Position numbers and translations under genes: made by a program. The notes beneath the pieces are model-generated. The model did no database searches. It saw only the letters and a program-made list of their open reading frames with translations, and was not told the DNA's origin. A stretch of DNA of 64,000 nucleotides from a virus. The DNA is taken from positions 1 through 64,000 of IMG/VR virus record IMGVR_UViG_3300025009_000080, one strand, 5' to 3'. This document shows, piece by piece, positions 1-64,000 of this stretch. Positions within the stretch are counted from its first letter, which is position 1, and every line of letters starts with the position of its first letter.

Positions 1-388
1 CGCCAAGTGTGCAGTCGTTGCCAAGTGTGCAGCCGTTGCCAAGTTTGCAGCCGTAGCCAAGTGTGCAGTAGTAGCCAAGTGTGCAGTCGTTGCCAAGTTT
101 GCAGCCGTCGCCAAGTGTGCAGCCGTCGCCAAGTGTGCAGTCGTTGCCAAGTGTGCAGTCGTTGCCAAGTTTGCAGCCGTAGCCAAGTGTGCAGCCGTTG
201 CCAAGTGTGCAGCCGTTGCCAAGTGTGCAGCCGTTGCCAAGTTTGCAGCCGTCGCCAAGTGTGCAGTCGTTGCCAAGTGTGCAGCCGTTGCCAAGTTTGC
301 AGCCGTAGCCAAGTGTGCAGCCGTAGCCAAGTGTGCAGCCGTTGCCAAGTGTGCAGTCGTTGCCAAGTTTGCAGGAGTTGCCAAGTTT
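1..388. repeat. 18-bp tandem repeat, at least 21 units
   Basis: CCAAGT recurs every 18 nt from 3 to 381; minus-strand consensus CTTGGCAACGGCTGCACA. Confidence 0.97.
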
Positions 389-487
389 TATCAACCGAGC
401 CTTAAATTCTTCCTTTAACTCAGCAATATCATTGTATTCATGCTTTTGATAATTGCCGTTTTTGTCCTGTAAATAGATTGTTTTCAT
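1..487 (-). CDS. hexapeptide-repeat (left-handed beta-helix-like) protein, 3' end runs off the window
   Basis: ATG at 487 reads MKTIYLQDKNGNYQKHEYNDIAELKEEFKARLIK then (LG[N/Y/D][G/D/Y]C[T/K])n with no stop to position 1; absent from the ORF track; same strand as neighbours. Confidence 0.85.
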   Translation of the reverse strand, partial: MKTIYLQDKNGNYQKHEYNDIAELKEEFKARLIKLGNSCKLGNDCTLGNGCTLGYGCTLGYGCKLGNGCTLGNDCTLGDGCKLGNGCTLGNGCTLGNGCTLGYGCKLGNDCTLGNDCTLGDGCTLGDGCKLGNDCTLGYYCTLGYGCKLGNGCTLGNDCTLG

Positions 488-548
488 GATTGTGTTTTTT
501 TTATTTTCTCACTACTTTTTAGTTGTTTTCTCATTGCTTTTATCACTA

Positions 549-723
549 CCCCTTTCGGGGGCCGTCTTTCCGTGCTGTCACAAGTTTCGGTATGTTGCCC
601 TCTGCAATATCGCAGCTTCTCTGGCCTAATGGCCTCTCTGTAGCGGGGACGGGTATCAGTTGTTTTTTTCTTAGCGCTGCAGTAACACTCTGACAATCAC
701 CTGCAGCCTATCCCAACCCGTTA
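549..723 (-). ncRNA. putative structured non-coding RNA (hairpin cluster)
   Basis: CCCC-GAAA-GGGG (549-560), CTGC/GCAG (602-615), GGCC/GGCC (623-634), GCTGCAG/CTGCAGC (676-707); lies directly 3' of the tRNA-like element. Confidence 0.35.
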
Positions 724-740
724 TTTCCCCTTGTGGGTTG

Positions 741-834
741 CGAAGGAGCCGGGAATCGAACCCGGATGAAGGGCTTTCTCAAGTTTCCTTCTTTTCCAAG
801 AGTATTTGTGCGTCTGCCATTCCGCCACTCCTCC
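741..834 (-). tRNA. tRNA-like element / pseudo-tRNA (Leu/Ser-type D arm, no readable anticodon)
   Basis: Acceptor GGAGGAG/CTCCTTC, TGGCGGAATGGCAGACGC D arm, T arm CCGGG-TTCGATT-CCCGG, long extra arm GAAGG..CCTTC; anticodon stem does not pair. Confidence 0.7.
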
Positions 835-840
835 GTTTAT

Positions 841-851
841 TTTCAAAGATC
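841..851 (-). promoter_or_regulatory. boxA-like antitermination element
   Basis: GATCTTTGAAA 6 nt upstream of the tRNA-like element. Confidence 0.35.
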
Positions 852-856
852 GTTTG

Positions 857-893
857 ACTTGCGTCTATATAACTTGCGTCTACACAGATGTTA
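857..893 (+). other. attI-like cassette flanking site 1
   Basis: AACTTGCGTCTA(871-882)-CACAGAT-GTTA; ACTTGCGTCTA also at 857-867; same 12-mer, 7-nt spacer and GTTA at 21407-21429 on the minus strand. Confidence 0.6.
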
Positions 894-1432
894 TCGGCAA
901 CCTTAACGAGCCGCACGTTTCTTTAGCACGATAAATGCAGAATTATCTTTTAAACTATGTAATCCATCTTTTGTTTGATAATTGCAAAATTCTAACTGGT
1001 CAACTATTTTCTGTAAAGTATCATACTTTTCTTCTTCGATTTCTTCACGAGTTTTTGGTATTACAACTGGTACGGGTTCAGCAATAAAAAATAATTTACC
1101 TTTTGAACTACCTTCAACTGTCATGGGCTTAAATTTATACTTACTGCCTAATATGTCCCAATACTGGTTTATTTTTTCTTGCAAAGAACTTCCCATCGGA
1201 ACTCCGCCGCTTAAAAACATTACAGGGTCTCCGCCTCCTTTATTAATGGCGATAATATTATCCATTTCTTCTTGTGTCATTTCAAATTCTTGTCTCATTT
1301 TTTTTGTTTTTAAATTGTTAATAATTCGTTTGATATAAAAGGCAGCCGATAACACGTAATATAAAAAATTGGCTATCAGTGTTCGTGGTAGTTTGAAAGG
1401 TCAGTACAAGCCAACTTTTCATATTACCATCG
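891..1432. mobile_element. integron-like gene cassette 1
   Basis: Begins G|TTATCGGCAACC; complementary GGCAGCCGATAAC at 1341-1353; ends in a hairpin and G|TTA; single ORF inside. Confidence 0.6.
903..1298 (-). CDS. hypothetical protein (cassette cargo)
   Basis: Probable start MRQEFEM at 1298 after an A-rich leader; the track's extension to 1355 runs into the att-like site. Confidence 0.75.
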   Translation of the reverse strand: MRQEFEMTQEEMDNIIAINKGGGDPVMFLSGGVPMGSSLQEKINQYWDILGSKYKFKPMTVEGSSKGKLFFIAEPVPVVIPKTREEIEEEKYDTLQKIVDQLEFCNYQTKDGLHSLKDNSAFIVLKKRAAR

Positions 1433-1435
1433 TTA
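1341..1435. other. attC-like imperfect inverted repeat 1
   Basis: TAAC-AC-GTAATAT-AAAAAA-TTGGCT...AGCCAA-CTTTTC-ATATTAC-CATC-GTTA; A/C mismatches become G.T pairs on the other strand. Confidence 0.7.
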
Positions 1436-1657
1436 TGGTGCAACAACTGAATCCGTTTTAATCTCATACAGATACCACGCTGAATCCTGATTCATTTGTA
1501 ACATGCCCAAGTTGTGTACATTGGTTAGGCTGTCATTAATCATGCACGGGCGGCAATTCTCAAATTCAAAAGTTTTCTGGGTTTGCTTTGCCGGGAGCCA
1601 TGAAGTGATTCCGATAGCAATAAAGACAATGCTGAAATAAGTGATTTTGTAGGTCAT
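1433..1657 (-). CDS. small membrane-anchored/exported protein
   Basis: N-terminal hydrophobic stretch; three D(S/T)-hydrophobic motifs; own promoter upstream. Confidence 0.7.
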   Translation of the reverse strand: MTYKITYFSIVFIAIGITSWLPAKQTQKTFEFENCRPCMINDSLTNVHNLGMLQMNQDSAWYLYEIKTDSVVAP

Positions 1658-1702
1658 AATGTGTTTGTTTTAAGGTGCTAAATTGCTTAGCGTTTAACAA
1701 CA

Positions 1703-1733
1703 CAAAGATAGTGTACCACAACACAGATGTCAA
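1703..1733 (-). promoter_or_regulatory. promoter TTGACA-N17-TATCTTTG
   Basis: Bacteroidota -7 TAnnTTTG with TTGACA 17 nt upstream; same spacing at three other sites. Confidence 0.75.
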
Positions 1734-1768
1734 GCAAAATCTTCACTTGTTAATAACTTTGTACGACG

Positions 1769-1915
1769 CTAATCAATATAGGGTGCGTGCGGATTGCGGT
1801 ATTCGTGCATGAACTTACGGTTTTCATTGCGCTGATCCCAAAGGCACAGCAAAAAAAACCATATCCATATAGGCATAGTGAGCAATAATAATAATTGAAT
1901 AAGTTTGGTTCTCAT
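1769..1915 (-). CDS. small membrane protein (48 aa)
   Basis: MRTKLIQLLLLLTMPIWIWFFLLCLWD...; fills the gap in the operon; not in the ORF track. Confidence 0.5.
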   Translation of the reverse strand: MRTKLIQLLLLLTMPIWIWFFLLCLWDQRNENRKFMHEYRNPHAPYID

Positions 1916-1917
1916 GG

Positions 1918-2163
1918 TTACGATTCTCTTGGAAACAGAATTACTTCACCTAATCGGTGCTTACAGTCCTGTTTGATTAATGACAAAATCTCGCTTGGTT
2001 TTCCAAGTGCGATGTATTCCTTCCCTGATGACATCATTAGTTCAGTGGTATCAGGGATTTCACCCTCTGATATGGCCTCAATCCCGGCTAAAGTAAGAAA
2101 AAGGAACGGCTTAAATGCCTCATGCCCCCGAAACTTGCAAAGTATGTCAATTGTGTACACCAT
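1918..2163 (-). CDS. hypothetical protein
   Basis: Tightly packed in the minus-strand operon. Confidence 0.65.
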   Translation of the reverse strand: MVYTIDILCKFRGHEAFKPFLFLTLAGIEAISEGEIPDTTELMMSSGKEYIALGKPSEILSLIKQDCKHRLGEVILFPRES

Positions 2164-2164
2164 A

Positions 2165-2518
2165 TTATATAGGGGTTACGGGTTCGCTGATCTCTTTGGT
2201 TGATGCTTCTTTCTCGATAGCGGCATAATGAACCATGGTATTATGAAACGCTATATCGCACACATACTTTATTACTCCACGGTATTCGGAGTTCAGACTT
2301 GATGTTTTTGCCCAAATTTCGGCAATATTATCAAGAAAATAAGCACTACTGAGTTCCTCCATAGACATTCTGTCATACCAATCACGCCTGTAATGACGAC
2401 CCAGATCAGGATCCGGACGATTCCTGCGTTTACCTTTAAGGTCTTCTAATGCAATGTGTACTTGTTTCCTGAACACGGGATCAGCACAGATTTCTCCAAT
2501 TGTTTCAAATTTTGCCAT
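2165..2518 (-). CDS. hypothetical protein
   Basis: Tightly packed in the minus-strand operon. Confidence 0.7.
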   Translation of the reverse strand: MAKFETIGEICADPVFRKQVHIALEDLKGKRRNRPDPDLGRHYRRDWYDRMSMEELSSAYFLDNIAEIWAKTSSLNSEYRGVIKYVCDIAFHNTMVHYAAIEKEASTKEISEPVTPI

Positions 2519-2524
2519 AACTTA

Positions 2525-2665
2525 CTATTTATTGATTGTAAAATTAACCCACACAAGTACACAAAAAGCTAATGCAGCCCCTAAATGGTAATCATACCAT
2601 AGGCAAAATGCCAAAATCCCGGCAACACCTAAGCGAAAAATTATTAACCACCTGGGCTTTTTCAT
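2525..2665 (-). CDS. small membrane protein (46 aa)
   Basis: MKKPRWLIIFRLGVAGILAFCLWYDYHLGAALAFCVLVWVNFTINK; ATGA overlap with the upstream gene. Confidence 0.5.
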   Translation of the reverse strand: MKKPRWLIIFRLGVAGILAFCLWYDYHLGAALAFCVLVWVNFTINK

Positions 2666-2991
2666 GGCATATTGATTTGTTTATAGTGATGCTCAAAATA
2701 CTGTTTTTTCTCAACACAGGCGTAGCCATTAGAATATGTTAACACATAATCTCCTTTTTCAATCCATTCAAACGGATACGGAACACCAAATAGTAGAGCA
2801 ATATCTTTATTCACATCATTTGGTTTCGGGAGTTTGAATAAGTAGAACACCTTATCGCCTCTCGATTCATACAGCGACTTTGCCAGTACCTTCTTTATAA
2901 ACCCTTCGTCTGCCAGGAGTACGCCATCAGGAGTATAGTCATCCGTAAACTGCTCGGCTTCCACAATTTCTTTTGAATAGATTTTTTTCAT
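2662..2991 (-). CDS. phage hypothetical protein
   Basis: IVEAEQF...KGDYV...YFEHHY pattern typical of a common small phage family. Confidence 0.7.
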   Translation of the reverse strand: MKKIYSKEIVEAEQFTDDYTPDGVLLADEGFIKKVLAKSLYESRGDKVFYLFKLPKPNDVNKDIALLFGVPYPFEWIEKGDYVLTYSNGYACVEKKQYFEHHYKQINMP

Positions 2992-2997
2992 ACCATA

Positions 2998-3321
2998 TTA
3001 TATAAGAGGTTTAAAAACTACCGAAACAACGCCTTCTTTATCCCGCAAAATCCCCACTCCATAAAGGTGTGCAAAACTCATATCCACACACTCATAAGCA
3101 TACCCAACCTTACCCTCACTTTCCGAAAGCCAAAACGCTACCACAGGGTTTACCCCAAGTACTTCAAGCAATCGTAACAGCACGTCAACTCGCAAGTGCC
3201 TGACTCCATGTTCAACCATACTCAGGTACGCTGCCGTACAGCCAAGTGTTTCTGAGAGTTCGTGCTGCCGAATCTTTTTACCCCTGCGGAGTCCTTTTAT
3301 TACCAAGCCCATGTCTTTCAT
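2998..3321 (-). CDS. XRE-family HTH transcriptional regulator
   Basis: LRRGKKIRQHELSETLGCTAAYLSMVEHG. Confidence 0.85.
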   Translation of the reverse strand: MKDMGLVIKGLRRGKKIRQHELSETLGCTAAYLSMVEHGVRHLRVDVLLRLLEVLGVNPVVAFWLSESEGKVGYAYECVDMSFAHLYGVGILRDKEGVVSVVFKPLI

Positions 3322-3998
3322 TATTCTGGAAAATTTATTTTTTGCTGACTGATATGGTTGTTATACCGCTTCACGGCTGCATCGTAATAATCCTTATCCA
3401 GTTCGCAGATGACCAGACTCAGATCCATTTTCTCGACCGTGTTGGCTTCATGTACCGCAATTGCAAGGCTCATACTGCCGCCGTGGGTGTCGAGAATGGA
3501 TTGTCCATGCTTAACGTAGTTTTTGAGAATCCAACGGTATAAGGCGACGGGTTTTTGTGTAGGATGCACCCTAACTTCCTTATCCTTCATATTTTCTTGT
3601 AACATCCCATTCCACATAAAACGGAATATATCTACCGATATACCAAATGACTTCATTGCAATTTCGCACTGCGAAAAACTGCTTTTGTCATTTTTCTTAT
3701 CCCAAACGATACGCCCAACATTTCGGGAATATTTTGCATAGTAATTAATTCCCCAAATTATTTGATCAGTACTTGCCCTATACAATTCGTCAAAATACCT
3801 TCTTCCCGGAATCATCCAGTGTTTTGAGTGAAATCTATTCCTTTTTATACCCGTAGTGCTAATTTTAGCACCCGGATAGATTTCTTTCCCATAATCAGAA
3901 AAATAAGGAGAATCGACTATGGCAATATCGAACTGCTTATCCTTACAGGTTGCCAGATATTCCATGCAGTCGATGTTTAATAATCTTATCTCACTCAT
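3321..3998 (-). CDS. DNA amino-methyltransferase (N6-A/N4-C, beta-type order)
   Basis: DCMEYL, motif IV variant IVDSPY, HPTQKPVALY, motif I variant ILDTHGGSMS, ELDKDYY. Confidence 0.9.
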   Translation of the reverse strand: MSEIRLLNIDCMEYLATCKDKQFDIAIVDSPYFSDYGKEIYPGAKISTTGIKRNRFHSKHWMIPGRRYFDELYRASTDQIIWGINYYAKYSRNVGRIVWDKKNDKSSFSQCEIAMKSFGISVDIFRFMWNGMLQENMKDKEVRVHPTQKPVALYRWILKNYVKHGQSILDTHGGSMSLAIAVHEANTVEKMDLSLVICELDKDYYDAAVKRYNNHISQQKINFPE

Positions 3999-4002
3999 AA
4001 CC

Positions 4003-4323
4003 CTACCTCTTACTTATCGAAATACAAACACCATCCTTACCTCGTAAAATTTCAATGCCATAGTAATACCACATCCCGACATCTATCATGCGAACAAAAC
4101 CATTATCTCCACAAGATTGTGTCTCCGAAACCCAACTCCATACGCCCATGGTTATCCCACTCAAAGCACAGACTTGTTCAATCAACCCAATATCAGGACT
4201 CCTGTCTCCACTCTCGATCATACTTACATACTGACGACTCACCTTCAGTCTCTTCCCAAGCTCCGCCTGAGTCATTCCCATCTTCTTTCTGCATAATGCA
4301 ACTACTCCCCCGAAAAATTTCAT
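4003..4323 (-). CDS. XRE-family HTH transcriptional regulator
   Basis: RKKMGMTQAELGKRLKVSRQYVSMIESG; start moved to ATG 4323, downstream of the promoter. Confidence 0.85.
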   Translation of the reverse strand: MKFFGGVVALCRKKMGMTQAELGKRLKVSRQYVSMIESGDRSPDIGLIEQVCALSGITMGVWSWVSETQSCGDNGFVRMIDVGMWYYYGIEILRGKDGVCISISKR

Positions 4324-4346
4324 AGTTTGTTGGTTAAATGTCAGCG

Positions 4347-4377
4347 CAAAGTTAACATTACACACCCCTCTTGTCAA
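4347..4377 (-). promoter_or_regulatory. promoter TTGACA-N17-TAACTTTG
   Basis: Same architecture as 1703-1733. Confidence 0.75.
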
Positions 4378-4379
4378 GA

Positions 4380-5398
4380 AATTACACCCAAACTTATCAA
4401 CAGCCACCCAAAATCACTCTCCAACCCACTTTCTGATACCAAAAATCCCGCAATTCAACCCTCACTATATAATATGGTGTACCCCAATCAAATCCCTTAT
4501 TTCGTCAACTGCTTATTATTCAACTATATAACCTTTTTAGTAAACAAACCAGCTTGTCTCCACACGGTGGCAATACTTGACCAACCTGTCTACTGTTATA
4601 CAACACTCACTTATTCAAGGATTCATATTTGTAGGGGTTTTTATTCTATTTGTAGGGGTACTATGTACTAAAAGACCCCCCAGCCGTCCTTAAATGGGGA
4701 AACGGGAGCGCAAAACATGGGCAAATTTTCCTATTAGCGGACGTATTATTATCCATTATCCATTATATACATTCGCTTTGTGTTTTCAATTGCTTGATTT
4801 ATAGTTAGTTATATTCTACTTAACATAATACTAATTATAGGACGGAACAGAATAGTGCAAATTTACTGAATAATAGCCGGTTAAATTGAATCTAACTGTC
4901 TGATCTTGTTTTATTTACGTGTCAATATTCTCTCCCTCGCTTTTGTTAAGTACATTAAGTACACCGGTTTAGTGTACATTCGGGAATGGTTTTGTTGTAC
5001 TGTGTTACTTATAAGGTGGTGTCTTGTGTTTTTTGGTGTTTACTATTTTTTTGTTTGCGGGGATTCAGCAAAAGTACGGGGGTACATTATTATTTACCTT
5101 GCTTGTTTGTTGCTTGATCTCTTTACTTCCTTTAATAGTGGTGTAACCTGACTTTGTATCTTCATGGTCAATGTATTCTTGTTCCTGGCTCACTGGTTTG
5201 TTATTGTGGTTGGTTTGTTGTTATTGTTTGCCAGATTTCAGCCATTTATTATTTAGATTCTGTCTAAATTGCATTTATTTTCAATTTATTTGCATTTTGC
5301 CAATTCTCATATAGTCCTTATTACTGTAAGAATAGCCTGTATTTGGTATCTATTAATGTTTTATATTGTGTTTTATTCGTGTCGGGAACGTGTAAAAC
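4380..5398. other. about 1-kb non-coding region between divergent transcription units
   Basis: No convincing ORF; C/A-rich left half, T/G-rich right half. Confidence 0.6.
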
Positions 5399-5425
5399 TG
5401 TTGTAATATTGCAGCGTTATACAAC
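5399..5425 (+). promoter_or_regulatory. conserved promoter/operator motif, copy 1
   Basis: TGTTGTAATATTGCAGCGTTATACAAC; 25/27 identical to 21927-21953; contains GTTGTA-N14-TACAAC dyad. Confidence 0.7.
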
Positions 5426-5449
5426 GTTAACAATTTAACACCTCAAATC

Positions 5450-5785
5450 ATGAGTACAATTAATAGAAATTATCTTACTGAATACCTTGAATGCTTAATT
5501 GATTCAGAGGGCATAAGCGTAAGACATATAAACGGATCAGTTAGCGAACCGGATGCAATGTTGACAGAATGCAATTCCGGAGGCTTATTAATTAAATTGA
5601 TTTCGGATGAAGCCGTTATTTGTTGGCGTGATTGGGCAGGTGATGAAATAATCATCCCTAAAATTTGTGAAATTACACACGAATACACACCGGACGACGA
5701 AGAGGAGGGAAGTTATTTAACTTTTTGTTTCAGCTTTGCCGGAAACCAATATCAGTTAAATAACTTTATGCGTATAAACCATTAA
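5450..5785 (+). CDS. hypothetical early protein
   Basis: First ORF after the promoter motif. Confidence 0.7.
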   Translation: MSTINRNYLTEYLECLIDSEGISVRHINGSVSEPDAMLTECNSGGLLIKLISDEAVICWRDWAGDEIIIPKICEITHEYTPDDEEEGSYLTFCFSFAGNQYQLNNFMRINH

Positions 5786-5890
5786 AACTAATGGAAACAA
5801 CCCTATATATTTTAAGTGGTGTTATACTCCTTTTTGGTATGTTACCACGCAGACAGCAAAATAAATTCTAACCTTTTAATACTTACAACC

Positions 5891-6199
5891 ATGAACCAAA
5901 CACCAAAAGGATTAATAGCAAGCATTTACAGAGATGAATACAAATGCAGGCTGAACAAATTAGACAACTTCCAAAGTGTAGTTGTAATTGATCCGGAATT
6001 AGACCCTATTTTTGAGCCTAAAAGCGACATGCCAGCCGTGAGACTGGTCAGGCATACATTTTTCGGCAAACCCTACATTCACGCAGAACCAATGGAACCC
6101 GGCATGTATATGTTTGGGGGTTCGTTCATTTATAGCAGTGATAGCAGATTAAACGCCATCAATAAATACCCGATACCATTACACGATAGACAAGAATAA
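5891..6199 (+). CDS. hypothetical early protein
   Basis: Probable start MNQTPKG at 5891; MFGGSFIYSSDSR...PIPLHDR pattern. Confidence 0.75.
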   Translation: MNQTPKGLIASIYRDEYKCRLNKLDNFQSVVVIDPELDPIFEPKSDMPAVRLVRHTFFGKPYIHAEPMEPGMYMFGGSFIYSSDSRLNAINKYPIPLHDRQE

Positions 6200-6223
6200 T
6201 TTTAACCTTTTAATACTTTTACA

Positions 6224-6637
6224 ATGGACTACCAGCAAATTAAAAAACAGACACAGGATAATTTAACAGTCCTGTTTGAGAAATACGGTGTATTTTTTGC
6301 CTTCTCAAGTGAACAGTTTGAAGAGGGAATGAAGAAATACCCTGTTAATGAAGGTGAAAAATACAGCAGTTTAGGCATGGGCGGATACCTGCCAGCAAAA
6401 AATAAGGCTGGTTTTCGTGCTGAATATGATAAGTTATATGAAGACGAGCGCAAAGCACTGAAGGCGGCAAAGCACGAAGCAGAAAATGCCATTCGTTACG
6501 AGCTTGCGAACTATGAATGTTATTACTCTAATGACATTTCTCCCGTAGTTGATATATTTAAAGGTATTTACACCCGTGCGCAAATCGTAAAAGTTTACCA
6601 CAAGAACAGGGCAGAATATCTCGAAATTCACGGATAA
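6224..6637 (+). CDS. conserved phage hypothetical protein
   Basis: FFAFSSEQFEEG...YELANYEC pattern. Confidence 0.8.
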   Translation: MDYQQIKKQTQDNLTVLFEKYGVFFAFSSEQFEEGMKKYPVNEGEKYSSLGMGGYLPAKNKAGFRAEYDKLYEDERKALKAAKHEAENAIRYELANYECYYSNDISPVVDIFKGIYTRAQIVKVYHKNRAEYLEIHG

Positions 6638-6649
6638 AAACACCGGCAG

Positions 6650-6693
6650 CCCGTTGAACGCTGAAATTATCCGGAGCGATACCGGCAACGGGA
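6650..6693 (+). ncRNA. mini tRNA-like fold (acceptor + T-like arm)
   Basis: CCCGTTG...CCGG-AGCGATA-CCGG-CAACGGG-A. Confidence 0.45.
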
Positions 6694-6720
6694 CTAAATT
6701 AAACCTTAAAACTAAACACC

Positions 6721-7035
6721 ATGAAAAAAAGTAAAATTATCTGCATCCACATTCATTCCTTAACATGGTTTGACAAAGTAAACGGAAACAGCTATTTTAG
6801 CTCCGTAGTATCAGTTTACCGGAACGGCAAAAACAGACCCGTTGAGTTTATTAAATTGCCGTTTCAGTATGGACACGGGAGCCAACCAGAACACGAAGCC
6901 AAAACCGAATTGATTAATTTAAAATACATTCAGGACACCAATACACTTTGGAGATATTGCGATGAAAAAGGTATTATTTTAATATCCACAAAGACGGACG
7001 CAACGAAGGCGCAAGTTAAGGAATACGGAAAGTAA
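6721..7035 (+). CDS. hypothetical early protein
   Basis: WFDKVNGNSYFS...PFQYGHG pattern. Confidence 0.75.
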   Translation: MKKSKIICIHIHSLTWFDKVNGNSYFSSVVSVYRNGKNRPVEFIKLPFQYGHGSQPEHEAKTELINLKYIQDTNTLWRYCDEKGIILISTKTDATKAQVKEYGK

Positions 7036-7080
7036 CCCGAAAACACCCCAAAACCACCAACCCATATAACACACAAACCC

Positions 7081-7230
7081 ATGAAACAGCTAACAGAAGC
7101 CGAAGTAAACAGATTACAGGACTACATTAATAGTCTACAATTCGAGTGTGACAAGGCAAAAAAGACCGGATATGTAGCTGAAAGTTACATAAAAGAAAAA
7201 ACAAGAGCCATAAACAATTTAATAAAATAA
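7081..7230 (+). CDS. small hypothetical protein (49 aa)
   Basis: MKQLTEAEVNRLQDY...; A/C-rich leader; not in the track. Confidence 0.55.
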   Translation: MKQLTEAEVNRLQDYINSLQFECDKAKKTGYVAESYIKEKTRAINNLIK

Positions 7231-7233
7231 GAC

Positions 7234-7500
7234 ATGGAGACCAAGAAGGACAAAATTAAAAAGTTAGCTGTTGAGATGCTAAACGACAACCACAGCGCAA
7301 TGATTCAAAAAATTGACAGGGCATTAAATTGTGGAGTCATTGATCCGGACACATGGGACGACTGCCATAATTTTATGATCCTGCCAAAATGTATTTTAAT
7401 AGCAGTACTGGAAGACGCAGCAACCCAATACAGCGCAAGCGGAACCATATTTGAAAAGCAGATCAAAAAGGACGTTAAAAACATTCGATTATTCATATAA
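7234..7500 (+). CDS. hypothetical early protein
   Basis: In operon. Confidence 0.7.
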   Translation: METKKDKIKKLAVEMLNDNHSAMIQKIDRALNCGVIDPDTWDDCHNFMILPKCILIAVLEDAATQYSASGTIFEKQIKKDVKNIRLFI

Positions 7501-7523
7501 AATAACACCCTGCAAAAATACAA

Positions 7524-7569
7524 CCCCTGATCCTAAGAAGACAATCCGACAGCGAGAGCGGACAGGGGA
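7524..7569 (+). ncRNA. structured intergenic motif, copy A
   Basis: CCCCTG-ATCCTAAGAAGACAA-TCCG-ACAGCGAGAG-CGGA-CAGGGG. Confidence 0.5.
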
Positions 7570-7615
7570 CAAACACTAACTAAAACCGGGGACGGGGCAA
7601 CCGAACACAAAAAAC

Positions 7616-7795
7616 ATGACAAATTTAGAAGTAAAGATTTCAGAAGACAAAAAGACGGCTACAATTGTAATCGACTTGACAAAAAGAGCCGGACGCAGCG
7701 CAAGCGGCAAAACAATGGTAATTGCAACCACTAACGGCAACGCTCAGATTGAACCAGGGATTTTTTTAGGTGTAAATTGTTACACAAAGGATTAA
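7616..7795 (+). CDS. small conserved hypothetical protein (59 aa)
   Basis: MTNLEVKISEDKKTATIVIDLTKRAGRSASGKTMVIATTNGN...LGVNCY; not in the track. Confidence 0.75.
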   Translation: MTNLEVKISEDKKTATIVIDLTKRAGRSASGKTMVIATTNGNAQIEPGIFLGVNCYTKD

Positions 7796-7835
7796 CCGGA
7801 TTAACACCCACAAGACACGGCTAAAACCCTGTTTT

Positions 7836-7882
7836 CTCCCTGCATTCTAAGCGAACAACCGACTCACGACCGGAGCAGGGAG
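7836..7882 (+). ncRNA. structured intergenic motif, copy B
   Basis: CTCCCTGC-ATTCTAAGCGAACAA-CCG-ACTCACGAC-CGG-A-GCAGGGAG. Confidence 0.5.
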
Positions 7883-7909
7883 CAGATATTAACCTTAACA
7901 CCTAAAAAC

Positions 7910-8302
7910 ATGAAAGTAACCTTTTACACCGACCCAGAAGGCAGTATTTTTGCCTACTTCCCAAATGAAATTTGCGATTCACAAAACAACCGGCAAAGCT
8001 ACGCACATATAGGGCAGCATTCAGCTTGCAGCCCTGAATACGTCAAAGAGTGCAAGCCAGCAAAGCACAAAGATTATAAAGATCTATTAAGCGAACTTGA
8101 AAACATAGGATATTCAAATCTTCAAATTACCAACCCCAAGGAAAAAATCTACAGCCCTCTTAATATGTGCAAAAAAGCATACAGAGAGGCGCGGACACAG
8201 AAAGGCAGACAGGCAGCAATGAACAGGGCAATGTTAAATTTGCCACGTTTAGAGCAGGTCAAATTTCTAAACTGGCAAATAAAATACATGAAGGGAGAAT
8301 AA
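7910..8302 (+). CDS. hypothetical early protein
   Basis: FAYFP...SYAHIGQHSACS pattern. Confidence 0.75.
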   Translation: MKVTFYTDPEGSIFAYFPNEICDSQNNRQSYAHIGQHSACSPEYVKECKPAKHKDYKDLLSELENIGYSNLQITNPKEKIYSPLNMCKKAYREARTQKGRQAAMNRAMLNLPRLEQVKFLNWQIKYMKGE

Positions 8303-8398
8303 AATGGGAACACCAGATATTTTAGCCTACTCAATAATATTAATCTGTATAATAGGGGCAGCGATATTTTGCCCTTATTATCCTAAAAAATCAAAGCC

Positions 8399-8635
8399 AT
8401 GAAACGATTAACAGTTACCCAGAAAGTAGAAGCGTTGAATAATGCTTTACAGCATTATAGTTTCCCTGAAAAGTACTTCATTCAACAAGCAGACGGAAGA
8501 ATAGGACATAAGTTTGCAATAGCATCAAAACCAGAGGAAAGGTCATTGCATATACACACATCTTATATGACCTATGAAGAAATGAATAGTTTCTTTATAG
8601 GATATTCACAGGCAACAAGGAACCCTCTGAAATAA
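8399..8635 (+). CDS. hypothetical early protein
   Basis: In operon. Confidence 0.65.
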   Translation: MKRLTVTQKVEALNNALQHYSFPEKYFIQQADGRIGHKFAIASKPEERSLHIHTSYMTYEEMNSFFIGYSQATRNPLK

Positions 8636-8640
8636 CAGCC

Positions 8641-8856
8641 ATGAAAGCACCAATATGTTTTTTAAGCAAGACTTTTGCCGGTCACGGTCATTACAAAATA
8701 ACCATTGACATAGGACAGAAGCTAACAGGAATAACAACAAATATGCCAGCAGTTGACAGCAACGACCACCGGCTACTGGCAGAAGAAGTACTAATCCACA
8801 ACGGATTAAACCCGGAGGATTACGACATGGAAAGTATTATTAAACCTGAAAATTGA
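8641..8856 (+). CDS. hypothetical early protein
   Basis: GHGHYKITI...TTNMPAVD pattern. Confidence 0.65.
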   Translation: MKAPICFLSKTFAGHGHYKITIDIGQKLTGITTNMPAVDSNDHRLLAEEVLIHNGLNPEDYDMESIIKPEN

Positions 8857-8861
8857 TTAAA

Positions 8862-9029
8862 ATGAGAACATTCGGACAGGCATATGATTATGCGTTGAAA
8901 GCATACATAAACACAGGCACTATCCAATACATTATTTACAATCACGTAAGATGTAAATACAGGGTAAGTAAGCAATTAAGGTATTCAATAAACGAGGAGT
9001 TAGCTAATTTTGTAAATTCAATAATATGA
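8862..9029 (+). CDS. small hypothetical protein
   Basis: Fills the gap; ATGA overlap with the next gene. Confidence 0.5.
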   Translation: MRTFGQAYDYALKAYINTGTIQYIIYNHVRCKYRVSKQLRYSINEELANFVNSII

Positions 9030-9211
9030 AACAATTCTTAGTGGTTTGGCTTGAGCCAGAATACAAGCAAGAAATAAAAAAAGTAGCCGGCATGGCTAAA
9101 TTTAGCCTTAATGCAGGGTACACTGAAGACGACAGGGCAGAAATTAAGATACTGAATGTCGGGAAATTTCACCGGATTGATAGCCACCATCTAATACTCA
9201 GGCTGAAATGA
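9026..9211 (+). CDS. small hypothetical protein
   Basis: Coupled overlaps on both sides. Confidence 0.6.
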   Translation: MKQFLVVWLEPEYKQEIKKVAGMAKFSLNAGYTEDDRAEIKILNVGKFHRIDSHHLILRLK

Positions 9212-9375
9212 AAACCTACATAGTTCAGTACTTCAACCAGAGGCATGAAGTAATAGACGAGGCAAGCCTTACAGCCGAAAGCCTAAGCCATGCTAAGAAA
9301 CTGGCAGCATACCACAAACGAAGGTGGTTAAATAATTCTAAGCTGATAAAAACCGTAGTTAAAATGGTACACTGA
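9208..9375 (+). CDS. small hypothetical protein
   Basis: ATGA and TGATG overlaps. Confidence 0.55.
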   Translation: MKTYIVQYFNQRHEVIDEASLTAESLSHAKKLAAYHKRRWLNNSKLIKTVVKMVH

Positions 9376-9611
9376 TGGATCATATAGCGACAATAAGGGA
9401 CTACACCCGACTATATAAAATACGGTATGGGTTTGACCGGCACTTGCTGAGTGAACTATTAAACCGGAGAATTGACATTGCAACATCTATCCTGATGGAT
9501 TTTGACCTTAAAAAGCATGACAAGAAACTGTATAAGCAGTTAGCCGAAATTGAACAGCAAATCATTAACTTAATATATTTAGAGCATGGAAACACCAACA
9601 AAATACCCTAA
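9375..9611 (+). CDS. hypothetical protein
   Basis: In operon. Confidence 0.6.
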   Translation: MDHIATIRDYTRLYKIRYGFDRHLLSELLNRRIDIATSILMDFDLKKHDKKLYKQLAEIEQQIINLIYLEHGNTNKIP

Positions 9612-9789
9612 TTTTGTGTATAATAGTGCCGGGAGATGCTACTATCACTATAAAGAAATAGGATATGTAGGACAGTCTGAAACTGACAAGCGCAGGATTA
9701 AAGAAATCCGCAAACGCTGGGCAAAACCTACCTTCCTGCTAAGATCATTCAAAGGAATTGTAATCGTTTATCATAAATATCCTGTATGA
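9586..9789 (+). CDS. hypothetical protein
   Basis: In operon. Confidence 0.55.
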   Translation: METPTKYPNFVYNSAGRCYYHYKEIGYVGQSETDKRRIKEIRKRWAKPTFLLRSFKGIVIVYHKYPV

Positions 9790-9902
9790 GAAATCAAATG
9801 CACAGTAAGACAGCAGACATAATCGAGATCATTGCAATGATCCTGATAGTAGCCACCATAGTAATTTCAATATTTAAATAACATTAAAAACCTATAAATA
9901 TC

Positions 9903-10124
9903 ATGGGACTCACTAAATCAGAAAGACACAATAGAATGTTAGACAAAACATTTGACCACTACAGACATCACCAAGCATCTTTGCCTCCATGCACCCTATA
10001 CAGCAGGTTCTTAGAAATAGCAGAGGAAAAGCTGGGAATCAGTAAAGATGAAGCACGGAGACAATACGGTCTTTATACCGTTCAAGAATGGGAAACTCTA
10101 TTAAAATTAGGTTGGAATAAGTAA
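9903..10124 (+). CDS. hypothetical protein
   Basis: In operon. Confidence 0.65.
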   Translation: MGLTKSERHNRMLDKTFDHYRHHQASLPPCTLYSRFLEIAEEKLGISKDEARRQYGLYTVQEWETLLKLGWNK

Positions 10125-10136
10125 TTGCATACCGAC

Positions 10137-10358
10137 ATGAAAATAGAGATATTAGCCATAAAAGGCACGGCACAGATCCCACTAACAATCATTGAAGCTG
10201 AATCTATTGATTTAGCACTCGACGAGGCGCAAACACAACTAACCATGAATTATTTTTGGGGAGTGTATTGTATAAAGGCAAAGGCAGATGTAAGAAAGCT
10301 ATCCTTAATTGGTCGCCCGGTAGTTGATACAGTATTAACCAAGCATCAAATTAACTAA
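10137..10358 (+). CDS. hypothetical protein
   Basis: Probable start MKIEIL at 10137. Confidence 0.55.
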   Translation: MKIEILAIKGTAQIPLTIIEAESIDLALDEAQTQLTMNYFWGVYCIKAKADVRKLSLIGRPVVDTVLTKHQIN

Positions 10359-10359
10359 C

Positions 10360-10689
10360 ATGGGCTGCAAATCTACTTTATACGTCAATTCATGCGATGG
10401 AGCCATAGCATTTATGGTAACGCCTGAATTTATTACAGCAATCAAGAAGGCCGTCAGAATATCTAAGTCTATTAACCGGGAAACAGACGGTTTTATTACA
10501 GGAGTAAAGATATTTCTGACAACGGTCATCCTATCATGCAAGGTAAAGCCAGGGCTGGCAAATGAAAACGTGCTGATCCGACACAAGACAGGAGACACGA
10601 AAGAACAGTACATTGTTCACCCGGACGGTATTGTTTCTGAAATATGCGGAGACGGCTGGTTTAACTCCGATTTAATAACAGCGTTGTAG
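10360..10689 (+). CDS. hypothetical protein
   Basis: In operon. Confidence 0.6.
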   Translation: MGCKSTLYVNSCDGAIAFMVTPEFITAIKKAVRISKSINRETDGFITGVKIFLTTVILSCKVKPGLANENVLIRHKTGDTKEQYIVHPDGIVSEICGDGWFNSDLITAL

Positions 10690-10721
10690 TTCGCTTGTTA
10701 ATAACTTTTTATTAACTTCAC

Positions 10722-10752
10722 TTGACTTCACTTTATTAATGTATTACATTTG
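10722..10752 (+). promoter_or_regulatory. promoter TTGACT-N17-TACATTTG
   Basis: Same architecture as the other promoters; TGTTAATAAC box upstream at 10696-10705. Confidence 0.7.
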
Positions 10753-10756
10753 CGAC

Positions 10757-11092
10757 ATGGGAAAAGAATTGAAAACGGATATTTCGGAGACCCCTCCGAC
10801 TGCTAATTTAAAGCTGAATATAGTCAGTCTTAAATATGAGTACAAGAAAAGGTTTAAGGCGATTACAGTTGACCACATCTTAATTGGGAGAATCCGCAAG
10901 GGAGTACTCCGGTATGAACGGGTATTGAAACCCTATTTGGGATATGGCGGATATAGAACTGAAAGACGAATTGCATTTGATGTAATCCCTCAGAGCAAAA
11001 TTCAGGACTATGAAGATAATATGATTAACTACCTTGTTAAAGTTGACAGGGAGTGGTATTTGTGTCTTGTTGATTTGAAAACAATAAACTAA
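10757..11092 (+). CDS. hypothetical protein
   Basis: Start placed downstream of the -7 element. Confidence 0.6.
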   Translation: MGKELKTDISETPPTANLKLNIVSLKYEYKKRFKAITVDHILIGRIRKGVLRYERVLKPYLGYGGYRTERRIAFDVIPQSKIQDYEDNMINYLVKVDREWYLCLVDLKTIN

Positions 11093-11104
11093 AAACTATA
11101 GATA

Positions 11105-12142
11105 ATGAAAGCAAAGATTAAAGAATTTTGTAAGAGAATCGGTATTACAGGGAGTCAATACGGCGGTATTGACACAGTAGGTGGTGGCTTGTATTTAAGC
11201 GGACTGACCTCGATACCAGAAGGGTTTAATCCAACAGTAGGTGGTGACTTAGATTTAAGAGGACTGACCTCGATACCAGAAGGGTTTAATCCAACAGTAG
11301 GTGGTGGCTTGTATTTAAGCGGACTGACCTCGATACCAGAAGGGTTTAATCCAACAGTAGGTGGTGGCTTGTATTTAAGAGGACTGACCTCGATACCAGA
11401 AGGGTTTAATCCAACAGTAGGTGGTGGCTTGTATTTAAGCGGACTGACCTCGATACCAGAAGGGTTTAATCCAACAGTAGGTGGTGGCTTAGATTTAAGC
11501 GGACTGACCTCGATACCAGAAGGGTTTAATCCAACAGTAGGTGGTGGCTTAGATTTAAGCGGACTGACCTCGATACCAGAAGGGTTTAATCCTACCGTGG
11601 GTGGCTCTTTAGATTTGAGTAGCCTCACCTCAATCCCAGAAGGTTTCAATCCTACCGTGGCTGGCGATTTATATTTGAGTAGCCTCACCTCAAAACATAA
11701 AAAATTACCATCAGGGTTTTTATTTTCATGGCAAAACGGGAAATACGTAAAAGCTGATGGAATGTTCACAGAAGTTGTTTCGCACAAAAGCAACGTATAT
11801 CGTGTGAAAAAGATAGCAAAAAAGGACACCTTCTACTTAATCACAGATGGTAAAAAGTTTGCGCATGGAGAAACATTAAAAGAAGCCAAAGACGACTTGA
11901 TGTATAAGATCAGTGACAAAAACAAGTCCGATTACAAACACTTAAAACTCTCCGACATACTTACTTTTGAAGAAGGAATTATGTGTTACAGAGTTATTAC
12001 TGGTGCTTGCTCATTTGGTACTAAAGACTTTGTAAAAAACAGGCTCGAAAAGAAGAAGCCAAAATACAGCATATCCGAAATAATAACACTTACTCGCAAT
12101 GAGTATGGGGGAAGCACATTCGGTAATTTCTTTAACAAATGA
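11105..12142 (+). CDS. LRR-like tandem-repeat protein
   Basis: About 9 copies of TVGGxLxLxGLTSIPEGFNP, then an AHGETLKEA...RVITGACSFG C-terminal domain. Confidence 0.9.
   Translation: MKAKIKEFCKRIGITGSQYGGIDTVGGGLYLSGLTSIPEGFNPTVGGDLDLRGLTSIPEGFNPTVGGGLYLSGLTSIPEGFNPTVGGGLYLRGLTSIPEGFNPTVGGGLYLSGLTSIPEGFNPTVGGGLDLSGLTSIPEGFNPTVGGGLDLSGLTSIPEGFNPTVGGSLDLSSLTSIPEGFNPTVAGDLYLSSLTSKHKKLPSGFLFSWQNGKYVKADGMFTEVVSHKSNVYRVKKIAKKDTFYLITDGKKFAHGETLKEAKDDLMYKISDKNKSDYKHLKLSDILTFEEGIMCYRVITGACSFGTKDFVKNRLEKKKPKYSISEIITLTRNEYGGSTFGNFFNK
11174..11690. repeat. 60-bp tandem repeat (7 near-identical + 2 diverged units)
   Basis: ACAGTAGGTGGTGGCTTGTATTTAAGCGGACTGACCTCGATACCAGAAGGGTTTAATCCA. Confidence 0.97.
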
Positions 12143-12609
12143 AATACCATATCCATATACTGTATAAAAAGGTAGCCGGTCAGGCTAAGTTATACCTAAA
12201 TAACTACGACAGCCTGATCCAACAGCTAACAGAACGATTCAAGGGAGAAAACGACAGCTTTGAAATGTATGGAGAACTCAAAATCCTCGATTTTAAAGCG
12301 AATTACGCACAGTTTGGATACCTACACGCAGAAGTATTCCAAAAGATCGCACAAGGGTACAGGGACGCAGGCTGGCAGGGCTTTGATTGGGAGGACGCAA
12401 AGCGGGAAATGAAAAAACTCTTTTTCTCAAAGCAGATCACAAATGAGTTAACAGGAGAAATAATCCTATCACCCCGCAGCCTTGCAGATGCAGATAAAGA
12501 CGAAATGACAAGCTTTATTCAGTCCTGCATACAGCTTGGTTCAGAATATCTGAATGTTAAAATTGAATCACCGGAAGAATATAAAGAACGCAAAAACAAG
12601 AAACAATGA
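12139..12609 (+). CDS. NinB-like recombination-associated protein (tentative)
   Basis: QFGYLHAEVF...SLADADKDEMTSFIQSCIQLG pattern. Confidence 0.5.
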   Translation: MKYHIHILYKKVAGQAKLYLNNYDSLIQQLTERFKGENDSFEMYGELKILDFKANYAQFGYLHAEVFQKIAQGYRDAGWQGFDWEDAKREMKKLFFSKQITNELTGEIILSPRSLADADKDEMTSFIQSCIQLGSEYLNVKIESPEEYKERKNKKQ

Positions 12610-13178
12610 AAACAAGAAGACCAAAAGCCTCACGTCCCACATTCAAAACTCCGATCCATTTAGCATGCAGCGATGATCAATTGCGGGAAGCTCTTATGTA
12701 TATCCATTTTGCAGACGGATGGGCATACGGTACGGATGCACACATTATTGCGTGCTGCTACCTACACGAATTTGATTTAACCCACGAGGAGATTAAATTA
12801 CTCAATGGTAAGTCTATTCACAAAGATCAGTTTGCCCAATTTTATAGAAAGATGGTACGGGTAACACCGGAGGGGATTTACGTGCCTGAATACAAATGCA
12901 CATACGCACTGAGAGATTCGGCTGAATGGAATAAATCAGAAGGAGAATCAATTACACAATGGATGCTAAAAGCCGTAAATTCAAAAATCGACAAAGAACA
13001 GGTTGATGAAATCTGTATCCATGCCGGTTTGCTGCAAAGATTATCAAAATGTATAGGCGAGAGCGGAGTAATCCTAAACTTCAAAACAAACAGGCACGCA
13101 ATTAAATGTACATCAATAACGAGTAAGAATTCTCATTATGGTTACATTATGCCGCTTTCTATAAGCAATAACTACTAA
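12606..13178 (+). CDS. beta-sliding-clamp-like partial domain protein (tentative)
   Basis: ACSDDQLREALMYIHF...AYGTDAHII resembles the DnaN middle-domain motif; C-terminal GYIMP. Confidence 0.5.
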   Translation: MKTRRPKASRPTFKTPIHLACSDDQLREALMYIHFADGWAYGTDAHIIACCYLHEFDLTHEEIKLLNGKSIHKDQFAQFYRKMVRVTPEGIYVPEYKCTYALRDSAEWNKSEGESITQWMLKAVNSKIDKEQVDEICIHAGLLQRLSKCIGESGVILNFKTNRHAIKCTSITSKNSHYGYIMPLSISNNY

Positions 13179-13184
13179 TACACT

Positions 13185-13415
13185 ATGAAAAAAATAATAA
13201 TTACATTAGTAACATCCTTTGGCTCAGGCAAACCCTACCAAAGCGATATAAGGGAAGTCTCTGATGAAGAACTTGCCACACTTGTCAAAATGATTGAACT
13301 TGCTATATCTGACAAGACAGACTATTTTAAAATACCACATAATGGAGGAGACACTTACTTTCCATCCGAGGTGGTAAAAACATCTATAATAACGATTAAG
13401 CAAATCAAACCATGA
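13185..13415 (+). CDS. hypothetical protein
   Basis: In operon. Confidence 0.6.
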   Translation: MKKIIITLVTSFGSGKPYQSDIREVSDEELATLVKMIELAISDKTDYFKIPHNGGDTYFPSEVVKTSIITIKQIKP

Positions 13416-13987
13416 AATCATTCCTGACTAAATTCATCTTTGCGCTCCTTTGTTGCGCTCTCTTTGCCGGAGTTGTTTCCGGGCAAACCAGAGGTATTAA
13501 CTACTCTGACACGGTTACGCCAAAACAAATAGAGTTTAATATTTCACCTTCTGTTTTGTATTCAATTACCAATGTAAGCAAACAATACCTGAGTGATAAC
13601 AAATACTCATTAGCCTGCTTCTTTGCAGACGGGCTACTCGACTGCACAACCGAAATGATACGGTATGATAAAAAGGCGTTTTTTCGTGTATTCCCTAACG
13701 CTAACCCTGAATTTTGGGATATAAATTTATGTGGTGGTAATAAGTGGAAAGGCGGATTAAGGGAAAACGGTGAAGCGTTTCCGGGATCGTCAAGTTTTTT
13801 CGCCTGGACTCGTGATGGCTATCACTTAACACGAACAGGGAGTAGTATATTGATTTGCATAGGGCAAGCATCGAAAAACAGCGACGCAAACCAATCCTTT
13901 AAATACAGGCTTGTCGACGCCATAATACATCAGAGCGTTAAGGCAATTGGCTACACAATTGCAGAAAGATTAATCTATAAACACTAA
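13412..13987 (+). CDS. signal-peptide-bearing hypothetical protein
   Basis: Signal ...GVVSG|Q; FWD...NKWK...FPGS...DGYHL pattern. Confidence 0.7.
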   Translation: MKSFLTKFIFALLCCALFAGVVSGQTRGINYSDTVTPKQIEFNISPSVLYSITNVSKQYLSDNKYSLACFFADGLLDCTTEMIRYDKKAFFRVFPNANPEFWDINLCGGNKWKGGLRENGEAFPGSSSFFAWTRDGYHLTRTGSSILICIGQASKNSDANQSFKYRLVDAIIHQSVKAIGYTIAERLIYKH

Positions 13988-13991
13988 TTTT

Positions 13992-15002
13992 ATGAACCAA
14001 CTAACACCCGAACAAGTTAAGGCACTGTACTTTGATGCAGATGCAATTCAGCTACCTCCCTATCAACTGTATCAGTTGAATCACATGGGTAAGCGAATGT
14101 ATTACTCACATGAAATAACAGATAGTGGGTCAGTAATAAAGTTCTATGCCGGAGTAACCACTCTGCTTCATGCCGTAATGAAAGAAGCCGACCAGTTGGC
14201 TATTTGGAGAGAGAATATGGGCAGGGCAGCAGCAGAAGCCTATATGAATAATAAGGCACTGTATGGGAGTATGATGCACACTGTATTGACAAGATTTCTG
14301 ATTGACAAGGCATTTGACCTTGACCAGTTACCAATGCTTGTTGTGGAGTACTGCAATAAAAACGAAATCCCTATTGAAAAAGGATGGGCGTACGACATTC
14401 AGCACGACCTTACAGCATTCAGTCGGTTTGTGAAAGAGTACGAAATTAAGCCTATCCTGATTGAAGCTCCAATGAAGTCAGATGCTTTTGGTATTGCCGG
14501 GACTTGCGACCTGCTTGCCGAAATTACCATTGAAGAGAAAGGGTATTGGGGAGAGGAGTACAAAACAGGCGACAAAAAAGGCGAACCAAAGGAAACAAAG
14601 AAGCCGATCCGGGTACTGGCACTCATTGATTACAAATCAAATCGCTCAGGGAGCTTCTATGAAAGCCATGAAATTCAGCTTGAGATGTATGAACATCTGG
14701 TAAAAGAAACGTTCCCGCAGTACAAAGACACACCCATCAGGTTGTATAACTGGTCTCCGAAAGATTGGGAAACAAACCCTGATTACAATTTCAGGGAGCA
14801 GACCGGAAAGCATTTGCCGGAAATCCTGCCTGCATACATCACTATATTCCGGGATAAACAGAAATCTGATCCGGCATTGCGTAATATCCTGTCATTCTCA
14901 GGTATCCTTGACCTTGAAAAGGAATACTGCTGGGAAGAAGTAATCACTATAAAACAACTCAAAGATGTCATCGGGAAGAATCATTCGTCCGGAAAGCAGT
15001 AA
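13992..15002 (+). CDS. PD-(D/E)XK exonuclease
   Basis: GVTTLL, GSMMH, IAGTCDLL, LIDYKS, QLEMY. Confidence 0.85.
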   Translation: MNQLTPEQVKALYFDADAIQLPPYQLYQLNHMGKRMYYSHEITDSGSVIKFYAGVTTLLHAVMKEADQLAIWRENMGRAAAEAYMNNKALYGSMMHTVLTRFLIDKAFDLDQLPMLVVEYCNKNEIPIEKGWAYDIQHDLTAFSRFVKEYEIKPILIEAPMKSDAFGIAGTCDLLAEITIEEKGYWGEEYKTGDKKGEPKETKKPIRVLALIDYKSNRSGSFYESHEIQLEMYEHLVKETFPQYKDTPIRLYNWSPKDWETNPDYNFREQTGKHLPEILPAYITIFRDKQKSDPALRNILSFSGILDLEKEYCWEEVITIKQLKDVIGKNHSSGKQ

Positions 15003-15744
15003 GCCTGCTGCCGGATTGGGACGCATAGGAAAAATAAAGATAGGGCAGAAAGTACCCGGACAAACCGGGGAACGCCCTGTCAGCCTTGACTATTTTAGGG
15101 CAACAGGAGACTACGCTCAGAAGTTCAAAGAGGTGTATGGTGATAAGCCTACGAACATCAAAATAGTATTCATGTCAGACGAACCCACGCTATCCTGTTT
15201 GGAAGAATGGGACGGCAGGGACTCTCAAGGCAGACGTGCAGGGTATGGAGACGGCAGAACCACCCACCTTTGGAACGGCAAAGAGTATGTTATTGTCGAT
15301 AAGGACAAGGCGGAAGCCTATTCAAAAGAGAAGGGGATTAAATGGAATATCGTTCTTACCCTTAACTTTATCATTCCTGCAATTTCTGGTGTACTTGGAC
15401 TATGGACATTCAGCACAAAGGGAGATAAAAGCAGTATCCCTCAGATCCGGAATACCTTTGATACGATCCTTGAAAGGCTTGGAACGGTTGTTAATGTACC
15501 GTTTGACCTTTGTGTAAGGAAGGTGAAATCACAGAATCCTGGCAGTACTTTATTGTTCCCTGTTGTAACACTGGTTCCTAATATTTCACAGGAAAGTATA
15601 GAGGTAGTAAAGAACTACCTGTCAGCAGGGAACAATATCCTACAATTGGGGATGCTTACTGATGAAAAAGTGAATACCATAAAGGCACTGCCTCCAAAGC
15701 CAGATGAATTAACTGATTATGAAGAAGTCAAGGAGGAAAAGTGA
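14965..15744 (+). CDS. Gp3-like (recombination directionality factor-like) protein, likely exonuclease partner
   Basis: LGRIGKIKIGQK...RPVSLDYFR; directly follows the exonuclease. Confidence 0.65.
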   Translation: MSSGRIIRPESSKPAAGLGRIGKIKIGQKVPGQTGERPVSLDYFRATGDYAQKFKEVYGDKPTNIKIVFMSDEPTLSCLEEWDGRDSQGRRAGYGDGRTTHLWNGKEYVIVDKDKAEAYSKEKGIKWNIVLTLNFIIPAISGVLGLWTFSTKGDKSSIPQIRNTFDTILERLGTVVNVPFDLCVRKVKSQNPGSTLLFPVVTLVPNISQESIEVVKNYLSAGNNILQLGMLTDEKVNTIKALPPKPDELTDYEEVKEEK

Positions 15745-16052
15745 AACATTTAATAGACTACGCACTCCTTCAGGAATGGGGATTTATATGGTGTACGATA
15801 CAGAATATTGATAATGAAGAAGTTTGCACCAGCTATTTTTTAAAAGAAATACAAGGCAGTAGTATTCATAATTACAATTCAATAATGCTAAGTGTAGTCC
15901 CGAATGATTATTTTCAACATGAGTGGATACTATCAATTGCGGGAGATACAACCCAATACGGAGGATTGTTATTTCGTGGTTGTATTAGAAACGCTGCTTC
16001 TCTGGATATTATTTTAGGATCATGCCTAATATTTAAACCACTAAAACACTAA
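15741..16052 (+). CDS. hypothetical protein
   Basis: GTGA overlap. Confidence 0.6.
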   Translation: MKHLIDYALLQEWGFIWCTIQNIDNEEVCTSYFLKEIQGSSIHNYNSIMLSVVPNDYFQHEWILSIAGDTTQYGGLLFRGCIRNAASLDIILGSCLIFKPLKH

Positions 16053-16318
16053 TGACAAGGCGCAGAGAACATACTTACGAACCACCGACAGACCTTGTCG
16101 GTCAGTTACAGGAAATGAACTTTCTGATACAGGATTGTGCTGAATGGGCTGCTGTACTTGAAAACGAATACGTAAACGAGTACCGCAGATCATTCAAAAT
16201 GAAAATGGCTGAACTTGAAAGTAAAGCATTCGCCCTCAAGAGGCAGCTTGATAAGATAACACCGGATGAATTTAAAATAAGGAGTAATTACGACATTAAA
16301 AAATCCAACCAACCATGA
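16052..16318 (+). CDS. hypothetical protein
   Basis: In operon. Confidence 0.6.
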   Translation: MTRRREHTYEPPTDLVGQLQEMNFLIQDCAEWAAVLENEYVNEYRRSFKMKMAELESKAFALKRQLDKITPDEFKIRSNYDIKKSNQP

Positions 16319-16773
16319 AAACAAAGAGTAGCTTTTTTACAGCTTTTGACAGACGAGTATTAGGGTTTGCTTTCGGGCTAATAATTGGTGTTCCAATGTT
16401 GATATTCGTGCTTATCCCAAATTCAGTGAGAAAACACGAAAAAGAACACGCCATCCCTGCATTCGACACCGCACTCGATAGTAAAGTGTTCAATACTATC
16501 ACGAAAGAGGATACTGTATTCCACGAAGTACTGTATTCGGGTACAGATAAAGGATTTTACCACAAAATACGCTACAAACCATTTGAGCTTTTTGTATCAC
16601 ATATCCCATGCGTACCTTATAAAACAACAGAAAATATCAGGATAATAATGACTACATACGAGGGAGAAGGTAAAATTATTGAAGCAGACAGACATGGAGT
16701 CAGTGATACAACCATGAAAATACTAAAGAATATTGTTTTAAAGAAAGAACGAGAACTTAACCCTAATAACTAA
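16315..16773 (+). CDS. membrane-anchored protein
   Basis: N-terminal TM VLGFAFGLIIGVPMLIFVLI. Confidence 0.7.
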   Translation: MKTKSSFFTAFDRRVLGFAFGLIIGVPMLIFVLIPNSVRKHEKEHAIPAFDTALDSKVFNTITKEDTVFHEVLYSGTDKGFYHKIRYKPFELFVSHIPCVPYKTTENIRIIMTTYEGEGKIIEADRHGVSDTTMKILKNIVLKKERELNPNN

Positions 16774-16780
16774 CCAAAAA

Positions 16781-18142
16781 ATGAAATTAACAAATCTTAA
16801 ATTAAAAAACTTTGTGTTTCAGGAAGTCGAAGTATCATTCGACCCCAATGTAACCTACATGATCGGAAAGAACGGATCGGGGAAATCAACAGTCGGACTT
16901 ACTGCTTTATGGGCATTGTTTCAGGGCATTGCTGAAAAAAGCAAGAAAGCTCTTATCGGGGAACGTTTCCGGTTTATCGGAGATTACGGTAGCACCGCTA
17001 CTATTGAACTTACTATGTACGACGAAAAACTGGATTGTGAAATCAAAGTGTTCCGAAAAATAACCAAGGACACCACGATTCTCACCTTTCAGGCTCCCGA
17101 AGGAATGGAACTTGGTCAGAGTTGGTTGGATGAACTGTTCAACCTGTTTTTGATTAACCCAAAGGCATTTACCCGTATGTCAGCAAAAGAACAGGCACTT
17201 GCACTCGGTATTGATACCAGTGAATACGATACTGAGCTTAAATCCCTGAGAAGCGACCTGAGTACTAAAAGGAATACTTTAAAAACCATTACCGAAAGTA
17301 TCGCTATGACCTGCCCGAATGGTGTACCGGAAAACCTGCCAGTTGTTATTGACATTGAGTCTATCCGTAAAAAGAAAGCCGACGTTGAAGAGCAGAATCG
17401 TAAGGCATACGAAGCGCACCGCAAAGCAGAGGACGAAATCCGGGCAAACACCTTGCAACACAATTCTATTCAGGAAACCAATCGGGCGGCAAGAATTGCA
17501 ATAGAAATCACCATTGCAAAACTAAAAACCGAATTAGCAGAAGCGGAGGATAAACTAAAAACTATCCCCGAACCCCTCACGCTTATTGATGTCCCTGAAT
17601 ACACCGAAATTCAGCCGGCTGACACCAGTGTTTACGACACAGAACTTGACACCGCTATCGCTAACAACGCAGAGGTGCAAAAGTACGCATCGGTATCAAA
17701 CCTTTTGAGTCAAAAAGCCGAAGCTGAAAAGCAAATTGCTGATTTACTTACTAAGGGTAAAGATAAAGCCGCTAAACGCACTGAGTATATTCAGAAGCAC
17801 AAACTACCACTCCCTGAATTATCTATCAATGAGGACGGAGAATTACTATTCAGAGACCGCCCTATCTCTCCAATGCACTTCTCTTCAGGAGAAATCGTAA
17901 AGTTAATCCCGGTCATTCAGGCTGCTTTGAATCCTGACTTAAAGTTTGTATTTTTACAGGACTTTAACGATTTGGATGACGAAAACCGTGAGGTTATTAT
18001 TAACTACCTTACAAAACAAGGCTTCCAGGTATTGATTGAAATGGTTGGCACGGAAAAAGTAACGGGAAAACACACAATTTTGCTTAAAGGTGGCAAAGTT
18101 GTTGAGGATTACTCAGAAGAAAACTCAGAATCAATCGTATAG
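16781..18142 (+). CDS. SMC/Rad50-like ABC ATPase
   Basis: Walker A GKNGSGKS, coiled coil, signature-like FSSGE, degenerate Walker B VFLQD. Confidence 0.85.
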   Translation: MKLTNLKLKNFVFQEVEVSFDPNVTYMIGKNGSGKSTVGLTALWALFQGIAEKSKKALIGERFRFIGDYGSTATIELTMYDEKLDCEIKVFRKITKDTTILTFQAPEGMELGQSWLDELFNLFLINPKAFTRMSAKEQALALGIDTSEYDTELKSLRSDLSTKRNTLKTITESIAMTCPNGVPENLPVVIDIESIRKKKADVEEQNRKAYEAHRKAEDEIRANTLQHNSIQETNRAARIAIEITIAKLKTELAEAEDKLKTIPEPLTLIDVPEYTEIQPADTSVYDTELDTAIANNAEVQKYASVSNLLSQKAEAEKQIADLLTKGKDKAAKRTEYIQKHKLPLPELSINEDGELLFRDRPISPMHFSSGEIVKLIPVIQAALNPDLKFVFLQDFNDLDDENREVIINYLTKQGFQVLIEMVGTEKVTGKHTILLKGGKVVEDYSEENSESIV

Positions 18143-18143
18143 T

Positions 18144-18521
18144 ATGACAACGCTAAGGATTAAAAGGACAAAACGTGGCTACACTACCCCGGTGGTAAAC
18201 GTAACAAGCGGGAACCATAAGGGAAAACCGTGTAAGTACATCTACTTTTACAAAGTTGCTGTTGAGTTGGCACTTATTGAACCCGGTTATCAGGCTGCAT
18301 TCAGTGTTGAAGCCGGTCAGTTAAGTGTAACACTCGCAGCCCCTGATACAGTACTTGAAAACAGTATCACGTTTCAGGTGAACTCAAAGTGGGGTAACAA
18401 CGTCCTAATCCTTAAAAGTATTCAACTCGCAGGGCAGATCAATGATGGTCTGTACCTGCTTGGAGAAGGTAAAATGCAGCAAGAAAGTATTATTCACCCA
18501 TTAACACCTATAACACAATGA
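18144..18521 (+). CDS. hypothetical protein
   Basis: Probable start MTTLRI at 18144. Confidence 0.6.
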   Translation: MTTLRIKRTKRGYTTPVVNVTSGNHKGKPCKYIYFYKVAVELALIEPGYQAAFSVEAGQLSVTLAAPDTVLENSITFQVNSKWGNNVLILKSIQLAGQINDGLYLLGEGKMQQESIIHPLTPITQ

Positions 18522-18739
18522 ATGAATTAAGAGCAGCAGCAGCAGCACAACCAGAGCACCTATCAGTAGCAATGCAATTTGCAAATGAAATGATTGACAG
18601 GTTTGACCCAGAAGTACAAAATGAGGTACTGGTTAAGATTAAAGAATTGTTTTTCCGGCAACGTGAAAAACAGATCACAGAATTAACTGAACGCATTGAT
18701 CGCTTAAAATCTTGTCTTGATAATTTAAGCAATATCTAA
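18518..18739 (+). CDS. hypothetical protein
   Basis: ATGA overlap. Confidence 0.6.
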   Translation: MNELRAAAAAQPEHLSVAMQFANEMIDRFDPEVQNEVLVKIKELFFRQREKQITELTERIDRLKSCLDNLSNI

Positions 18740-18761
18740 ACCCACTAACACCTATAAAACA

Positions 18762-19025
18762 ATGAAAATAGAAAAAGAAATAATCGACCAAATGGAATCG
18801 TGTGACGCTTATTTTATGATTGGAGTGAGAGATAAAATCCACTTTACTTCTATTGGCAGCACACACACAGACGACACGAAGACAATGCATCACTTAGTAC
18901 AAGGAATGCTTGGAAGTGTAGATGACATTATTAAGAGCAAGAAACAGGGTAACGGAATGGTATTAATGGTATTTGCATATAAGGCAGCTAAGACTATATT
19001 AAAAGATTTCCTCACTAACACTTAA
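18762..19025 (+). CDS. hypothetical protein
   Basis: In operon. Confidence 0.6.
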   Translation: MKIEKEIIDQMESCDAYFMIGVRDKIHFTSIGSTHTDDTKTMHHLVQGMLGSVDDIIKSKKQGNGMVLMVFAYKAAKTILKDFLTNT

Positions 19026-19036
19026 AATAAAACGCA

Positions 19037-19417
19037 ATGAAACAAACCTATGAAATGATCGGGAATGTGAAAATGATTTCAGATCCCAAAACCTTTGGCG
19101 AAAAAACAGAACTCGTTGAAGTAATCCTTGAAACAGGAGACGCAAAGTGGAAGGAATATCCCAAGTTCCAGTTCCGAAATATGTTTATGAAAAAGGTTGA
19201 AGGGACATCGGTTGGAGACCGTGTTGTAATCAGCTTTGGAATCTCAGGGCGTATGTCAGAAGCCGGTGACAACTCTTACATCAACCTGAATGCCTTTGGA
19301 ATGACAAAAATTGAAGAGGCAGAACCAAAAGGCAAGGAAATGAGTCCGCCACCACCAGATGATGAGGGTTTTACCCAAAATCCGCCACCACCAGATGAAG
19401 AGGGATTGCCGTTCTGA
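19037..19417 (+). CDS. DUF3127-like single-stranded DNA-binding protein
   Basis: EYPKFQF...VGDRVVISFGISGR...YINLNAF; acidic tail ending LPF. Confidence 0.8.
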   Translation: MKQTYEMIGNVKMISDPKTFGEKTELVEVILETGDAKWKEYPKFQFRNMFMKKVEGTSVGDRVVISFGISGRMSEAGDNSYINLNAFGMTKIEEAEPKGKEMSPPPPDDEGFTQNPPPPDEEGLPF

Positions 19418-19418
19418 T

Positions 19419-19829
19419 ATGATGCGCCCCGACACATTCCCGTACAAAGTCCCTACTGACCTGATCTGTATGCAGACAGGTAAAGAGCGAATACCAATTT
19501 TCACTATTTGCAGCAGGGCATTTGGTACTACGACTGATAAGGCTATGTCAAAATCAAGAAGGACACCTGATATGCTTGCCCGGCACAGCGCAAGGTACTT
19601 TTACCACTTGCTTATTAAGTGCTATATGGAGATGGAGCGCAAGGGAATCGGAGACCATGCTACAATAATGCACAGCACATCTGTAATTTACGACTTACTG
19701 AACACAAAAAATGTTCACAAGGAAGTAATCAGGAGGCTTGAAATGGAATTTTTAGCAGAAGTACGCAGATTTGACCACCGGAGAAAAATCATAACCCACA
19801 GAATTAAGAAATGTCAATCCGCAAAATAG
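19419..19829 (+). CDS. DnaA domain IV-like HTH protein
   Basis: SKSR...ARH...DHATIMHS resembles the DnaA C-terminal RDHTTVxHA motif. Confidence 0.55.
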   Translation: MMRPDTFPYKVPTDLICMQTGKERIPIFTICSRAFGTTTDKAMSKSRRTPDMLARHSARYFYHLLIKCYMEMERKGIGDHATIMHSTSVIYDLLNTKNVHKEVIRRLEMEFLAEVRRFDHRRKIITHRIKKCQSAK

Positions 19830-20341
19830 ATAAAATTCCAACTGATTTTCAGTTTCAGGAATTTGCCGATTTTCTCTCAACAGGAAAGTCCAAACCTGCA
19901 AACAAAAACAAGCCCGTGGCTATATACTTGTTAAGGCATAATAATTATGCTGCATATCGGGTAGATGAAATGGCAGCAGACCTGAAAACGATTCTCAGTT
20001 ACAGGGTTTTATTTACAAAACTATTGGATTCATACACAAAATACGCACGGATAGGAGCCAAGATCGAGTACGTTAACGATATGTCAGCAGATGGACTGAA
20101 ACGGGTTATCCAAGACACCGTTGTTGACGTACTCCTTGACTTCTTCTCAGATAAAGCATTCGCAAAGATTATTGCGGAGTATTTTGACAAATCAATGTAT
20201 GCAAGCGTATCAAAAGCACTACTTGACCTCATGCCAAGTAACCGACAGAAATTCCAAGCTATGCGCAAACAAGCATATATAAACCGATCCAAACGCAAAA
20301 AAGATGGCGATACTAAAACTAAGCAGGGAGCAACTAAGTAA
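19811..20341 (+). CDS. hypothetical protein
   Basis: In operon. Confidence 0.65.
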   Translation: MSIRKIDKIPTDFQFQEFADFLSTGKSKPANKNKPVAIYLLRHNNYAAYRVDEMAADLKTILSYRVLFTKLLDSYTKYARIGAKIEYVNDMSADGLKRVIQDTVVDVLLDFFSDKAFAKIIAEYFDKSMYASVSKALLDLMPSNRQKFQAMRKQAYINRSKRKKDGDTKTKQGATK

Positions 20342-20759
20342 ACTTGGCGTTGATGCGCCAAAACCGGATAAAAAACAACCTCATGTAAGGGTAAGGGACC
20401 AGGCATGGCGTGAAATCGGTGGTGTAAAGAAGTTTTATCGTAGCAAATGGGAGGCTAATTTCGCCCGTTACCTTCAGTTCTTACAGGAACACGGGAATAT
20501 TGAAAAGTGGGAACACGAACCCTCTACGTTCTACTTTGAGAATATCAAAAGAGGCACTACGAACTATAAACCCGATTTCCTGATAACCCGAAAGGGAGTA
20601 GTGGAGGTAATTGAAGTTAAAGGCTATATGGATGCAAAATCCGCTACTAAAATCAAACGATTTAAGAAATACTACCCTGAGTATCCATTTACCCTTATTG
20701 ATGCTGCATGGTTTGGGAAAAACGCTAACCTGAAACACATTATTAAAGGGTGGGAATAA
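20304..20759 (+). CDS. PD-(D/E)XK endonuclease (DUF1064-like)
   Basis: RSKWEANFA...YKPDF...IEVKG. Confidence 0.85.
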   Translation: MAILKLSREQLSKLGVDAPKPDKKQPHVRVRDQAWREIGGVKKFYRSKWEANFARYLQFLQEHGNIEKWEHEPSTFYFENIKRGTTNYKPDFLITRKGVVEVIEVKGYMDAKSATKIKRFKKYYPEYPFTLIDAAWFGKNANLKHIIKGWE

Positions 20760-20830
20760 CGTTGGTGCTATGAGCAGGTTTGTGTTGCGCCTGCGGCAAA
20801 CTTGCTTATAGCACGTGTTACTGGCTGGCT
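20757..20830. other. attC-like imperfect inverted repeat 2
   Basis: TAAC-GTTG-GTGCTAT-GAGCAG-GTTTG...CAAAC-TTGCTT-ATAGCAC-GT-GTTA; same geometry as 1341-1435. Confidence 0.7.
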
Positions 20831-21409
20831 CGGTTTATCAGTAGGAACTTTAAAAATAACAAAATGAATAAGTACAAAGAAATTGAATTTGGGTTCGGAA
20901 ATATCGAATCAGCAGTAAAAGAACTGAAAAGCCATAACGAATTAGTGTGTGGCTCATTTAATGGTCAAATGTTGTATTCTGACATTGACGATGTAGATTC
21001 AGCTTATGTAAAGATTACAGGCAAAACAAAAGAAGAATGTGACGAAGCCGAAAGAATTAGACACGAAGAATACGAGGAACAACAAAGAAAGCACAAAGAA
21101 GCTATTCCCAAACTTACAAAAGAATGGATTGAAAAAGGCAATACCATTTTAGACGAAAAGTATTGTGAATTATGGGCTAAATGTGTTCCTATTAGACTTG
21201 ATGATTTGTATCAAGGAATGGAATTAGGTAACTGCCTTGAAATAGTTGAACAGTTGAATAACGGCAAAACGGTTGAAGAAGTAAAACCGCTTATTGAAAA
21301 TCAAGGTCATTCAGGAATGTCTTTTGGCTTGGTTTGTTCAATGATAAAATCTTTCTGTGATAGAGGTGAGGAATTTGTCAATTATGCACGGTCGTAGCCT
21401 TGCAGGTAA
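20760..21409. mobile_element. integron-like gene cassette 2
   Basis: Hairpin, GTTACTGGCTGGCT, single ORF, partly complementary AGCCTTGCAGGTAAC, then the shared flanking motif. Confidence 0.6.
20864..21397 (+). CDS. conserved phage hypothetical protein (cassette cargo)
   Basis: Probable start MNKYKE at 20864; DLYQGMEL...QGHSGMSFGLV. Confidence 0.8.
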   Translation: MNKYKEIEFGFGNIESAVKELKSHNELVCGSFNGQMLYSDIDDVDSAYVKITGKTKEECDEAERIRHEEYEEQQRKHKEAIPKLTKEWIEKGNTILDEKYCELWAKCVPIRLDDLYQGMELGNCLEIVEQLNNGKTVEEVKPLIENQGHSGMSFGLVCSMIKSFCDRGEEFVNYARS

Positions 21410-21429
21410 CGTGTCGATAGACGCAAGTT
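21407..21429 (-). other. attI-like cassette flanking site 2
   Basis: Minus strand AACTTGCGTCTA-TCGACAC-GTTA. Confidence 0.6.
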
Positions 21430-21480
21430 CAGTATGCGCTATTCGATTAAAACTTTAAATAAACAACATAACAAACTGAC

Positions 21481-21720
21481 ATGGACACATTTATCGAACT
21501 CTATCACAAAGCACCAAGACAGCGCAAACCAACCCGTGTGGTAATGGCTGCAAAAGACATTGAAAACGCAATGACAATACTCAGAAAGACATTCCCTAAA
21601 GAGGTTTGGTATAGTATCTATGTAGTAAAGTGGCAGTACGTAGATAAGGATTACGCGGAAGCAGTTATTGAATCGCAGCGGAAGGATAAGGAGCTTTTAA
21701 ACGGAGTGGATCATGGCTAA
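21481..21720 (+). CDS. hypothetical protein
   Basis: In operon. Confidence 0.6.
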   Translation: MDTFIELYHKAPRQRKPTRVVMAAKDIENAMTILRKTFPKEVWYSIYVVKWQYVDKDYAEAVIESQRKDKELLNGVDHG

Positions 21721-21904
21721 CTATAAGGATAACCACGGTACTGAGTACGACCGAATGTTAAGCAAATTTGGGAAGAAACGATTAATCCAAATGTATAAAA
21801 ACGCTGTTATGGAGCGTGAAGAACTCCGGAAACAGATAGCGGATATGACTATTGACTCTATTGATAGCGTGAAATTAAACCGATTAATAAAAAAAGATGA
21901 ATAA
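21713..21904 (+). CDS. hypothetical protein
   Basis: In operon. Confidence 0.6.
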   Translation: MANYKDNHGTEYDRMLSKFGKKRLIQMYKNAVMEREELRKQIADMTIDSIDSVKLNRLIKKDE

Positions 21905-21908
21905 TAAC

Positions 21909-21953
21909 TTGACAACGGTATTTCAATGTTGTAATATTGTACCGTTATACAAC
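21909..21953 (+). promoter_or_regulatory. promoter TTGACA-N17-TAATATTG with operator motif copy 2
   Basis: TTGACA 21909-21914; TGTTGTAATATTGTACCGTTATACAAC 21927-21953. Confidence 0.75.
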
Positions 21954-21971
21954 ACTTAATTTTAAGACACC

Positions 21972-22856
21972 ATGGCAAAAGAATTTAAAACCAGTTACCA
22001 GTACAAAAACGAAAAGATCGAAAAGTTGGAAGCCGAAATAGTCCGGCTAACCTCCCTCTATGAAACCGAGTTTAAGACAAAAAAGGAACTTGAAAAAGAC
22101 TGCAAATTACTATCAGATCAGGCAAAAATACATAAAAGGTTACTTAATGACTTTTTGGGTGAAGTAAGTAAATTAACCTGTGTTGTTGAAGAACAACGTG
22201 TAACGATTAACCGGCTTAATATTGAGATTACTAAGACAAAAGAAGTACATAGTAAACCATGGTTATTTAATGAAGACCTAAGTGCTTTCGCAAACGACCA
22301 CAAGATAAAAACTCCTGAATGGGACAATACCTTTAAAACGTATTTAAAGAACCTATACGGTAAGCCGCAGGAACTCGAAGATTATGCCAAACAAAAATTC
22401 TCTAATATGGTTGCTAAAGCAAAGCAATACAAAGCCGAAATCAACCGAATGATAGCGGAACGGCAGCAAAAGGAAGAGACCTGTTACGGGTGCGCAAATT
22501 GGAATATCAACGACACCACAACGGACTGCGAAGGCTGCAAATACAACGCACTTTTACCCAATGACCTACCTTTGAAGTGGAAGCAAAAGGAAGACCAGGA
22601 TAAGGTTTGTTATAATTGTGATGCTTGGGATGATATAGGTAAACCCGAACCCGAACTAATCCCGTTCGATAACAGCGAACTAAAAACCCTTGTCGGGAAA
22701 ACTATTGTCAATTCATCAAATCCTGACAGGGTTTGCATTATTACCGGGACGTGGGGAAATGGTTGTGTTGAATGTGGTAAGATGATTGTATCGAGCGAAA
22801 CCCTTGTTAAGTACTGGCTATTGGACGGTAAACCCTGTGGAAAGGAGAAGGTATGA
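21972..22856 (+). CDS. coiled-coil protein with CxxC motifs
   Basis: Heptad-rich N-terminus; CYGC, CEGC, CYNC. Confidence 0.7.
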   Translation: MAKEFKTSYQYKNEKIEKLEAEIVRLTSLYETEFKTKKELEKDCKLLSDQAKIHKRLLNDFLGEVSKLTCVVEEQRVTINRLNIEITKTKEVHSKPWLFNEDLSAFANDHKIKTPEWDNTFKTYLKNLYGKPQELEDYAKQKFSNMVAKAKQYKAEINRMIAERQQKEETCYGCANWNINDTTTDCEGCKYNALLPNDLPLKWKQKEDQDKVCYNCDAWDDIGKPEPELIPFDNSELKTLVGKTIVNSSNPDRVCIITGTWGNGCVECGKMIVSSETLVKYWLLDGKPCGKEKV

Positions 22857-23665
22857 AAGCACTACTTATTATTATGTTAATGCCATTGTTCGCAATGGGA
22901 CAGGTGCAACCTAAACCAAAAACCACCTATACTGTCAAGTATTGCGTTAGACATCTTGTACAAGATCCATGTCCTGATGCTGTAAAAAAAGACAAATTTG
23001 GCAGGAAGTCATCCAACTATGGTTGTTGTTTGGTGTTTCATTGTCATGCCGAACTATCATGTGATAGTGCTATTTTTACCAACAGGGTTGAGGCATTTGA
23101 TTTTTGCAATGAGGCAGCGAATGACGAAACCGGGGATATTGCCAGTGTTGTAATTGATAGTATGTCAATACCGATTAAAACTAAAATAGGCATTGGCAGC
23201 AAGATAAGCGATTCGGTAAACACAGTTGGGTCTCAGTTAATTATACGAGACTCAAAGAACTATATATTTGGATACCCGATCCCACCGGATCAAAAATTGA
23301 CGTTAAATAAAATTTGTAGTCCCGAAATAGATACGATAACATCAGGACAAAAGACGGTTGTTACTCATTCCCAATACGATACAATCAGGAATATAACAAT
23401 TGTTACTAACTCAAATAAGAGCGGAGAAGGCACCCTTGATAATATCTTTTCTCAGTCCTTAGTGAGGCTTTATAGGCAGTACAAAGCAGAATGCTACAAT
23501 GATAGCACACTCCAAACGGTATATAAAGACCACAATCAAATAACTATCCATCCGGGCGGAGGGTGTAGCTCTACATTAATGGCGCCTATCCCAGCCAAAA
23601 GATGGGTACACAAAACCCCAACCTTTGAGGGCTTTATGGAATGGATTGAGAAAAATAATCGTTAA
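22853..23665 (+). CDS. secreted Cys-rich hypothetical protein
   Basis: Signal MKALLIIMLMPLFAMG|Q; six D(S/T)-sequons. Confidence 0.75.
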   Translation: MKALLIIMLMPLFAMGQVQPKPKTTYTVKYCVRHLVQDPCPDAVKKDKFGRKSSNYGCCLVFHCHAELSCDSAIFTNRVEAFDFCNEAANDETGDIASVVIDSMSIPIKTKIGIGSKISDSVNTVGSQLIIRDSKNYIFGYPIPPDQKLTLNKICSPEIDTITSGQKTVVTHSQYDTIRNITIVTNSNKSGEGTLDNIFSQSLVRLYRQYKAECYNDSTLQTVYKDHNQITIHPGGGCSSTLMAPIPAKRWVHKTPTFEGFMEWIEKNNR

Positions 23666-23684
23666 TACTTTAAAATAAAAACCC

Positions 23685-23909
23685 ATGGAATTTAAAGAAG
23701 AACACCTTAAAGAAGGGAATATACTTATTGTGCAAGAATCAGAACCCCTTTACTCCCGTCCATTTAAAACAAGGATTATTGAAGTTACAAAAAACTCTAT
23801 TTTGTATAGTAACGAAGATATGCCGGGAAAACCCATCCTGAGACATACAATAGGAAAATTCTTGAATTGCTTCAGGTTGATAGAGTGGATTGAAGGGAAA
23901 CCAAAATGA
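23685..23909 (+). CDS. hypothetical protein
   Basis: In operon. Confidence 0.6.
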   Translation: MEFKEEHLKEGNILIVQESEPLYSRPFKTRIIEVTKNSILYSNEDMPGKPILRHTIGKFLNCFRLIEWIEGKPK

Positions 23910-24406
23910 TACGCAGACGGAAACCCCTTAAACGCACTCCAATAAAGCGCAAGAAGCCTGTCGTTAAAAAAACGAAGTCAGACCTTACCCCCCTTCAGAT
24001 TGATCGGCAAAGGCACGTTTTTGACATTCAGATTGCAGAAACAATCTGGAATAAGCGGTTTGAATTCGATAACGAAGGTAACAAAGTCAGAAGGTGTGCT
24101 GAATGTAAGCACGTAATTCACCCTCCCTGGCGCAAACATAATTTCTCCCATGTACTGGTTAAGAAAACGTATAAGAAGATCCGGTACATTGAATTAAATA
24201 TTGACCTGATATGCTGGGACTGCCACCAAAAGTGGGAGTTTGGTGACATGATTGGCATGAAAATCTACGACATTGACAAAATAAACCTTCTCAGGGCATT
24301 AGACAGAGCTATCCCGAAATTCTTTGAAGAAGATCAGTTATTCCTGTATAACAGAACCCTTAATGACGAATATAGCAGAGACGGGTGTTATAGTGTATTG
24401 AAATAA
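23906..24406 (+). CDS. HNH-like zinc-binding nuclease
   Basis: CAEC...FSHVL...NIDLICWDCHQKWE. Confidence 0.75.
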   Translation: MIRRRKPLKRTPIKRKKPVVKKTKSDLTPLQIDRQRHVFDIQIAETIWNKRFEFDNEGNKVRRCAECKHVIHPPWRKHNFSHVLVKKTYKKIRYIELNIDLICWDCHQKWEFGDMIGMKIYDIDKINLLRALDRAIPKFFEEDQLFLYNRTLNDEYSRDGCYSVLK

Positions 24407-24585
24407 ACCTCTATTTCATCCTGAGATGTGATTCGTTTCATCTCCAAAAGGCAGGAAGTCGCTATATCTTTGATTTCCTGTCTTTTTGTTTCTACCTGAT
24501 CGTCTTTTACGTCTTCCCAGACAGGTAGTTCTGCTATGCCACTACCCATATTAGTAGAGACAACTCTTGCACTCACTATTAACAT
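24388..24585 (-). CDS. hypothetical protein, last of the late operon
   Basis: Follows the fibre gene; converges with the early/middle genes. Confidence 0.5.
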   Translation of the reverse strand: MLIVSARVVSTNMGSGIAELPVWEDVKDDQVETKRQEIKDIATSCLLEMKRITSQDEIEVYFNTL

Positions 24586-24616
24586 AGTAAGAAAATTAAA
24601 GGGTGAATAAATAGAT

Positions 24617-27235
24617 TTACTGGTTGTAAATTATAGTCCCTGTCATTGTCAAAGTAGCTCCTAAAGCGTTACTAATCCTTACCGTTGCCCCGTTGTCCAC
24701 AATGCAGAATTTAGCATCTGTATTCGTGTTAACCACGTTGGCAGAGTTTGTTATTAAAGTTACTACTGCTGCACTGGTGAAAATAGCCCAAACGTATTCC
24801 TGAGCGTCACCGATCATTAACTGGATCATACCTCCTGATGTTCCGGGAGTGATGTCAATGTAACTTCCTGCGTCGTAGTCCGTCCCTGCTTGGGTGTTGT
24901 CAACCAATGACCGCCCCAAAACCTGTAATTTGTTTGATGCTGTGTTGGTAGTTGTTCCTGTTGTAGAATTCGTTACCGTTTGTATAATTGCATCTGATTT
25001 ACCCGTGCCTGTTGCCAGTCCTGATACCAACAATAAGTCACCACCATTTTTATCAGTAGCTGCAAGGGTTGCACCCGGAGCTTCGACTGTCATGTTTACC
25101 CCTGCCGTGTTGGCGGTGGTGTTGCGTTCTCCCCAAACTTTGAAGGCGGTCTGACCCGAAAAGGAAAGGAGGTTGGTGGGGGATAGTGTCCCAAACCCAA
25201 CATATCCAGTAGCTTTAATAATAGCAGAAGCCCCAGCCATTGTTGTAAAGTTTGTAATATTATTTCCAATTCCAACGTCTCCATTTATACCTATTACAAT
25301 TGGTGCTAATGATCCATTTGCTATTAAAAATCGAAATGGCACATTACTATAACTCCCCAAATATGCACCACCAGCATCAACACCAAATGATCCTTTACTA
25401 TTCGTTGCAGTAGCCTCAAATATTGTTCCTCCTTTAATGTGAAATTTATCAATAGGTGTTATACCAATCCCCACATTACCATTCGATAGAATGGTCATCC
25501 TTTCCGTCAAAACAGAAGGTGCTGCATCCGTGGCAGTCCAAAATGACATCTTTGTTGGTACACGGGTTGCTGCGATTGTGCCAGTGGAGGTAACTTTGAT
25601 AGCCCCCATATCCAAATAGTTGGTTCCATCATACCCCTGTGCCCGGATTTCTCCTAAATCAGCCCCAGTAGTGATTACTGTCGGGGCTGCATTCGTTCCA
25701 TAAGACTTACTGAGGTTAATGATTGCCCCCTCTGTCCCATCATTGTGCTGGCTTGATGTTATGCCACGAGGTGAAGTGGTGAGAGTGGAAGAGGCGTGGA
25801 GACGAGTGGCGGGGAGAATAGTACCTAATCCTAAATTACCAGAATTATTTATTACACCAGAAACAACACCGCCTCCTCCAAATTCAAACACATTACCAGT
25901 TGAATATTGCACTGCTTGTAAAATTGTTGCAGATTCACTTCCTGAAAATAGTCCTCTATTTCCAGTAACTCTATAGCCAAAAATCGTACCTAATCTTACA
26001 TCTAATTGTACAATAGGGTTATTTGTCCCGATCCCCACATACCCACTTGGCAAAATCGTCATCCTTTCCGTTAAAACAGAAGGTGCTGCATCTGTGGCAG
26101 TCCAAAATGACATCTTTGTTGGTACACGGGTTGCAGCGATTGTTCCGGTGGAGGTAACTTTGATAGCCCCCATATCCAAATAGTTGGTTCCATCATACCC
26201 CTGTGCCCTGATCTCCCCTAAGTCCGCTCCTGTGGTGATGACAGTAGGGACTGCATTCGTTCCATAAGACTTACTGAGGTTAATGATTGCCCCCTCTGTC
26301 CCATCATTGTGCTGGCTGCTCGTTATGCCACGAGGGGAGGTTGTGATCGTAGAGGCTGAATGGATGCGAGTGGCAGGAAGGGTGGTGCCGATGCCGACTA
26401 ATCCGTCATCCCGTATTCTTAATTTTTCAGATAAAGCCCCGCCTGTATATGTGTAAAATTTCAAATCGGTATCCCCACTTCCAGCCCTATTTGTTCTTGT
26501 TGCTTCAATTTGAGCAAACACATTCTGTGTAGCAGAAATATCAAATTGTAACCTTACAGACCCTGCTGCTGTGCTATTTTGTAATCTAAGTAAGTCATTT
26601 GTCGCCCCTGATATAACACATTTTGGGGACATATATGTAGAATTTGCCATCCCAATCCCTACATTTCCATTCGGTAAAATAGTCATACGCTCCGTTAAAA
26701 CAGAAGGTGCTGCATCTGTGGCAGTCCAGAATGACATCTTGGTTGGTACACGGGTTGCTGCGATTGTTCCGGTTGAGGCGATTTCAATTGCTCCCATTTC
26801 GAGGTAATTTGTGCCGTCGTAACCACTGGCAACCAAACGCCCTAACATATCGCCCGTTACTACCGTTGTGGGTGCTAATAGCGTTCCACGTGCTTTGCGC
26901 ATATGGAATCTTGCTCCGTCTGTACCCGTGTTATATTGCGTTGACATTATGCCACGTGGTGAGCTTGTTAGTGATGAAGCAACCTGCATTTCGGTTAACG
27001 GAGAAGGAGTCCCTACACCCAACCACCCTTTTGAATTAACTACAATCACTGAATCCGATCCTGTTTTGTCGTTACGGATAACAAGCATCGTATCTGATGA
27101 TCCATTTCCATTAACCTCTACTTTAGCTGTAGCGGTTTTTATACCTACTCCAAGTTTTCCCGGAACATAGGATGTTTTCTGCGAAAATGCAAATGTGCTG
27201 ATAAACAGCGCAATAATTAATAATATCTTTTTCAT
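24617..27235 (-). CDS. tail-fibre-like repeat protein with signal peptide
   Basis: Repeated GNVGIGT/ERMTI fibre motifs; three ~95-aa modules; signal ...TFAFS|Q. Confidence 0.75.
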   Translation of the reverse strand: MKKILLIIALFISTFAFSQKTSYVPGKLGVGIKTATAKVEVNGNGSSDTMLVIRNDKTGSDSVIVVNSKGWLGVGTPSPLTEMQVASSLTSSPRGIMSTQYNTGTDGARFHMRKARGTLLAPTTVVTGDMLGRLVASGYDGTNYLEMGAIEIASTGTIAATRVPTKMSFWTATDAAPSVLTERMTILPNGNVGIGMANSTYMSPKCVISGATNDLLRLQNSTAAGSVRLQFDISATQNVFAQIEATRTNRAGSGDTDLKFYTYTGGALSEKLRIRDDGLVGIGTTLPATRIHSASTITTSPRGITSSQHNDGTEGAIINLSKSYGTNAVPTVITTGADLGEIRAQGYDGTNYLDMGAIKVTSTGTIAATRVPTKMSFWTATDAAPSVLTERMTILPSGYVGIGTNNPIVQLDVRLGTIFGYRVTGNRGLFSGSESATILQAVQYSTGNVFEFGGGGVVSGVINNSGNLGLGTILPATRLHASSTLTTSPRGITSSQHNDGTEGAIINLSKSYGTNAAPTVITTGADLGEIRAQGYDGTNYLDMGAIKVTSTGTIAATRVPTKMSFWTATDAAPSVLTERMTILSNGNVGIGITPIDKFHIKGGTIFEATATNSKGSFGVDAGGAYLGSYSNVPFRFLIANGSLAPIVIGINGDVGIGNNITNFTTMAGASAIIKATGYVGFGTLSPTNLLSFSGQTAFKVWGERNTTANTAGVNMTVEAPGATLAATDKNGGDLLLVSGLATGTGKSDAIIQTVTNSTTGTTTNTASNKLQVLGRSLVDNTQAGTDYDAGSYIDITPGTSGGMIQLMIGDAQEYVWAIFTSAAVVTLITNSANVVNTNTDAKFCIVDNGATVRISNALGATLTMTGTIIYNQ
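25494..26960. repeat. three dispersed ~280-bp direct repeats within the fibre gene
   Basis: 25494-25771 and 26058-26335 nearly identical; about 26682-26960 more diverged. Confidence 0.9.
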
Positions 27236-27249
27236 TTTGTTTGTTGATT

Positions 27250-27960
27250 TTAGTATAAGTAATAAATCTTAACTGTCATTGCTTCTGCACCTGTAAGGTC
27301 AATATGCCACAAAGAATCCGCTGAATCGTAGTACATCTGTACATTAGGTTGTGGGATTAGTTGAGTGCCTGATACCTCGAATATCTGATGTAAAAAGTCT
27401 CCTGTTACAGCAAGTGGCAATGTTATATCATTTACCGATGCTGTCAGGGCTACTTCCTGAACCACTACAGCAGGAACAGTTGTAGGTGTTACAAAAGCGT
27501 AAGCCCCATCTACGACACCCAATACCTGCCCCGGATCAGCCGTTGCAGGATCGGGCAGATCGTACGCTACACTACTTTTTTTTTTCCAGTTACTAAGGTC
27601 GGTATGTGCAATAAGCAGGGCTGCTGCCGAAGTAACCTCCGGTGTAACTTCTACTTCACCTTCCATTACAGCCGGTGCTGGTTGCCATGTGCTTTGATTT
27701 GACACCATCTGTACGTCAAACTGAATTTCCTCTACCGGATTATCCTGATGAATGATAATCATTATTTTATCCTGAAATGGATAACTTGCATCCGTTGTCT
27801 TATAGTCCTCTATAAGTAACGTCGACAGCGCACAGTCGCCATCAAGAATAGTTATAGGATGTGTACCCACACCCGACCCGTTATCTTTTTCGATAACAAT
27901 GCCCTTTGCAGTAGCATCGGAAAGGTATGTGGCTGCTGATAAAACTAACATTTCGTCCAT
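27250..27960 (-). CDS. putative virion protein
   Basis: Acidic, late operon. Confidence 0.6.
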   Translation of the reverse strand: MDEMLVLSAATYLSDATAKGIVIEKDNGSGVGTHPITILDGDCALSTLLIEDYKTTDASYPFQDKIMIIIHQDNPVEEIQFDVQMVSNQSTWQPAPAVMEGEVEVTPEVTSAAALLIAHTDLSNWKKKSSVAYDLPDPATADPGQVLGVVDGAYAFVTPTTVPAVVVQEVALTASVNDITLPLAVTGDFLHQIFEVSGTQLIPQPNVQMYYDSADSLWHIDLTGAEAMTVKIYYLY

Positions 27961-27965
27961 TGTAT

Positions 27966-28430
27966 TTATGTTTTCTTGGTGAATACTGACTTAGCGTATT
28001 TTAATGCGGTTCCTATTCCGCCCTTTAACTGCAAAATGAACCATAGGATAATAATAATTAACAGGATAATAAATCCCAATACAAATGCCCACATAAAACC
28101 GGGAATATGGTTTTTAACTACCGTTTTGGGAGGATTATAGACGTTAAACCGCTTTAAAATGGTTCTTGTTACCGTTTTAACCTTGTCTTTGTATAGGATT
28201 TTGTAGATTGTGGTGTCGTGTTCGATAATCTCTGTGAACGGATTGTCTTCTATGATTGTAGTATCTCCCCACCAAAGGCTGTCGGTGTAGAATACAGCTA
28301 CGCTATCGGTAGTCCCTGCTTCCGTAACACAATACGGACATATCTTTGATTTAAGACGTTCCAACCTCTTAACGGGGTCACAGGATGTCAGGAGGAGTAA
28401 TGATGCGAATATGATTAGGGTTTTCTTCAT
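27966..28430 (-). CDS. putative unimolecular spanin (lipoprotein + C-terminal TM)
   Basis: Lipobox LLLTS|C; C-terminal TM FMWAFVLGFIILLIIIILWFIL; next to the endolysin. Confidence 0.65.
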   Translation of the reverse strand: MKKTLIIFASLLLLTSCDPVKRLERLKSKICPYCVTEAGTTDSVAVFYTDSLWWGDTTIIEDNPFTEIIEHDTTIYKILYKDKVKTVTRTILKRFNVYNPPKTVVKNHIPGFMWAFVLGFIILLIIIILWFILQLKGGIGTALKYAKSVFTKKT

Positions 28431-28434
28431 AGTG

Positions 28435-28854
28435 CTATATTTTTGCTAATTGTACGTGCATACCGTCCCTGCGTTTAAAATTACCACCCCAATCGAACCC
28501 TGCATCTGTAAAGCAAGCCACAAGTTCCGGTGACATTGTGGGAATTTGACCTAACTGATTCCATGAAGCGTTAAAATCAACCGCAATAGCCCATGAATGT
28601 AAACTCATGCTGCTTGCACCCCTTATTTTACGGATATTAAAACAGCCGTCAAAAGTTTTAACTTCATCAATCAAGCCACGGTCAATAATGTTTTTGAATG
28701 CCTGACTAAGCGGGGCAATTAAATCTTTATTACAATACAGGCGATTAGGCAAAGCCCCTATTTCGAGTTCTGCCGGGACATCCCATAGGACAAGCCAAGG
28801 ATTATTATTAGTTGGCTGCCCGTATTTCTTTAAACACTGTGCTGATGTTACCAT
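28435..28854 (-). CDS. endolysin, peptidase M15 family
   Basis: FNIRKIRG...SLHSWAIAVD...WGGNF...DGMHVQ; probable start ATG 28854. Confidence 0.9.
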   Translation of the reverse strand: MVTSAQCLKKYGQPTNNNPWLVLWDVPAELEIGALPNRLYCNKDLIAPLSQAFKNIIDRGLIDEVKTFDGCFNIRKIRGASSMSLHSWAIAVDFNASWNQLGQIPTMSPELVACFTDAGFDWGGNFKRRDGMHVQLAKI

Positions 28855-28872
28855 AATTTTTGCTTTATTTTG

Positions 28873-28952
28873 CTCCCTGAGTGTAAACGAATACACGGTA
28901 GTTTAGAAAGCTACTGCTGCACTTTTCCTTACAGGTTAGTCAGCACCAGGGA
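28873..28952 (-). ncRNA. cloverleaf tRNA-like element in the lysis cassette
   Basis: TCCCTGG/TCAGGGA-G-CAA; arm TGCTG..CAGCA; GTAG-CTTTCTAAA-CTAC; GTGTA-TTCGTT-TACAC. Confidence 0.55.
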
Positions 28953-28979
28953 AGTCTTTACATACTATGGCTCGTCAGC

Positions 28980-29393
28980 CTACTTAGAATAGTTTCGTTT
29001 GAAGGTTCCTCCTCCAACCTTTCTGTTTTCGATCCATGCACCGTATATCAGGTTAATTATCTTCACTACCCATCCAATAAAGTCGTAGTTGGCAGCAGAA
29101 GGCAGAAACCTTAAAATATATCTCAAAATTGTAATCCCAATAACAGACCCAAGAAATAAATAAATTTTTTCAAGCCACGTAGACGCACTGGATTCTGGCT
29201 CAGGTGCTATTGTCGACTCCGGCTCAGGGGTCATTACGGGCGTTTCGGTATCCGTAACAGTAGCAGTATTGGGATCTACTACAATTTCGGTTTTTGCCTT
29301 TTCAGGAGGTGCTTTACCACCCACAGAGACACCTGCAAACATAATTGCTCCTATAATGGTAAACATCAGGAGCATTTTAATCATTGTTTTCAT
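28980..29393 (-). CDS. putative holin / membrane protein
   Basis: Hydrophobic N-terminus plus C-terminal TM segments; basic tail; upstream of the endolysin. Confidence 0.55.
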   Translation of the reverse strand: MKTMIKMLLMFTIIGAIMFAGVSVGGKAPPEKAKTEIVVDPNTATVTDTETPVMTPEPESTIAPEPESSASTWLEKIYLFLGSVIGITILRYILRFLPSAANYDFIGWVVKIINLIYGAWIENRKVGGGTFKRNYSK

Positions 29394-29429
29394 AGTTGTT
29401 TTTATTTGGTTAATACTCGCCTTTCGGCA

Positions 29430-29762
29430 TTACTGGCATAATTTACTTGGCTTCACTACATCTGTAGCCCCACCTCTCATATTCATATCCTGTAATTCGA
29501 GTTCAAAGAGTTTATGCTGCACTGCATCCTGATCTATCTTATTGCCTCCGAATAACACAAGGTTCATGTAATATAATCTCGTGTTAATCTTTGCTATTTC
29601 TACATCATTCTTGGTTATTTTTGCAATAATTTCCTCTCTGTCTTTGTTTTGATAGGTTATTGCAGCAAATACAATGCTTATTACAGCGACAAAGAATGCA
29701 ATAAATTGCTTCATTGGCATCTTAACCGGAGTAGTCTCTGTAATGATTGGTTTTTTTTCCAT
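29430..29762 (-). CDS. single-TM coiled-coil protein (lysis-associated?)
   Basis: TM FIAFFVAVISIVFAAI. Confidence 0.6.
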   Translation of the reverse strand: MEKKPIITETTPVKMPMKQFIAFFVAVISIVFAAITYQNKDREEIIAKITKNDVEIAKINTRLYYMNLVLFGGNKIDQDAVQHKLFELELQDMNMRGGATDVVKPSKLCQ

Positions 29763-29777
29763 AGAATTATTAGTTTT

Positions 29778-30866
29778 TTAAGGTGATACATCGCCATTAC
29801 AGCGTCCAAAGATAGTATAATTTCCACTCATTGTCAACTCTTTGTATTCAAATATATAGTCGGGAGATGGGAATGTTAATAACTGGCCGACAAATCGTTT
29901 CGCTACATAGAGCGCATCTACTGAATTTATAAGCATATCATTGGTTACGTCGGCTGCCTCCTTTCGCAATCCTGTTAATAATTGCATCCCTGTAAAGTGT
30001 TTTAGGATAAGCATAGCATCTACAGCGTTTGAGTTACCCCATGTAGCATCTGTTATTGCATCAGGGTACAGCGTTTGCTTTGTAGTAGTATATGTTTCCC
30101 CTGAAAATACAGTGTCATTGCCGTATAAGATATAGCCGGAAATCGTGTCCTGAGTACCATCGTATATCAGGTATCCGGTCACGGTAATGCTGTCTGGTAC
30201 GATATTATACACACAGGTTTGCGTTTTCCCGTAAATCTGTCCGCAAAAATACATTGAATCTATGTGCCACCATTCTATGTTATGAAACCAACCCCAACCC
30301 CAATTGCAATGCCACCTGTCAGTAGTCCAATCATAATCATCAATAAGAACAAACCGGGAACACCCCCCTGAATACGGGTATGTCTCTATAATAAATGGTT
30401 GTTCAAGTGCTATATTGTCCCTTAATTCCGGCAATACGTGATTAACCGAATCTGTTTCACATTGGTATCCATAAAAATCCCGCAATACATTCCGTACCGT
30501 ATCTACGTTTACAAGTCCACAGTTCCACGCCAAAGGATAAGGACTGTAACTCGACTGGCAGGCAATGTCCATCTCTAATACCGTTGAACTAAACAGGAGC
30601 GTATCATCAAAGTAAATGGTAAGCCCTTCTGAGCAAAGATTCCCGACATTAGACTGATAGCAATTCGATTGAAACGGATATTCAGGGTGGTTGTAGTAGT
30701 TAATAACTTGCGCCATTGCTATTGCGTGGCTGTTAATCAAACACGTTTCGTTGTTGTAATGGGGATATGTGCAATTAAATGGAGAATCAACAGACCAGTT
30801 TGTCTGAATAATTTGCGCCTGAGTGTCAAGCGTTATTAGCAAGCATATAGCAAGTACTGTTCGCAT
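29778..30866 (-). CDS. secreted peptidase C10-like (probably inactive) + dockerin-like domain
   Basis: SPFNCTYP, AIAMAQVINYYNHP, WHCNWGWG; NAVDAMLILKH...ADVTNDMLINSVDALYV. Confidence 0.7.
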   Translation of the reverse strand: MRTVLAICLLITLDTQAQIIQTNWSVDSPFNCTYPHYNNETCLINSHAIAMAQVINYYNHPEYPFQSNCYQSNVGNLCSEGLTIYFDDTLLFSSTVLEMDIACQSSYSPYPLAWNCGLVNVDTVRNVLRDFYGYQCETDSVNHVLPELRDNIALEQPFIIETYPYSGGCSRFVLIDDYDWTTDRWHCNWGWGWFHNIEWWHIDSMYFCGQIYGKTQTCVYNIVPDSITVTGYLIYDGTQDTISGYILYGNDTVFSGETYTTTKQTLYPDAITDATWGNSNAVDAMLILKHFTGMQLLTGLRKEAADVTNDMLINSVDALYVAKRFVGQLLTFPSPDYIFEYKELTMSGNYTIFGRCNGDVSP

Positions 30867-30868
30867 AC

Positions 30869-33800
30869 TTAGTAGTGGATTGTCTGAGCGTATGCCGAAA
30901 GTCTGTAAAATAAAGCACCGTCTGTCCCCGATTTCTGCCTCGCACGTATTAAATATACGTCTCCGGTTGTTGCATTAATATCATAAGCGGTTACGTGTAT
31001 TGGGTTATATTGCCCACCATTCTGAATTGATAATTGAGATGTGGGGACTTCCGCAGCGTCAGTAACGTTGTATACTTGCACCTCTAATGTTTGTAAGGCA
31101 TCAAATACCGAAACTGACATATCAATATCAAATTTCACATGACCCGTTAATCCTGTATATGTTAGTTTAGCAGTATCATTGTCAACCGTAAATCCCTGAG
31201 CGTCCAGACTTGTTAACGCAAGCGCAAGCGGATAATAAGTATCTATAACTGAAAATGTAAGATTATACCCCGTGTTATTTGAATAGTAAGCAAAACAATG
31301 TGCCGGATACCGCCGTGCCTTTACTTCACCTGTTGCTTCGTTCCATGTCAGGTCGTATTTGCAGGTGTCGGCTTTGGTGATTCCTTGTACTTTTAGCTTT
31401 CCCTGTAAATCAGCAGACCATCCACTTGATGACGTAGAGAATAATCCTGTCCCCGTTGTTGCTGTTGAGTAAAATCCATATCCTGATGTGGCAGAACCAA
31501 TTACACCATTTCCTGTTGTTGCATACCCGGCTAATCCTACTCCTCCACTCGCATTGCTTTCGCCTTGTATCGCTACACCTCCACCGTTTTCTGTAACCCT
31601 GAGAAGTCCTAAAACACCCGTCTGATTTTCAGTACCGTTTATTAAAACTTCGCCGTTTGAGTACATATACAAAGTACTGTCGTTTCCGGTTTTCGAGTTT
31701 GAAATCTTAAAAAGCGTGTCGGATGTGGCGTTACCGTTAAGGCTAATTCTCGCCCCTGATCGGGTTGTACCTAAACTTATTTTGGTCGCTGAACGTGGGT
31801 AGGCTACGTCTCCCACCTGTCGCCAGATTGTATTTGCAGCGGAGGTGTCCGATATACTTGTGGTATCCCTCCACTTTGCCGTTGCTGCATCGTAGTACAG
31901 TACGTCGTCATCTGTTACGCCTGTTACGTTTACGTCTGTTAAGCCTGCTAAAGTGGTTGATCCAAGTGTAGGGGTAGCGTAACCAATGGTCTTGGTTGAA
32001 GGGTCTTGTGTAAGGTATCGGATAGATGATAAAGTTTGTAATTCTGGTAACTGCAATGTGTTTTCAACTATTCGTATTACGGTATCTGTTTGCGCAGGGT
32101 CTAATGGGTATCCATTAATTGACGAATACATAATATCCATTCGTGCATCATCTCCGTTTGTCTGTATGGAATAGAATCTCGCCCCCCTATCTCCCATATA
32201 TATACCGTTCTCCCCAAGCTCGGATAGTTGTTTTTCCATTATTATATGATTGGAAAATCCTGTATTGGGGTAATCTTCGTGACTGAATGGAGCTTGGCTC
32301 ATTCTTAAAACATTGGTATCTTTTATCATATTCAGCCCACCTTTTTCGTCAATAACCATAGCGAGCGTCGTATCACTGCCAACATAAATGCCTCCTGTTG
32401 CTGTGCCAAACGAGGGGATTGGAAGCGTTCCTGTAATATTATTGTCATTATAGGTAGTCGTAGTATTATCATTTATGGTTGTAATAAGCAAAAAATCAGG
32501 GTAATTCCCTACCTCCACACGGTAAATATTTCTCCCAATAACAACTCCTTGCTCTCCGGTGGGTATAAATTCTACGGTAATCTGTTCATTGGCCACCACG
32601 TCAGATAAATTTGAATTGTCTGATAACTCAGATTCGCCCTGTGCTGTCAAAAAGGATACTCTGTAATAAAATTCCCCTGAAAGATTACCGGGTGTTGCAT
32701 TAAGACTTGCTGTCGGAGCTTCTGGTTTAGGTAAGTGATGTATCCATAAGTTACCATACCTGCTCTCTACTTCTCTTACCGAAACAGTATCGGTAAATGA
32801 ATAATTCCCATACCCCGTATCCCCTGTAGTCTTTAAATACCCACTGTCCTGAGACAAAAAGCCTGAAATGTCGTATTGCGTTGCTACCTGAGAACTATCT
32901 GCTTTCAATGTCCCTGTTGATGTTATTGTCCCTCCGGTTAATCCCCATGAAGTCGCTACGGATGTTACAGTGCCGCTTGTGGGAGAAGAAGCCGCCCACG
33001 AAAGCGTACCGTCTGTCTGACTTGTTAACTGATACCCTGAGCTTGCAGGGTAAGCAGGGGGCATTGTGTATATCTGAAAGCCAGTATGTGCGGGATCTAC
33101 GTATAATTCAACATACCCTGTCTCTCCTGCGGTTGTCATTCCGAGTTTACTACCTACTGCATATATCCCTGATTTTGATTTTATCCATCCTGAATTAGTG
33201 TAGTTACCCCACATATAATCCGTTGTGGTTTTGAGATAGCCCGTATCTTTAGCAACAACCCAATCCGTACCGTTAAATTTCATTATATCACCATTAACCT
33301 GACTGGTTAAAGCAATGTCTGTCCCGTCTACTGCGTTATCGGATATGGCAAGTGCGCCAGTATTTGACATTGTTGCATCCCCTGAAACCAATCTTTCTGT
33401 CGCTGCATTTGACGAATTACCTACCATGATGTATCCGTCCGACTGCTGAATATACTCTGATGTTACCTTACCAAATGCAGGTGTCCCTGAACCAGAAATA
33501 GGGCTTCTAAATACTAATCGCTCTGCCTGTGATGTCCACGATAGTGCAAAAGTACCCGAACCCGTTATCGGTGATCCGATAGTTGTAATTTCTGACGGTG
33601 TTGTCATAGCAATACTTGTTACCGTTCCGGGTGTAAAATAACTCATTACACCTCCTGTGGTCACACTAAAACTCTGACCGCTTACAGACGGGTATGTACC
33701 CGGCAATGTCAGCGTCACATCTGAACTCATAGCAGGAACTCCAATCTGAACATAGTTGGTTTGCGCTCCGGGTTGCTCTGTTAACCTGAAATACCCTTTA

Positions 33801-35281
33801 GATTCAACACCGATCCCACTTGCTCCGGTAGCCCATCCTTTAACAGCCGGGTATGTGGTTGCGGCTGTTTGTGCGTCAATAGCCATTCCCGATGCTGATG
33901 TAGCCTGCAATGCGTTACCGGATGCCCCACCAGAAGGATAAGTACTTTCAATCCACACAGTAGGCATAGCCTGTGCCGTTGTGCTATACATAGCATAATT
34001 ATTCCCTATCTGCTGAACGTAAATTCCATACCCTGATGATGAATTAGAAATAGCCTGCTTGCCTGTTAATTGAACAGTAGTGCCGTCAAATGTCAGATTA
34101 GCCTCTCCATTCAATGCTGTAGCAGAGCTAAAAGTAGCAAGCCTGTTATCAACTCCATTGGCGGCTGTTAACCCTGCACCCGTTGAATCATTCCCCCAAT
34201 ATGGTAATGTCCCGTTTGATTTCAATACCTTGTTTGATGTGCCTACTCCTAATCGTACCCAATCCGTCCCATTAAAATACATCACGTCTCCATTTACTTC
34301 GCCCGTAAGTGAAATATCTGTACCACGTACTGCATTGGGCTGGATTGTCGTAACACCTGTGGCGGATATAGTCACGTCCCCACTCATTACCCTTGACTGC
34401 CCTACACTCGATCCGTTACCTATAATGATATTGCCGTTAATTATGCCAATATCCTCTGGTTGCCCCTTTCGGAATAACGGTGTCCCCGCACTCCCATTCG
34501 GTGATGCAAACACAAGGTTTGCTGACTTACTCGCCCATACAGCCGTTAGCGTCCCCGATGTTGTTACCGGAGACCCTGAAATAGTGAAATCAGAAGGTAG
34601 GCTTAATGCCACACTTATTACCGTTCCCGTTGCTGACTGCCAAGATGTATCCTGCCACATCCCGGCAGACTGGTTCCAATATAAAATGCTTCGGTTAGTC
34701 TTTCCGGTTGTCAGGACGTTTTCGAGGTCGTCAAGTGGGTGATTATGTCCGGGTCTTGCCCAACTGGTGTCAATATTTATAGTATCATTTCTACGCCAAC
34801 CGTCCTGCATAACCAAGTTTGATCCGTAATTTGCGAATATGCTGTCAGCCAAATCCCCGGTAATCGTATCACCGCCTATGTAAATCGTATCAGCATGAAT
34901 CACAATAGAATATATGGTATCAGAGGTGATAACGTAACTATGGATCGTGTCCGTTCGGACTACAATAGAATAAATGGTGTCAACGTTAATTTGTATAGAA
35001 TAAATAGTATCAACCTGTAATAAGACAGTTGTATCATAGATTGTTACCGTAGTATCAACTATTCCCATCATTCCTTTAAGGGTTGCTACCGATACGGTGT
35101 CAACTTTACCCCCTGATTTTGTTATCAGAATTGCAGTATCAACTGCCGGGAATTTGGTAAAGTAAATGTCCTTATTCCCGGTAAGGTTTCCCTTCACCTG
35201 AAGACTTCCGTTAACCACTTGCTGACCGTACCCCACTAATGCCAGTATGAGTATTGCAAATAATAATGCTATTTTTTTCAT
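30869..35281 (-). CDS. large tail-fibre-like protein with signal peptide
   Basis: GTVTSV repeats, duplicated ~90-aa module, LTDVNVT knob motif; signal ...LVGYG|Q. Confidence 0.75.
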   Translation of the reverse strand: MKKIALLFAILILALVGYGQQVVNGSLQVKGNLTGNKDIYFTKFPAVDTAILITKSGGKVDTVSVATLKGMMGIVDTTVTIYDTTVLLQVDTIYSIQINVDTIYSIVVRTDTIHSYVITSDTIYSIVIHADTIYIGGDTITGDLADSIFANYGSNLVMQDGWRRNDTINIDTSWARPGHNHPLDDLENVLTTGKTNRSILYWNQSAGMWQDTSWQSATGTVISVALSLPSDFTISGSPVTTSGTLTAVWASKSANLVFASPNGSAGTPLFRKGQPEDIGIINGNIIIGNGSSVGQSRVMSGDVTISATGVTTIQPNAVRGTDISLTGEVNGDVMYFNGTDWVRLGVGTSNKVLKSNGTLPYWGNDSTGAGLTAANGVDNRLATFSSATALNGEANLTFDGTTVQLTGKQAISNSSSGYGIYVQQIGNNYAMYSTTAQAMPTVWIESTYPSGGASGNALQATSASGMAIDAQTAATTYPAVKGWATGASGIGVESKGYFRLTEQPGAQTNYVQIGVPAMSSDVTLTLPGTYPSVSGQSFSVTTGGVMSYFTPGTVTSIAMTTPSEITTIGSPITGSGTFALSWTSQAERLVFRSPISGSGTPAFGKVTSEYIQQSDGYIMVGNSSNAATERLVSGDATMSNTGALAISDNAVDGTDIALTSQVNGDIMKFNGTDWVVAKDTGYLKTTTDYMWGNYTNSGWIKSKSGIYAVGSKLGMTTAGETGYVELYVDPAHTGFQIYTMPPAYPASSGYQLTSQTDGTLSWAASSPTSGTVTSVATSWGLTGGTITSTGTLKADSSQVATQYDISGFLSQDSGYLKTTGDTGYGNYSFTDTVSVREVESRYGNLWIHHLPKPEAPTASLNATPGNLSGEFYYRVSFLTAQGESELSDNSNLSDVVANEQITVEFIPTGEQGVVIGRNIYRVEVGNYPDFLLITTINDNTTTTYNDNNITGTLPIPSFGTATGGIYVGSDTTLAMVIDEKGGLNMIKDTNVLRMSQAPFSHEDYPNTGFSNHIIMEKQLSELGENGIYMGDRGARFYSIQTNGDDARMDIMYSSINGYPLDPAQTDTVIRIVENTLQLPELQTLSSIRYLTQDPSTKTIGYATPTLGSTTLAGLTDVNVTGVTDDDVLYYDAATAKWRDTTSISDTSAANTIWRQVGDVAYPRSATKISLGTTRSGARISLNGNATSDTLFKISNSKTGNDSTLYMYSNGEVLINGTENQTGVLGLLRVTENGGGVAIQGESNASGGVGLAGYATTGNGVIGSATSGYGFYSTATTGTGLFSTSSSGWSADLQGKLKVQGITKADTCKYDLTWNEATGEVKARRYPAHCFAYYSNNTGYNLTFSVIDTYYPLALALTSLDAQGFTVDNDTAKLTYTGLTGHVKFDIDMSVSVFDALQTLEVQVYNVTDAAEVPTSQLSIQNGGQYNPIHVTAYDINATTGDVYLIRARQKSGTDGALFYRLSAYAQTIHY

Positions 35282-35286
35282 CTTGA

Positions 35287-35973
35287 CTAAATTAAAGAAA
35301 TGGTGTATCCGTCCGATGTTCCTTCTTCTACGGTTACGATTATGCTTCCATTGACATCAAGTGGATTGACAACTATATCAATCAACTCAACTTTGCCATC
35401 TACGTTAAATGCCTGCCACATATACGGCCTGCGACCCAATGTATGATTAACAATTTTGGGTTCGCCTGATACCAGTACTCCGGTTTCGCACGTTGTTGGT
35501 TCAAACGTAGAAGATCCTCCACTGCCAGCACCACCGTAAAAGTGAAATCCTGATGTGTTCCAGTATATTTCGTCTCCGGTTACATACGAATCCCCTGAGT
35601 AATCAAAGTTGCCAGTAATTGACCACCACCATCCGGGCTGCTTAGACTGTGAATTTACTAATGCCATTTGTGCTGCATTGGCAATTTCGCCACGGTAACT
35701 CTGCTCTGGTATTGGGATATACTGATTTGTTATTGTGCTCTGGTATTGCGCCACAACTTTTGTATCCATGGTTGAATTAAGAAATTGAGTAGCGCAATTT
35801 TGAGTAGCAAGTACCGCCTCCGTATCCTCTAATAACTCAATCATGTTGTATTTTAGAATGACTTCATCCCAACAATACTTTGATTTAATCCCAAGCACGT
35901 CCTGTCGTGCAAGGGATACCGTCTTGTGAATAGTTTCAACAAGCGTTTGGTTTTTAATATTATTGGAGTCCAT
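35287..35973 (-). CDS. putative virion/tail protein
   Basis: VNHTLGRRP motif; late operon. Confidence 0.6.
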   Translation of the reverse strand: MDSNNIKNQTLVETIHKTVSLARQDVLGIKSKYCWDEVILKYNMIELLEDTEAVLATQNCATQFLNSTMDTKVVAQYQSTITNQYIPIPEQSYRGEIANAAQMALVNSQSKQPGWWWSITGNFDYSGDSYVTGDEIYWNTSGFHFYGGAGSGGSSTFEPTTCETGVLVSGEPKIVNHTLGRRPYMWQAFNVDGKVELIDIVVNPLDVNGSIIVTVEEGTSDGYTISLI

Positions 35974-38900
35974 TATTTACATTTTTGATTTGTGGAGCAA
36001 TCACAAAGCGACTTAGCAAGGTTGTATAATTCAACCATTTTGTCATACCATTGCAGCGTTTGAGCCTCCGATAACGACCGGATAACAACTTTTAGCTTTA
36101 AATATGCCTGAAAACACTTGTTGTTGCAGATCATATTGTCGCAAAGGTTTTTGATATTGCAGAATACCGTCCGTTCGAGGTCTCTCTGGCAACTTGTTAA
36201 ATCACAGAACTGAACGTAGTACTGAATATTGGTGTAAGTTGAAGGTAATTCTTCAATGAGTTCCCAATTACTTTCCCAATTTACCCCTGTACCAGGTTCA
36301 ATGCCAAGGTTATTATTCACAAGGCTTTTGTAAAACACCACTGAGCTTCCGGATGCCATTACAACACAATCATCTTGCAGGTACGCCCCGGCAATATTAT
36401 AAGCAGGTGCGCTTTCAAGTGTTACTGTGTATATCCCACCGCTTGTAACGGTAATTGGATACGCCAGCACGTTTGAAGAAGCGGGTTCAATTAGTTCATC
36501 ATACACCTGATGTGTACTCATTACATAGTCCTGTCCGTTCGGTTTGTGAACTGTGATCTTTCGATATAGTGTGAAATCTGCAAGGTCATGGTTTGCGTCG
36601 GCTCCATAATTGCTTTCATCATAAACATTTGCTGTCTGGCAATCAACTGCCGTTGCAACCCTGCAAGTGGTTTCGTATCCTCCTGCTGTACCTGTTAACT
36701 CAACACTCAGATATATCGTAGCTACCTGTGGGCTGCAAGTAAAGGCAGGATTTGCGAAAGTTGATGTAAGGGTAAGCGTACTGTTAACAGGAGATTGTGA
36801 AATATCACCCGGAATTATGTAGGTTAATTTTACAGGAATCTGCTGATCTGCAAACACCTCTGTATCTACTGTCGCAATAAGATATGCAGGGTTTTCTGAA
36901 ATATGTGTTTCGTCCCACGTAATCCCGGCCAATACGGGTTGAGTCTGGAATGTTACAACATCTTCACCTGTAGGCAATGCAAATGTAAGTTCAAATTCAC
37001 TTACCTCTGATGGCTCCCTGTCAATATCTACATAGGCAATAAGTTCACCTGAATCAGACGGACGTAAATCGTAAGCAGAAAGCAGGTCTGATAGCCATGA
37101 TACAGGGCAAACCGGGGTACTTGCTAAAGTCAGAGTGTATGTCAATGTCAGTGATCCGCTACATATAATAACGTTTTCATCATTGCGTAACACCCAATTT
37201 ATTACAGCGTTAACTACTGAAGGATCGGGTAACGCCGTACCTGTAACACTAACCGTAACCGGCACACTGAGTAATTGGAACTCATTCACAAAAGTCCGGT
37301 ATATGGTTTCATTCCCGAATGGGCTTTCTCCAAAACTTACATTGTCAGCACCACTCCCTTTTGTGAGTTCAAGTGTACCGTAATTTGATCCTGTATTAAG
37401 TTGAATGGTATCCGCAAATTGGGTTGCTGTGTTAAGGGGAACCTCTACAAAATATTGATTTTGAGTAGGTACTATCTGGCAGGTTTCCACGTTGGCATGA
37501 CTTGTCAACAAGAATGGAACTTGCAGATCATCTCCACAGTCCATTTGAATTGTAACAATCCCTGATATTGCGGTAACTACTGTTAATGGAGAATACGTAA
37601 ATTGGATCTGATGTGTGCGCCCTACTGCGATAGTCTGTGCTATCGGGAAATACACCTGTAATCCTGCATTAGCAAGATTTGAAGGTATTGTAACACCCGT
37701 CAATATAATACTTGAAGTCCCTCCATTCCCTATGGTTACTATTTGGTTTGTTGAAGTGCCTACGTTTTTTTCAAGATCAATAACCGTATCCGGAGTTACT
37801 GATGTAACGTCATTTCGGACAACCCATTGCATTGTGATCTGGCATACGTTTTCGACTATCGGAAGTGAAGCCCATGGTTCCCTGTAAACAGTAACGCTCA
37901 TGGTTTCAAATAGTGTGTGTGCGCTCATTGCGTCGTCGTGGAATACCCCAAAGGATACAAGGTCTCCGATTGTGAGCGAAAGCGTCTCAGAGATAGTCCC
38001 TCCATAGTTATAGAGACTGTCAAGGAATGTCGTGTTAGCTACTCCGTTTACGAAAATAGCATACTGCCTTACTGTCGAAGTAATGTCATCCGGGATTTGA
38101 AGGCTGAGCAAAAATGTATAATCGCCGGTTGCCGGAACCTCGATTACGCTTGTGCTTAGTGTTTCGGTTACACTATGTGCAGCCCAAACAAAATCTACAT
38201 TCTGAGTACTTACTAATGCAGCATCTCCTTGGATTACCGCATCCAATGTCAGCGCAAAGAAGTCATTTGTGTCACTTACCGGCACAAGTGCCGCTGTTTC
38301 TACAATCACTGACCCGTTACCATATGTAGCTACTGCAATATCGGCAGCGTTTTCGCAGAGTTTCCGGTTAATATCAAGTATAAATTGGTGTAATCCCGCT
38401 GTCGTACTGCAAGTTACTGTCAATGTAATTGTTTTGCTCTCTGCTGGCATTAAAACATAATCAGCATCGGTAGCTACTGCCGGGAATGCGATCACTACTC
38501 CGCTGCTGTCATCATCACTTAGGAAGGGATACCAACCGTGAATCATGTCACCAAGCCGTACCATTCCGGTATCTCCGTCAGGACAACTGTGTGCTGCATT
38601 ATTGGTAATCTGTACCTGAATTTCTGCGGTTGCTGTTTCGCATCCACATAAGGTATCGAGCGTCTGTGTTCCCGGACAACTACCTGCAACACTTACTGCT
38701 TCTCCGTTTATCCATGTAAAATCCAGTACCGCAACTGAAAGATCAGATGTGACGGCCGCAACTTCTTCGATTTCCTGTAACGCATCAAATCTCCAATACG
38801 AATAATACTGAACAACTCCGGGTGTGTACCCCAACTGCAATGCCCTTGTACTTAGGTCTGCAATATTTGCGCTATCACACTGAATAAGGATTTCCAAATC

Positions 38901-39509
38901 CTCTGTATCCAAAATTGCAAGCTCAGTAACGCCTGAAATAAATTCAGTCCATACCCCTGCAAGGTTGTAATAAACAGTGAATGCCCCTATTGTGTCAGGC
39001 AGAACCACAATTTCATTTACCGTTGTTGTTGCGCCTGAGTTGTTTACAATACGGTTAATATGGTTTGCTTTTACCCCTACATTTAGTTTGGAGTCAAATT
39101 TAATAAACGGAACTGCCAGAATTACATCATCTGAATTACCCTGAAGGGTAAGCGTTACTTCATCATTAGCCGCATCTACGGTATAGGTGTTTGGCAGTAA
39201 TGTAAACAATCCTGTCCAGTCCCCAATCTGAGAAGATCGCACTGGCTCCACTGTAAGCACAATCGGATTTAATGTAGTGAGTTCGTCAAAGTCAAAAGCC
39301 CTCGTACAATCCCATATACCAAGGCTAATTTCTGTATAAGTGAATCCGGCAATAGTAAAGTCCCTATCGGGAACCATCCCGGCAGCCCTGATTTTAAGCG
39401 TATATATTGAAGGTGGTGAAGTCAGAACTCCATCGGTTGAAACAATGAGGTTTGCTGAGTTCATACTCAGGTTGCTCATGGTTAAAATTGTGCTGCTTAG
39501 TGATAACAT
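35973..39509 (-). CDS. large beta-rich (Ig-like) virion protein
   Basis: T/V-rich beta domains; Cys-rich C-terminus; TAAATTTG -7-like element upstream. Confidence 0.65.
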   Translation of the reverse strand: MLSLSSTILTMSNLSMNSANLIVSTDGVLTSPPSIYTLKIRAAGMVPDRDFTIAGFTYTEISLGIWDCTRAFDFDELTTLNPIVLTVEPVRSSQIGDWTGLFTLLPNTYTVDAANDEVTLTLQGNSDDVILAVPFIKFDSKLNVGVKANHINRIVNNSGATTTVNEIVVLPDTIGAFTVYYNLAGVWTEFISGVTELAILDTEDLEILIQCDSANIADLSTRALQLGYTPGVVQYYSYWRFDALQEIEEVAAVTSDLSVAVLDFTWINGEAVSVAGSCPGTQTLDTLCGCETATAEIQVQITNNAAHSCPDGDTGMVRLGDMIHGWYPFLSDDDSSGVVIAFPAVATDADYVLMPAESKTITLTVTCSTTAGLHQFILDINRKLCENAADIAVATYGNGSVIVETAALVPVSDTNDFFALTLDAVIQGDAALVSTQNVDFVWAAHSVTETLSTSVIEVPATGDYTFLLSLQIPDDITSTVRQYAIFVNGVANTTFLDSLYNYGGTISETLSLTIGDLVSFGVFHDDAMSAHTLFETMSVTVYREPWASLPIVENVCQITMQWVVRNDVTSVTPDTVIDLEKNVGTSTNQIVTIGNGGTSSIILTGVTIPSNLANAGLQVYFPIAQTIAVGRTHQIQFTYSPLTVVTAISGIVTIQMDCGDDLQVPFLLTSHANVETCQIVPTQNQYFVEVPLNTATQFADTIQLNTGSNYGTLELTKGSGADNVSFGESPFGNETIYRTFVNEFQLLSVPVTVSVTGTALPDPSVVNAVINWVLRNDENVIICSGSLTLTYTLTLASTPVCPVSWLSDLLSAYDLRPSDSGELIAYVDIDREPSEVSEFELTFALPTGEDVVTFQTQPVLAGITWDETHISENPAYLIATVDTEVFADQQIPVKLTYIIPGDISQSPVNSTLTLTSTFANPAFTCSPQVATIYLSVELTGTAGGYETTCRVATAVDCQTANVYDESNYGADANHDLADFTLYRKITVHKPNGQDYVMSTHQVYDELIEPASSNVLAYPITVTSGGIYTVTLESAPAYNIAGAYLQDDCVVMASGSSVVFYKSLVNNNLGIEPGTGVNWESNWELIEELPSTYTNIQYYVQFCDLTSCQRDLERTVFCNIKNLCDNMICNNKCFQAYLKLKVVIRSLSEAQTLQWYDKMVELYNLAKSLCDCSTNQKCK

Positions 39510-39545
39510 GGCTGTTGTATTTAATGGTCAAATTTACAAAATATT

Positions 39546-42500
39546 TTATTCATTTTCGGACTCATTGATAATAGATTGAATATCCCTATTGAACCCGGCT
39601 TTTACTCCTGTTCTTTCTTTGAATAACTCCCATTTGGCTTGCTCATTGGCTAAATTCACAATGTTTTCCTTCACATTATTGAGTGCCTTTGTCCTGTATT
39701 CTGCTGCTATTTTCTTTTGAGTATCTAATTTAATATCCATTCCCTCTGCTGCCAGATTTGAAATAGGAGTGATCGTGTTTTTATCCATCTCCATTAACAT
39801 CTGAACCATGGACTTGATTTTCTGTCCTCTTAGCTTGCAGAATTTGTAGTATTCATCATCGGTCATTGGCTCGTAGGTCTTTGTCTTATCATTGATGAGC
39901 ATTAACCCTTCTGATTCACGCTTTGGTTTGGCGATAAATAGATTGTTCTCATTTAGGAATTTTGCTTCCGGGCTGATCTTTTCTTTGCCAAACATAAAGT
40001 TTGGGTCGGCATAAACGGGATCTCCAAGCACATTAACCATATCGCTCAGGCTGTTTCTGGCTATCGGAATATCCATAATCATTTTAGCGAAAAAGTCATC
40101 TGCCTCTTTTCTTGGCATATCAAATACCTTTTGGGTGTACTGCGATGTTTGTGTTACGATATTCGGCAAAACGAAACTCTTTCCTGTACCTGCCATTTTT
40201 TGCATATAGCGTTCAAACTGTCCTTTTGTTGGCGATGTTAGCGCATTCATAAGGTTTGCTACGTTGCTTACAAATGACATATCCCCGAACGTCTTTATGT
40301 TTTGCTCATTGGCAAGCATTATTTTCCGCAGGGTTGTTTCTTTGTTAAAGTCAGGATCGTACTTTTCACCGTCCCTCAATATTCCAATAGGTGCAAGTAA
40401 AAGTAATAAGGGAGTGTACTGGTACGACCACCAAATACCTCCTGCTTTTATACTGTACGGCTTCCATCCTTCGGCTTCAAGTTGTTTGTTTTTCTGCCAG
40501 TCCCTTGTCCCATTGGCGGTAATTTGAATTGCGCTTTCGCCTTTTTCATCTTCCTGTGTCATTAAGTACAGAGCCGTTGAAGCTGCAAGTCCAACACCTG
40601 CACGGATAAATGCTTTTGATCTTTCCTCTGGTGTGTATTTTACATATTTGCCGCCAAACCTTGTGTTTTCAAGCGACTCCCACCCAACACCACCTTTTAT
40701 TCCACGATACAGTGCTACAGGTGGAAAGAAGTCTGCTGATCGAGTCATTACATTGGTTACAATTCGAGTAAACGGAACAATAAATTTGCCCGGTCTTACC
40801 GATATTGTTTTACCTGTAAATGGAATTGGAACCCGTAATCTCATTGCATTTGCAAGGTATGACACCGCATCCGACAAAAGTCCAGCATTTCCTTCTGTAT
40901 TGTGGTTATAGGTTAGCTTGGCTGCAAAGTCATTGGTATCGTCAATAATTGACTTATCCCTTCCCATTTCAAGTAACTCATAAGCCCTTATCTTTGCTCC
41001 GGTTGTACGCATCCATTTTTCTGCACGGGTACGCTGCTTTGAAGTCATGTTTGATGGTAATTCCTTAATGGAGACTTCGGCTTCCTCCAATGCAATTTTT
41101 TCAGCTTCCTTATATGCCTCCGGTGTACGGTTAAGTATCCTGTCGACTTCTTGCCAAACTGCTTTGTTATTAAAGAATGTACCGTCTTTGGAGTTGAAAA
41201 ACTTAATTCCATTCTGAGCTGCGATCCTTTTTGCCAGCGAGAATGCTCTTAGGTCTTTTCCGGCTTCATAGTTCATGGCATCCGCCCCAAACATAATGCG
41301 TGGCACGTACTTGGCTGCATTTGCCGGATTATATTTGCCGTCAAATTCCCATTGCTCAAGAACATTTCCTACCTCTACTGACTTACCTCTTATCGGGGCA
41401 TATCCGGTTTTCATTACGTCCCTAAATTTCATTGCGCCACGTCCGTATCCTGTTGACATAGAGTAAATCAAAAAAGGAATAGCTGACGGGTTTTGTATCG
41501 CTTCTTCTGTCAGTGCAAGCAAGTGGTTTGACATATTGCCAAAAACGTTCTTTTGTTGGGTGCTGATACCGGATAGCATATTAGCATACCAAAATCCTGT
41601 TCCAACGTCACCCCAATCAATACCTGGTAGTTTGGCTTGGTAGTTTAGTAAATCAGTAATAGCCCTGTTCTTGGGTTCTCCCTGTGGGGCATCATGCACT
41701 CTTTGAGCAAGTCGTTTGATTTCAATAGCCTGCTCTGGTGTGATTTCCGGCAATCCCATTTTCTCTGCATACATACGGGTAAATTCAGCATCATCAAATG
41801 CTCCCATATTGGAGAGTTCGATCATGGCTTCATGGGTTGCCTTTATTTTCTTTGGAGATTCAAATATGCGTTCCTTGGTGGTTAAGGATTTGCGCAATGC
41901 GTTTTGCTTGGCTCTTAATGTAAGTCGTTCAAACGCACTTGCAACGGACTGAGTAAGTAACCGGGCATCTTCACCGGAAACACCTGCTTCTTCAATGAGT
42001 TTTTCGGTAAGCGACCTGCGGGTAGCGTCAACCTCTGAATAGTGTTTACGGATAATGTCGTTAATGGTTTCGTCCATGGATTTCATGGCTTCCTTGACGG
42101 CTTTACCTACCTGACGTTCTGAGTACGGTTTGCCTATAATTTCATCATAATACCCTTGTAACTGATCTTTCATGTCAGCCTTTACATCGTCGCTAATCTC
42201 CATATTGTCAATACGGGATTCCACTTCTGCCTTAGATGCTTCCCAAACTTCCTTGTATTGTTCTTTGTTGGCAATAGCCTCTCCGATAGTTTCAATAGTC
42301 GGTTTGGTTTCTGCCCCCTTTTGTGGTTCAAGTTTTTCATCAACTTTCCCGAAAAGAGTGTTTATCATATCCCTTACCGGGTCGTATGCTTTTGGCTTTG
42401 AAGATAATCTGCGGACAATCCTTTGTGCAAGGGTGTTGGCTGCATCTTCGGTTTCTTTATCGGCTTGTTTTTTGAGTCCGTCCGTTTCAATTTGTCCCCA

Positions 42501-45500
42501 ATCTTTGCCTTCAATCTTGTCGGGAATATGTTTTTCAAAGTCCTTTGGGTCAATATCGACACCAAATTCTTTTTTGAATTGCTTTGCAAGTAGAACTGCT
42601 ATTTCTGCTGTACGGAATGCGCCTTCTCTCACATAGGATGCGGTCAAATTCCCTACTAATTCAATAGCTTTTGGGCTAAACCCACCTGCTGTTGCAAGGA
42701 ATAGATCAGACTTTTTAAATCCTTTGAGTAAGTCCTTCCGGTACGCCCGTTCTTTTTCGACTAAGGTTTTGAATGTTTTTGGCTCTGCTGGTTTCTGTGG
42801 TGTTTTACCTACCACTTTCCCTACCTTTGAGCTTACATCTTTGTCTTTCAGAACTCCGTCAATAGCTTCTGCGTTGGCATCATCAAGTCCTTTCTTTTTG
42901 GTCTTAATACTGCCTTCGTTGTCTTTCACTTTCTTATTGCGCTGCTCTTTTGCCGCTAATTGCGCTTTGAATAACTCACGTTCAGGGATAGTAAATTCGC
43001 CCATGGCACGGAGTTCCTGTGCTATCTCTGTTCCCTTTTGGGTATAGGTCTGAATAGCCCTGTCTGCAAGTTCTGAGTAGTATCGGGTAGCCTCTGATTT
43101 CTTTCCGTAACTTTCAATAAACAGCCTATTGGCTTCATTTATGGATTCGCTTCTGAGTAAGGTTCTTGTTATTGGATGAATAGATGGATCTCGTGGATTG
43201 TCCTCCATCATCTTTATTGTGCTTTCAAGTCCCCTTGCCTGAATGATAGCCGTGGCCTCCGCCTTACTGACTTCGATTTCCCTTGGAACATAGAATCGTG
43301 CTTTATCGTTGTTCATTAGGATTTCTTTCAGTTCGGGTCTAATGTCAGGATTATCAAGCACACTTCTTGCACCGCCACGCTCTTTCATTCCATCTGGTAT
43401 GCCTGTATCTGATACTGGTTCCTTTGGTTTTGCCGGAGGTAGGGTTTCTTTAACGGGTTCGATAACTTTTTTTGGCTGTTCAGGCATGAACATATCGGTT
43501 ACACCCTTGATCTTTTTGGTGATTTCGGATTCGTCTGCATCCGGGTGTTTAGCCTTGATGTAGTCAATTGCTTCTTTTATACCAACTTCTATTGCCTTAC
43601 CTGCTTTTACACCTGCTATTACAATGTCAATAGCGGTGTTCCATGCTGCTACCGGGATACCAAGTGTTGCATCAAATAGTTTGTCTTTGGTATCAACCTT
43701 TAGGTTTTCTAACGCTGAAATGGCTTTCTCTGACCAATCAATTTCGGTTTGTTGTTTTACCTTGTCAATCTTTGACTGCAATGAGCTTTCATTGGTATCA
43801 ATCTGCTTCTGAATGGCTCCAATTTCGTTATCGAATGACTGCAATGCCTTCTTTTTGGTTTCTTTGTTGTACTCAAAGTCAGACTGAAGGTCTTTATTTC
43901 CTCCGGTGTCTTTTGTGTCTCCAAAAATTCCACTACGATTGTCGAGTTCGGCTTCCTTTTGTGACCTGCGCTTCTTTGCAGATGCGAGTGCAGCTTTTAA
44001 CTCTGCTTTAGTGGCTTCGTAGTCTCTTTGGATTTTGTCGATTGAGGCTTGTTGCTTAGCCGTGAGGCTTGGTGCTTCATCTGTCGCTGCGCTTCCCATT
44101 TCAGGTACTTCATTGCGCTCTCCTGTTTCGGTTTCATAAAATGATTTTTGTAGTGCGTTGTATTCTTCTTCTGTTAATACTTTGTGTAATTCGTCGTAGT
44201 AATCATCCAGTAACTCTTTGGATATTCCGTACTTATTGATTTCGTCTGCAAGAACATCTGGCATTTTATCACCCTGCTTCTGGTCATTGGGCTTTAATCT
44301 TTTGCCGTCAATCTCTTTACTGAATAATCTTTTATTGATTCTACCGTTGGTAAGACTTATTCCTGTCAGGTCGATAAAACGATTGTTTAAATCCTTCATC
44401 AACGGCGACATCTTAGTGTCATACTGCTGCAAATACTCGTAGTCTTTTATAAAATTAACTACGTCTTCAGTAGTAACTAATTCACCACCTTCAACACCTT
44501 CCATATCCAGACTGGCTCGCTGTGCTACTTGTTCAATTCCTTCACCGCCTTTACGGATATATGTGAACCGGATCCCCCTTGTCAGTTTATTTTTGTCTCC
44601 CTCTTTAATCCACGATTCCTTGCTTATGTGTCCAATGTGCTTACGGATGGCATCCTCTTTGGCACTATGATTAGCTGGAATGGCAGATGCTCGTTCATAC
44701 CCTATAGCAACTTCACGTGGGTTGTCCGACCCTGATGCAACTTCTTTCATTGCATCGAGTTCATTCATTCCACTACTCAGCAATCCTTTATTTTCTACGG
44801 TTTCTCCCTTGTCAAGGTCAATACTATCAATGTACTCATTGATTACGGTACGGTATTCGCTGTTTTCTTTGTTTTTCCCATCTTTCCCTTTTACTCTTGA
44901 AGGGATTTCTTTCCCGTGCTTACCTCTTACAGTTAAGGAACTGCCTTTTTTCTCGATCTCGTATTTCCCGTTCGATGAAGTAAAAACAATATTCGGTTTT
45001 TCGTGAATGGTTACTTTGTTCTTATCAAAGACTATAAGCATCCCTTCCTGTGAATCTACCTCCCTGTGATAGATACTGTCATACCCCTGCTCTTTCAGTC
45101 CTTTTGTTACTTGTTTTGCTACATAGGGTTCTAAATCGGGATAGTTTTCATAGGCTTGGTCGAATGAAGCAAATGATCTCGCTTCCTCTTTGTTAATGTT
45201 TGGATTGTCTTTAATAAAAGACTCAATAGCCAGTGGCAGTGCTTCATTCTGTAAGTCAATAAGGCTTTTACCTTCACCGGATTTTGCATCAATAACATAC
45301 GGGTTCTCCACTGATACGCTCGCCTGTTGAACGTCTGATTGCTTATCTGACTTAGAATAACGATTCCCCTTTTCTGTGGATAGATAAGTGCCTTCGGCTT
45401 CCCCTGCACCCATTACCAGTCCTGAAACGTGACTGAGTGGCTTAGAATTGATTTCTTTTACTACTTCGGCTTTGGATAATTCGGTTTCGGTCGGCTGCCC

Positions 45501-47630
45501 TGTTTCGGTGCTTTGGGTTGTGGTTTCGGCTGCTGTTTGAATGGGTTCTGTGGCTTTGGGGTTTGTTGTTTCATTGGTTTTGGATTTTATTTCTACTGAC
45601 TCTATATTTACGGGTGTGACTGTTTCCGTTTTGGAAATAGTCGGTTCTGGTGCAGCTTCTATCCCTTGTTCTGACTTTGGTGCTACTGGTGTTTCAGGAG
45701 TTTCTGTCTTTGGAGTTATCTCTGCTTTTGGGGTTTCTTTCTGCTCTAATTTCAGTTTCTCTAATGCAGAGATTATTTTCTTTTCATCCTCTGTCAATTC
45801 TCTCTCAGATTCGACTTTTAATTCTTGCTCTGTGATTGTTTTGATTTCAGGTTTGATCTCTGTATTGTATATTTCAGCGGCTTCTGGTGGTACGTCCTGA
45901 ACCATTTCGGATACCTCTGTGTATTCTTCTTCTGTTAACGGTTTGCGTTCGGCTATCTTTGTGTATAGCTTGTCTACTTTCTGCGCAATGTCCTTGACTG
46001 CCTTTGCGTTACCTACGTTTTGGGATACCGCTTTTGCACCATGAAGTATTAGCATAAAGCCAACCATGTCTCCAACAACAAGGGATTCTTTCCCTAATTC
46101 TGAATTTGGTGCATCCATTCCCATTGCAGTTCTCGCTGCTGTTACCGGAGCAAGAATTGTTTCTGAAATTTCGGGAGCAACCATATTAGCTAATCCAGCC
46201 TGAGCATTGAATAATGCCAATTCGGGAATCATTAACTGAGAAATCATTTTCCTTTTACCAAGGCTGCCCGGCATAGCATACGTACCTGCCGCCATGCCAA
46301 GTCCCCACATACCCCCAATGAACATGACTGCCCTTGTTCCGGCAGAAAGCTCCTCTACTTCTCTTTTTGTTATTCCAGGTGCTATCTCGTTAAAGACTTC
46401 TCTTTCTCCTTCTACTGATTGTTGTATTTTGTTTATTGCCTCGCTTGCACCCTGAAACCCACTCATTAAAAGGGAGAATCCGTTGTACGGACTTGACATC
46501 AGATAGTCAGGCATGGTTTTGAGAGTAGCTGATATTTCCTGATCCTGTCTCTCTTTTGTCTTAGCCTTGCTTTGTGATAAGGCAGATTTGTAATTGAATA
46601 AGTCAATGTCGTATTTCGATCCCTTAACTCCATTCCCTGCCGGGACTTTATCCAAATCAAGGTTCTTCCCAACTACTGCTTTAATCCTGTATGCCTCCGC
46701 TAAGTCTTTCAGTCCAGATTCATTGTCAGAAACACCGCCAATTGACTTAATATATTTGTCAGCATTGGCGTATGCAGATATTGAATTCCCTGATTCGAGC
46801 TCAATTCCGGCTTTGTCTAAATACAAACTTGGGTTTACTGATTGTTCTTTGTCTGATAACTGTATTGCTGTATCAATACTTTTAAGCGCATTTGGATAGT
46901 CCTGTCTTGATTTAAGGTTAAATGCCTTTAGTCTGTGTAAATATGGATCATTAGGGTTTATTGACTGAGCTTGCTCTATTAGCTTATCAGAAACGTCCAT
47001 GTCACCGCCTACACTCGCTTCATAAGCTATACCCCTAACTCTGTCGTAAAAATCTTTGTCTACAATATCCTGCGATTCCTGCATCGTTGGCAGCTTCCAG
47101 TCCATTGATGGCTTCATGCTTCTATTAACAGGAAGTATCCCAATGGCTTCTTCTGGTGTTAAAGTAGAGTTGTAATCAAATTCGGCAATTGGTTGTGCTA
47201 AATTCCTTGCTTTTATCGCTACTGAATCGGCATATTCTTTCTTTAATTGATCCATTAACCCGGACTCAACCCATTGGTTTCTTTGCTGAACAGGTTGTTG
47301 TGCTGCCGGGATTGGGGTATCAATAACAGGTTGTGCTGACTGGACTGTATCAAGTTCTGGTAGTTGTACTTCTACAACTCCCTTTGATGGGTCTTGTGTT
47401 GTTGGTTGTGTCTTTACTGCGGTTGGTTGGTTGGCATCAAATCCATAAGACTGATACCATTTATCAAATGGTGCTGCTATTGTTTTTGCCGAAATAGCAT
47501 TATGAATTTCACGAGCCTTATTTACGTCTCCAATATCTGAACGGAATGTATTATAGTCAGTGGAAACAATGCCACGACCTTTTAAGTTCTCGTAGTTGAG
47601 CTTCAGTAACTTTTCGTTAATTTCCGGCAT
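39546..47630 (-). CDS. giant ejected/polyvalent virion protein (TPR region, ART-PolyVal-like domain)
   Basis: 2694 aa; TPR-like N-terminal region; GTYLST...NPYVID...GYDSI...LIVFD; C-terminal GWKPYSIK..WWSY. Confidence 0.7.
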   Translation of the reverse strand: MPEINEKLLKLNYENLKGRGIVSTDYNTFRSDIGDVNKAREIHNAISAKTIAAPFDKWYQSYGFDANQPTAVKTQPTTQDPSKGVVEVQLPELDTVQSAQPVIDTPIPAAQQPVQQRNQWVESGLMDQLKKEYADSVAIKARNLAQPIAEFDYNSTLTPEEAIGILPVNRSMKPSMDWKLPTMQESQDIVDKDFYDRVRGIAYEASVGGDMDVSDKLIEQAQSINPNDPYLHRLKAFNLKSRQDYPNALKSIDTAIQLSDKEQSVNPSLYLDKAGIELESGNSISAYANADKYIKSIGGVSDNESGLKDLAEAYRIKAVVGKNLDLDKVPAGNGVKGSKYDIDLFNYKSALSQSKAKTKERQDQEISATLKTMPDYLMSSPYNGFSLLMSGFQGASEAINKIQQSVEGEREVFNEIAPGITKREVEELSAGTRAVMFIGGMWGLGMAAGTYAMPGSLGKRKMISQLMIPELALFNAQAGLANMVAPEISETILAPVTAARTAMGMDAPNSELGKESLVVGDMVGFMLILHGAKAVSQNVGNAKAVKDIAQKVDKLYTKIAERKPLTEEEYTEVSEMVQDVPPEAAEIYNTEIKPEIKTITEQELKVESERELTEDEKKIISALEKLKLEQKETPKAEITPKTETPETPVAPKSEQGIEAAPEPTISKTETVTPVNIESVEIKSKTNETTNPKATEPIQTAAETTTQSTETGQPTETELSKAEVVKEINSKPLSHVSGLVMGAGEAEGTYLSTEKGNRYSKSDKQSDVQQASVSVENPYVIDAKSGEGKSLIDLQNEALPLAIESFIKDNPNINKEEARSFASFDQAYENYPDLEPYVAKQVTKGLKEQGYDSIYHREVDSQEGMLIVFDKNKVTIHEKPNIVFTSSNGKYEIEKKGSSLTVRGKHGKEIPSRVKGKDGKNKENSEYRTVINEYIDSIDLDKGETVENKGLLSSGMNELDAMKEVASGSDNPREVAIGYERASAIPANHSAKEDAIRKHIGHISKESWIKEGDKNKLTRGIRFTYIRKGGEGIEQVAQRASLDMEGVEGGELVTTEDVVNFIKDYEYLQQYDTKMSPLMKDLNNRFIDLTGISLTNGRINKRLFSKEIDGKRLKPNDQKQGDKMPDVLADEINKYGISKELLDDYYDELHKVLTEEEYNALQKSFYETETGERNEVPEMGSAATDEAPSLTAKQQASIDKIQRDYEATKAELKAALASAKKRRSQKEAELDNRSGIFGDTKDTGGNKDLQSDFEYNKETKKKALQSFDNEIGAIQKQIDTNESSLQSKIDKVKQQTEIDWSEKAISALENLKVDTKDKLFDATLGIPVAAWNTAIDIVIAGVKAGKAIEVGIKEAIDYIKAKHPDADESEITKKIKGVTDMFMPEQPKKVIEPVKETLPPAKPKEPVSDTGIPDGMKERGGARSVLDNPDIRPELKEILMNNDKARFYVPREIEVSKAEATAIIQARGLESTIKMMEDNPRDPSIHPITRTLLRSESINEANRLFIESYGKKSEATRYYSELADRAIQTYTQKGTEIAQELRAMGEFTIPERELFKAQLAAKEQRNKKVKDNEGSIKTKKKGLDDANAEAIDGVLKDKDVSSKVGKVVGKTPQKPAEPKTFKTLVEKERAYRKDLLKGFKKSDLFLATAGGFSPKAIELVGNLTASYVREGAFRTAEIAVLLAKQFKKEFGVDIDPKDFEKHIPDKIEGKDWGQIETDGLKKQADKETEDAANTLAQRIVRRLSSKPKAYDPVRDMINTLFGKVDEKLEPQKGAETKPTIETIGEAIANKEQYKEVWEASKAEVESRIDNMEISDDVKADMKDQLQGYYDEIIGKPYSERQVGKAVKEAMKSMDETINDIIRKHYSEVDATRRSLTEKLIEEAGVSGEDARLLTQSVASAFERLTLRAKQNALRKSLTTKERIFESPKKIKATHEAMIELSNMGAFDDAEFTRMYAEKMGLPEITPEQAIEIKRLAQRVHDAPQGEPKNRAITDLLNYQAKLPGIDWGDVGTGFWYANMLSGISTQQKNVFGNMSNHLLALTEEAIQNPSAIPFLIYSMSTGYGRGAMKFRDVMKTGYAPIRGKSVEVGNVLEQWEFDGKYNPANAAKYVPRIMFGADAMNYEAGKDLRAFSLAKRIAAQNGIKFFNSKDGTFFNNKAVWQEVDRILNRTPEAYKEAEKIALEEAEVSIKELPSNMTSKQRTRAEKWMRTTGAKIRAYELLEMGRDKSIIDDTNDFAAKLTYNHNTEGNAGLLSDAVSYLANAMRLRVPIPFTGKTISVRPGKFIVPFTRIVTNVMTRSADFFPPVALYRGIKGGVGWESLENTRFGGKYVKYTPEERSKAFIRAGVGLAASTALYLMTQEDEKGESAIQITANGTRDWQKNKQLEAEGWKPYSIKAGGIWWSYQYTPLLLLLAPIGILRDGEKYDPDFNKETTLRKIMLANEQNIKTFGDMSFVSNVANLMNALTSPTKGQFERYMQKMAGTGKSFVLPNIVTQTSQYTQKVFDMPRKEADDFFAKMIMDIPIARNSLSDMVNVLGDPVYADPNFMFGKEKISPEAKFLNENNLFIAKPKRESEGLMLINDKTKTYEPMTDDEYYKFCKLRGQKIKSMVQMLMEMDKNTITPISNLAAEGMDIKLDTQKKIAAEYRTKALNNVKENIVNLANEQAKWELFKERTGVKAGFNRDIQSIINESENE

Positions 47631-47641
47631 CGCTTGTATGA

Positions 47642-49507
47642 TTAATTTAAGTTACCACCCGTAAGTTCTCTCGATTTCTTTGCATTAGCTTTAAAAAGGT
47701 CTTCTATTGACATTTTTCCACCCGCTATATTCAGCGGAGTGCGAATGGTAAATGTAGCAGACGGGTCGGTATTTGGCACTGGAGCTCCCGACATGGTGTA
47801 TTTTTTGCCAGTTTTCTTTTTCAAAACATAGGTTGTTTGAACTCCATGATCTGCCATACCAAGGTAGGTATCAGCCATACCATTTGCCTGCCAATCCATT
47901 ACGTCTCCGTATGTTATATCAAGGTCTGTGTTATTCCTTAATAGCATCCCTTTTATTTTAGTAGGTGTTGCTACAAGTGGGTCTGTCCAACTTAAGTCCC
48001 CAGACTTAACGCTTTTTTCTAACCGCAATGCTGCTCCGGGATCTTGTGATTTAAGAAGATTGTATGTCTCTTGGACTGTAAATGTTTGCTCATTATCTCC
48101 AAATGATATTTGCTTTCCGGGAAACATCTGCCATGTTATGGGTGTCTTTGGAGTAACAACTTCTTTCAGGTCAACCTGCATAAATTGTTCACCGTTATCA
48201 TCTGTGTAATTAGCAAACTCGGTAGCCATTGCTTTTTGAGTGTCATTCAGGCTATTACCGGAACTAAAAGATTTCTCAATAGATTTCTTTACTGATCCAA
48301 AATTGCCTTTATCTCCCATGAATCCCATGTAGTTGTTTACGTATGACGACGGTTCCTTTCCTCCTATGTTTATGTTCATTGGTTTTGAGAGTGTACCTGT
48401 TGAGACATTTTCTTTTGCAGCAAACATTAATGCAAGGTCTCCTTTTACCTTATCCTGCTGCTGAGTAGATGTCAATTCTGGGTGCAAATCCTGAATAGTT
48501 GATTTGTTTTCCTTGTAAATAAGGTCTGCCATGTTCCAGATGTTTTGTGCCGGAACGCTTTCTCTTGAATTGATCCATTGCACAATATCCCCACCCTGTC
48601 CGCTAATACGACCTATTTCTTTTATCGCTTCTGCCTTGACTTCTGGTGATTGAAGTAGTTGGTCTGCTGCTTTGTTTAACACGTCGGTATACGGAACACG
48701 GGATGCCAATGTTTTAAGAGTACCCCAATTCTCAGTAAGGTATGTGGGATCAGAAAGTCCACGGGACGCTTTTGCTCTGTCAATGGCTGAGGCTTTTTCG
48801 TCCCGTGCTATTTCGTTTAAGTTAGTGGCTACCTGCTTACCTTGGTTAGCCAATTCTGTATATTTTGCATTAAACTCCTGAACCCTGTTCCATTCCTTAG
48901 TACCGTATGTTTTCATTTTCTCGACACCATTCGGGGTATTGGATATTTCTTGCTGAATAGCATTTAGATCAGATAGCCAGTTTTCTTCCATGGCTCTTTT
49001 GTATGCCCATGATGTCTCCGGAGCCTGAAACATTACCGGCTGATCCTGTATCATTTTCTGCCGCTGCCTTATCATGCTTGCTTCCATTAAACTTCTTTTG
49101 CGTTCATCTGCAAGAGCAAATGGGTATTTTTGAGCATATGGGGAGCTAATAATTGGCATCTGTCCTTCTGTATATCCGGCTATTGCAGGAAGCGGCTCCG
49201 TAGAATAATAATCAGCGGGTAAAGTAGCCATGGGTACATTGGCTCTCATTTGCAATATTCTCTCGTTTTCCTGTTGAGCAAGGTTTCTCATGTAATTAGC
49301 TATATCCAAATTGCCCGGAACCGCACCAATGTACTGAGATACGTTTGGAAATGTGGCAGTAACACCTTCTCCGCCAGTGATAATGCCCAATGGTTTTGTT
49401 TTAGCAACCGGATTGTCCGCTATCGGCTCTGGTGTTGTCTGCTGAGATTGCTGTTCAGTGTCGTCATTTGATCCAAAACCAAACAGTCGCTTTAAATAAC
49501 CTGCCAT
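47642..49507 (-). CDS. putative ejected core protein
   Basis: Position between the muzzle and the giant protein. Confidence 0.55.
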   Translation of the reverse strand: MAGYLKRLFGFGSNDDTEQQSQQTTPEPIADNPVAKTKPLGIITGGEGVTATFPNVSQYIGAVPGNLDIANYMRNLAQQENERILQMRANVPMATLPADYYSTEPLPAIAGYTEGQMPIISSPYAQKYPFALADERKRSLMEASMIRQRQKMIQDQPVMFQAPETSWAYKRAMEENWLSDLNAIQQEISNTPNGVEKMKTYGTKEWNRVQEFNAKYTELANQGKQVATNLNEIARDEKASAIDRAKASRGLSDPTYLTENWGTLKTLASRVPYTDVLNKAADQLLQSPEVKAEAIKEIGRISGQGGDIVQWINSRESVPAQNIWNMADLIYKENKSTIQDLHPELTSTQQQDKVKGDLALMFAAKENVSTGTLSKPMNINIGGKEPSSYVNNYMGFMGDKGNFGSVKKSIEKSFSSGNSLNDTQKAMATEFANYTDDNGEQFMQVDLKEVVTPKTPITWQMFPGKQISFGDNEQTFTVQETYNLLKSQDPGAALRLEKSVKSGDLSWTDPLVATPTKIKGMLLRNNTDLDITYGDVMDWQANGMADTYLGMADHGVQTTYVLKKKTGKKYTMSGAPVPNTDPSATFTIRTPLNIAGGKMSIEDLFKANAKKSRELTGGNLN

Positions 49508-49518
49508 TTCTTTAGTAT

Positions 49519-50187
49519 TTACAGTGATCCGTATTTCATTTTGTAGACATCCGCTACGTTAAATGCAGGGGTTGGATATGGATTTTGATATTCGGCACTT
49601 GCAGTCGTGCTTATTGGCTGTTCGGTATTCCCAAATGCACCGGGCGTAAACTTTGCGTTTTGTGTAATCTGCTCCAATGATAATCTTGGGGGTTGTGTAG
49701 TGCCACCGCCTCCTGCGTTTTGCTGTATAGCAAGTAACATATTCTGAATACCGGATGCCATATTTTGCTGTGCAGGAACGGCCTTATTTGCCCATCGGTT
49801 TGTATCGGACTGGAACTGAATATCACTCATTTTGTTGCCCATTGCACCTGCCATTTGGGTATATTGCATAGCGTTCTGTGCCACACCTGCGAGTAATTCA
49901 TTGATGTAATCAGCACCCCTGCGTTGAGCAAATGCAAATGCCATTGGGTTCCCGGTTTGCAATACCGAGTTCCCGCTACTGGCAATAAGGTTACGTGCCT
50001 TATTTAATGTATTATTGTAGGCGCTGCCAACCTCCGAATTTCTCGCCCTTCGCTGGTAATCTGCCATTAATTTTGCATATATCGGAGATACCTGCGGAAC
50101 CATTCCGTCTGCCTTTTTCTTCTCCATGTAACCTTGCAACATCTGTGCAAGACCCATTACGATTGGAACTACTGCTGCTGCTGCCAT
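49519..50187 (-). CDS. putative ejection/pilot protein
   Basis: A/Q/N/M-rich with hydrophobic N-terminus. Confidence 0.55.
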   Translation of the reverse strand: MAAAAVVPIVMGLAQMLQGYMEKKKADGMVPQVSPIYAKLMADYQRRARNSEVGSAYNNTLNKARNLIASSGNSVLQTGNPMAFAFAQRRGADYINELLAGVAQNAMQYTQMAGAMGNKMSDIQFQSDTNRWANKAVPAQQNMASGIQNMLLAIQQNAGGGGTTQPPRLSLEQITQNAKFTPGAFGNTEQPISTTASAEYQNPYPTPAFNVADVYKMKYGSL

Positions 50188-53100
50188 TATTTTATCTCCT
50201 TATATTGAATTGATGTTTGTTTTATCTCAAATCCCGCACCTTCATAAATGATCTTGAAAACCAACTGCCTGCCTTGTAATCTTTTGCAGTCAGGATCGAC
50301 TTCAATATCTCGCCTTGGAATGTATTGTTCAAAGTTAGTATAATCTTTAAGGTATTGCAAACTTTTTTCAATACTAAGTTCACATTGTTTTATACCTCCA
50401 TGTGCTTCATAGAACTCAACCCTTGTTGGTTTCAGGTTAGACGCTATCTTAGTACGGATAAATTCCTTTGCCACGATACCCGGAATTGCCTTTGCAGGAT
50501 ACCCCTGCTGTGGACTACTGACCTGCTCTACTTCGTTGATAATAGTTTCCCTGCCAATGGTGGGTTCACCAAGCAATATTTCATCTGTATATACCCTCCA
50601 CTTAGTTTTTGAGCTACGATTCCCTACGCCAAAAGTCCTATTATCGGGCATGGATATGTAGCGGTCGAAATTGTAGTCATATCGGTCATTCCAATGCTCT
50701 GACAGAATGGGGTATGCCAGTACGTGACTGTCGAGCTGTAGCCAGTATTCTTTGTGTAGCGGATCATATCCGCCTGTAATATGTGTTCCATTGGTTATGT
50801 TTTTTAAGTACGTACCAAATAAGCGATTATGAAATTTATTCCTACCAATGTCAGAAAGTGAAGTCCCTTGTAAAATATAAGCACTGTCCAATGATGCGAA
50901 CATGAGCATATTGTTTCCCTCAGTGCAACTTCTCCACATATCTTTTGGCAGTCCGACTTCATTGTTTATCAGGATTTCGCCTCCAATAAACTGCCCTTGA
51001 GTGCCAATCATTGTAGCTAATTCCGTGCCTTCTGCCTGAGCCAGAATATTCTTGCCAATAAGCAAAACAGTAATACCATGATCCGTGAGTACTATAAGGT
51101 TATTCCCCCGTTCTGAGAGATTGTCATACAAGTATTTGATTTCTCCGGTATTGTCTTTTAGGTCATAATAGTTACCCGGCAGGAACGTTCTTAAGTTCGG
51201 TGCGCCCTGAACATTCATTACTCTTTCAAGGCTGTATGCAACACGGGTTGGATACCTTGTCCTGTCTCTGTATCCCACCGTTGGCTTTGATGAGCTTACC
51301 TGGGCATTAAGCGAATGGTAGTAATCCTGATTATTTTTCCCACGGAAACGAAATCCCCCATACGTCCATCTGAACTCTTCTCCGGGATAATCGTCTTGAT
51401 ACCCTATAGGTATAGCCCCGCCAAATCCTTCAAAATTATTCCCTACACCCCATAGTTGTGGTCTCATTATGAAATGGGTAGCAGGAAAGAATTTAAACAT
51501 TGATGCCGAACCTGGCTCTCCTTGAGTAGATGGAATTTCATATTGGAAATTAAGATTAACCTTACTTTCTACAATAAATGGGACTACTAACTGTCGGATA
51601 GCCTGAATTTCAAGCTCTGAATCATAATGTGGGTTTTCGTCACCATTAAATGCCTTCCCTACGATCCCGATGTTGTTCATCTGAAATTTGTGGTATGGAA
51701 GACCAACACCAAATTCCATTGTTCCTCCTTCATTTACAGCGTTTTTTGCCCTAAATATAGGAGAGTAAATAGCTTCTCCAACGTAGTGTTCTCCGCCAAA
51801 AACCCTTACAGGCATATCGGGATCGTAATACACCCATATTTCATCTCCCTCTGCCGGAGTAAATACTCCACCAAACCCATTGTCATATCCAAACTCAATA
51901 GTAAATGTGCGGTTATTAGTATTTGTATGAGTATAAAGCCCGTAAATCGTATGCGGTGTCCCCGGAATCAAATAACTCCCATTGGCTGCGATAGCGTTTT
52001 GTGCTGATTGGGTTTCTAACTGAGTTTTATTGGTTACATTCCACCACTTCTGAGTATTAAGCTGCGTTTTAACATAAACAAATGCGTCTCTGTTAAAAAA
52101 AACAGAGTTTCCGTAACCAATCCCATTTAACGCAGGAATACAATCCTCCCACCTTTCATCAATAAGCGGGTAGCTATTGGTTGTCTTGTAGTACCTTCCA
52201 ATACAACTTCTCAATTTTACATAGCATCCGGTGTCGTAGAAATTCTTTACATTGGGCTGCGGAACAAGTGCTTCGTTATTGACTACATTGATGAGATATA
52301 GTGGTTCGTGAAACTCCATTACATCTGATTGTAAGTATTCGGAGTGATCTGTACTTGCGGTTTGATATACGTCCGATGCGAGATTCAGTTTAAAATATTC
52401 GCTAATATCACTTACTATATTATCGCCCGAATACTGACTGAATGAATCAATATTGAAATATTTCTTTGCAGCCGTATTAGCCCATGAAGGAATAGTGGCA
52501 TTTCTCCACTTTCCAAACGCAGTACACCCCCCATTACCGTGAGAACTTCCGTCTACATTAGTGAGTGCATTTTCTTTTATGATTCTTGGGTACACGCAAA
52601 TATCAACCCACTTCCTATCCGTAGAAGCGTTCCCGTCTGAGTGTCGGGCTTTACCCATATAAACCTCTGATGTGTACCCGTATGGAGCAACTACTTGGGC
52701 TTTTAGTAATCCAAAATCAATGTCATCTGGGTTAACGATACCGTTCAGGCTATCTGTTTCCGGGGAATAAAACAGCAAATTATCCAAAGATTTGTTACGT
52801 GGGGAGTCAATATCGTAAAACCCCATGCCCTGAAACTTAACCCTCCCTGCTGCTGATGTCCTTACAATAGTAAATGATGTTGCCCATGAAGGTATTTTTG
52901 TAGGGTCAATTCCTTTTATAGCTATACCTAATGAGAAGTATTCCGGTGCAAATATTTTGGGATTGTACGTAAACGGAGTTACACCATCAACCCACACCCT
53001 ATTATTGATCTGATGCCGATGCCCCGTTGTTATTGTATCCTCCTGTCCCTTTGGTGTTAACACGAAATAGCCAGTCTTATGGATTGTTCTATTCTCTAAC

Positions 53101-54638
53101 CCTCCGGTTTTTTGAATTGCATTAGCAAGGCTGAACTTTTCATAAACAGATGTATTTGGGGTGTTGCTTTCATTGCACCCCACTGGAACATTATCATATG
53201 AATACAGTTCACTTTCTGCCGACATGGTATCCCTTCGGTCAGGGTTTAGGAAATCTGATGCACCGGGCAAATCTAAAGCAAATGTGCGCTGAAGGCTACT
53301 ATCCATAAATATAATTGCATATCCGTATCGCTCCCCACTCATGGTATTACGATGGTATGCGCAGTTATATGGATCTGAATGTCCCTCTGTTCCCATGTTT
53401 TTCAATACAGACAGGACTTGGGCGTCACTGGTAAATACATCATCAATAATGCTCGATGCGTACTTTACATTACCTAATTCAAGCCTCGCTGAAAAATATC
53501 GGATTGACTTTGCGGCATCTATATTTCTCTGTGGTGTAACCTGATCCTCTTGTGTGATTTGTGATGCCTCTGCCCCAAAATCAACAAGCGTTTTAATACT
53601 GAATTCATCTGGTATAAGAGGAATGTTTCCTACAATAACCTCAGTGGGGGTAAATCCAATCGGCATTACATCCTCATAACTTACCCTTGTAAGTTGTGCG
53701 TAATCATAATTAAGTCTGTTTTCTATCCTTAGTTTAAGGACAATCCCAAAAGGAGATTGCGTACCCTCAACCTTTCCGTATATTTTATTATTCGGGTAGT
53801 GTTGAGAGTTGGTATAATTGGGTTCGTAATTATACACGACAGGGATAAGCGGGGTCGGGATGCAGAAGGCGGATAAATTCCCTTCGGTATCAACATACCT
53901 TATCCTATATGAGTGCTGCCCTACGGTTAGTCCCGGATCGCCTACAGTTGGTAAATAAATAATGGAATCAGGATAGGATGTATTTTCCGTTAATTCGGTA
54001 AATACCGGGTGATGCCCGTAGTTTTTTAACTGAATACCATATTCTGTTACATCAAATTCATTGAAGTACTTTTGGGTGCATTCGCCTATATTGGTTCCGA
54101 CATTAACCCCTGAGTTCAACAGCAGGTCGTAAACGTCCATGTAAACAGGCGGATTTTCGTTATCCGTCCAAAATATTTCTGCACCGTCCTGATTATCGCT
54201 TGCATCTAACTGTATCTCGCTGGCATAATTAAATGGTAACTGAGAGCTTGCACAGACTATTTTACCGTTTACTCTTAAAAACGGGTCGCAATTCCCGCCC
54301 TCATCTGCCCACCATTCTACTGCAATAGGATCTCCTGATACTAATACATAGGTAGCTGCTACTGCAACCCATTTCCCTCTGCTGAAATCCTGATTGTTTG
54401 ATGCGTAATAACCACCATTGGCTACGCACGAGTTATCAATGGACGGGAATACATTTACTTCACCACCAATGGTTTTGAGAATCCCAAACGATCCATCTGC
54501 GTTATTTGGACGCATATTCCTCGCTGCAAGGTATTCTCCCTTGTCAGTGTTGCCTTTGCCTAAGAGTTCGTTGTCAAGTGCTGAATTTACTCCCAAGCTA
54601 TAAGACTGATCGTCCCATGGGTGGTGTTCTGTAAGCAT
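50187..54638 (-). CDS. tail muzzle/stabilisation protein (crAss-like)
   Basis: 1483 aa; GVNS..D, EYLAARNMR, FWTDNENPP, GNVKY, GERYGYAI, GGYDPLHKEY. Confidence 0.7.
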   Translation of the reverse strand: MLTEHHPWDDQSYSLGVNSALDNELLGKGNTDKGEYLAARNMRPNNADGSFGILKTIGGEVNVFPSIDNSCVANGGYYASNNQDFSRGKWVAVAATYVLVSGDPIAVEWWADEGGNCDPFLRVNGKIVCASSQLPFNYASEIQLDASDNQDGAEIFWTDNENPPVYMDVYDLLLNSGVNVGTNIGECTQKYFNEFDVTEYGIQLKNYGHHPVFTELTENTSYPDSIIYLPTVGDPGLTVGQHSYRIRYVDTEGNLSAFCIPTPLIPVVYNYEPNYTNSQHYPNNKIYGKVEGTQSPFGIVLKLRIENRLNYDYAQLTRVSYEDVMPIGFTPTEVIVGNIPLIPDEFSIKTLVDFGAEASQITQEDQVTPQRNIDAAKSIRYFSARLELGNVKYASSIIDDVFTSDAQVLSVLKNMGTEGHSDPYNCAYHRNTMSGERYGYAIIFMDSSLQRTFALDLPGASDFLNPDRRDTMSAESELYSYDNVPVGCNESNTPNTSVYEKFSLANAIQKTGGLENRTIHKTGYFVLTPKGQEDTITTGHRHQINNRVWVDGVTPFTYNPKIFAPEYFSLGIAIKGIDPTKIPSWATSFTIVRTSAAGRVKFQGMGFYDIDSPRNKSLDNLLFYSPETDSLNGIVNPDDIDFGLLKAQVVAPYGYTSEVYMGKARHSDGNASTDRKWVDICVYPRIIKENALTNVDGSSHGNGGCTAFGKWRNATIPSWANTAAKKYFNIDSFSQYSGDNIVSDISEYFKLNLASDVYQTASTDHSEYLQSDVMEFHEPLYLINVVNNEALVPQPNVKNFYDTGCYVKLRSCIGRYYKTTNSYPLIDERWEDCIPALNGIGYGNSVFFNRDAFVYVKTQLNTQKWWNVTNKTQLETQSAQNAIAANGSYLIPGTPHTIYGLYTHTNTNNRTFTIEFGYDNGFGGVFTPAEGDEIWVYYDPDMPVRVFGGEHYVGEAIYSPIFRAKNAVNEGGTMEFGVGLPYHKFQMNNIGIVGKAFNGDENPHYDSELEIQAIRQLVVPFIVESKVNLNFQYEIPSTQGEPGSASMFKFFPATHFIMRPQLWGVGNNFEGFGGAIPIGYQDDYPGEEFRWTYGGFRFRGKNNQDYYHSLNAQVSSSKPTVGYRDRTRYPTRVAYSLERVMNVQGAPNLRTFLPGNYYDLKDNTGEIKYLYDNLSERGNNLIVLTDHGITVLLIGKNILAQAEGTELATMIGTQGQFIGGEILINNEVGLPKDMWRSCTEGNNMLMFASLDSAYILQGTSLSDIGRNKFHNRLFGTYLKNITNGTHITGGYDPLHKEYWLQLDSHVLAYPILSEHWNDRYDYNFDRYISMPDNRTFGVGNRSSKTKWRVYTDEILLGEPTIGRETIINEVEQVSSPQQGYPAKAIPGIVAKEFIRTKIASNLKPTRVEFYEAHGGIKQCELSIEKSLQYLKDYTNFEQYIPRRDIEVDPDCKRLQGRQLVFKIIYEGAGFEIKQTSIQYKEIK

Positions 54639-54641
54639 TGC

Positions 54642-55364
54642 TTATGCAGGTTGAGGGTAAACTGTAATATGAATCGGTGTTGCTGCCAAAATCCCGTCCA
54701 CAAGCGTGACTCCGGCATCTGAATATGTGTTTACGACAATAGCGTCATCACTTGAAAGCGATACCGCTACCATTCCTGCTGAATCGGCAGCAGGGATAAT
54801 AACTTTCTGATGAATGAACGTGTATCCTGCCGGGAATGAGTTTGATTTTGTTCCGCTGTAAACACCAATGGCTGTCCTTGCCCATGTAATCGCTCCAATG
54901 CCGTTTACTATACTTGTTATTGACGGTGCAGATTCATCTACATTAATAACCGATGTTGATTCCGTCCATGCCGTCGGTGTGGTTCCGGTCGCTACGAATG
55001 CAGTTCCCTCTGAAACATAACCTACGTTGGCAAAGTCGTCTCCAACTTCGAGCGTGTGAATGACATATGTAGTCCCCTCAACAAGTAATCCACTTGTCGT
55101 GGCTACATTTGCTTGCGTGAGTTCAATCATCAACTCTGCCGGGAGTGCTGCAATACTAACCTGTGCTGCCGCCAAGTCAATCCCAAGCTGATCCACTGTT
55201 GCTGACAATGCAGTAAAGTCAATATCGTCTGCACCGAGATTGTCAATGATTTCGCTTAGATTGTCAACAATGGCGTTATAGTCTTTACCTACAACTCCCC
55301 AACTTTCTGGGTGTGTAAGGTTCTTTTCCTGTTCGTTTTTTCGGAGTAATTTTGTTACTGACAT
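54642..55364 (-). CDS. putative virion/tail protein
   Basis: Late operon, between ring and muzzle genes. Confidence 0.6.
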   Translation of the reverse strand: MSVTKLLRKNEQEKNLTHPESWGVVGKDYNAIVDNLSEIIDNLGADDIDFTALSATVDQLGIDLAAAQVSIAALPAELMIELTQANVATTSGLLVEGTTYVIHTLEVGDDFANVGYVSEGTAFVATGTTPTAWTESTSVINVDESAPSITSIVNGIGAITWARTAIGVYSGTKSNSFPAGYTFIHQKVIIPAADSAGMVAVSLSSDDAIVVNTYSDAGVTLVDGILAATPIHITVYPQPA

Positions 55365-55386
55365 GGCTTAAAATATTAAAGTGTTA

Positions 55387-56136
55387 TTACCAATTACCTC
55401 TTTGTTGATACTCATTGTAGCAATCTCTTGCCCACGTTCCCATCTTTTTAACGTAACGTTCTGCCTTTCTCCATGAACCCGGATTTGAGGGCCTGCCATC
55501 ACCGTAAAGGTCAAGTCTTGCTATGTTTAATAGCGGCATAACAGATCGGTCTCGTGAGGCAAATATAGTCAATATTCTTTCACGAACCCAATCAATTATT
55601 GCCTGTCTTAATGGTCTTGGAATTAGCGGAACTTCTGTTATGTCTGCACCCATTCCACTATAAACAATGCGGACATAGGAATAGGAATTACAGCTTGATC
55701 CAAACATTATCACTCCATTCTCAATATTGGCATAATAAAGATTGTAGTTGTCGGCATGAGACGGTATAAATGGATCTTCTTCTCCGCTTTCTTTGCGCCT
55801 TGCGGTGTAATCTGCCCCCCCTTGAGAGTTATTATAGTTACGCTTATACCAAACTTTGCGGCTATTTGCTGGTGTGCCACAAACTCCATTGTAAAGATAG
55901 AGTTCCTTCACATTGAAACAGTTTGTTGGCAGGCTTAAAATAAGAGAGTCGGTCGGAAATTCAAGATCGGTTGTAAGTGTCTGAAAATAGGTATCAATAG
56001 CAAGCTCTTCAACTGCTTCTGAAATCTGACGTATGTAAAACCCTTTGGAAAGCCCGTGATCTAATCCCGGATCTCCAACCATTTGAGTTACGTCACTCAG
56101 TATATCTACTATCGGGATAAAATCATTATTGTTCAT
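55387..56136 (-). CDS. tail ring/tubular protein
   Basis: Adaptor-like pattern ...LPTNC...VRIVY...VPLIP. Confidence 0.6.
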   Translation of the reverse strand: MNNNDFIPIVDILSDVTQMVGDPGLDHGLSKGFYIRQISEAVEELAIDTYFQTLTTDLEFPTDSLILSLPTNCFNVKELYLYNGVCGTPANSRKVWYKRNYNNSQGGADYTARRKESGEEDPFIPSHADNYNLYYANIENGVIMFGSSCNSYSYVRIVYSGMGADITEVPLIPRPLRQAIIDWVRERILTIFASRDRSVMPLLNIARLDLYGDGRPSNPGSWRKAERYVKKMGTWARDCYNEYQQRGNW

Positions 56137-56812
56137 TGGTTATTTGTTTGGGTGGAGCAACTTGAATGGTATCGTTCCCATCATTTACCTTGTCTGCCGG
56201 AACCGACATGACAAACCTTCCCAAATTGATAATTTCATATTTCATTTGACTGACAAGGTGTTCTGGTAATGGACATTCTGCATCCATATCATTTACCTTT
56301 CGTGGGTCAATAGCCAAATATAAACCCATTTCGACTTCAGGGACATCTACTGCCTCCAAGCCTAATGTGAAAATCTGATCTGCTACAACATATCCGTATG
56401 GGTTGGTTGGTGTTGGGGTTTCATGGCTTGCTTGTAACAGGTGAGCGTGTGCCGGTGTAATCATGCTGAATTTAACCTGCGTGAATCCCGGTATCAGCTC
56501 GTCCTGTACGTTATAGGTAATATATGCAATGCTGCGGTCGTAATCCATGTCAAGCAATACACCAGGTAACTGGATATACTTGCGCTTGTGGGAAAAAGAA
56601 CTTGTCAATAGCTTTGTTTCAGGGAATACGGTAAGGAATCTGCCCGGCATCTGTCCGGTGCGCCCTTGTTCGTTATCAAGATGCTGCTTTAAGAACTTAT
56701 TGGCAACCATTGACACCCACCACAATACCGAATATTCGACAATGCTGCTGTCATCATAGGTCTGTTTTAAGTCCTTGAGCAAGTCATATACTATTTCCCT
56801 GTACTTTGCCAT
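56126..56812 (-). CDS. tail ring/tubular protein
   Basis: YREIVYD...DPRKV...ECPLPEHLV...DKVND. Confidence 0.65.
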   Translation of the reverse strand: MAKYREIVYDLLKDLKQTYDDSSIVEYSVLWWVSMVANKFLKQHLDNEQGRTGQMPGRFLTVFPETKLLTSSFSHKRKYIQLPGVLLDMDYDRSIAYITYNVQDELIPGFTQVKFSMITPAHAHLLQASHETPTPTNPYGYVVADQIFTLGLEAVDVPEVEMGLYLAIDPRKVNDMDAECPLPEHLVSQMKYEIINLGRFVMSVPADKVNDGNDTIQVAPPKQITNEQ

Positions 56813-57687
56813 TATTGTAACTGTTGAAGCACCTCTTGGATGCTGACATTAAATATGGTGGTGTTGTCGCCCTGCTTAATAGCAATGTAATTCAATGACT
56901 TCTGAACAATCAGATTCATCATGCTTGCCGGAAATGGTACATCATAGGTTGCCGTATCTGCATTTTTTGGTATGGTTTCCGGGTGGCGGATAAAAGATAC
57001 AGCCACAAGCGTTTTTGGCGACGATGGTGTAATTTGAATTTCTTTCGGATTGACGTACTGCCCTTCCGCTAATTTATTGATTCTCTCCCCTGAGTAATCC
57101 ATTGATGGGGTATACCCGTAGGTAATAACGGCCTCATTGTGTTTGTAGCCGGGAACAAAGGGATTGTTTTCAGCTTCCGTAATTTGTTCGTGAGTAATCT
57201 TTGTAGCTGCGAACCTTGCACGGGTTAATACCAATTCCGGCCTGAATGTACTCATGTGAGGTTTTAACTGCCCGCCATTAACAAAACTCGTCCCGACAAT
57301 AGGGTGGTTCTCGTAGTTTTTGTTCAGGTAAGGCATGATCTCTGCACGGTACTTTCCTGGCAATTCTGTTTTTGCTCCCAATGAAACATAGACAGTCGGT
57401 TTCGGGAATACCCCCGTAACTGTCCAAATATCAAATCCTTCATTATCACTATCAAATGCTATGCGTGAAAACTGATTTGTCTGCCAGACCTTAGTCATGT
57501 GCAAATCAGATAGTCTTTCTTCGACGAATTTGTCTACACCGATTCGTGGTGCTATAATGCCTACAAGCCACTCTATTGCAGAATTGATTGCAGGAATCAT
57601 ATCAAGATCGTCTTTGTATCGGTCAGAGCCTTCGGCATCAAGACCAATTTCCCGCATACGCTGTATGATATTTGATAGTAGGATCAT
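56812..57687 (-). CDS. tail ring/head-tail adaptor protein
   Basis: AINSAIE...SFIRHP...FPASM. Confidence 0.6.
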   Translation of the reverse strand: MILLSNIIQRMREIGLDAEGSDRYKDDLDMIPAINSAIEWLVGIIAPRIGVDKFVEERLSDLHMTKVWQTNQFSRIAFDSDNEGFDIWTVTGVFPKPTVYVSLGAKTELPGKYRAEIMPYLNKNYENHPIVGTSFVNGGQLKPHMSTFRPELVLTRARFAATKITHEQITEAENNPFVPGYKHNEAVITYGYTPSMDYSGERINKLAEGQYVNPKEIQITPSSPKTLVAVSFIRHPETIPKNADTATYDVPFPASMMNLIVQKSLNYIAIKQGDNTTIFNVSIQEVLQQLQ

Positions 57688-58553
57688 TACTTTGCGTTCA
57701 TAGCTTGTTCAACAACTTTGTCTGTAAGCTCAATACCGGCTGATGCTGTACCGACAAACTTACGTTTGTCAGCTTCGAGTTTTTGGTATGCCATTTTGTA
57801 AATAAGCTGGCGTTTCATGTCGTCAACGTTTGTCGAAACAGGGATTCCCATGTTTTGCGCCCGCTGTACCAACTGGTGTTGATCCATTTTTACGACTTCC
57901 GGTGTAATGAGATTGACATAATCTGTCAGGAATACATCAACATCTTTTGCATCGTTAAGCGTTTCAAAAACGGTTTGATTGTATTGCGGAAAATTCCGCA
58001 TGAATTCGATTTCCTTTTTGCTATGGAGTTCAACCATGCAAATCTGAACAGTTCTTGTCTCCCGTGTTCCCATTTGGCTCTTAGTCCATGATGCTGCATG
58101 GTTGAGTTTAATGGGTTCGTATGGAGGCAGTACTTCTTTTCCGTTGCGTTTGTATCCGAAAATAATTCGGAAATGAGAGTGTGCAAAGAACTTGGCTCCA
58201 ATTGGGTCGTAGTCATCTTCCTCCGCAACAACCGCTGTCGCTGCCGGTACTTTTGCAGACATTTCTTTAATGATGTCAGCCTTCATTGTGGCTAACAAGC
58301 TGTCCAGTTCGGATTTTGTCAGCTCAAATTTTGGCTCTGACTTAACTGGCTTTGCGATAACGGGTTCTTCTTTTGGTTCATCATCAGGGTCGTCAAACTC
58401 CGCAGTGTCTTCCGGTTCAGGTATGATTTGCTTGTCCGGATTGCGTTTGTTGTATTCTGCAATAGCCAATGCCTCGACTTCTGCCGGTGTAAGATTCGGG
58501 TCTGATTCCCTGATTTCTTTTTTGATCTTGTTTAAAACGATATTTCCTGCCAT
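57687..58553 (-). CDS. hypothetical virion-module protein
   Basis: Directly downstream of the capsid gene. Confidence 0.65.
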   Translation of the reverse strand: MAGNIVLNKIKKEIRESDPNLTPAEVEALAIAEYNKRNPDKQIIPEPEDTAEFDDPDDEPKEEPVIAKPVKSEPKFELTKSELDSLLATMKADIIKEMSAKVPAATAVVAEEDDYDPIGAKFFAHSHFRIIFGYKRNGKEVLPPYEPIKLNHAASWTKSQMGTRETRTVQICMVELHSKKEIEFMRNFPQYNQTVFETLNDAKDVDVFLTDYVNLITPEVVKMDQHQLVQRAQNMGIPVSTNVDDMKRQLIYKMAYQKLEADKRKFVGTASAGIELTDKVVEQAMNAK

Positions 58554-58566
58554 ATTTTATGTTTTT

Positions 58567-58596
58567 AAAACAAGGACTGGCTGTTACACCAGCCCT
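58567..58596 (-). terminator. intrinsic terminator-like hairpin after the capsid gene
   Basis: GGGCTGG-TGTAACAG-CCAGTCC-TTGTTTT. Confidence 0.55.
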
Positions 58597-58615
58597 CGTT
58601 TCGGGTTAGTTAATC

Positions 58616-59845
58616 CTAATAACCGGCAACATCAATGATTGCACCACCAAGCGGGTTGATATACTTCTGTGAGAAGGACATCGAGAGGTGGTCAATATCG
58701 AAGTTGTTCAGGCTACCATTTGAACGATTGAGTGTTGACTTGAACTCTTCAGGGAATAAGTAAACCGGAATGATTGACTTCTGGTCAAGCAATAAGATTT
58801 TACCCTGAAAATGAGTTGGGAAGGATGCTGTGTCTTTGAAACGAGACATTGGCACGAGTACGATATTGCTATCACCAAGGCGAACCTGTGTCAGCATTAA
58901 GTCGGCAACCTTGCTATCCGGGGTGTAGCGGGTAAGCAGGTCTTTGTAGTACTTACTAACTACAAGGTGTAACTCAGGAGTCATGTAAGCAAAACGGGTT
59001 CCCCCATATGCCATATGGTTTGTGCTGATTGCGGCTGATTCAAGTGCGGTACCGACGGTAGATGTTGTGGCTGACACAACAGGGCATCCGGCAGCAATCA
59101 TGGTTGGGTAAATACCACCTGCGAGTTTGGCTTTTTCACCACCAGTAAGGGTGGCTTCACCTCTGGTTCCATTCCAGTAAATATTGGAACGGTCAATGCG
59201 GCACTGATTGAAAAATTCCTCACGGTTCATTGAGAGAAAGTTTTTGAATGTACCGGCACGTTCGTATTTAAGTTTTTCAACCTTTCCGAACTTCATGGCT
59301 TTTACATACAACTGTACGTAATTGTAGCGTTCGGTGGTTGACATACGGAAGAAGTTTCTGATGTCGCTTGCGGCATCGGCTTCTGTTGGTGCGAGCATTT
59401 GTAAAAGATCGGTAGCCACAACCTGTGGAACGGTTGCTCCTGAAATTCCTCTTACATTAAATTCCACGTCTTCGGTAATGGAGTAAACAATACCTTTGGT
59501 GTTGTCAGGATAGCATACTACATAGTCCAATCCGACCATGCTTGTATCGGTACATTTTACTACCTGCGTAGCTCCGGTAACACAAGTGTCGGTGACAACT
59601 GCTGCCGAGCGTCCGTAGGTTTTTTCTGCGAAAAAGAATTCGTCACTGGACACCAATTCAGGTGTCACCATGTCGAGAATAGCCATGTCGTAGAACTGCT
59701 GACGGGTTCCGTCATAGATCATGTCATGGACAACACGTGAAACAAGGTTTGTCGTGTCGTGGGTGAAAGTACTTGCGTAAGTTGAACTTAGGTCGTTCAG
59801 GTTTACGTTAGTATAATTCGTGTCTGTTGTTCCGTAAAGTGGCAT
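58616..59845 (-). CDS. major capsid protein
   Basis: 409 aa after portal/scaffold; RYNYVQ, IYWNG..., AGGI motifs of HK97-fold SU10-like MCPs. Confidence 0.8.
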   Translation of the reverse strand: MPLYGTTDTNYTNVNLNDLSSTYASTFTHDTTNLVSRVVHDMIYDGTRQQFYDMAILDMVTPELVSSDEFFFAEKTYGRSAAVVTDTCVTGATQVVKCTDTSMVGLDYVVCYPDNTKGIVYSITEDVEFNVRGISGATVPQVVATDLLQMLAPTEADAASDIRNFFRMSTTERYNYVQLYVKAMKFGKVEKLKYERAGTFKNFLSMNREEFFNQCRIDRSNIYWNGTRGEATLTGGEKAKLAGGIYPTMIAAGCPVVSATTSTVGTALESAAISTNHMAYGGTRFAYMTPELHLVVSKYYKDLLTRYTPDSKVADLMLTQVRLGDSNIVLVPMSRFKDTASFPTHFQGKILLLDQKSIIPVYLFPEEFKSTLNRSNGSLNNFDIDHLSMSFSQKYINPLGGAIIDVAGY

Positions 59846-59856
59846 TTTGTAAAGTT

Positions 59857-61038
59857 TTAGTGTTTATCAATACTTTTGAAAGGGTCGTGATTCATTCCTC
59901 CAAGTGCTGATCTTGCTTCCTTTACAAACTGTTCCTGCTGCTCCTGTGATGCTCCGGTGCGTCCTTTGGATGCTTCTGGCGTCTTTTTTACATCGACAGC
60001 CACTTGCATACTTTTGTTCTGCTCCTCAATCAAGGCTTTGAGTGTTTCAATCTGAGAGTATCCGTGCTTTGCCATCGCTATTGCAAGAGCCGCCTCCTTT
60101 TTGTACTGACCTTTTGAGTCTTTGAATAAGCCAAGTATTTTTGAATCATCACCTGATAAAAGGAGTTGTTCGGTTTCCCGGATAACGTTTTCCTTTAATG
60201 AGGGAAATGACTTTCTGAGGTGTTCAACGGAACCAGTAGCACTTTCCTTCAAGGCCACAAGGGTCTTTTGGGCTTGTTCGTCATAACTGGCACGCTGATC
60301 CTCTAACTTCTGCTTATCTGCCGTAAAGAATTTGTTTTTGGCAACCTCGTATGCCTTTTGTAATACCTTGTCTTCAAAGGTATCGCTTCGGGCATCATAC
60401 GCCTCTAAATCTTCGCTTTCAAATTCGCTGGGATAATAGTAGTTTATTAATTGTTTTGGGTTCTGTTTTTCAACCGGCTGTGAAAAGTCGGGTTGTGAGG
60501 CAAACTTATTGAGCATACTCCGGTCGTACTGACCTTTGGAATAAGCAATAAGCCCTTCACTTAATTCAAGCGGGAGTGCGGACAAAAAGGTAGTGAGTTC
60601 CGTTAACTTCTGTTCGGTTTCTCCTGCCTTCTGGGATTCAGTGCGCCACTTGTCAATACTTTGCATCGCCTTAGCGTAGCCTTTAATGTCTTTTGCTCCA
60701 AATTTCTTTTCAAACTCCTTTAAGAAATCTTCATTCGTGGTAAATTTATACCCTTTGGGTTTTTCACCTTCAAAGAATTCGCCTTTTAGTGGGCTTTCCC
60801 CTTCTTCCCCTTCTTCTGCTTGGGTGACTTCTGGCTCAACTTCTGCTTCGGTGGTTTGGGTTTCTGTTTCATTGGTCGGTACTTTTGGTGGTTTTGCGTT
60901 TTTTGCCAAATCTCCTGCAATCTTCATAAACTCTTTGGCTTCCGGTAGTCCAGATCCAATTGTTTCCAAAAGACTTATTGCAGTTGCGGTGGAGTCCGCT
61001 TCCTGTTCTTGTCGCCTAATATCGTCATTCTCTGCCAT
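59857..61038 (-). CDS. scaffold-like protein
   Basis: Acidic helical protein between portal and MCP. Confidence 0.6.
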   Translation of the reverse strand: MAENDDIRRQEQEADSTATAISLLETIGSGLPEAKEFMKIAGDLAKNAKPPKVPTNETETQTTEAEVEPEVTQAEEGEEGESPLKGEFFEGEKPKGYKFTTNEDFLKEFEKKFGAKDIKGYAKAMQSIDKWRTESQKAGETEQKLTELTTFLSALPLELSEGLIAYSKGQYDRSMLNKFASQPDFSQPVEKQNPKQLINYYYPSEFESEDLEAYDARSDTFEDKVLQKAYEVAKNKFFTADKQKLEDQRASYDEQAQKTLVALKESATGSVEHLRKSFPSLKENVIRETEQLLLSGDDSKILGLFKDSKGQYKKEAALAIAMAKHGYSQIETLKALIEEQNKSMQVAVDVKKTPEASKGRTGASQEQQEQFVKEARSALGGMNHDPFKSIDKH

Positions 61039-61047
61039 AATAATTTT

Positions 61048-63189
61048 TTATTGGTTAGTAGGTCTTGGTTTCGCCATCTCTTGAGCTACCCGTCCCTGAT
61101 TCTGCATATCGGCTACATCCAGTTTGTTTTGAAATCCCTGCTGCTGCATACCCTGTCCCGCCATATCGCCCGCTGCTGCTGCTGCCATTTCAATTTCAGA
61201 TTGTTCTTTCTGAACCTGAATCTTTTCACCGACATATTCCCTCATTAAGCGGGTTATGTCATCGAGATTACCATTGCCGAATACCTGACTAAACCTTGCT
61301 TCATCAAGCAAACCTAACTGGTACAATTGAAGTGCCAGCATATTTGCTTGATTTTTGGTATCAGATTCAGGAGGTGTACGCTGTACAAATATCCTGAAAT
61401 ACTCATTAATGTAATCCTTTGATAAAATAAGCGGAGGTGCTAATTTGTCACCAACGCTGTAATATATAATTGTACCGGAATTGATTGCTATACATTTACC
61501 ACGGTGTGCCATGGATTGATGTACCTGTAACAACCACTTTCCTATTCCATAATAAAATCCTTCCTGCATTACAGAACCTTGTCGCATCATTTGATTTGCA
61601 ACTCCTGCCAGTTCTCTTTTACCTCCAATATTGCCTAAAACGGCATCATTAAAACCTAAATTATTGCGGGCTGCTGACGCAATTTCCATTGCCGCTGATG
61701 CTAAGGTATTGATAGTCGGTGTTGAATTAGGATTTACTGTTCTAAATGCGTTCTGAATATTCCCCCCTGTGTTTTTCAAGCCTACCGGCTTACCAAGATT
61801 GACATTCCTTAGGAGTTCTTCTTCGCCACCATCTCCAAGATTGTCTTCTTCATAAACCATTACCGGCATTCTCATATTGTTTATTGCGCTTTCGTGCATT
61901 GAACGGATACGGTTAACTAACCTTTGTGGATTGATAGCATCGTCAATGGGTGCTGAAATCATTCCATCATGGTATGAATAGGCAAACGTTTTATAGGTAA
62001 ACGGATTGTCGTCAGGGAGAATATAGGACTGGTCGCTATAAGGAACCACTCCCCATTCATACACAATGTCGTCTTTTGAATTAGCTAAGTATTCCTTGGG
62101 GGTAAAATGACAAAACCGAGTTACACCAACATCTTTTACTAATGTACGGTCTGAACTCAGCTTACTGCTTCTTTCTTTTTTTGCAGGGATTATCAAATCT
62201 TTCTTTGAATACCGTCCCTCTTTGTAGATGCGTACAAAGGTTTCAATGCCTCCTTCTTTTACCCATCCCCAAATTTGGCGTTCCTGATCCTTCCACTCAA
62301 CCCTAACTTCCGGTACACGCCCCTCTACGTTGCCAACAAACTGCTGTGCGTATGAGAAATCCGTAAAGCGAGCCTGACTTACCGTCTTTTCAATAGCGTC
62401 TTTCTGTGTGGATTTTATGTTTTCATATCTCTCATAAAGGCTTACCGGGGTGCTTAATGTCCAGTTTCCCATGAAGTCGCCATCGTACAGGTGTGACATA
62501 GTACAATCCAAATCCCAAAAGAATGTTTCAGGAATTACCGACTTGTGAACCTGGTTCCCGTGGTGTTCGTACTCACGACTTACTACAAGTCCGGTAATGG
62601 CAAAGTTCTTAGCCTGAGCAACTTTAAGGTCTTCAATATTGTTGATCTGATCGTAATAATCCATCAAATAGTTAATTCCCATTGCGAGCTTGTCCGCATA
62701 TCGCTGAGAAAACATATCTTGTGTCTCACCTAATGTATCCCCAACAAGGAAATTGTCTTTAATAAGTTTCTGCATTTGCCCACCCATTAGCTTACCCATT
62801 TCGGCTAAGGTCAGCATCTTGTTCATTTCCTCTTCCCTGCGATTTACGGCAAATGGGCTGTGAGCCTGAACTTTATAGGTGTAATCAGTAAGAATGGCAT
62901 TGTTGACAAGCATATCCACCATAGGACGTACAATATTCTCTACCCACTTGATACGATTACGGACTTCTCCGCTCTCGTCTTTAAGGAATGGAGCAAGGTC
63001 TTCTTTGAAAATCCACTGGTCTCCCTCGTAGAATTTCCAATTAACCATACACTTGCGTAAAAAATACTGGTATTTCTGTCGGTTGAGGCTGCCGGTAAAG
63101 TACCTTGCACAGTTGAGGTGGTAGGTCAGGTTTTTCTGATCCGTAACCCGGTTGGGTCTCATTTGATTGTTTAGTACAAGGCTAATCAT
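61048..63189 (-). CDS. portal protein
   Basis: FYEGDQW, NIVRPMVD, AINPQRLVN; 713 aa. Confidence 0.85.
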   Translation of the reverse strand: MISLVLNNQMRPNRVTDQKNLTYHLNCARYFTGSLNRQKYQYFLRKCMVNWKFYEGDQWIFKEDLAPFLKDESGEVRNRIKWVENIVRPMVDMLVNNAILTDYTYKVQAHSPFAVNRREEEMNKMLTLAEMGKLMGGQMQKLIKDNFLVGDTLGETQDMFSQRYADKLAMGINYLMDYYDQINNIEDLKVAQAKNFAITGLVVSREYEHHGNQVHKSVIPETFFWDLDCTMSHLYDGDFMGNWTLSTPVSLYERYENIKSTQKDAIEKTVSQARFTDFSYAQQFVGNVEGRVPEVRVEWKDQERQIWGWVKEGGIETFVRIYKEGRYSKKDLIIPAKKERSSKLSSDRTLVKDVGVTRFCHFTPKEYLANSKDDIVYEWGVVPYSDQSYILPDDNPFTYKTFAYSYHDGMISAPIDDAINPQRLVNRIRSMHESAINNMRMPVMVYEEDNLGDGGEEELLRNVNLGKPVGLKNTGGNIQNAFRTVNPNSTPTINTLASAAMEIASAARNNLGFNDAVLGNIGGKRELAGVANQMMRQGSVMQEGFYYGIGKWLLQVHQSMAHRGKCIAINSGTIIYYSVGDKLAPPLILSKDYINEYFRIFVQRTPPESDTKNQANMLALQLYQLGLLDEARFSQVFGNGNLDDITRLMREYVGEKIQVQKEQSEIEMAAAAAGDMAGQGMQQQGFQNKLDVADMQNQGRVAQEMAKPRPTNQ

Positions 63190-63751
63190 CGTCTTCTATT
63201 TCATCGTTTGCTGACAAGTTATTCATAATGTTATCCATGTCGTTTGCGCCCTTTTTCTGACCGACTTTGCGTTGTTCTTTTACTCCAAATCCTTCTTCTT
63301 TTTGTTTGATAAGCTGTGGTAATTCTGCTCGTATCTTTACAGATATGTCTACAAACTTTCCCTGCTTTTCGGTGTCCTGAAGATCATCGGTTCCAAACGA
63401 ATCAATAATTATTTCAAACCCTTCAAAGATGCTATCAATCATGGATTTTGCCCTTACCCGGTCAGAGGAAGCAAAGCGCATCATTCGTGCGCCTGCTGCC
63501 TCGATAGCTTCGGGAAATTTGTTATCCATGTAATTTTTGGTCTCGTTAGTGTTGAGTCTTAATTTACTCTTCTCAAGACAAGAACTTAGTTTTTCGGATA
63601 TTGGTCGTAAGTTAAAGAACGGTGACTGTTTGTGGAAGTAGTACCATACGAATCGCATTTGGGTGTCAAGTAGTGGCTCAAACTCTTTTATACTTGAGAG
63701 TTCAGGGTACTCGACTTTCATGTCGATGTCGGTTGGTTCAAATACCGCCAC
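63182..63751 (-). CDS. hypothetical protein upstream of portal
   Basis: GTG start overlapping the upstream TAG. Confidence 0.65.
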   Translation of the reverse strand: MAVFEPTDIDMKVEYPELSSIKEFEPLLDTQMRFVWYYFHKQSPFFNLRPISEKLSSCLEKSKLRLNTNETKNYMDNKFPEAIEAAGARMMRFASSDRVRAKSMIDSIFEGFEIIIDSFGTDDLQDTEKQGKFVDISVKIRAELPQLIKQKEEGFGVKEQRKVGQKKGANDMDNIMNNLSANDEIEDDD

Positions 63752-64000
63752 TATTTTGCGAGGTAATCTTCTTCCGGGTTAAGCAGTCTTACAAATCCTG
63801 CTGTTTCTGCACTTGTAATACCAGATGCGTCAAATCCAAATTCAAAGGTATCTACTGCACCAACTACCGTTACCGTAAAAATCTTTCCATTGAAATCAGT
63901 CGGGTTTACAACACAGCCATTCATGGTAATTTCGTCGCCTACTTTTAATCCATGAGGGCGAACCGTAGTACAAACTCCGGGATCTGCCTTGGTGATCCCA
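63751..64000 (-). CDS. partial gene with FCCH-like beta-barrel domain
   Basis: ...GITKADPGVCTTVRPHGLKVGDEITMNG...FNGKIFTVT...YLAK*; 5' end outside the window; not in the track. Confidence 0.7.
   Translation of the reverse strand, partial: GITKADPGVCTTVRPHGLKVGDEITMNGCVVNPTDFNGKIFTVTVVGAVDTFEFGFDASGITSAETAGFVRLLNPEEDYLAK

Follow-up and report, generated by a model that had tools for sequence, protein, structure and literature searches.

Probable integron-like gene cassettes at two stop-codon junctions of a phage genome, with related sites in other phages and Bacteroidota

Two genes in a shared frame

The window, a 64,000-nucleotide stretch of a phage genome of 72,705 bases, contains two genes, one at 903-1298 on the minus strand and one at 20864-21397 on the plus strand, that sit in the same frame. 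On the strand of each gene, the stop codon of a phage gene, read as TAA|C, is followed by a hairpin of 18-19 bp, GTTA with five further letters, the gene, the complementary five letters with TAAC, seven letters, and TAGACGCAAGTT (Table 1). An earlier note, made from the letters of this DNA, had described two unrelated genes in one frame, each inserted directly behind a phage stop codon, with hairpins that differ yet covary and cassette starts complementary to their own ends. This anatomy was confirmed at both sites. The stems of sites A and B differ by eight compensatory pair changes, counted by eye, and the end boxes are complementary at 9/9 positions in cassette A and 7/9 in cassette B; with GTTACCTGC, present in other copies of cassette B, the match is 9/9. 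By eye, G.T wobbles lie at stem positions 8 and 13 of both hairpins on the gene strand and become A/C mismatches on the other strand. The gene strand folds better at both sites (z of -2.6 and -3.1 versus -1.2 and -1.6). Read in site polarity, the recipient junction is AACTTGCGTCTA-N7-G|TTA. The 7-nt spacers of the two sites differ, while the 12-mer is exact and the spacing identical at both. Searches of Pfam, PHROGs and the Atlas with the cassette B ORF returned no function.

Table 1. Coordinates of the two frames in the window
Feature	Position	Strand or polarity	Details
attC-like site A	1345..1435	site polarity plus, gene strand minus	covariance-model match 1341-1444 plus, 32.6 bits, E 1.7e-5
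Site A upstream edge	1435-1432	minus strand reading	TAA 1435-1433 is the stop of ORF 1433-1657; C at 1432; then GATG
Site A stem	1427-1409 with 1374-1356	minus strand reading	19 bp; 34-nt loop; then GT
Site A R' box	1353-1345	minus (gene) strand	GTTATCGGC; precedes gene 1298-903
Cassette A R'' box	898-890	minus	GCCGATAAC; then 7 nt, 889-883
Cassette A module, R' to R''	890..1353	minus	ORF 903-1298 inside, 131 aa, no known family
Recipient-side junction A	856..889	plus	12-mer copy 856-867 (11/12), 3 nt, exact 12-mer 871-882, 7-nt spacer 883-889, G|TTA at 890; in minus strand reading, exact TAGACGCAAGTT at 882-871 and second copy at 867-856
attC-like site B	20757..20825	site polarity minus, gene strand plus	covariance-model match 20748-20829 minus, 33.9 bits, E 8.5e-6
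Site B upstream edge	20757-20759	plus strand reading	TAA 20757-20759 is the stop of ORF 20304-20759; then C, GTTG
Site B stem	20765-20782 with 20797-20814	plus strand reading	18 bp, imperfect; 14-nt loop; then GT
Site B R' box	20817-20825	plus	GTTACTGGC; precedes gene 20864-21397
Cassette B R'' box	21402-21410	plus	GCAGGTAAC; then 7 nt
Cassette B module, R' to R''	20816..21411	plus	ORF 20864-21397 inside, 177 aa, no known family
Recipient-side junction B	21411..21429	site polarity minus	7-nt spacer 21411-21417, 12-mer TAGACGCAAGTT 21418-21429

The 12-mer alone is a weak signal, with 7 matches at up to two mismatches against 4.8 expected. The composite motifs TAAC-N7-12-mer and ACGTGTTAYYGGCTG are confined to these two places within the 72,705 bases of the genome, and GTTA+5 inverted pairs number 162 compared with 76-96 in shuffles. 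Utilizing a covariance model of 17 sites, all from Bacteroidota chromosomal arrays and independent of the window, we recovered hairpin B as the first and hairpin A as the second match in the window, each on the strand opposite its gene; the third-ranked match (E 0.042) lies inside an ORF. All 17 aligned bacterial sites have TAAC and GTTA, as do both window sites; CAAC/GTTG takes their place at a few sites. Across phages, the bacterial-site model gave 57 matches in 24 sources and none in 42 control loci (299 kb). The model matches show the window sites to be homologous to those of the bacterial arrays.

Among 80 loci from Bacteroidota genomes, 6 have arrays with the boxes described above behind a related recombinase. 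The orientation of genes to sites, which the note had called reversed, is indeed inverted in phages, where the longest ORF is on the strand opposite the site in 38/38 intervals, compared with bacteria, where the ORF is on the site's strand in 13/13 (ORFs of at least 100 aa).

Movement, arrays and the recipient junction

Cassette B (20816-21411/12) is the sole blastn match of the 72.7-kb phage genome to each of contigs G001-G005. It is 94% identical to the copies in G001 and G003, and the match borders, 20816 and 21411/12, fall exactly at the end boxes. Nine pairs among the five contigs were compared (all except G003-G005), and they likewise have nothing in common besides this cassette. In contigs of four public runs, which come from four studies, the match is confined to 20831-21411; similarity ends after 21410-21412, and beyond TAAC each run continues with its own flank. 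For cassette A, homology to another locus (L063, 90% nucleotide identity) spans exactly 890-1350 of the window; a more distant cargo (L064, 65% identical) is bounded by the covarying boxes GTTATAGGC/GCCTATAAC. These comparisons show where the cassettes are bordered and that they pass between unrelated phages. Gene and hairpin do not always move together: only three of six close copies of cassette B share the upstream hairpin, and the window copy shares R' to R'' only, its hairpin being unrelated to those of G001 and G003. Such loose linkage, with 94% identity in the cassette beside an unrelated hairpin, is not explained by a single crossover point.

The same contigs show that cassettes occur in arrays, with about 18 sites in G001, about 10 in G002, 5 in G004, 4 in G005 and 2 in G003, as consecutive cassettes with covarying self-complementary ends. 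In G002, G003, G004 and G005, as at both window sites, there is a hairpin ahead of the first cassette but not after the last. Adjoining phage arrays is a Xer-type tyrosine recombinase of 266-277 aa. In a search with the recombinase alignment, its start lies 52-58 nt past the terminal TAAC, on the cassette-gene strand, in seven of nine loci (L084, L085, L086, L087, L089, L090 and L091, with the near-identical L086 and L087 both counted), linking recombinase and array in these phages; of the two remaining loci, one is truncated by its contig end and the second has an unrelated integrase of 25% identity. In a further locus, L223, a related recombinase is 452 nt from the 12-mer motif. Against the IntI model TIGR02249 (cut-off 265), the array-linked phage enzymes score 127-170 bits, in two stretches. 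NF040815 (XerA) is the NCBIfam model that fits them best, and their best-matching solved structures are likewise XerA chains; the match to IntI4 (2a3v) is again split in two. The bacterial array-linked enzymes score above the NF040815 threshold and below that of TIGR02249.

The earlier note had suggested looking for a tyrosine recombinase in the rest of the genome. The whole genome of the window phage, rated complete by CheckV, contains no tyrosine recombinase, no IntI-type integrase and no Y1 transposase. The description of the system as solitary and without an integrase holds for this phage but not for the system as a whole: elsewhere, phage arrays range from 2 to about 18 cassettes and have a Xer-type recombinase next to them. 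The note's integron-like reading is partly supported: mobile single-gene cassettes with AAC/GTT core boxes stand, while invariable solitude and a hairpin tied to its gene do not.

The 12-mer is absent beside cargo A or B elsewhere, which answers whether it travels with the cargo. In IMG/VR, TAAC-N7-12-mer has five matches, two of which (L177, L178) are terminal cassette ends on contigs that are related neither to the window nor to one another. Metagenomes gave 78 matches, and 11 of these loci also have covariance-model matches, 18/18 on the strand of the pattern and with one downstream in 10/11; the remaining 67 have no cassette site and may be chance. Motif and hairpin co-occur elsewhere, and the junction motif with its spacing ends cassette rows in L177, L178 and the 11 metagenome loci. 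One metagenome locus (L217) has a tandem 12-mer pair similar to that at junction A. Taken together, the 12-mer is supported as a property of the recipient genome site and not of the cargo. Cassettes turn over at this junction in other phages: content at the motif differs on the near-identical backbones L178, L236/L186 and L191, and between L183 and L198, with flanks 96-98% identical, the first cassette differs with both borders at G|TT. Among relatives of the window phage, the empty junctions the note proposed to look for were not found, and the 42 loci sharing the resolvase-like gene of this neighbourhood show no synteny with the window.

A proposed mechanism and its alternatives

We think it probable that both genes belong, as cassettes, to a site-specific recombination system of the integron-like kind that is common to Bacteroidota chromosomes and the phages of these bacteria. 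A cassette would be a gene between self-complementary boxes, GTTA plus 5-6 nt and the complement plus TAAC, joined to its neighbours via a folded attC-like hairpin made of the R-box stem, a short unpaired spacer, an imperfect stem and fixed mismatch or wobble positions. Unpaired spacers of 2-4 nt and such fixed positions are seen in the sites. A putative circular cassette may be recombined by the short Xer-type tyrosine recombinase, its site folding as a single-stranded hairpin that would be joined to the recipient AACTTGCGTCTA-N7-G|TTA just past a phage stop codon, and the inserted gene would become a member of the phage operon. Because the window phage has no recombinase, the enzyme would be supplied in trans, either by a platform in the host chromosome or by a co-infecting phage; alternatively, the insertions are older than the loss of the recombinase. 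We infer the circular intermediate, the single-strand folding, the exact crossover point, the acting enzyme and its action in trans.

It is also possible that the hairpins, which lie directly behind stop codons, act in the transcript, for instance as terminators or as processing sites of the RNase III type, and that cassettes are shuffled by homologous recombination between such repeated motifs, a mechanism put forward for the PeSL (promoter-stem-loop) elements of T4-type phages. The transcribed strand gives the better fold at both window hairpins, via G.U-type wobbles, and PeSL-flanked genes are shuffled and form mini-circles according to the available text of Arbiol et al. (2010, PMC2839356). 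However, the same site family is oppositely oriented to genes in bacteria and in phages, which argues that the conserved thing is not a sense-RNA structure. Moreover, the ends of each gene covary as inverted repeats, transferred segments stop at 4-bp cores with no flanking homology between phages, arrays end beside a tyrosine recombinase, and by eye no conserved promoter motif was seen in the sites; we find this explanation unlikely.

Even less probable, to the point that we give it little credence, is that the units are non-autonomous transposons with terminal inverted repeats, a TAAC target and an IS200/IS605- or MITE-like hairpin, mobilised by a transposase in trans. Each unit does have inverted terminal repeats of 9-10 bp and TAAC on both sides, and IS608 inserts beside TTAC and uses subterminal hairpins. 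But a Y1 transposase (PF01797) was found in none of the six records G000-G005, there is one hairpin per junction and not one per unit end, the head-to-tail arrays end at a tyrosine recombinase gene, and the sites are homologous to arrays beside the same recombinase family in bacteria. The window cassettes might instead be relics, an array fragment with hairpin and 12-mer end that was acquired by illegitimate or homologous recombination and is now inactive. The phage lacks a recombinase, drift has left the R' box of cassette B complementary to its partner at 7/9 positions, and both frames have common flanking motifs that are missing from cassette B copies elsewhere, such that the frames may be older than their cargo. 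We nonetheless doubt this reading, since there are two separate loci, each exactly at a stop codon, with an exact 12-mer and identical spacing although the 7-nt spacers differ. Unrelated phages with the same junction show live cassette turnover, and the 94%-identical cargo in other phages argues for recent exchange.

Starting from the integron-like cassette system, a more tentative and somewhat speculative extension is that of a parallel integron in Bacteroidota and their phages. Here a plain Xer-type recombinase without the IntI insert would recombine folded hairpins, and virulent phages lacking a recombinase would retain short, portable docking sites, AACTTGCGTCTA-N7-G|TTA, just behind stop codons, at which enzymes of the host or of other phages could load and swap accessory genes in the phage reading direction. 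Exchange might use either flank of the hairpin, and this would account for the reassortment of gene modules and hairpins. If so, integron-type gene capture would be tied neither to the IntI integrase nor to bacteria, and phages of a major bacterial phylum would trade small accessory genes, plausibly for host takeover or counter-defence, as precise cassettes across otherwise unrelated genomes, with docking sites kept even by recombinase-less phages. Since each accessory gene is bracketed by recognisable sites, the cassette sites offer a concrete way to find such genes. They also define a recipient site open to experiment and form a natural test case for the handling of folded single-stranded substrates by a Xer-type enzyme.

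Comparison with known systems

The hallmarks of IS200/IS605 elements, a Y1/HUH transposase or a subterminal hairpin at both ends, are absent here, as PF01797 is lacking in 6/6 records and each junction has one hairpin. The PeSL of T4-type phages also bracket small accessory genes of unknown function with stem-loops and are shuffled between phages, but in the available text they are conserved promoter-terminator repeats acting via homologous recombination (Arbiol et al. 2010, PMC2839356), whereas here the sites are variable with covarying end boxes. An early promoter and terminator stem-loop conserved and repeated genome-wide was not found; the phage has two sites in 72.7 kb whose stems differ at 8 pairs and which have no common promoter motif by eye. 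Also unlike PeSL, the arrays have a linked tyrosine recombinase and the cassettes are bordered by 4-bp cores.

The window's two sites are about 19 kb apart with no integrase, and under the IntegronFinder classes each would be classed as a single site and not as a cluster (CALIN). Clusters of attC sites (CALINs) in phages have been published (Qi et al. 2023, PMC9892861), and like these, as far as the available part of that paper describes them, ours are of the attC type and occur in virulent phages that lack an integrase. Polaribacter phage P12002L has, in the same source, a CALIN with two methyltransferase genes, one site of which recombined with attI1 under IntI1. Our model matches four places in P12002L at E <0.01 and two more weakly, all between its methyltransferase genes. 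The available part of Qi et al. (2023, PMC9892861) contains no description of a Xer-type recombinase beside phage arrays, of long arrays, of systematic gene inversion or of the 12-mer recipient site. For classical integrons, solitary cassettes inserted outside att sites are known, according to the available part of a preprint (Loot et al., 10.1101/2022.09.11.507474).

Several features depart from classical integrons. The recombinase is Xer/XerA-like, of 266-277 aa, with an IntI-model match that is split in two and below cut-offs; the array-linked enzymes lack the IntI-specific extra domain and what defines IntI, and their role on these sites is predicted. R boxes are 9-10 bp and not 7, hairpins and genes are loosely linked, and no extrahelical bases were identified in the sites. 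Phage genes run opposite to the site strand (38/38), unlike the bacterial arrays of the same site family, which match the classical 3', same-orientation attC. The window has no array beside an attI and an integrase gene, an arrangement found with a Xer-type recombinase in the seven phage loci, L223 and the six bacterial loci. Integrons, including sedentary chromosomal ones with their IntI, attI and attC, nevertheless share much with this system: AAC/GTT core boxes with an inverse core pairing with the G|TT core, cassette starts that are complementary to the inverse core of the same cassette, and imperfect hairpin sites between promoter-poor small genes. In other phages the likeness extends to head-to-tail arrays whose terminal recipient site adjoins the 5' end of a tyrosine recombinase gene, and to first cassettes that differ between near-identical backbones with borders at G|TT.

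Anatomy of the two sites

The source record is a single IMG/VR virus entry of 72,705 bases, complete according to CheckV, and the window is its first 64 kb. Two cargo genes, A and B, were described in the earlier note as lying in one common frame, and we confirmed this frame at both sites. Along each cargo gene, the upstream junction consists of the TAA stop of the preceding phage gene, a C and an unpaired G(A/T)TG. A stem of 18 or 19 bp follows, then GT and the R' box, which is GTTA plus five letters. Next come a leader of about 40 nt, the gene, and R'', the complement of the five R' letters plus TAAC. Past R'', both sites have seven letters, unrelated between the sites, and then the 12-mer TAGACGCAAGTT; read in site polarity, this junction is AACTTGCGTCTA-N7-GTTA. 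Site A alone has an extra copy of the 12-mer (11/12 match), three letters beyond the exact one. Between the two stems there are eight pair differences, every one of which is compensated; on the gene strand, both stems carry G.T wobbles at stem positions 8 and 13. Folding z-scores are -2.6 and -3.1 for the gene strand and -1.2 and -1.6 for the opposite strand. By itself the 12-mer is not above chance frequency; the composite motifs are unique to the two sites in a whole-genome scan. The 12-mer was also weighed by eye as a Bacteroidota-type promoter, which was not supported.

For neither cargo could a function be drawn from Pfam, PHROGs or the ESM Atlas; cargo B groups with clusters of viral hypothetical proteins. 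Directly downstream of the cassette A 12-mers is a tRNA-like gene. A targeted search gave it 34.6 bits with the Rfam tRNA model, whose gathering score is 29. The gene has an enlarged anticodon region (23 nt, 11 in the model) and a long variable arm, and was missed by ARAGORN and by whole-window Rfam at the gathering threshold. At the left contig end, the first 20 genome bases are found again at 126 and the first 50 at 252, a spacing that points to tandem repeats with a period of 126 bases.

Coordinates of features in the window and in other loci, with end-box pairs bracketing cargo B homologues
Feature	Location	Strand	Remark
Cassette A	window, module 890..1353, ORF 903-1298	-	
Cassette B	window, module 20816..21411, ORF 20864-21397	+	
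tRNA-like gene	window 741-834	-	
Repeats at left end	window 1-380		
Third site-model match	window 56426-56522		inside ORF 56126-56812
Direct repeats, attI-like region	L120 (F. cheonanense) 8830-8905		
Methyltransferase and Mom-like genes	L173 (P12002L) 29999-32290 and 38026-39254		
Mini-ORF ending in the 12-mer	L201 about 5070-5127		
Mini-ORF ending in the 12-mer	L223 about 3038-3095		
Cargo B box pair in one contig			GTTACCTGC/GCAGGTAAC, complementary
Cargo B box pair in one contig			GTTAGCAAC/GTTGCTAAC, complementary
Cargo B box pair in one contig			GTTACAAATA/TATTTGTAAC, complementary
Cargo B box pair in one contig			GTTAGCGTT/AACGCTAAC, complementary
Cargo B box pair in one contig			GTTATGGTGC/GCACCATAAC, complementary

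The cassettes in other genomes

In IMG/VR, 20 contigs contain a cargo B homologue. By reading of alignments, GTTA-N5...N5-TAAC boxes bracket the homologue in about 11 of the 20, and these boxes vary between contigs yet remain complementary within each. In whole-contig blastn of the window phage against each of five such phage contigs, G001-G005, the sole similarity was 20816-21411/12, at 94% identity to G001 and G003. Cassette B was again the sole shared DNA in the nine G001-G005 pairs compared (G003-G005 omitted). Logan contigs from four public runs, in four studies, cover just 20831-21411, with flanks that diverge after 21410-21412, each differently. The rest of 20300-21900 outside the cassette had zero cover in these four runs, which we read only as cassette B occurring without the window phage. 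In two run contigs the 20-letter cassette ends are retained, but what lies between them, about 400 letters, is different. Four runs that contain the queried stretch in full may be the source sample. For cassette A, one locus (L063) matches the window at 90% over 890-1350 with nothing beyond, and another (L064) has a cargo 65% identical to cargo A, with covarying boxes. Cargo A behaves like cargo B in this respect.

Cassette B is represented by six close copies, three of which have the upstream hairpin in common across differing upstream contexts; the window copy shares the R'-to-R'' stretch only, not the hairpin. Hairpin and gene are only loosely linked, which a single fixed crossover point does not explain; gene conversion, or exchange at either flank of the hairpin, is a possible cause.

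Megablast of window 1-22000 found no close relatives among GenBank phages. The neighbouring resolvase-like gene led to a further 42 IMG/VR loci, with identities no higher than 58%; none of five other flanking window ORFs searched occurs in them, and they are unusable as an empty-site comparison. No relative of the window phage, empty junction or cassette circle was found in the assembled sequences covered.

Arrays, recombinases and the 12-mer in phages

The earlier note had described the sites as solitary and without an integrase. This stands for the window phage but not elsewhere, since cassettes form arrays in G001-G005 and a recombinase adjoins them in G004 and G005. The cassettes are head-to-tail, with about 18 sites in G001, about 10 in G002, five in G004, four in G005 and two in G003; wherever array ends are visible, a hairpin stands ahead of the first cassette and none after the last. 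Just past the last cassette lies a tyrosine recombinase of 277 aa in G004 and 266 aa in G005. With both as queries we retrieved nine loci, in seven of which (two near-identical to each other, plus G004 and G005 themselves) the recombinase starts 52-58 nt past the terminal ...TAAC, on the cassette-gene strand. Of the other two, one is truncated at a contig end and one is an unrelated integrase. The best NCBIfam model for the array-linked proteins is XerA (NF040815), under its cut-off; with the integron integrase model, TIGR02249, the match is broken into two stretches and scores far under the cut-off. Among solved structures, XerA chains are the nearest to them, and IntI4 was matched in two pieces. 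The array-linked recombinases are Xer-like. Tyrosine recombinases are absent from the window phage and G001-G003, and a Y1 transposase is absent from all six records.

The 12-mer does not travel with the cargo. Where homologues of cargo A or B occur elsewhere, it is not beside them, and the strict pattern TAACRTNTNNNTAGACGCAAGTT has no match in IMG/VR. The looser TAAC-N7-12-mer has five, among them terminal cassette ends in L177 and L178, which share no DNA with the window or each other. L177 comes from a contig that has terminal repeats and represents a complete genome of 32 kb, from which a tyrosine recombinase is absent. Metagenome contigs gave 78 matches to the looser pattern, and 11 of these loci also have matches to a covariance model of bacterial array sites (the site model); the other 67 may be chance. 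All 18 site-model matches in the 11 loci are on the strand of the 12-mer pattern, and the site is downstream of the motif in 10 of the 11. The near-identical backbones L178, L236/L186 and L191 agree in their left flank and in TAAC-N7-12-mer, and between these shared borders lie two cassettes, one cassette and an ORF, or one ORF. L183 and L198 are 96-98% identical on either side of a differing first cassette (about 95 nt and about 1.65 kb), with both borders at G|TT and the following cassette common to both. In L223, a related recombinase (39% identical to the protein P0054) lies 452 nt from the motif and is directed away. L217 resembles the window site B flank over 69 nt at 83%; like site A, it carries the 12-mer in tandem. 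By these arrangements the 12-mer is a recipient-side site.

In two metagenome loci, L201 and L223, the 12-mer forms the final codons of a 12-codon mini-ORF (ATG ... ACT TGC GTC TAT stop) lying just ahead of G|TTA; this mini-ORF is absent at the window sites.

Bacterial arrays and comparison with known systems

The recombinase family is a large one: of 8,000 candidates scored, 5,322 proteins reached an E-value of 1e-20 or lower, and its members include Flavobacterium chromosomal proteins. Arrays after the recombinase gene were detected in six of the 80 best Bacteroidota genome loci, one of them Flavobacterium cheonanense JCM 17069. The order there is recombinase, attI-like GTATA...G|TTA, gene, R''-TAAC, hairpin and AAAC-G|TTA. 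Within its attI-like region a sequence of about 17 nt (TTGTCATACATAT.TAC) is directly repeated, giving two copies, of which the second finishes 3 nt ahead of G|TTA; the pair resembles the tandem 12-mers of window site A.

A covariance model had been suggested as a check in the earlier note. Ours, built from 17 bacterial sites, ranks the two window sites top with filters off (33.9 and 32.6 bits; next 17.8). The third match, which lies within an ORF and is without partner boxes, was put down to chance. The model has 57 matches in 24 phage sources and none in 42 control phage loci (299 kb). The window and phage sites are therefore homologous to the bacterial array sites. Five Bacteroidota genomes have at least 18-29 matches each (150 candidates scored per genome), dispersed over several contigs as well as arrayed, so solitary sites are common in hosts too. 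The reversed gene-to-site orientation that had been proposed was borne out: each window match is on the strand opposite its own cargo gene and the longest ORF is opposite the site in 38/38 intervals between consecutive phage matches, whereas in bacterial array loci the ORF (100 aa or more) is on the site's strand in 13/13. Relative to transcription, then, the sites point one way in bacteria and the other way in phages, which makes it unlikely that a sense-RNA structure is what has been conserved.

Qi et al. 2023 (PMC9892861) reported 21 phages with attC clusters, Polaribacter phage P12002L among them, and showed that IntI1 recombined one of the P12002L sites. On P12002L the site model finds four places at E below 0.01 and two weaker ones, all opposite to and between its methyltransferase genes; these are probably the sites they reported. 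This cultured, virulent phage has several DNA methyltransferase and Mom-like genes in the two stretches tabulated, each bracketed by site-model matches, and these genes look like cassettes of the same family. According to the IntegronFinder 2.0 article (PMC9024848), hardly any complete integrons occur in Bacteroidetes. Our literature search, with subscription journals and supplements outside it, found nothing on Xer-type recombinases beside phage cassette arrays, inverted cassette genes or this 12-mer.

Taken together, the earlier observation is confirmed and its interpretation, integron-like cassettes inserted behind phage stop codons, is partly supported. The window sites are a recombinase-less outpost of an integron-like system, to which the window phage adds the detail of one conserved docking motif. 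The system works like an integron but differs from the classical one in that its recombinases fall outside the integron integrases and, in phages, in its gene orientation.
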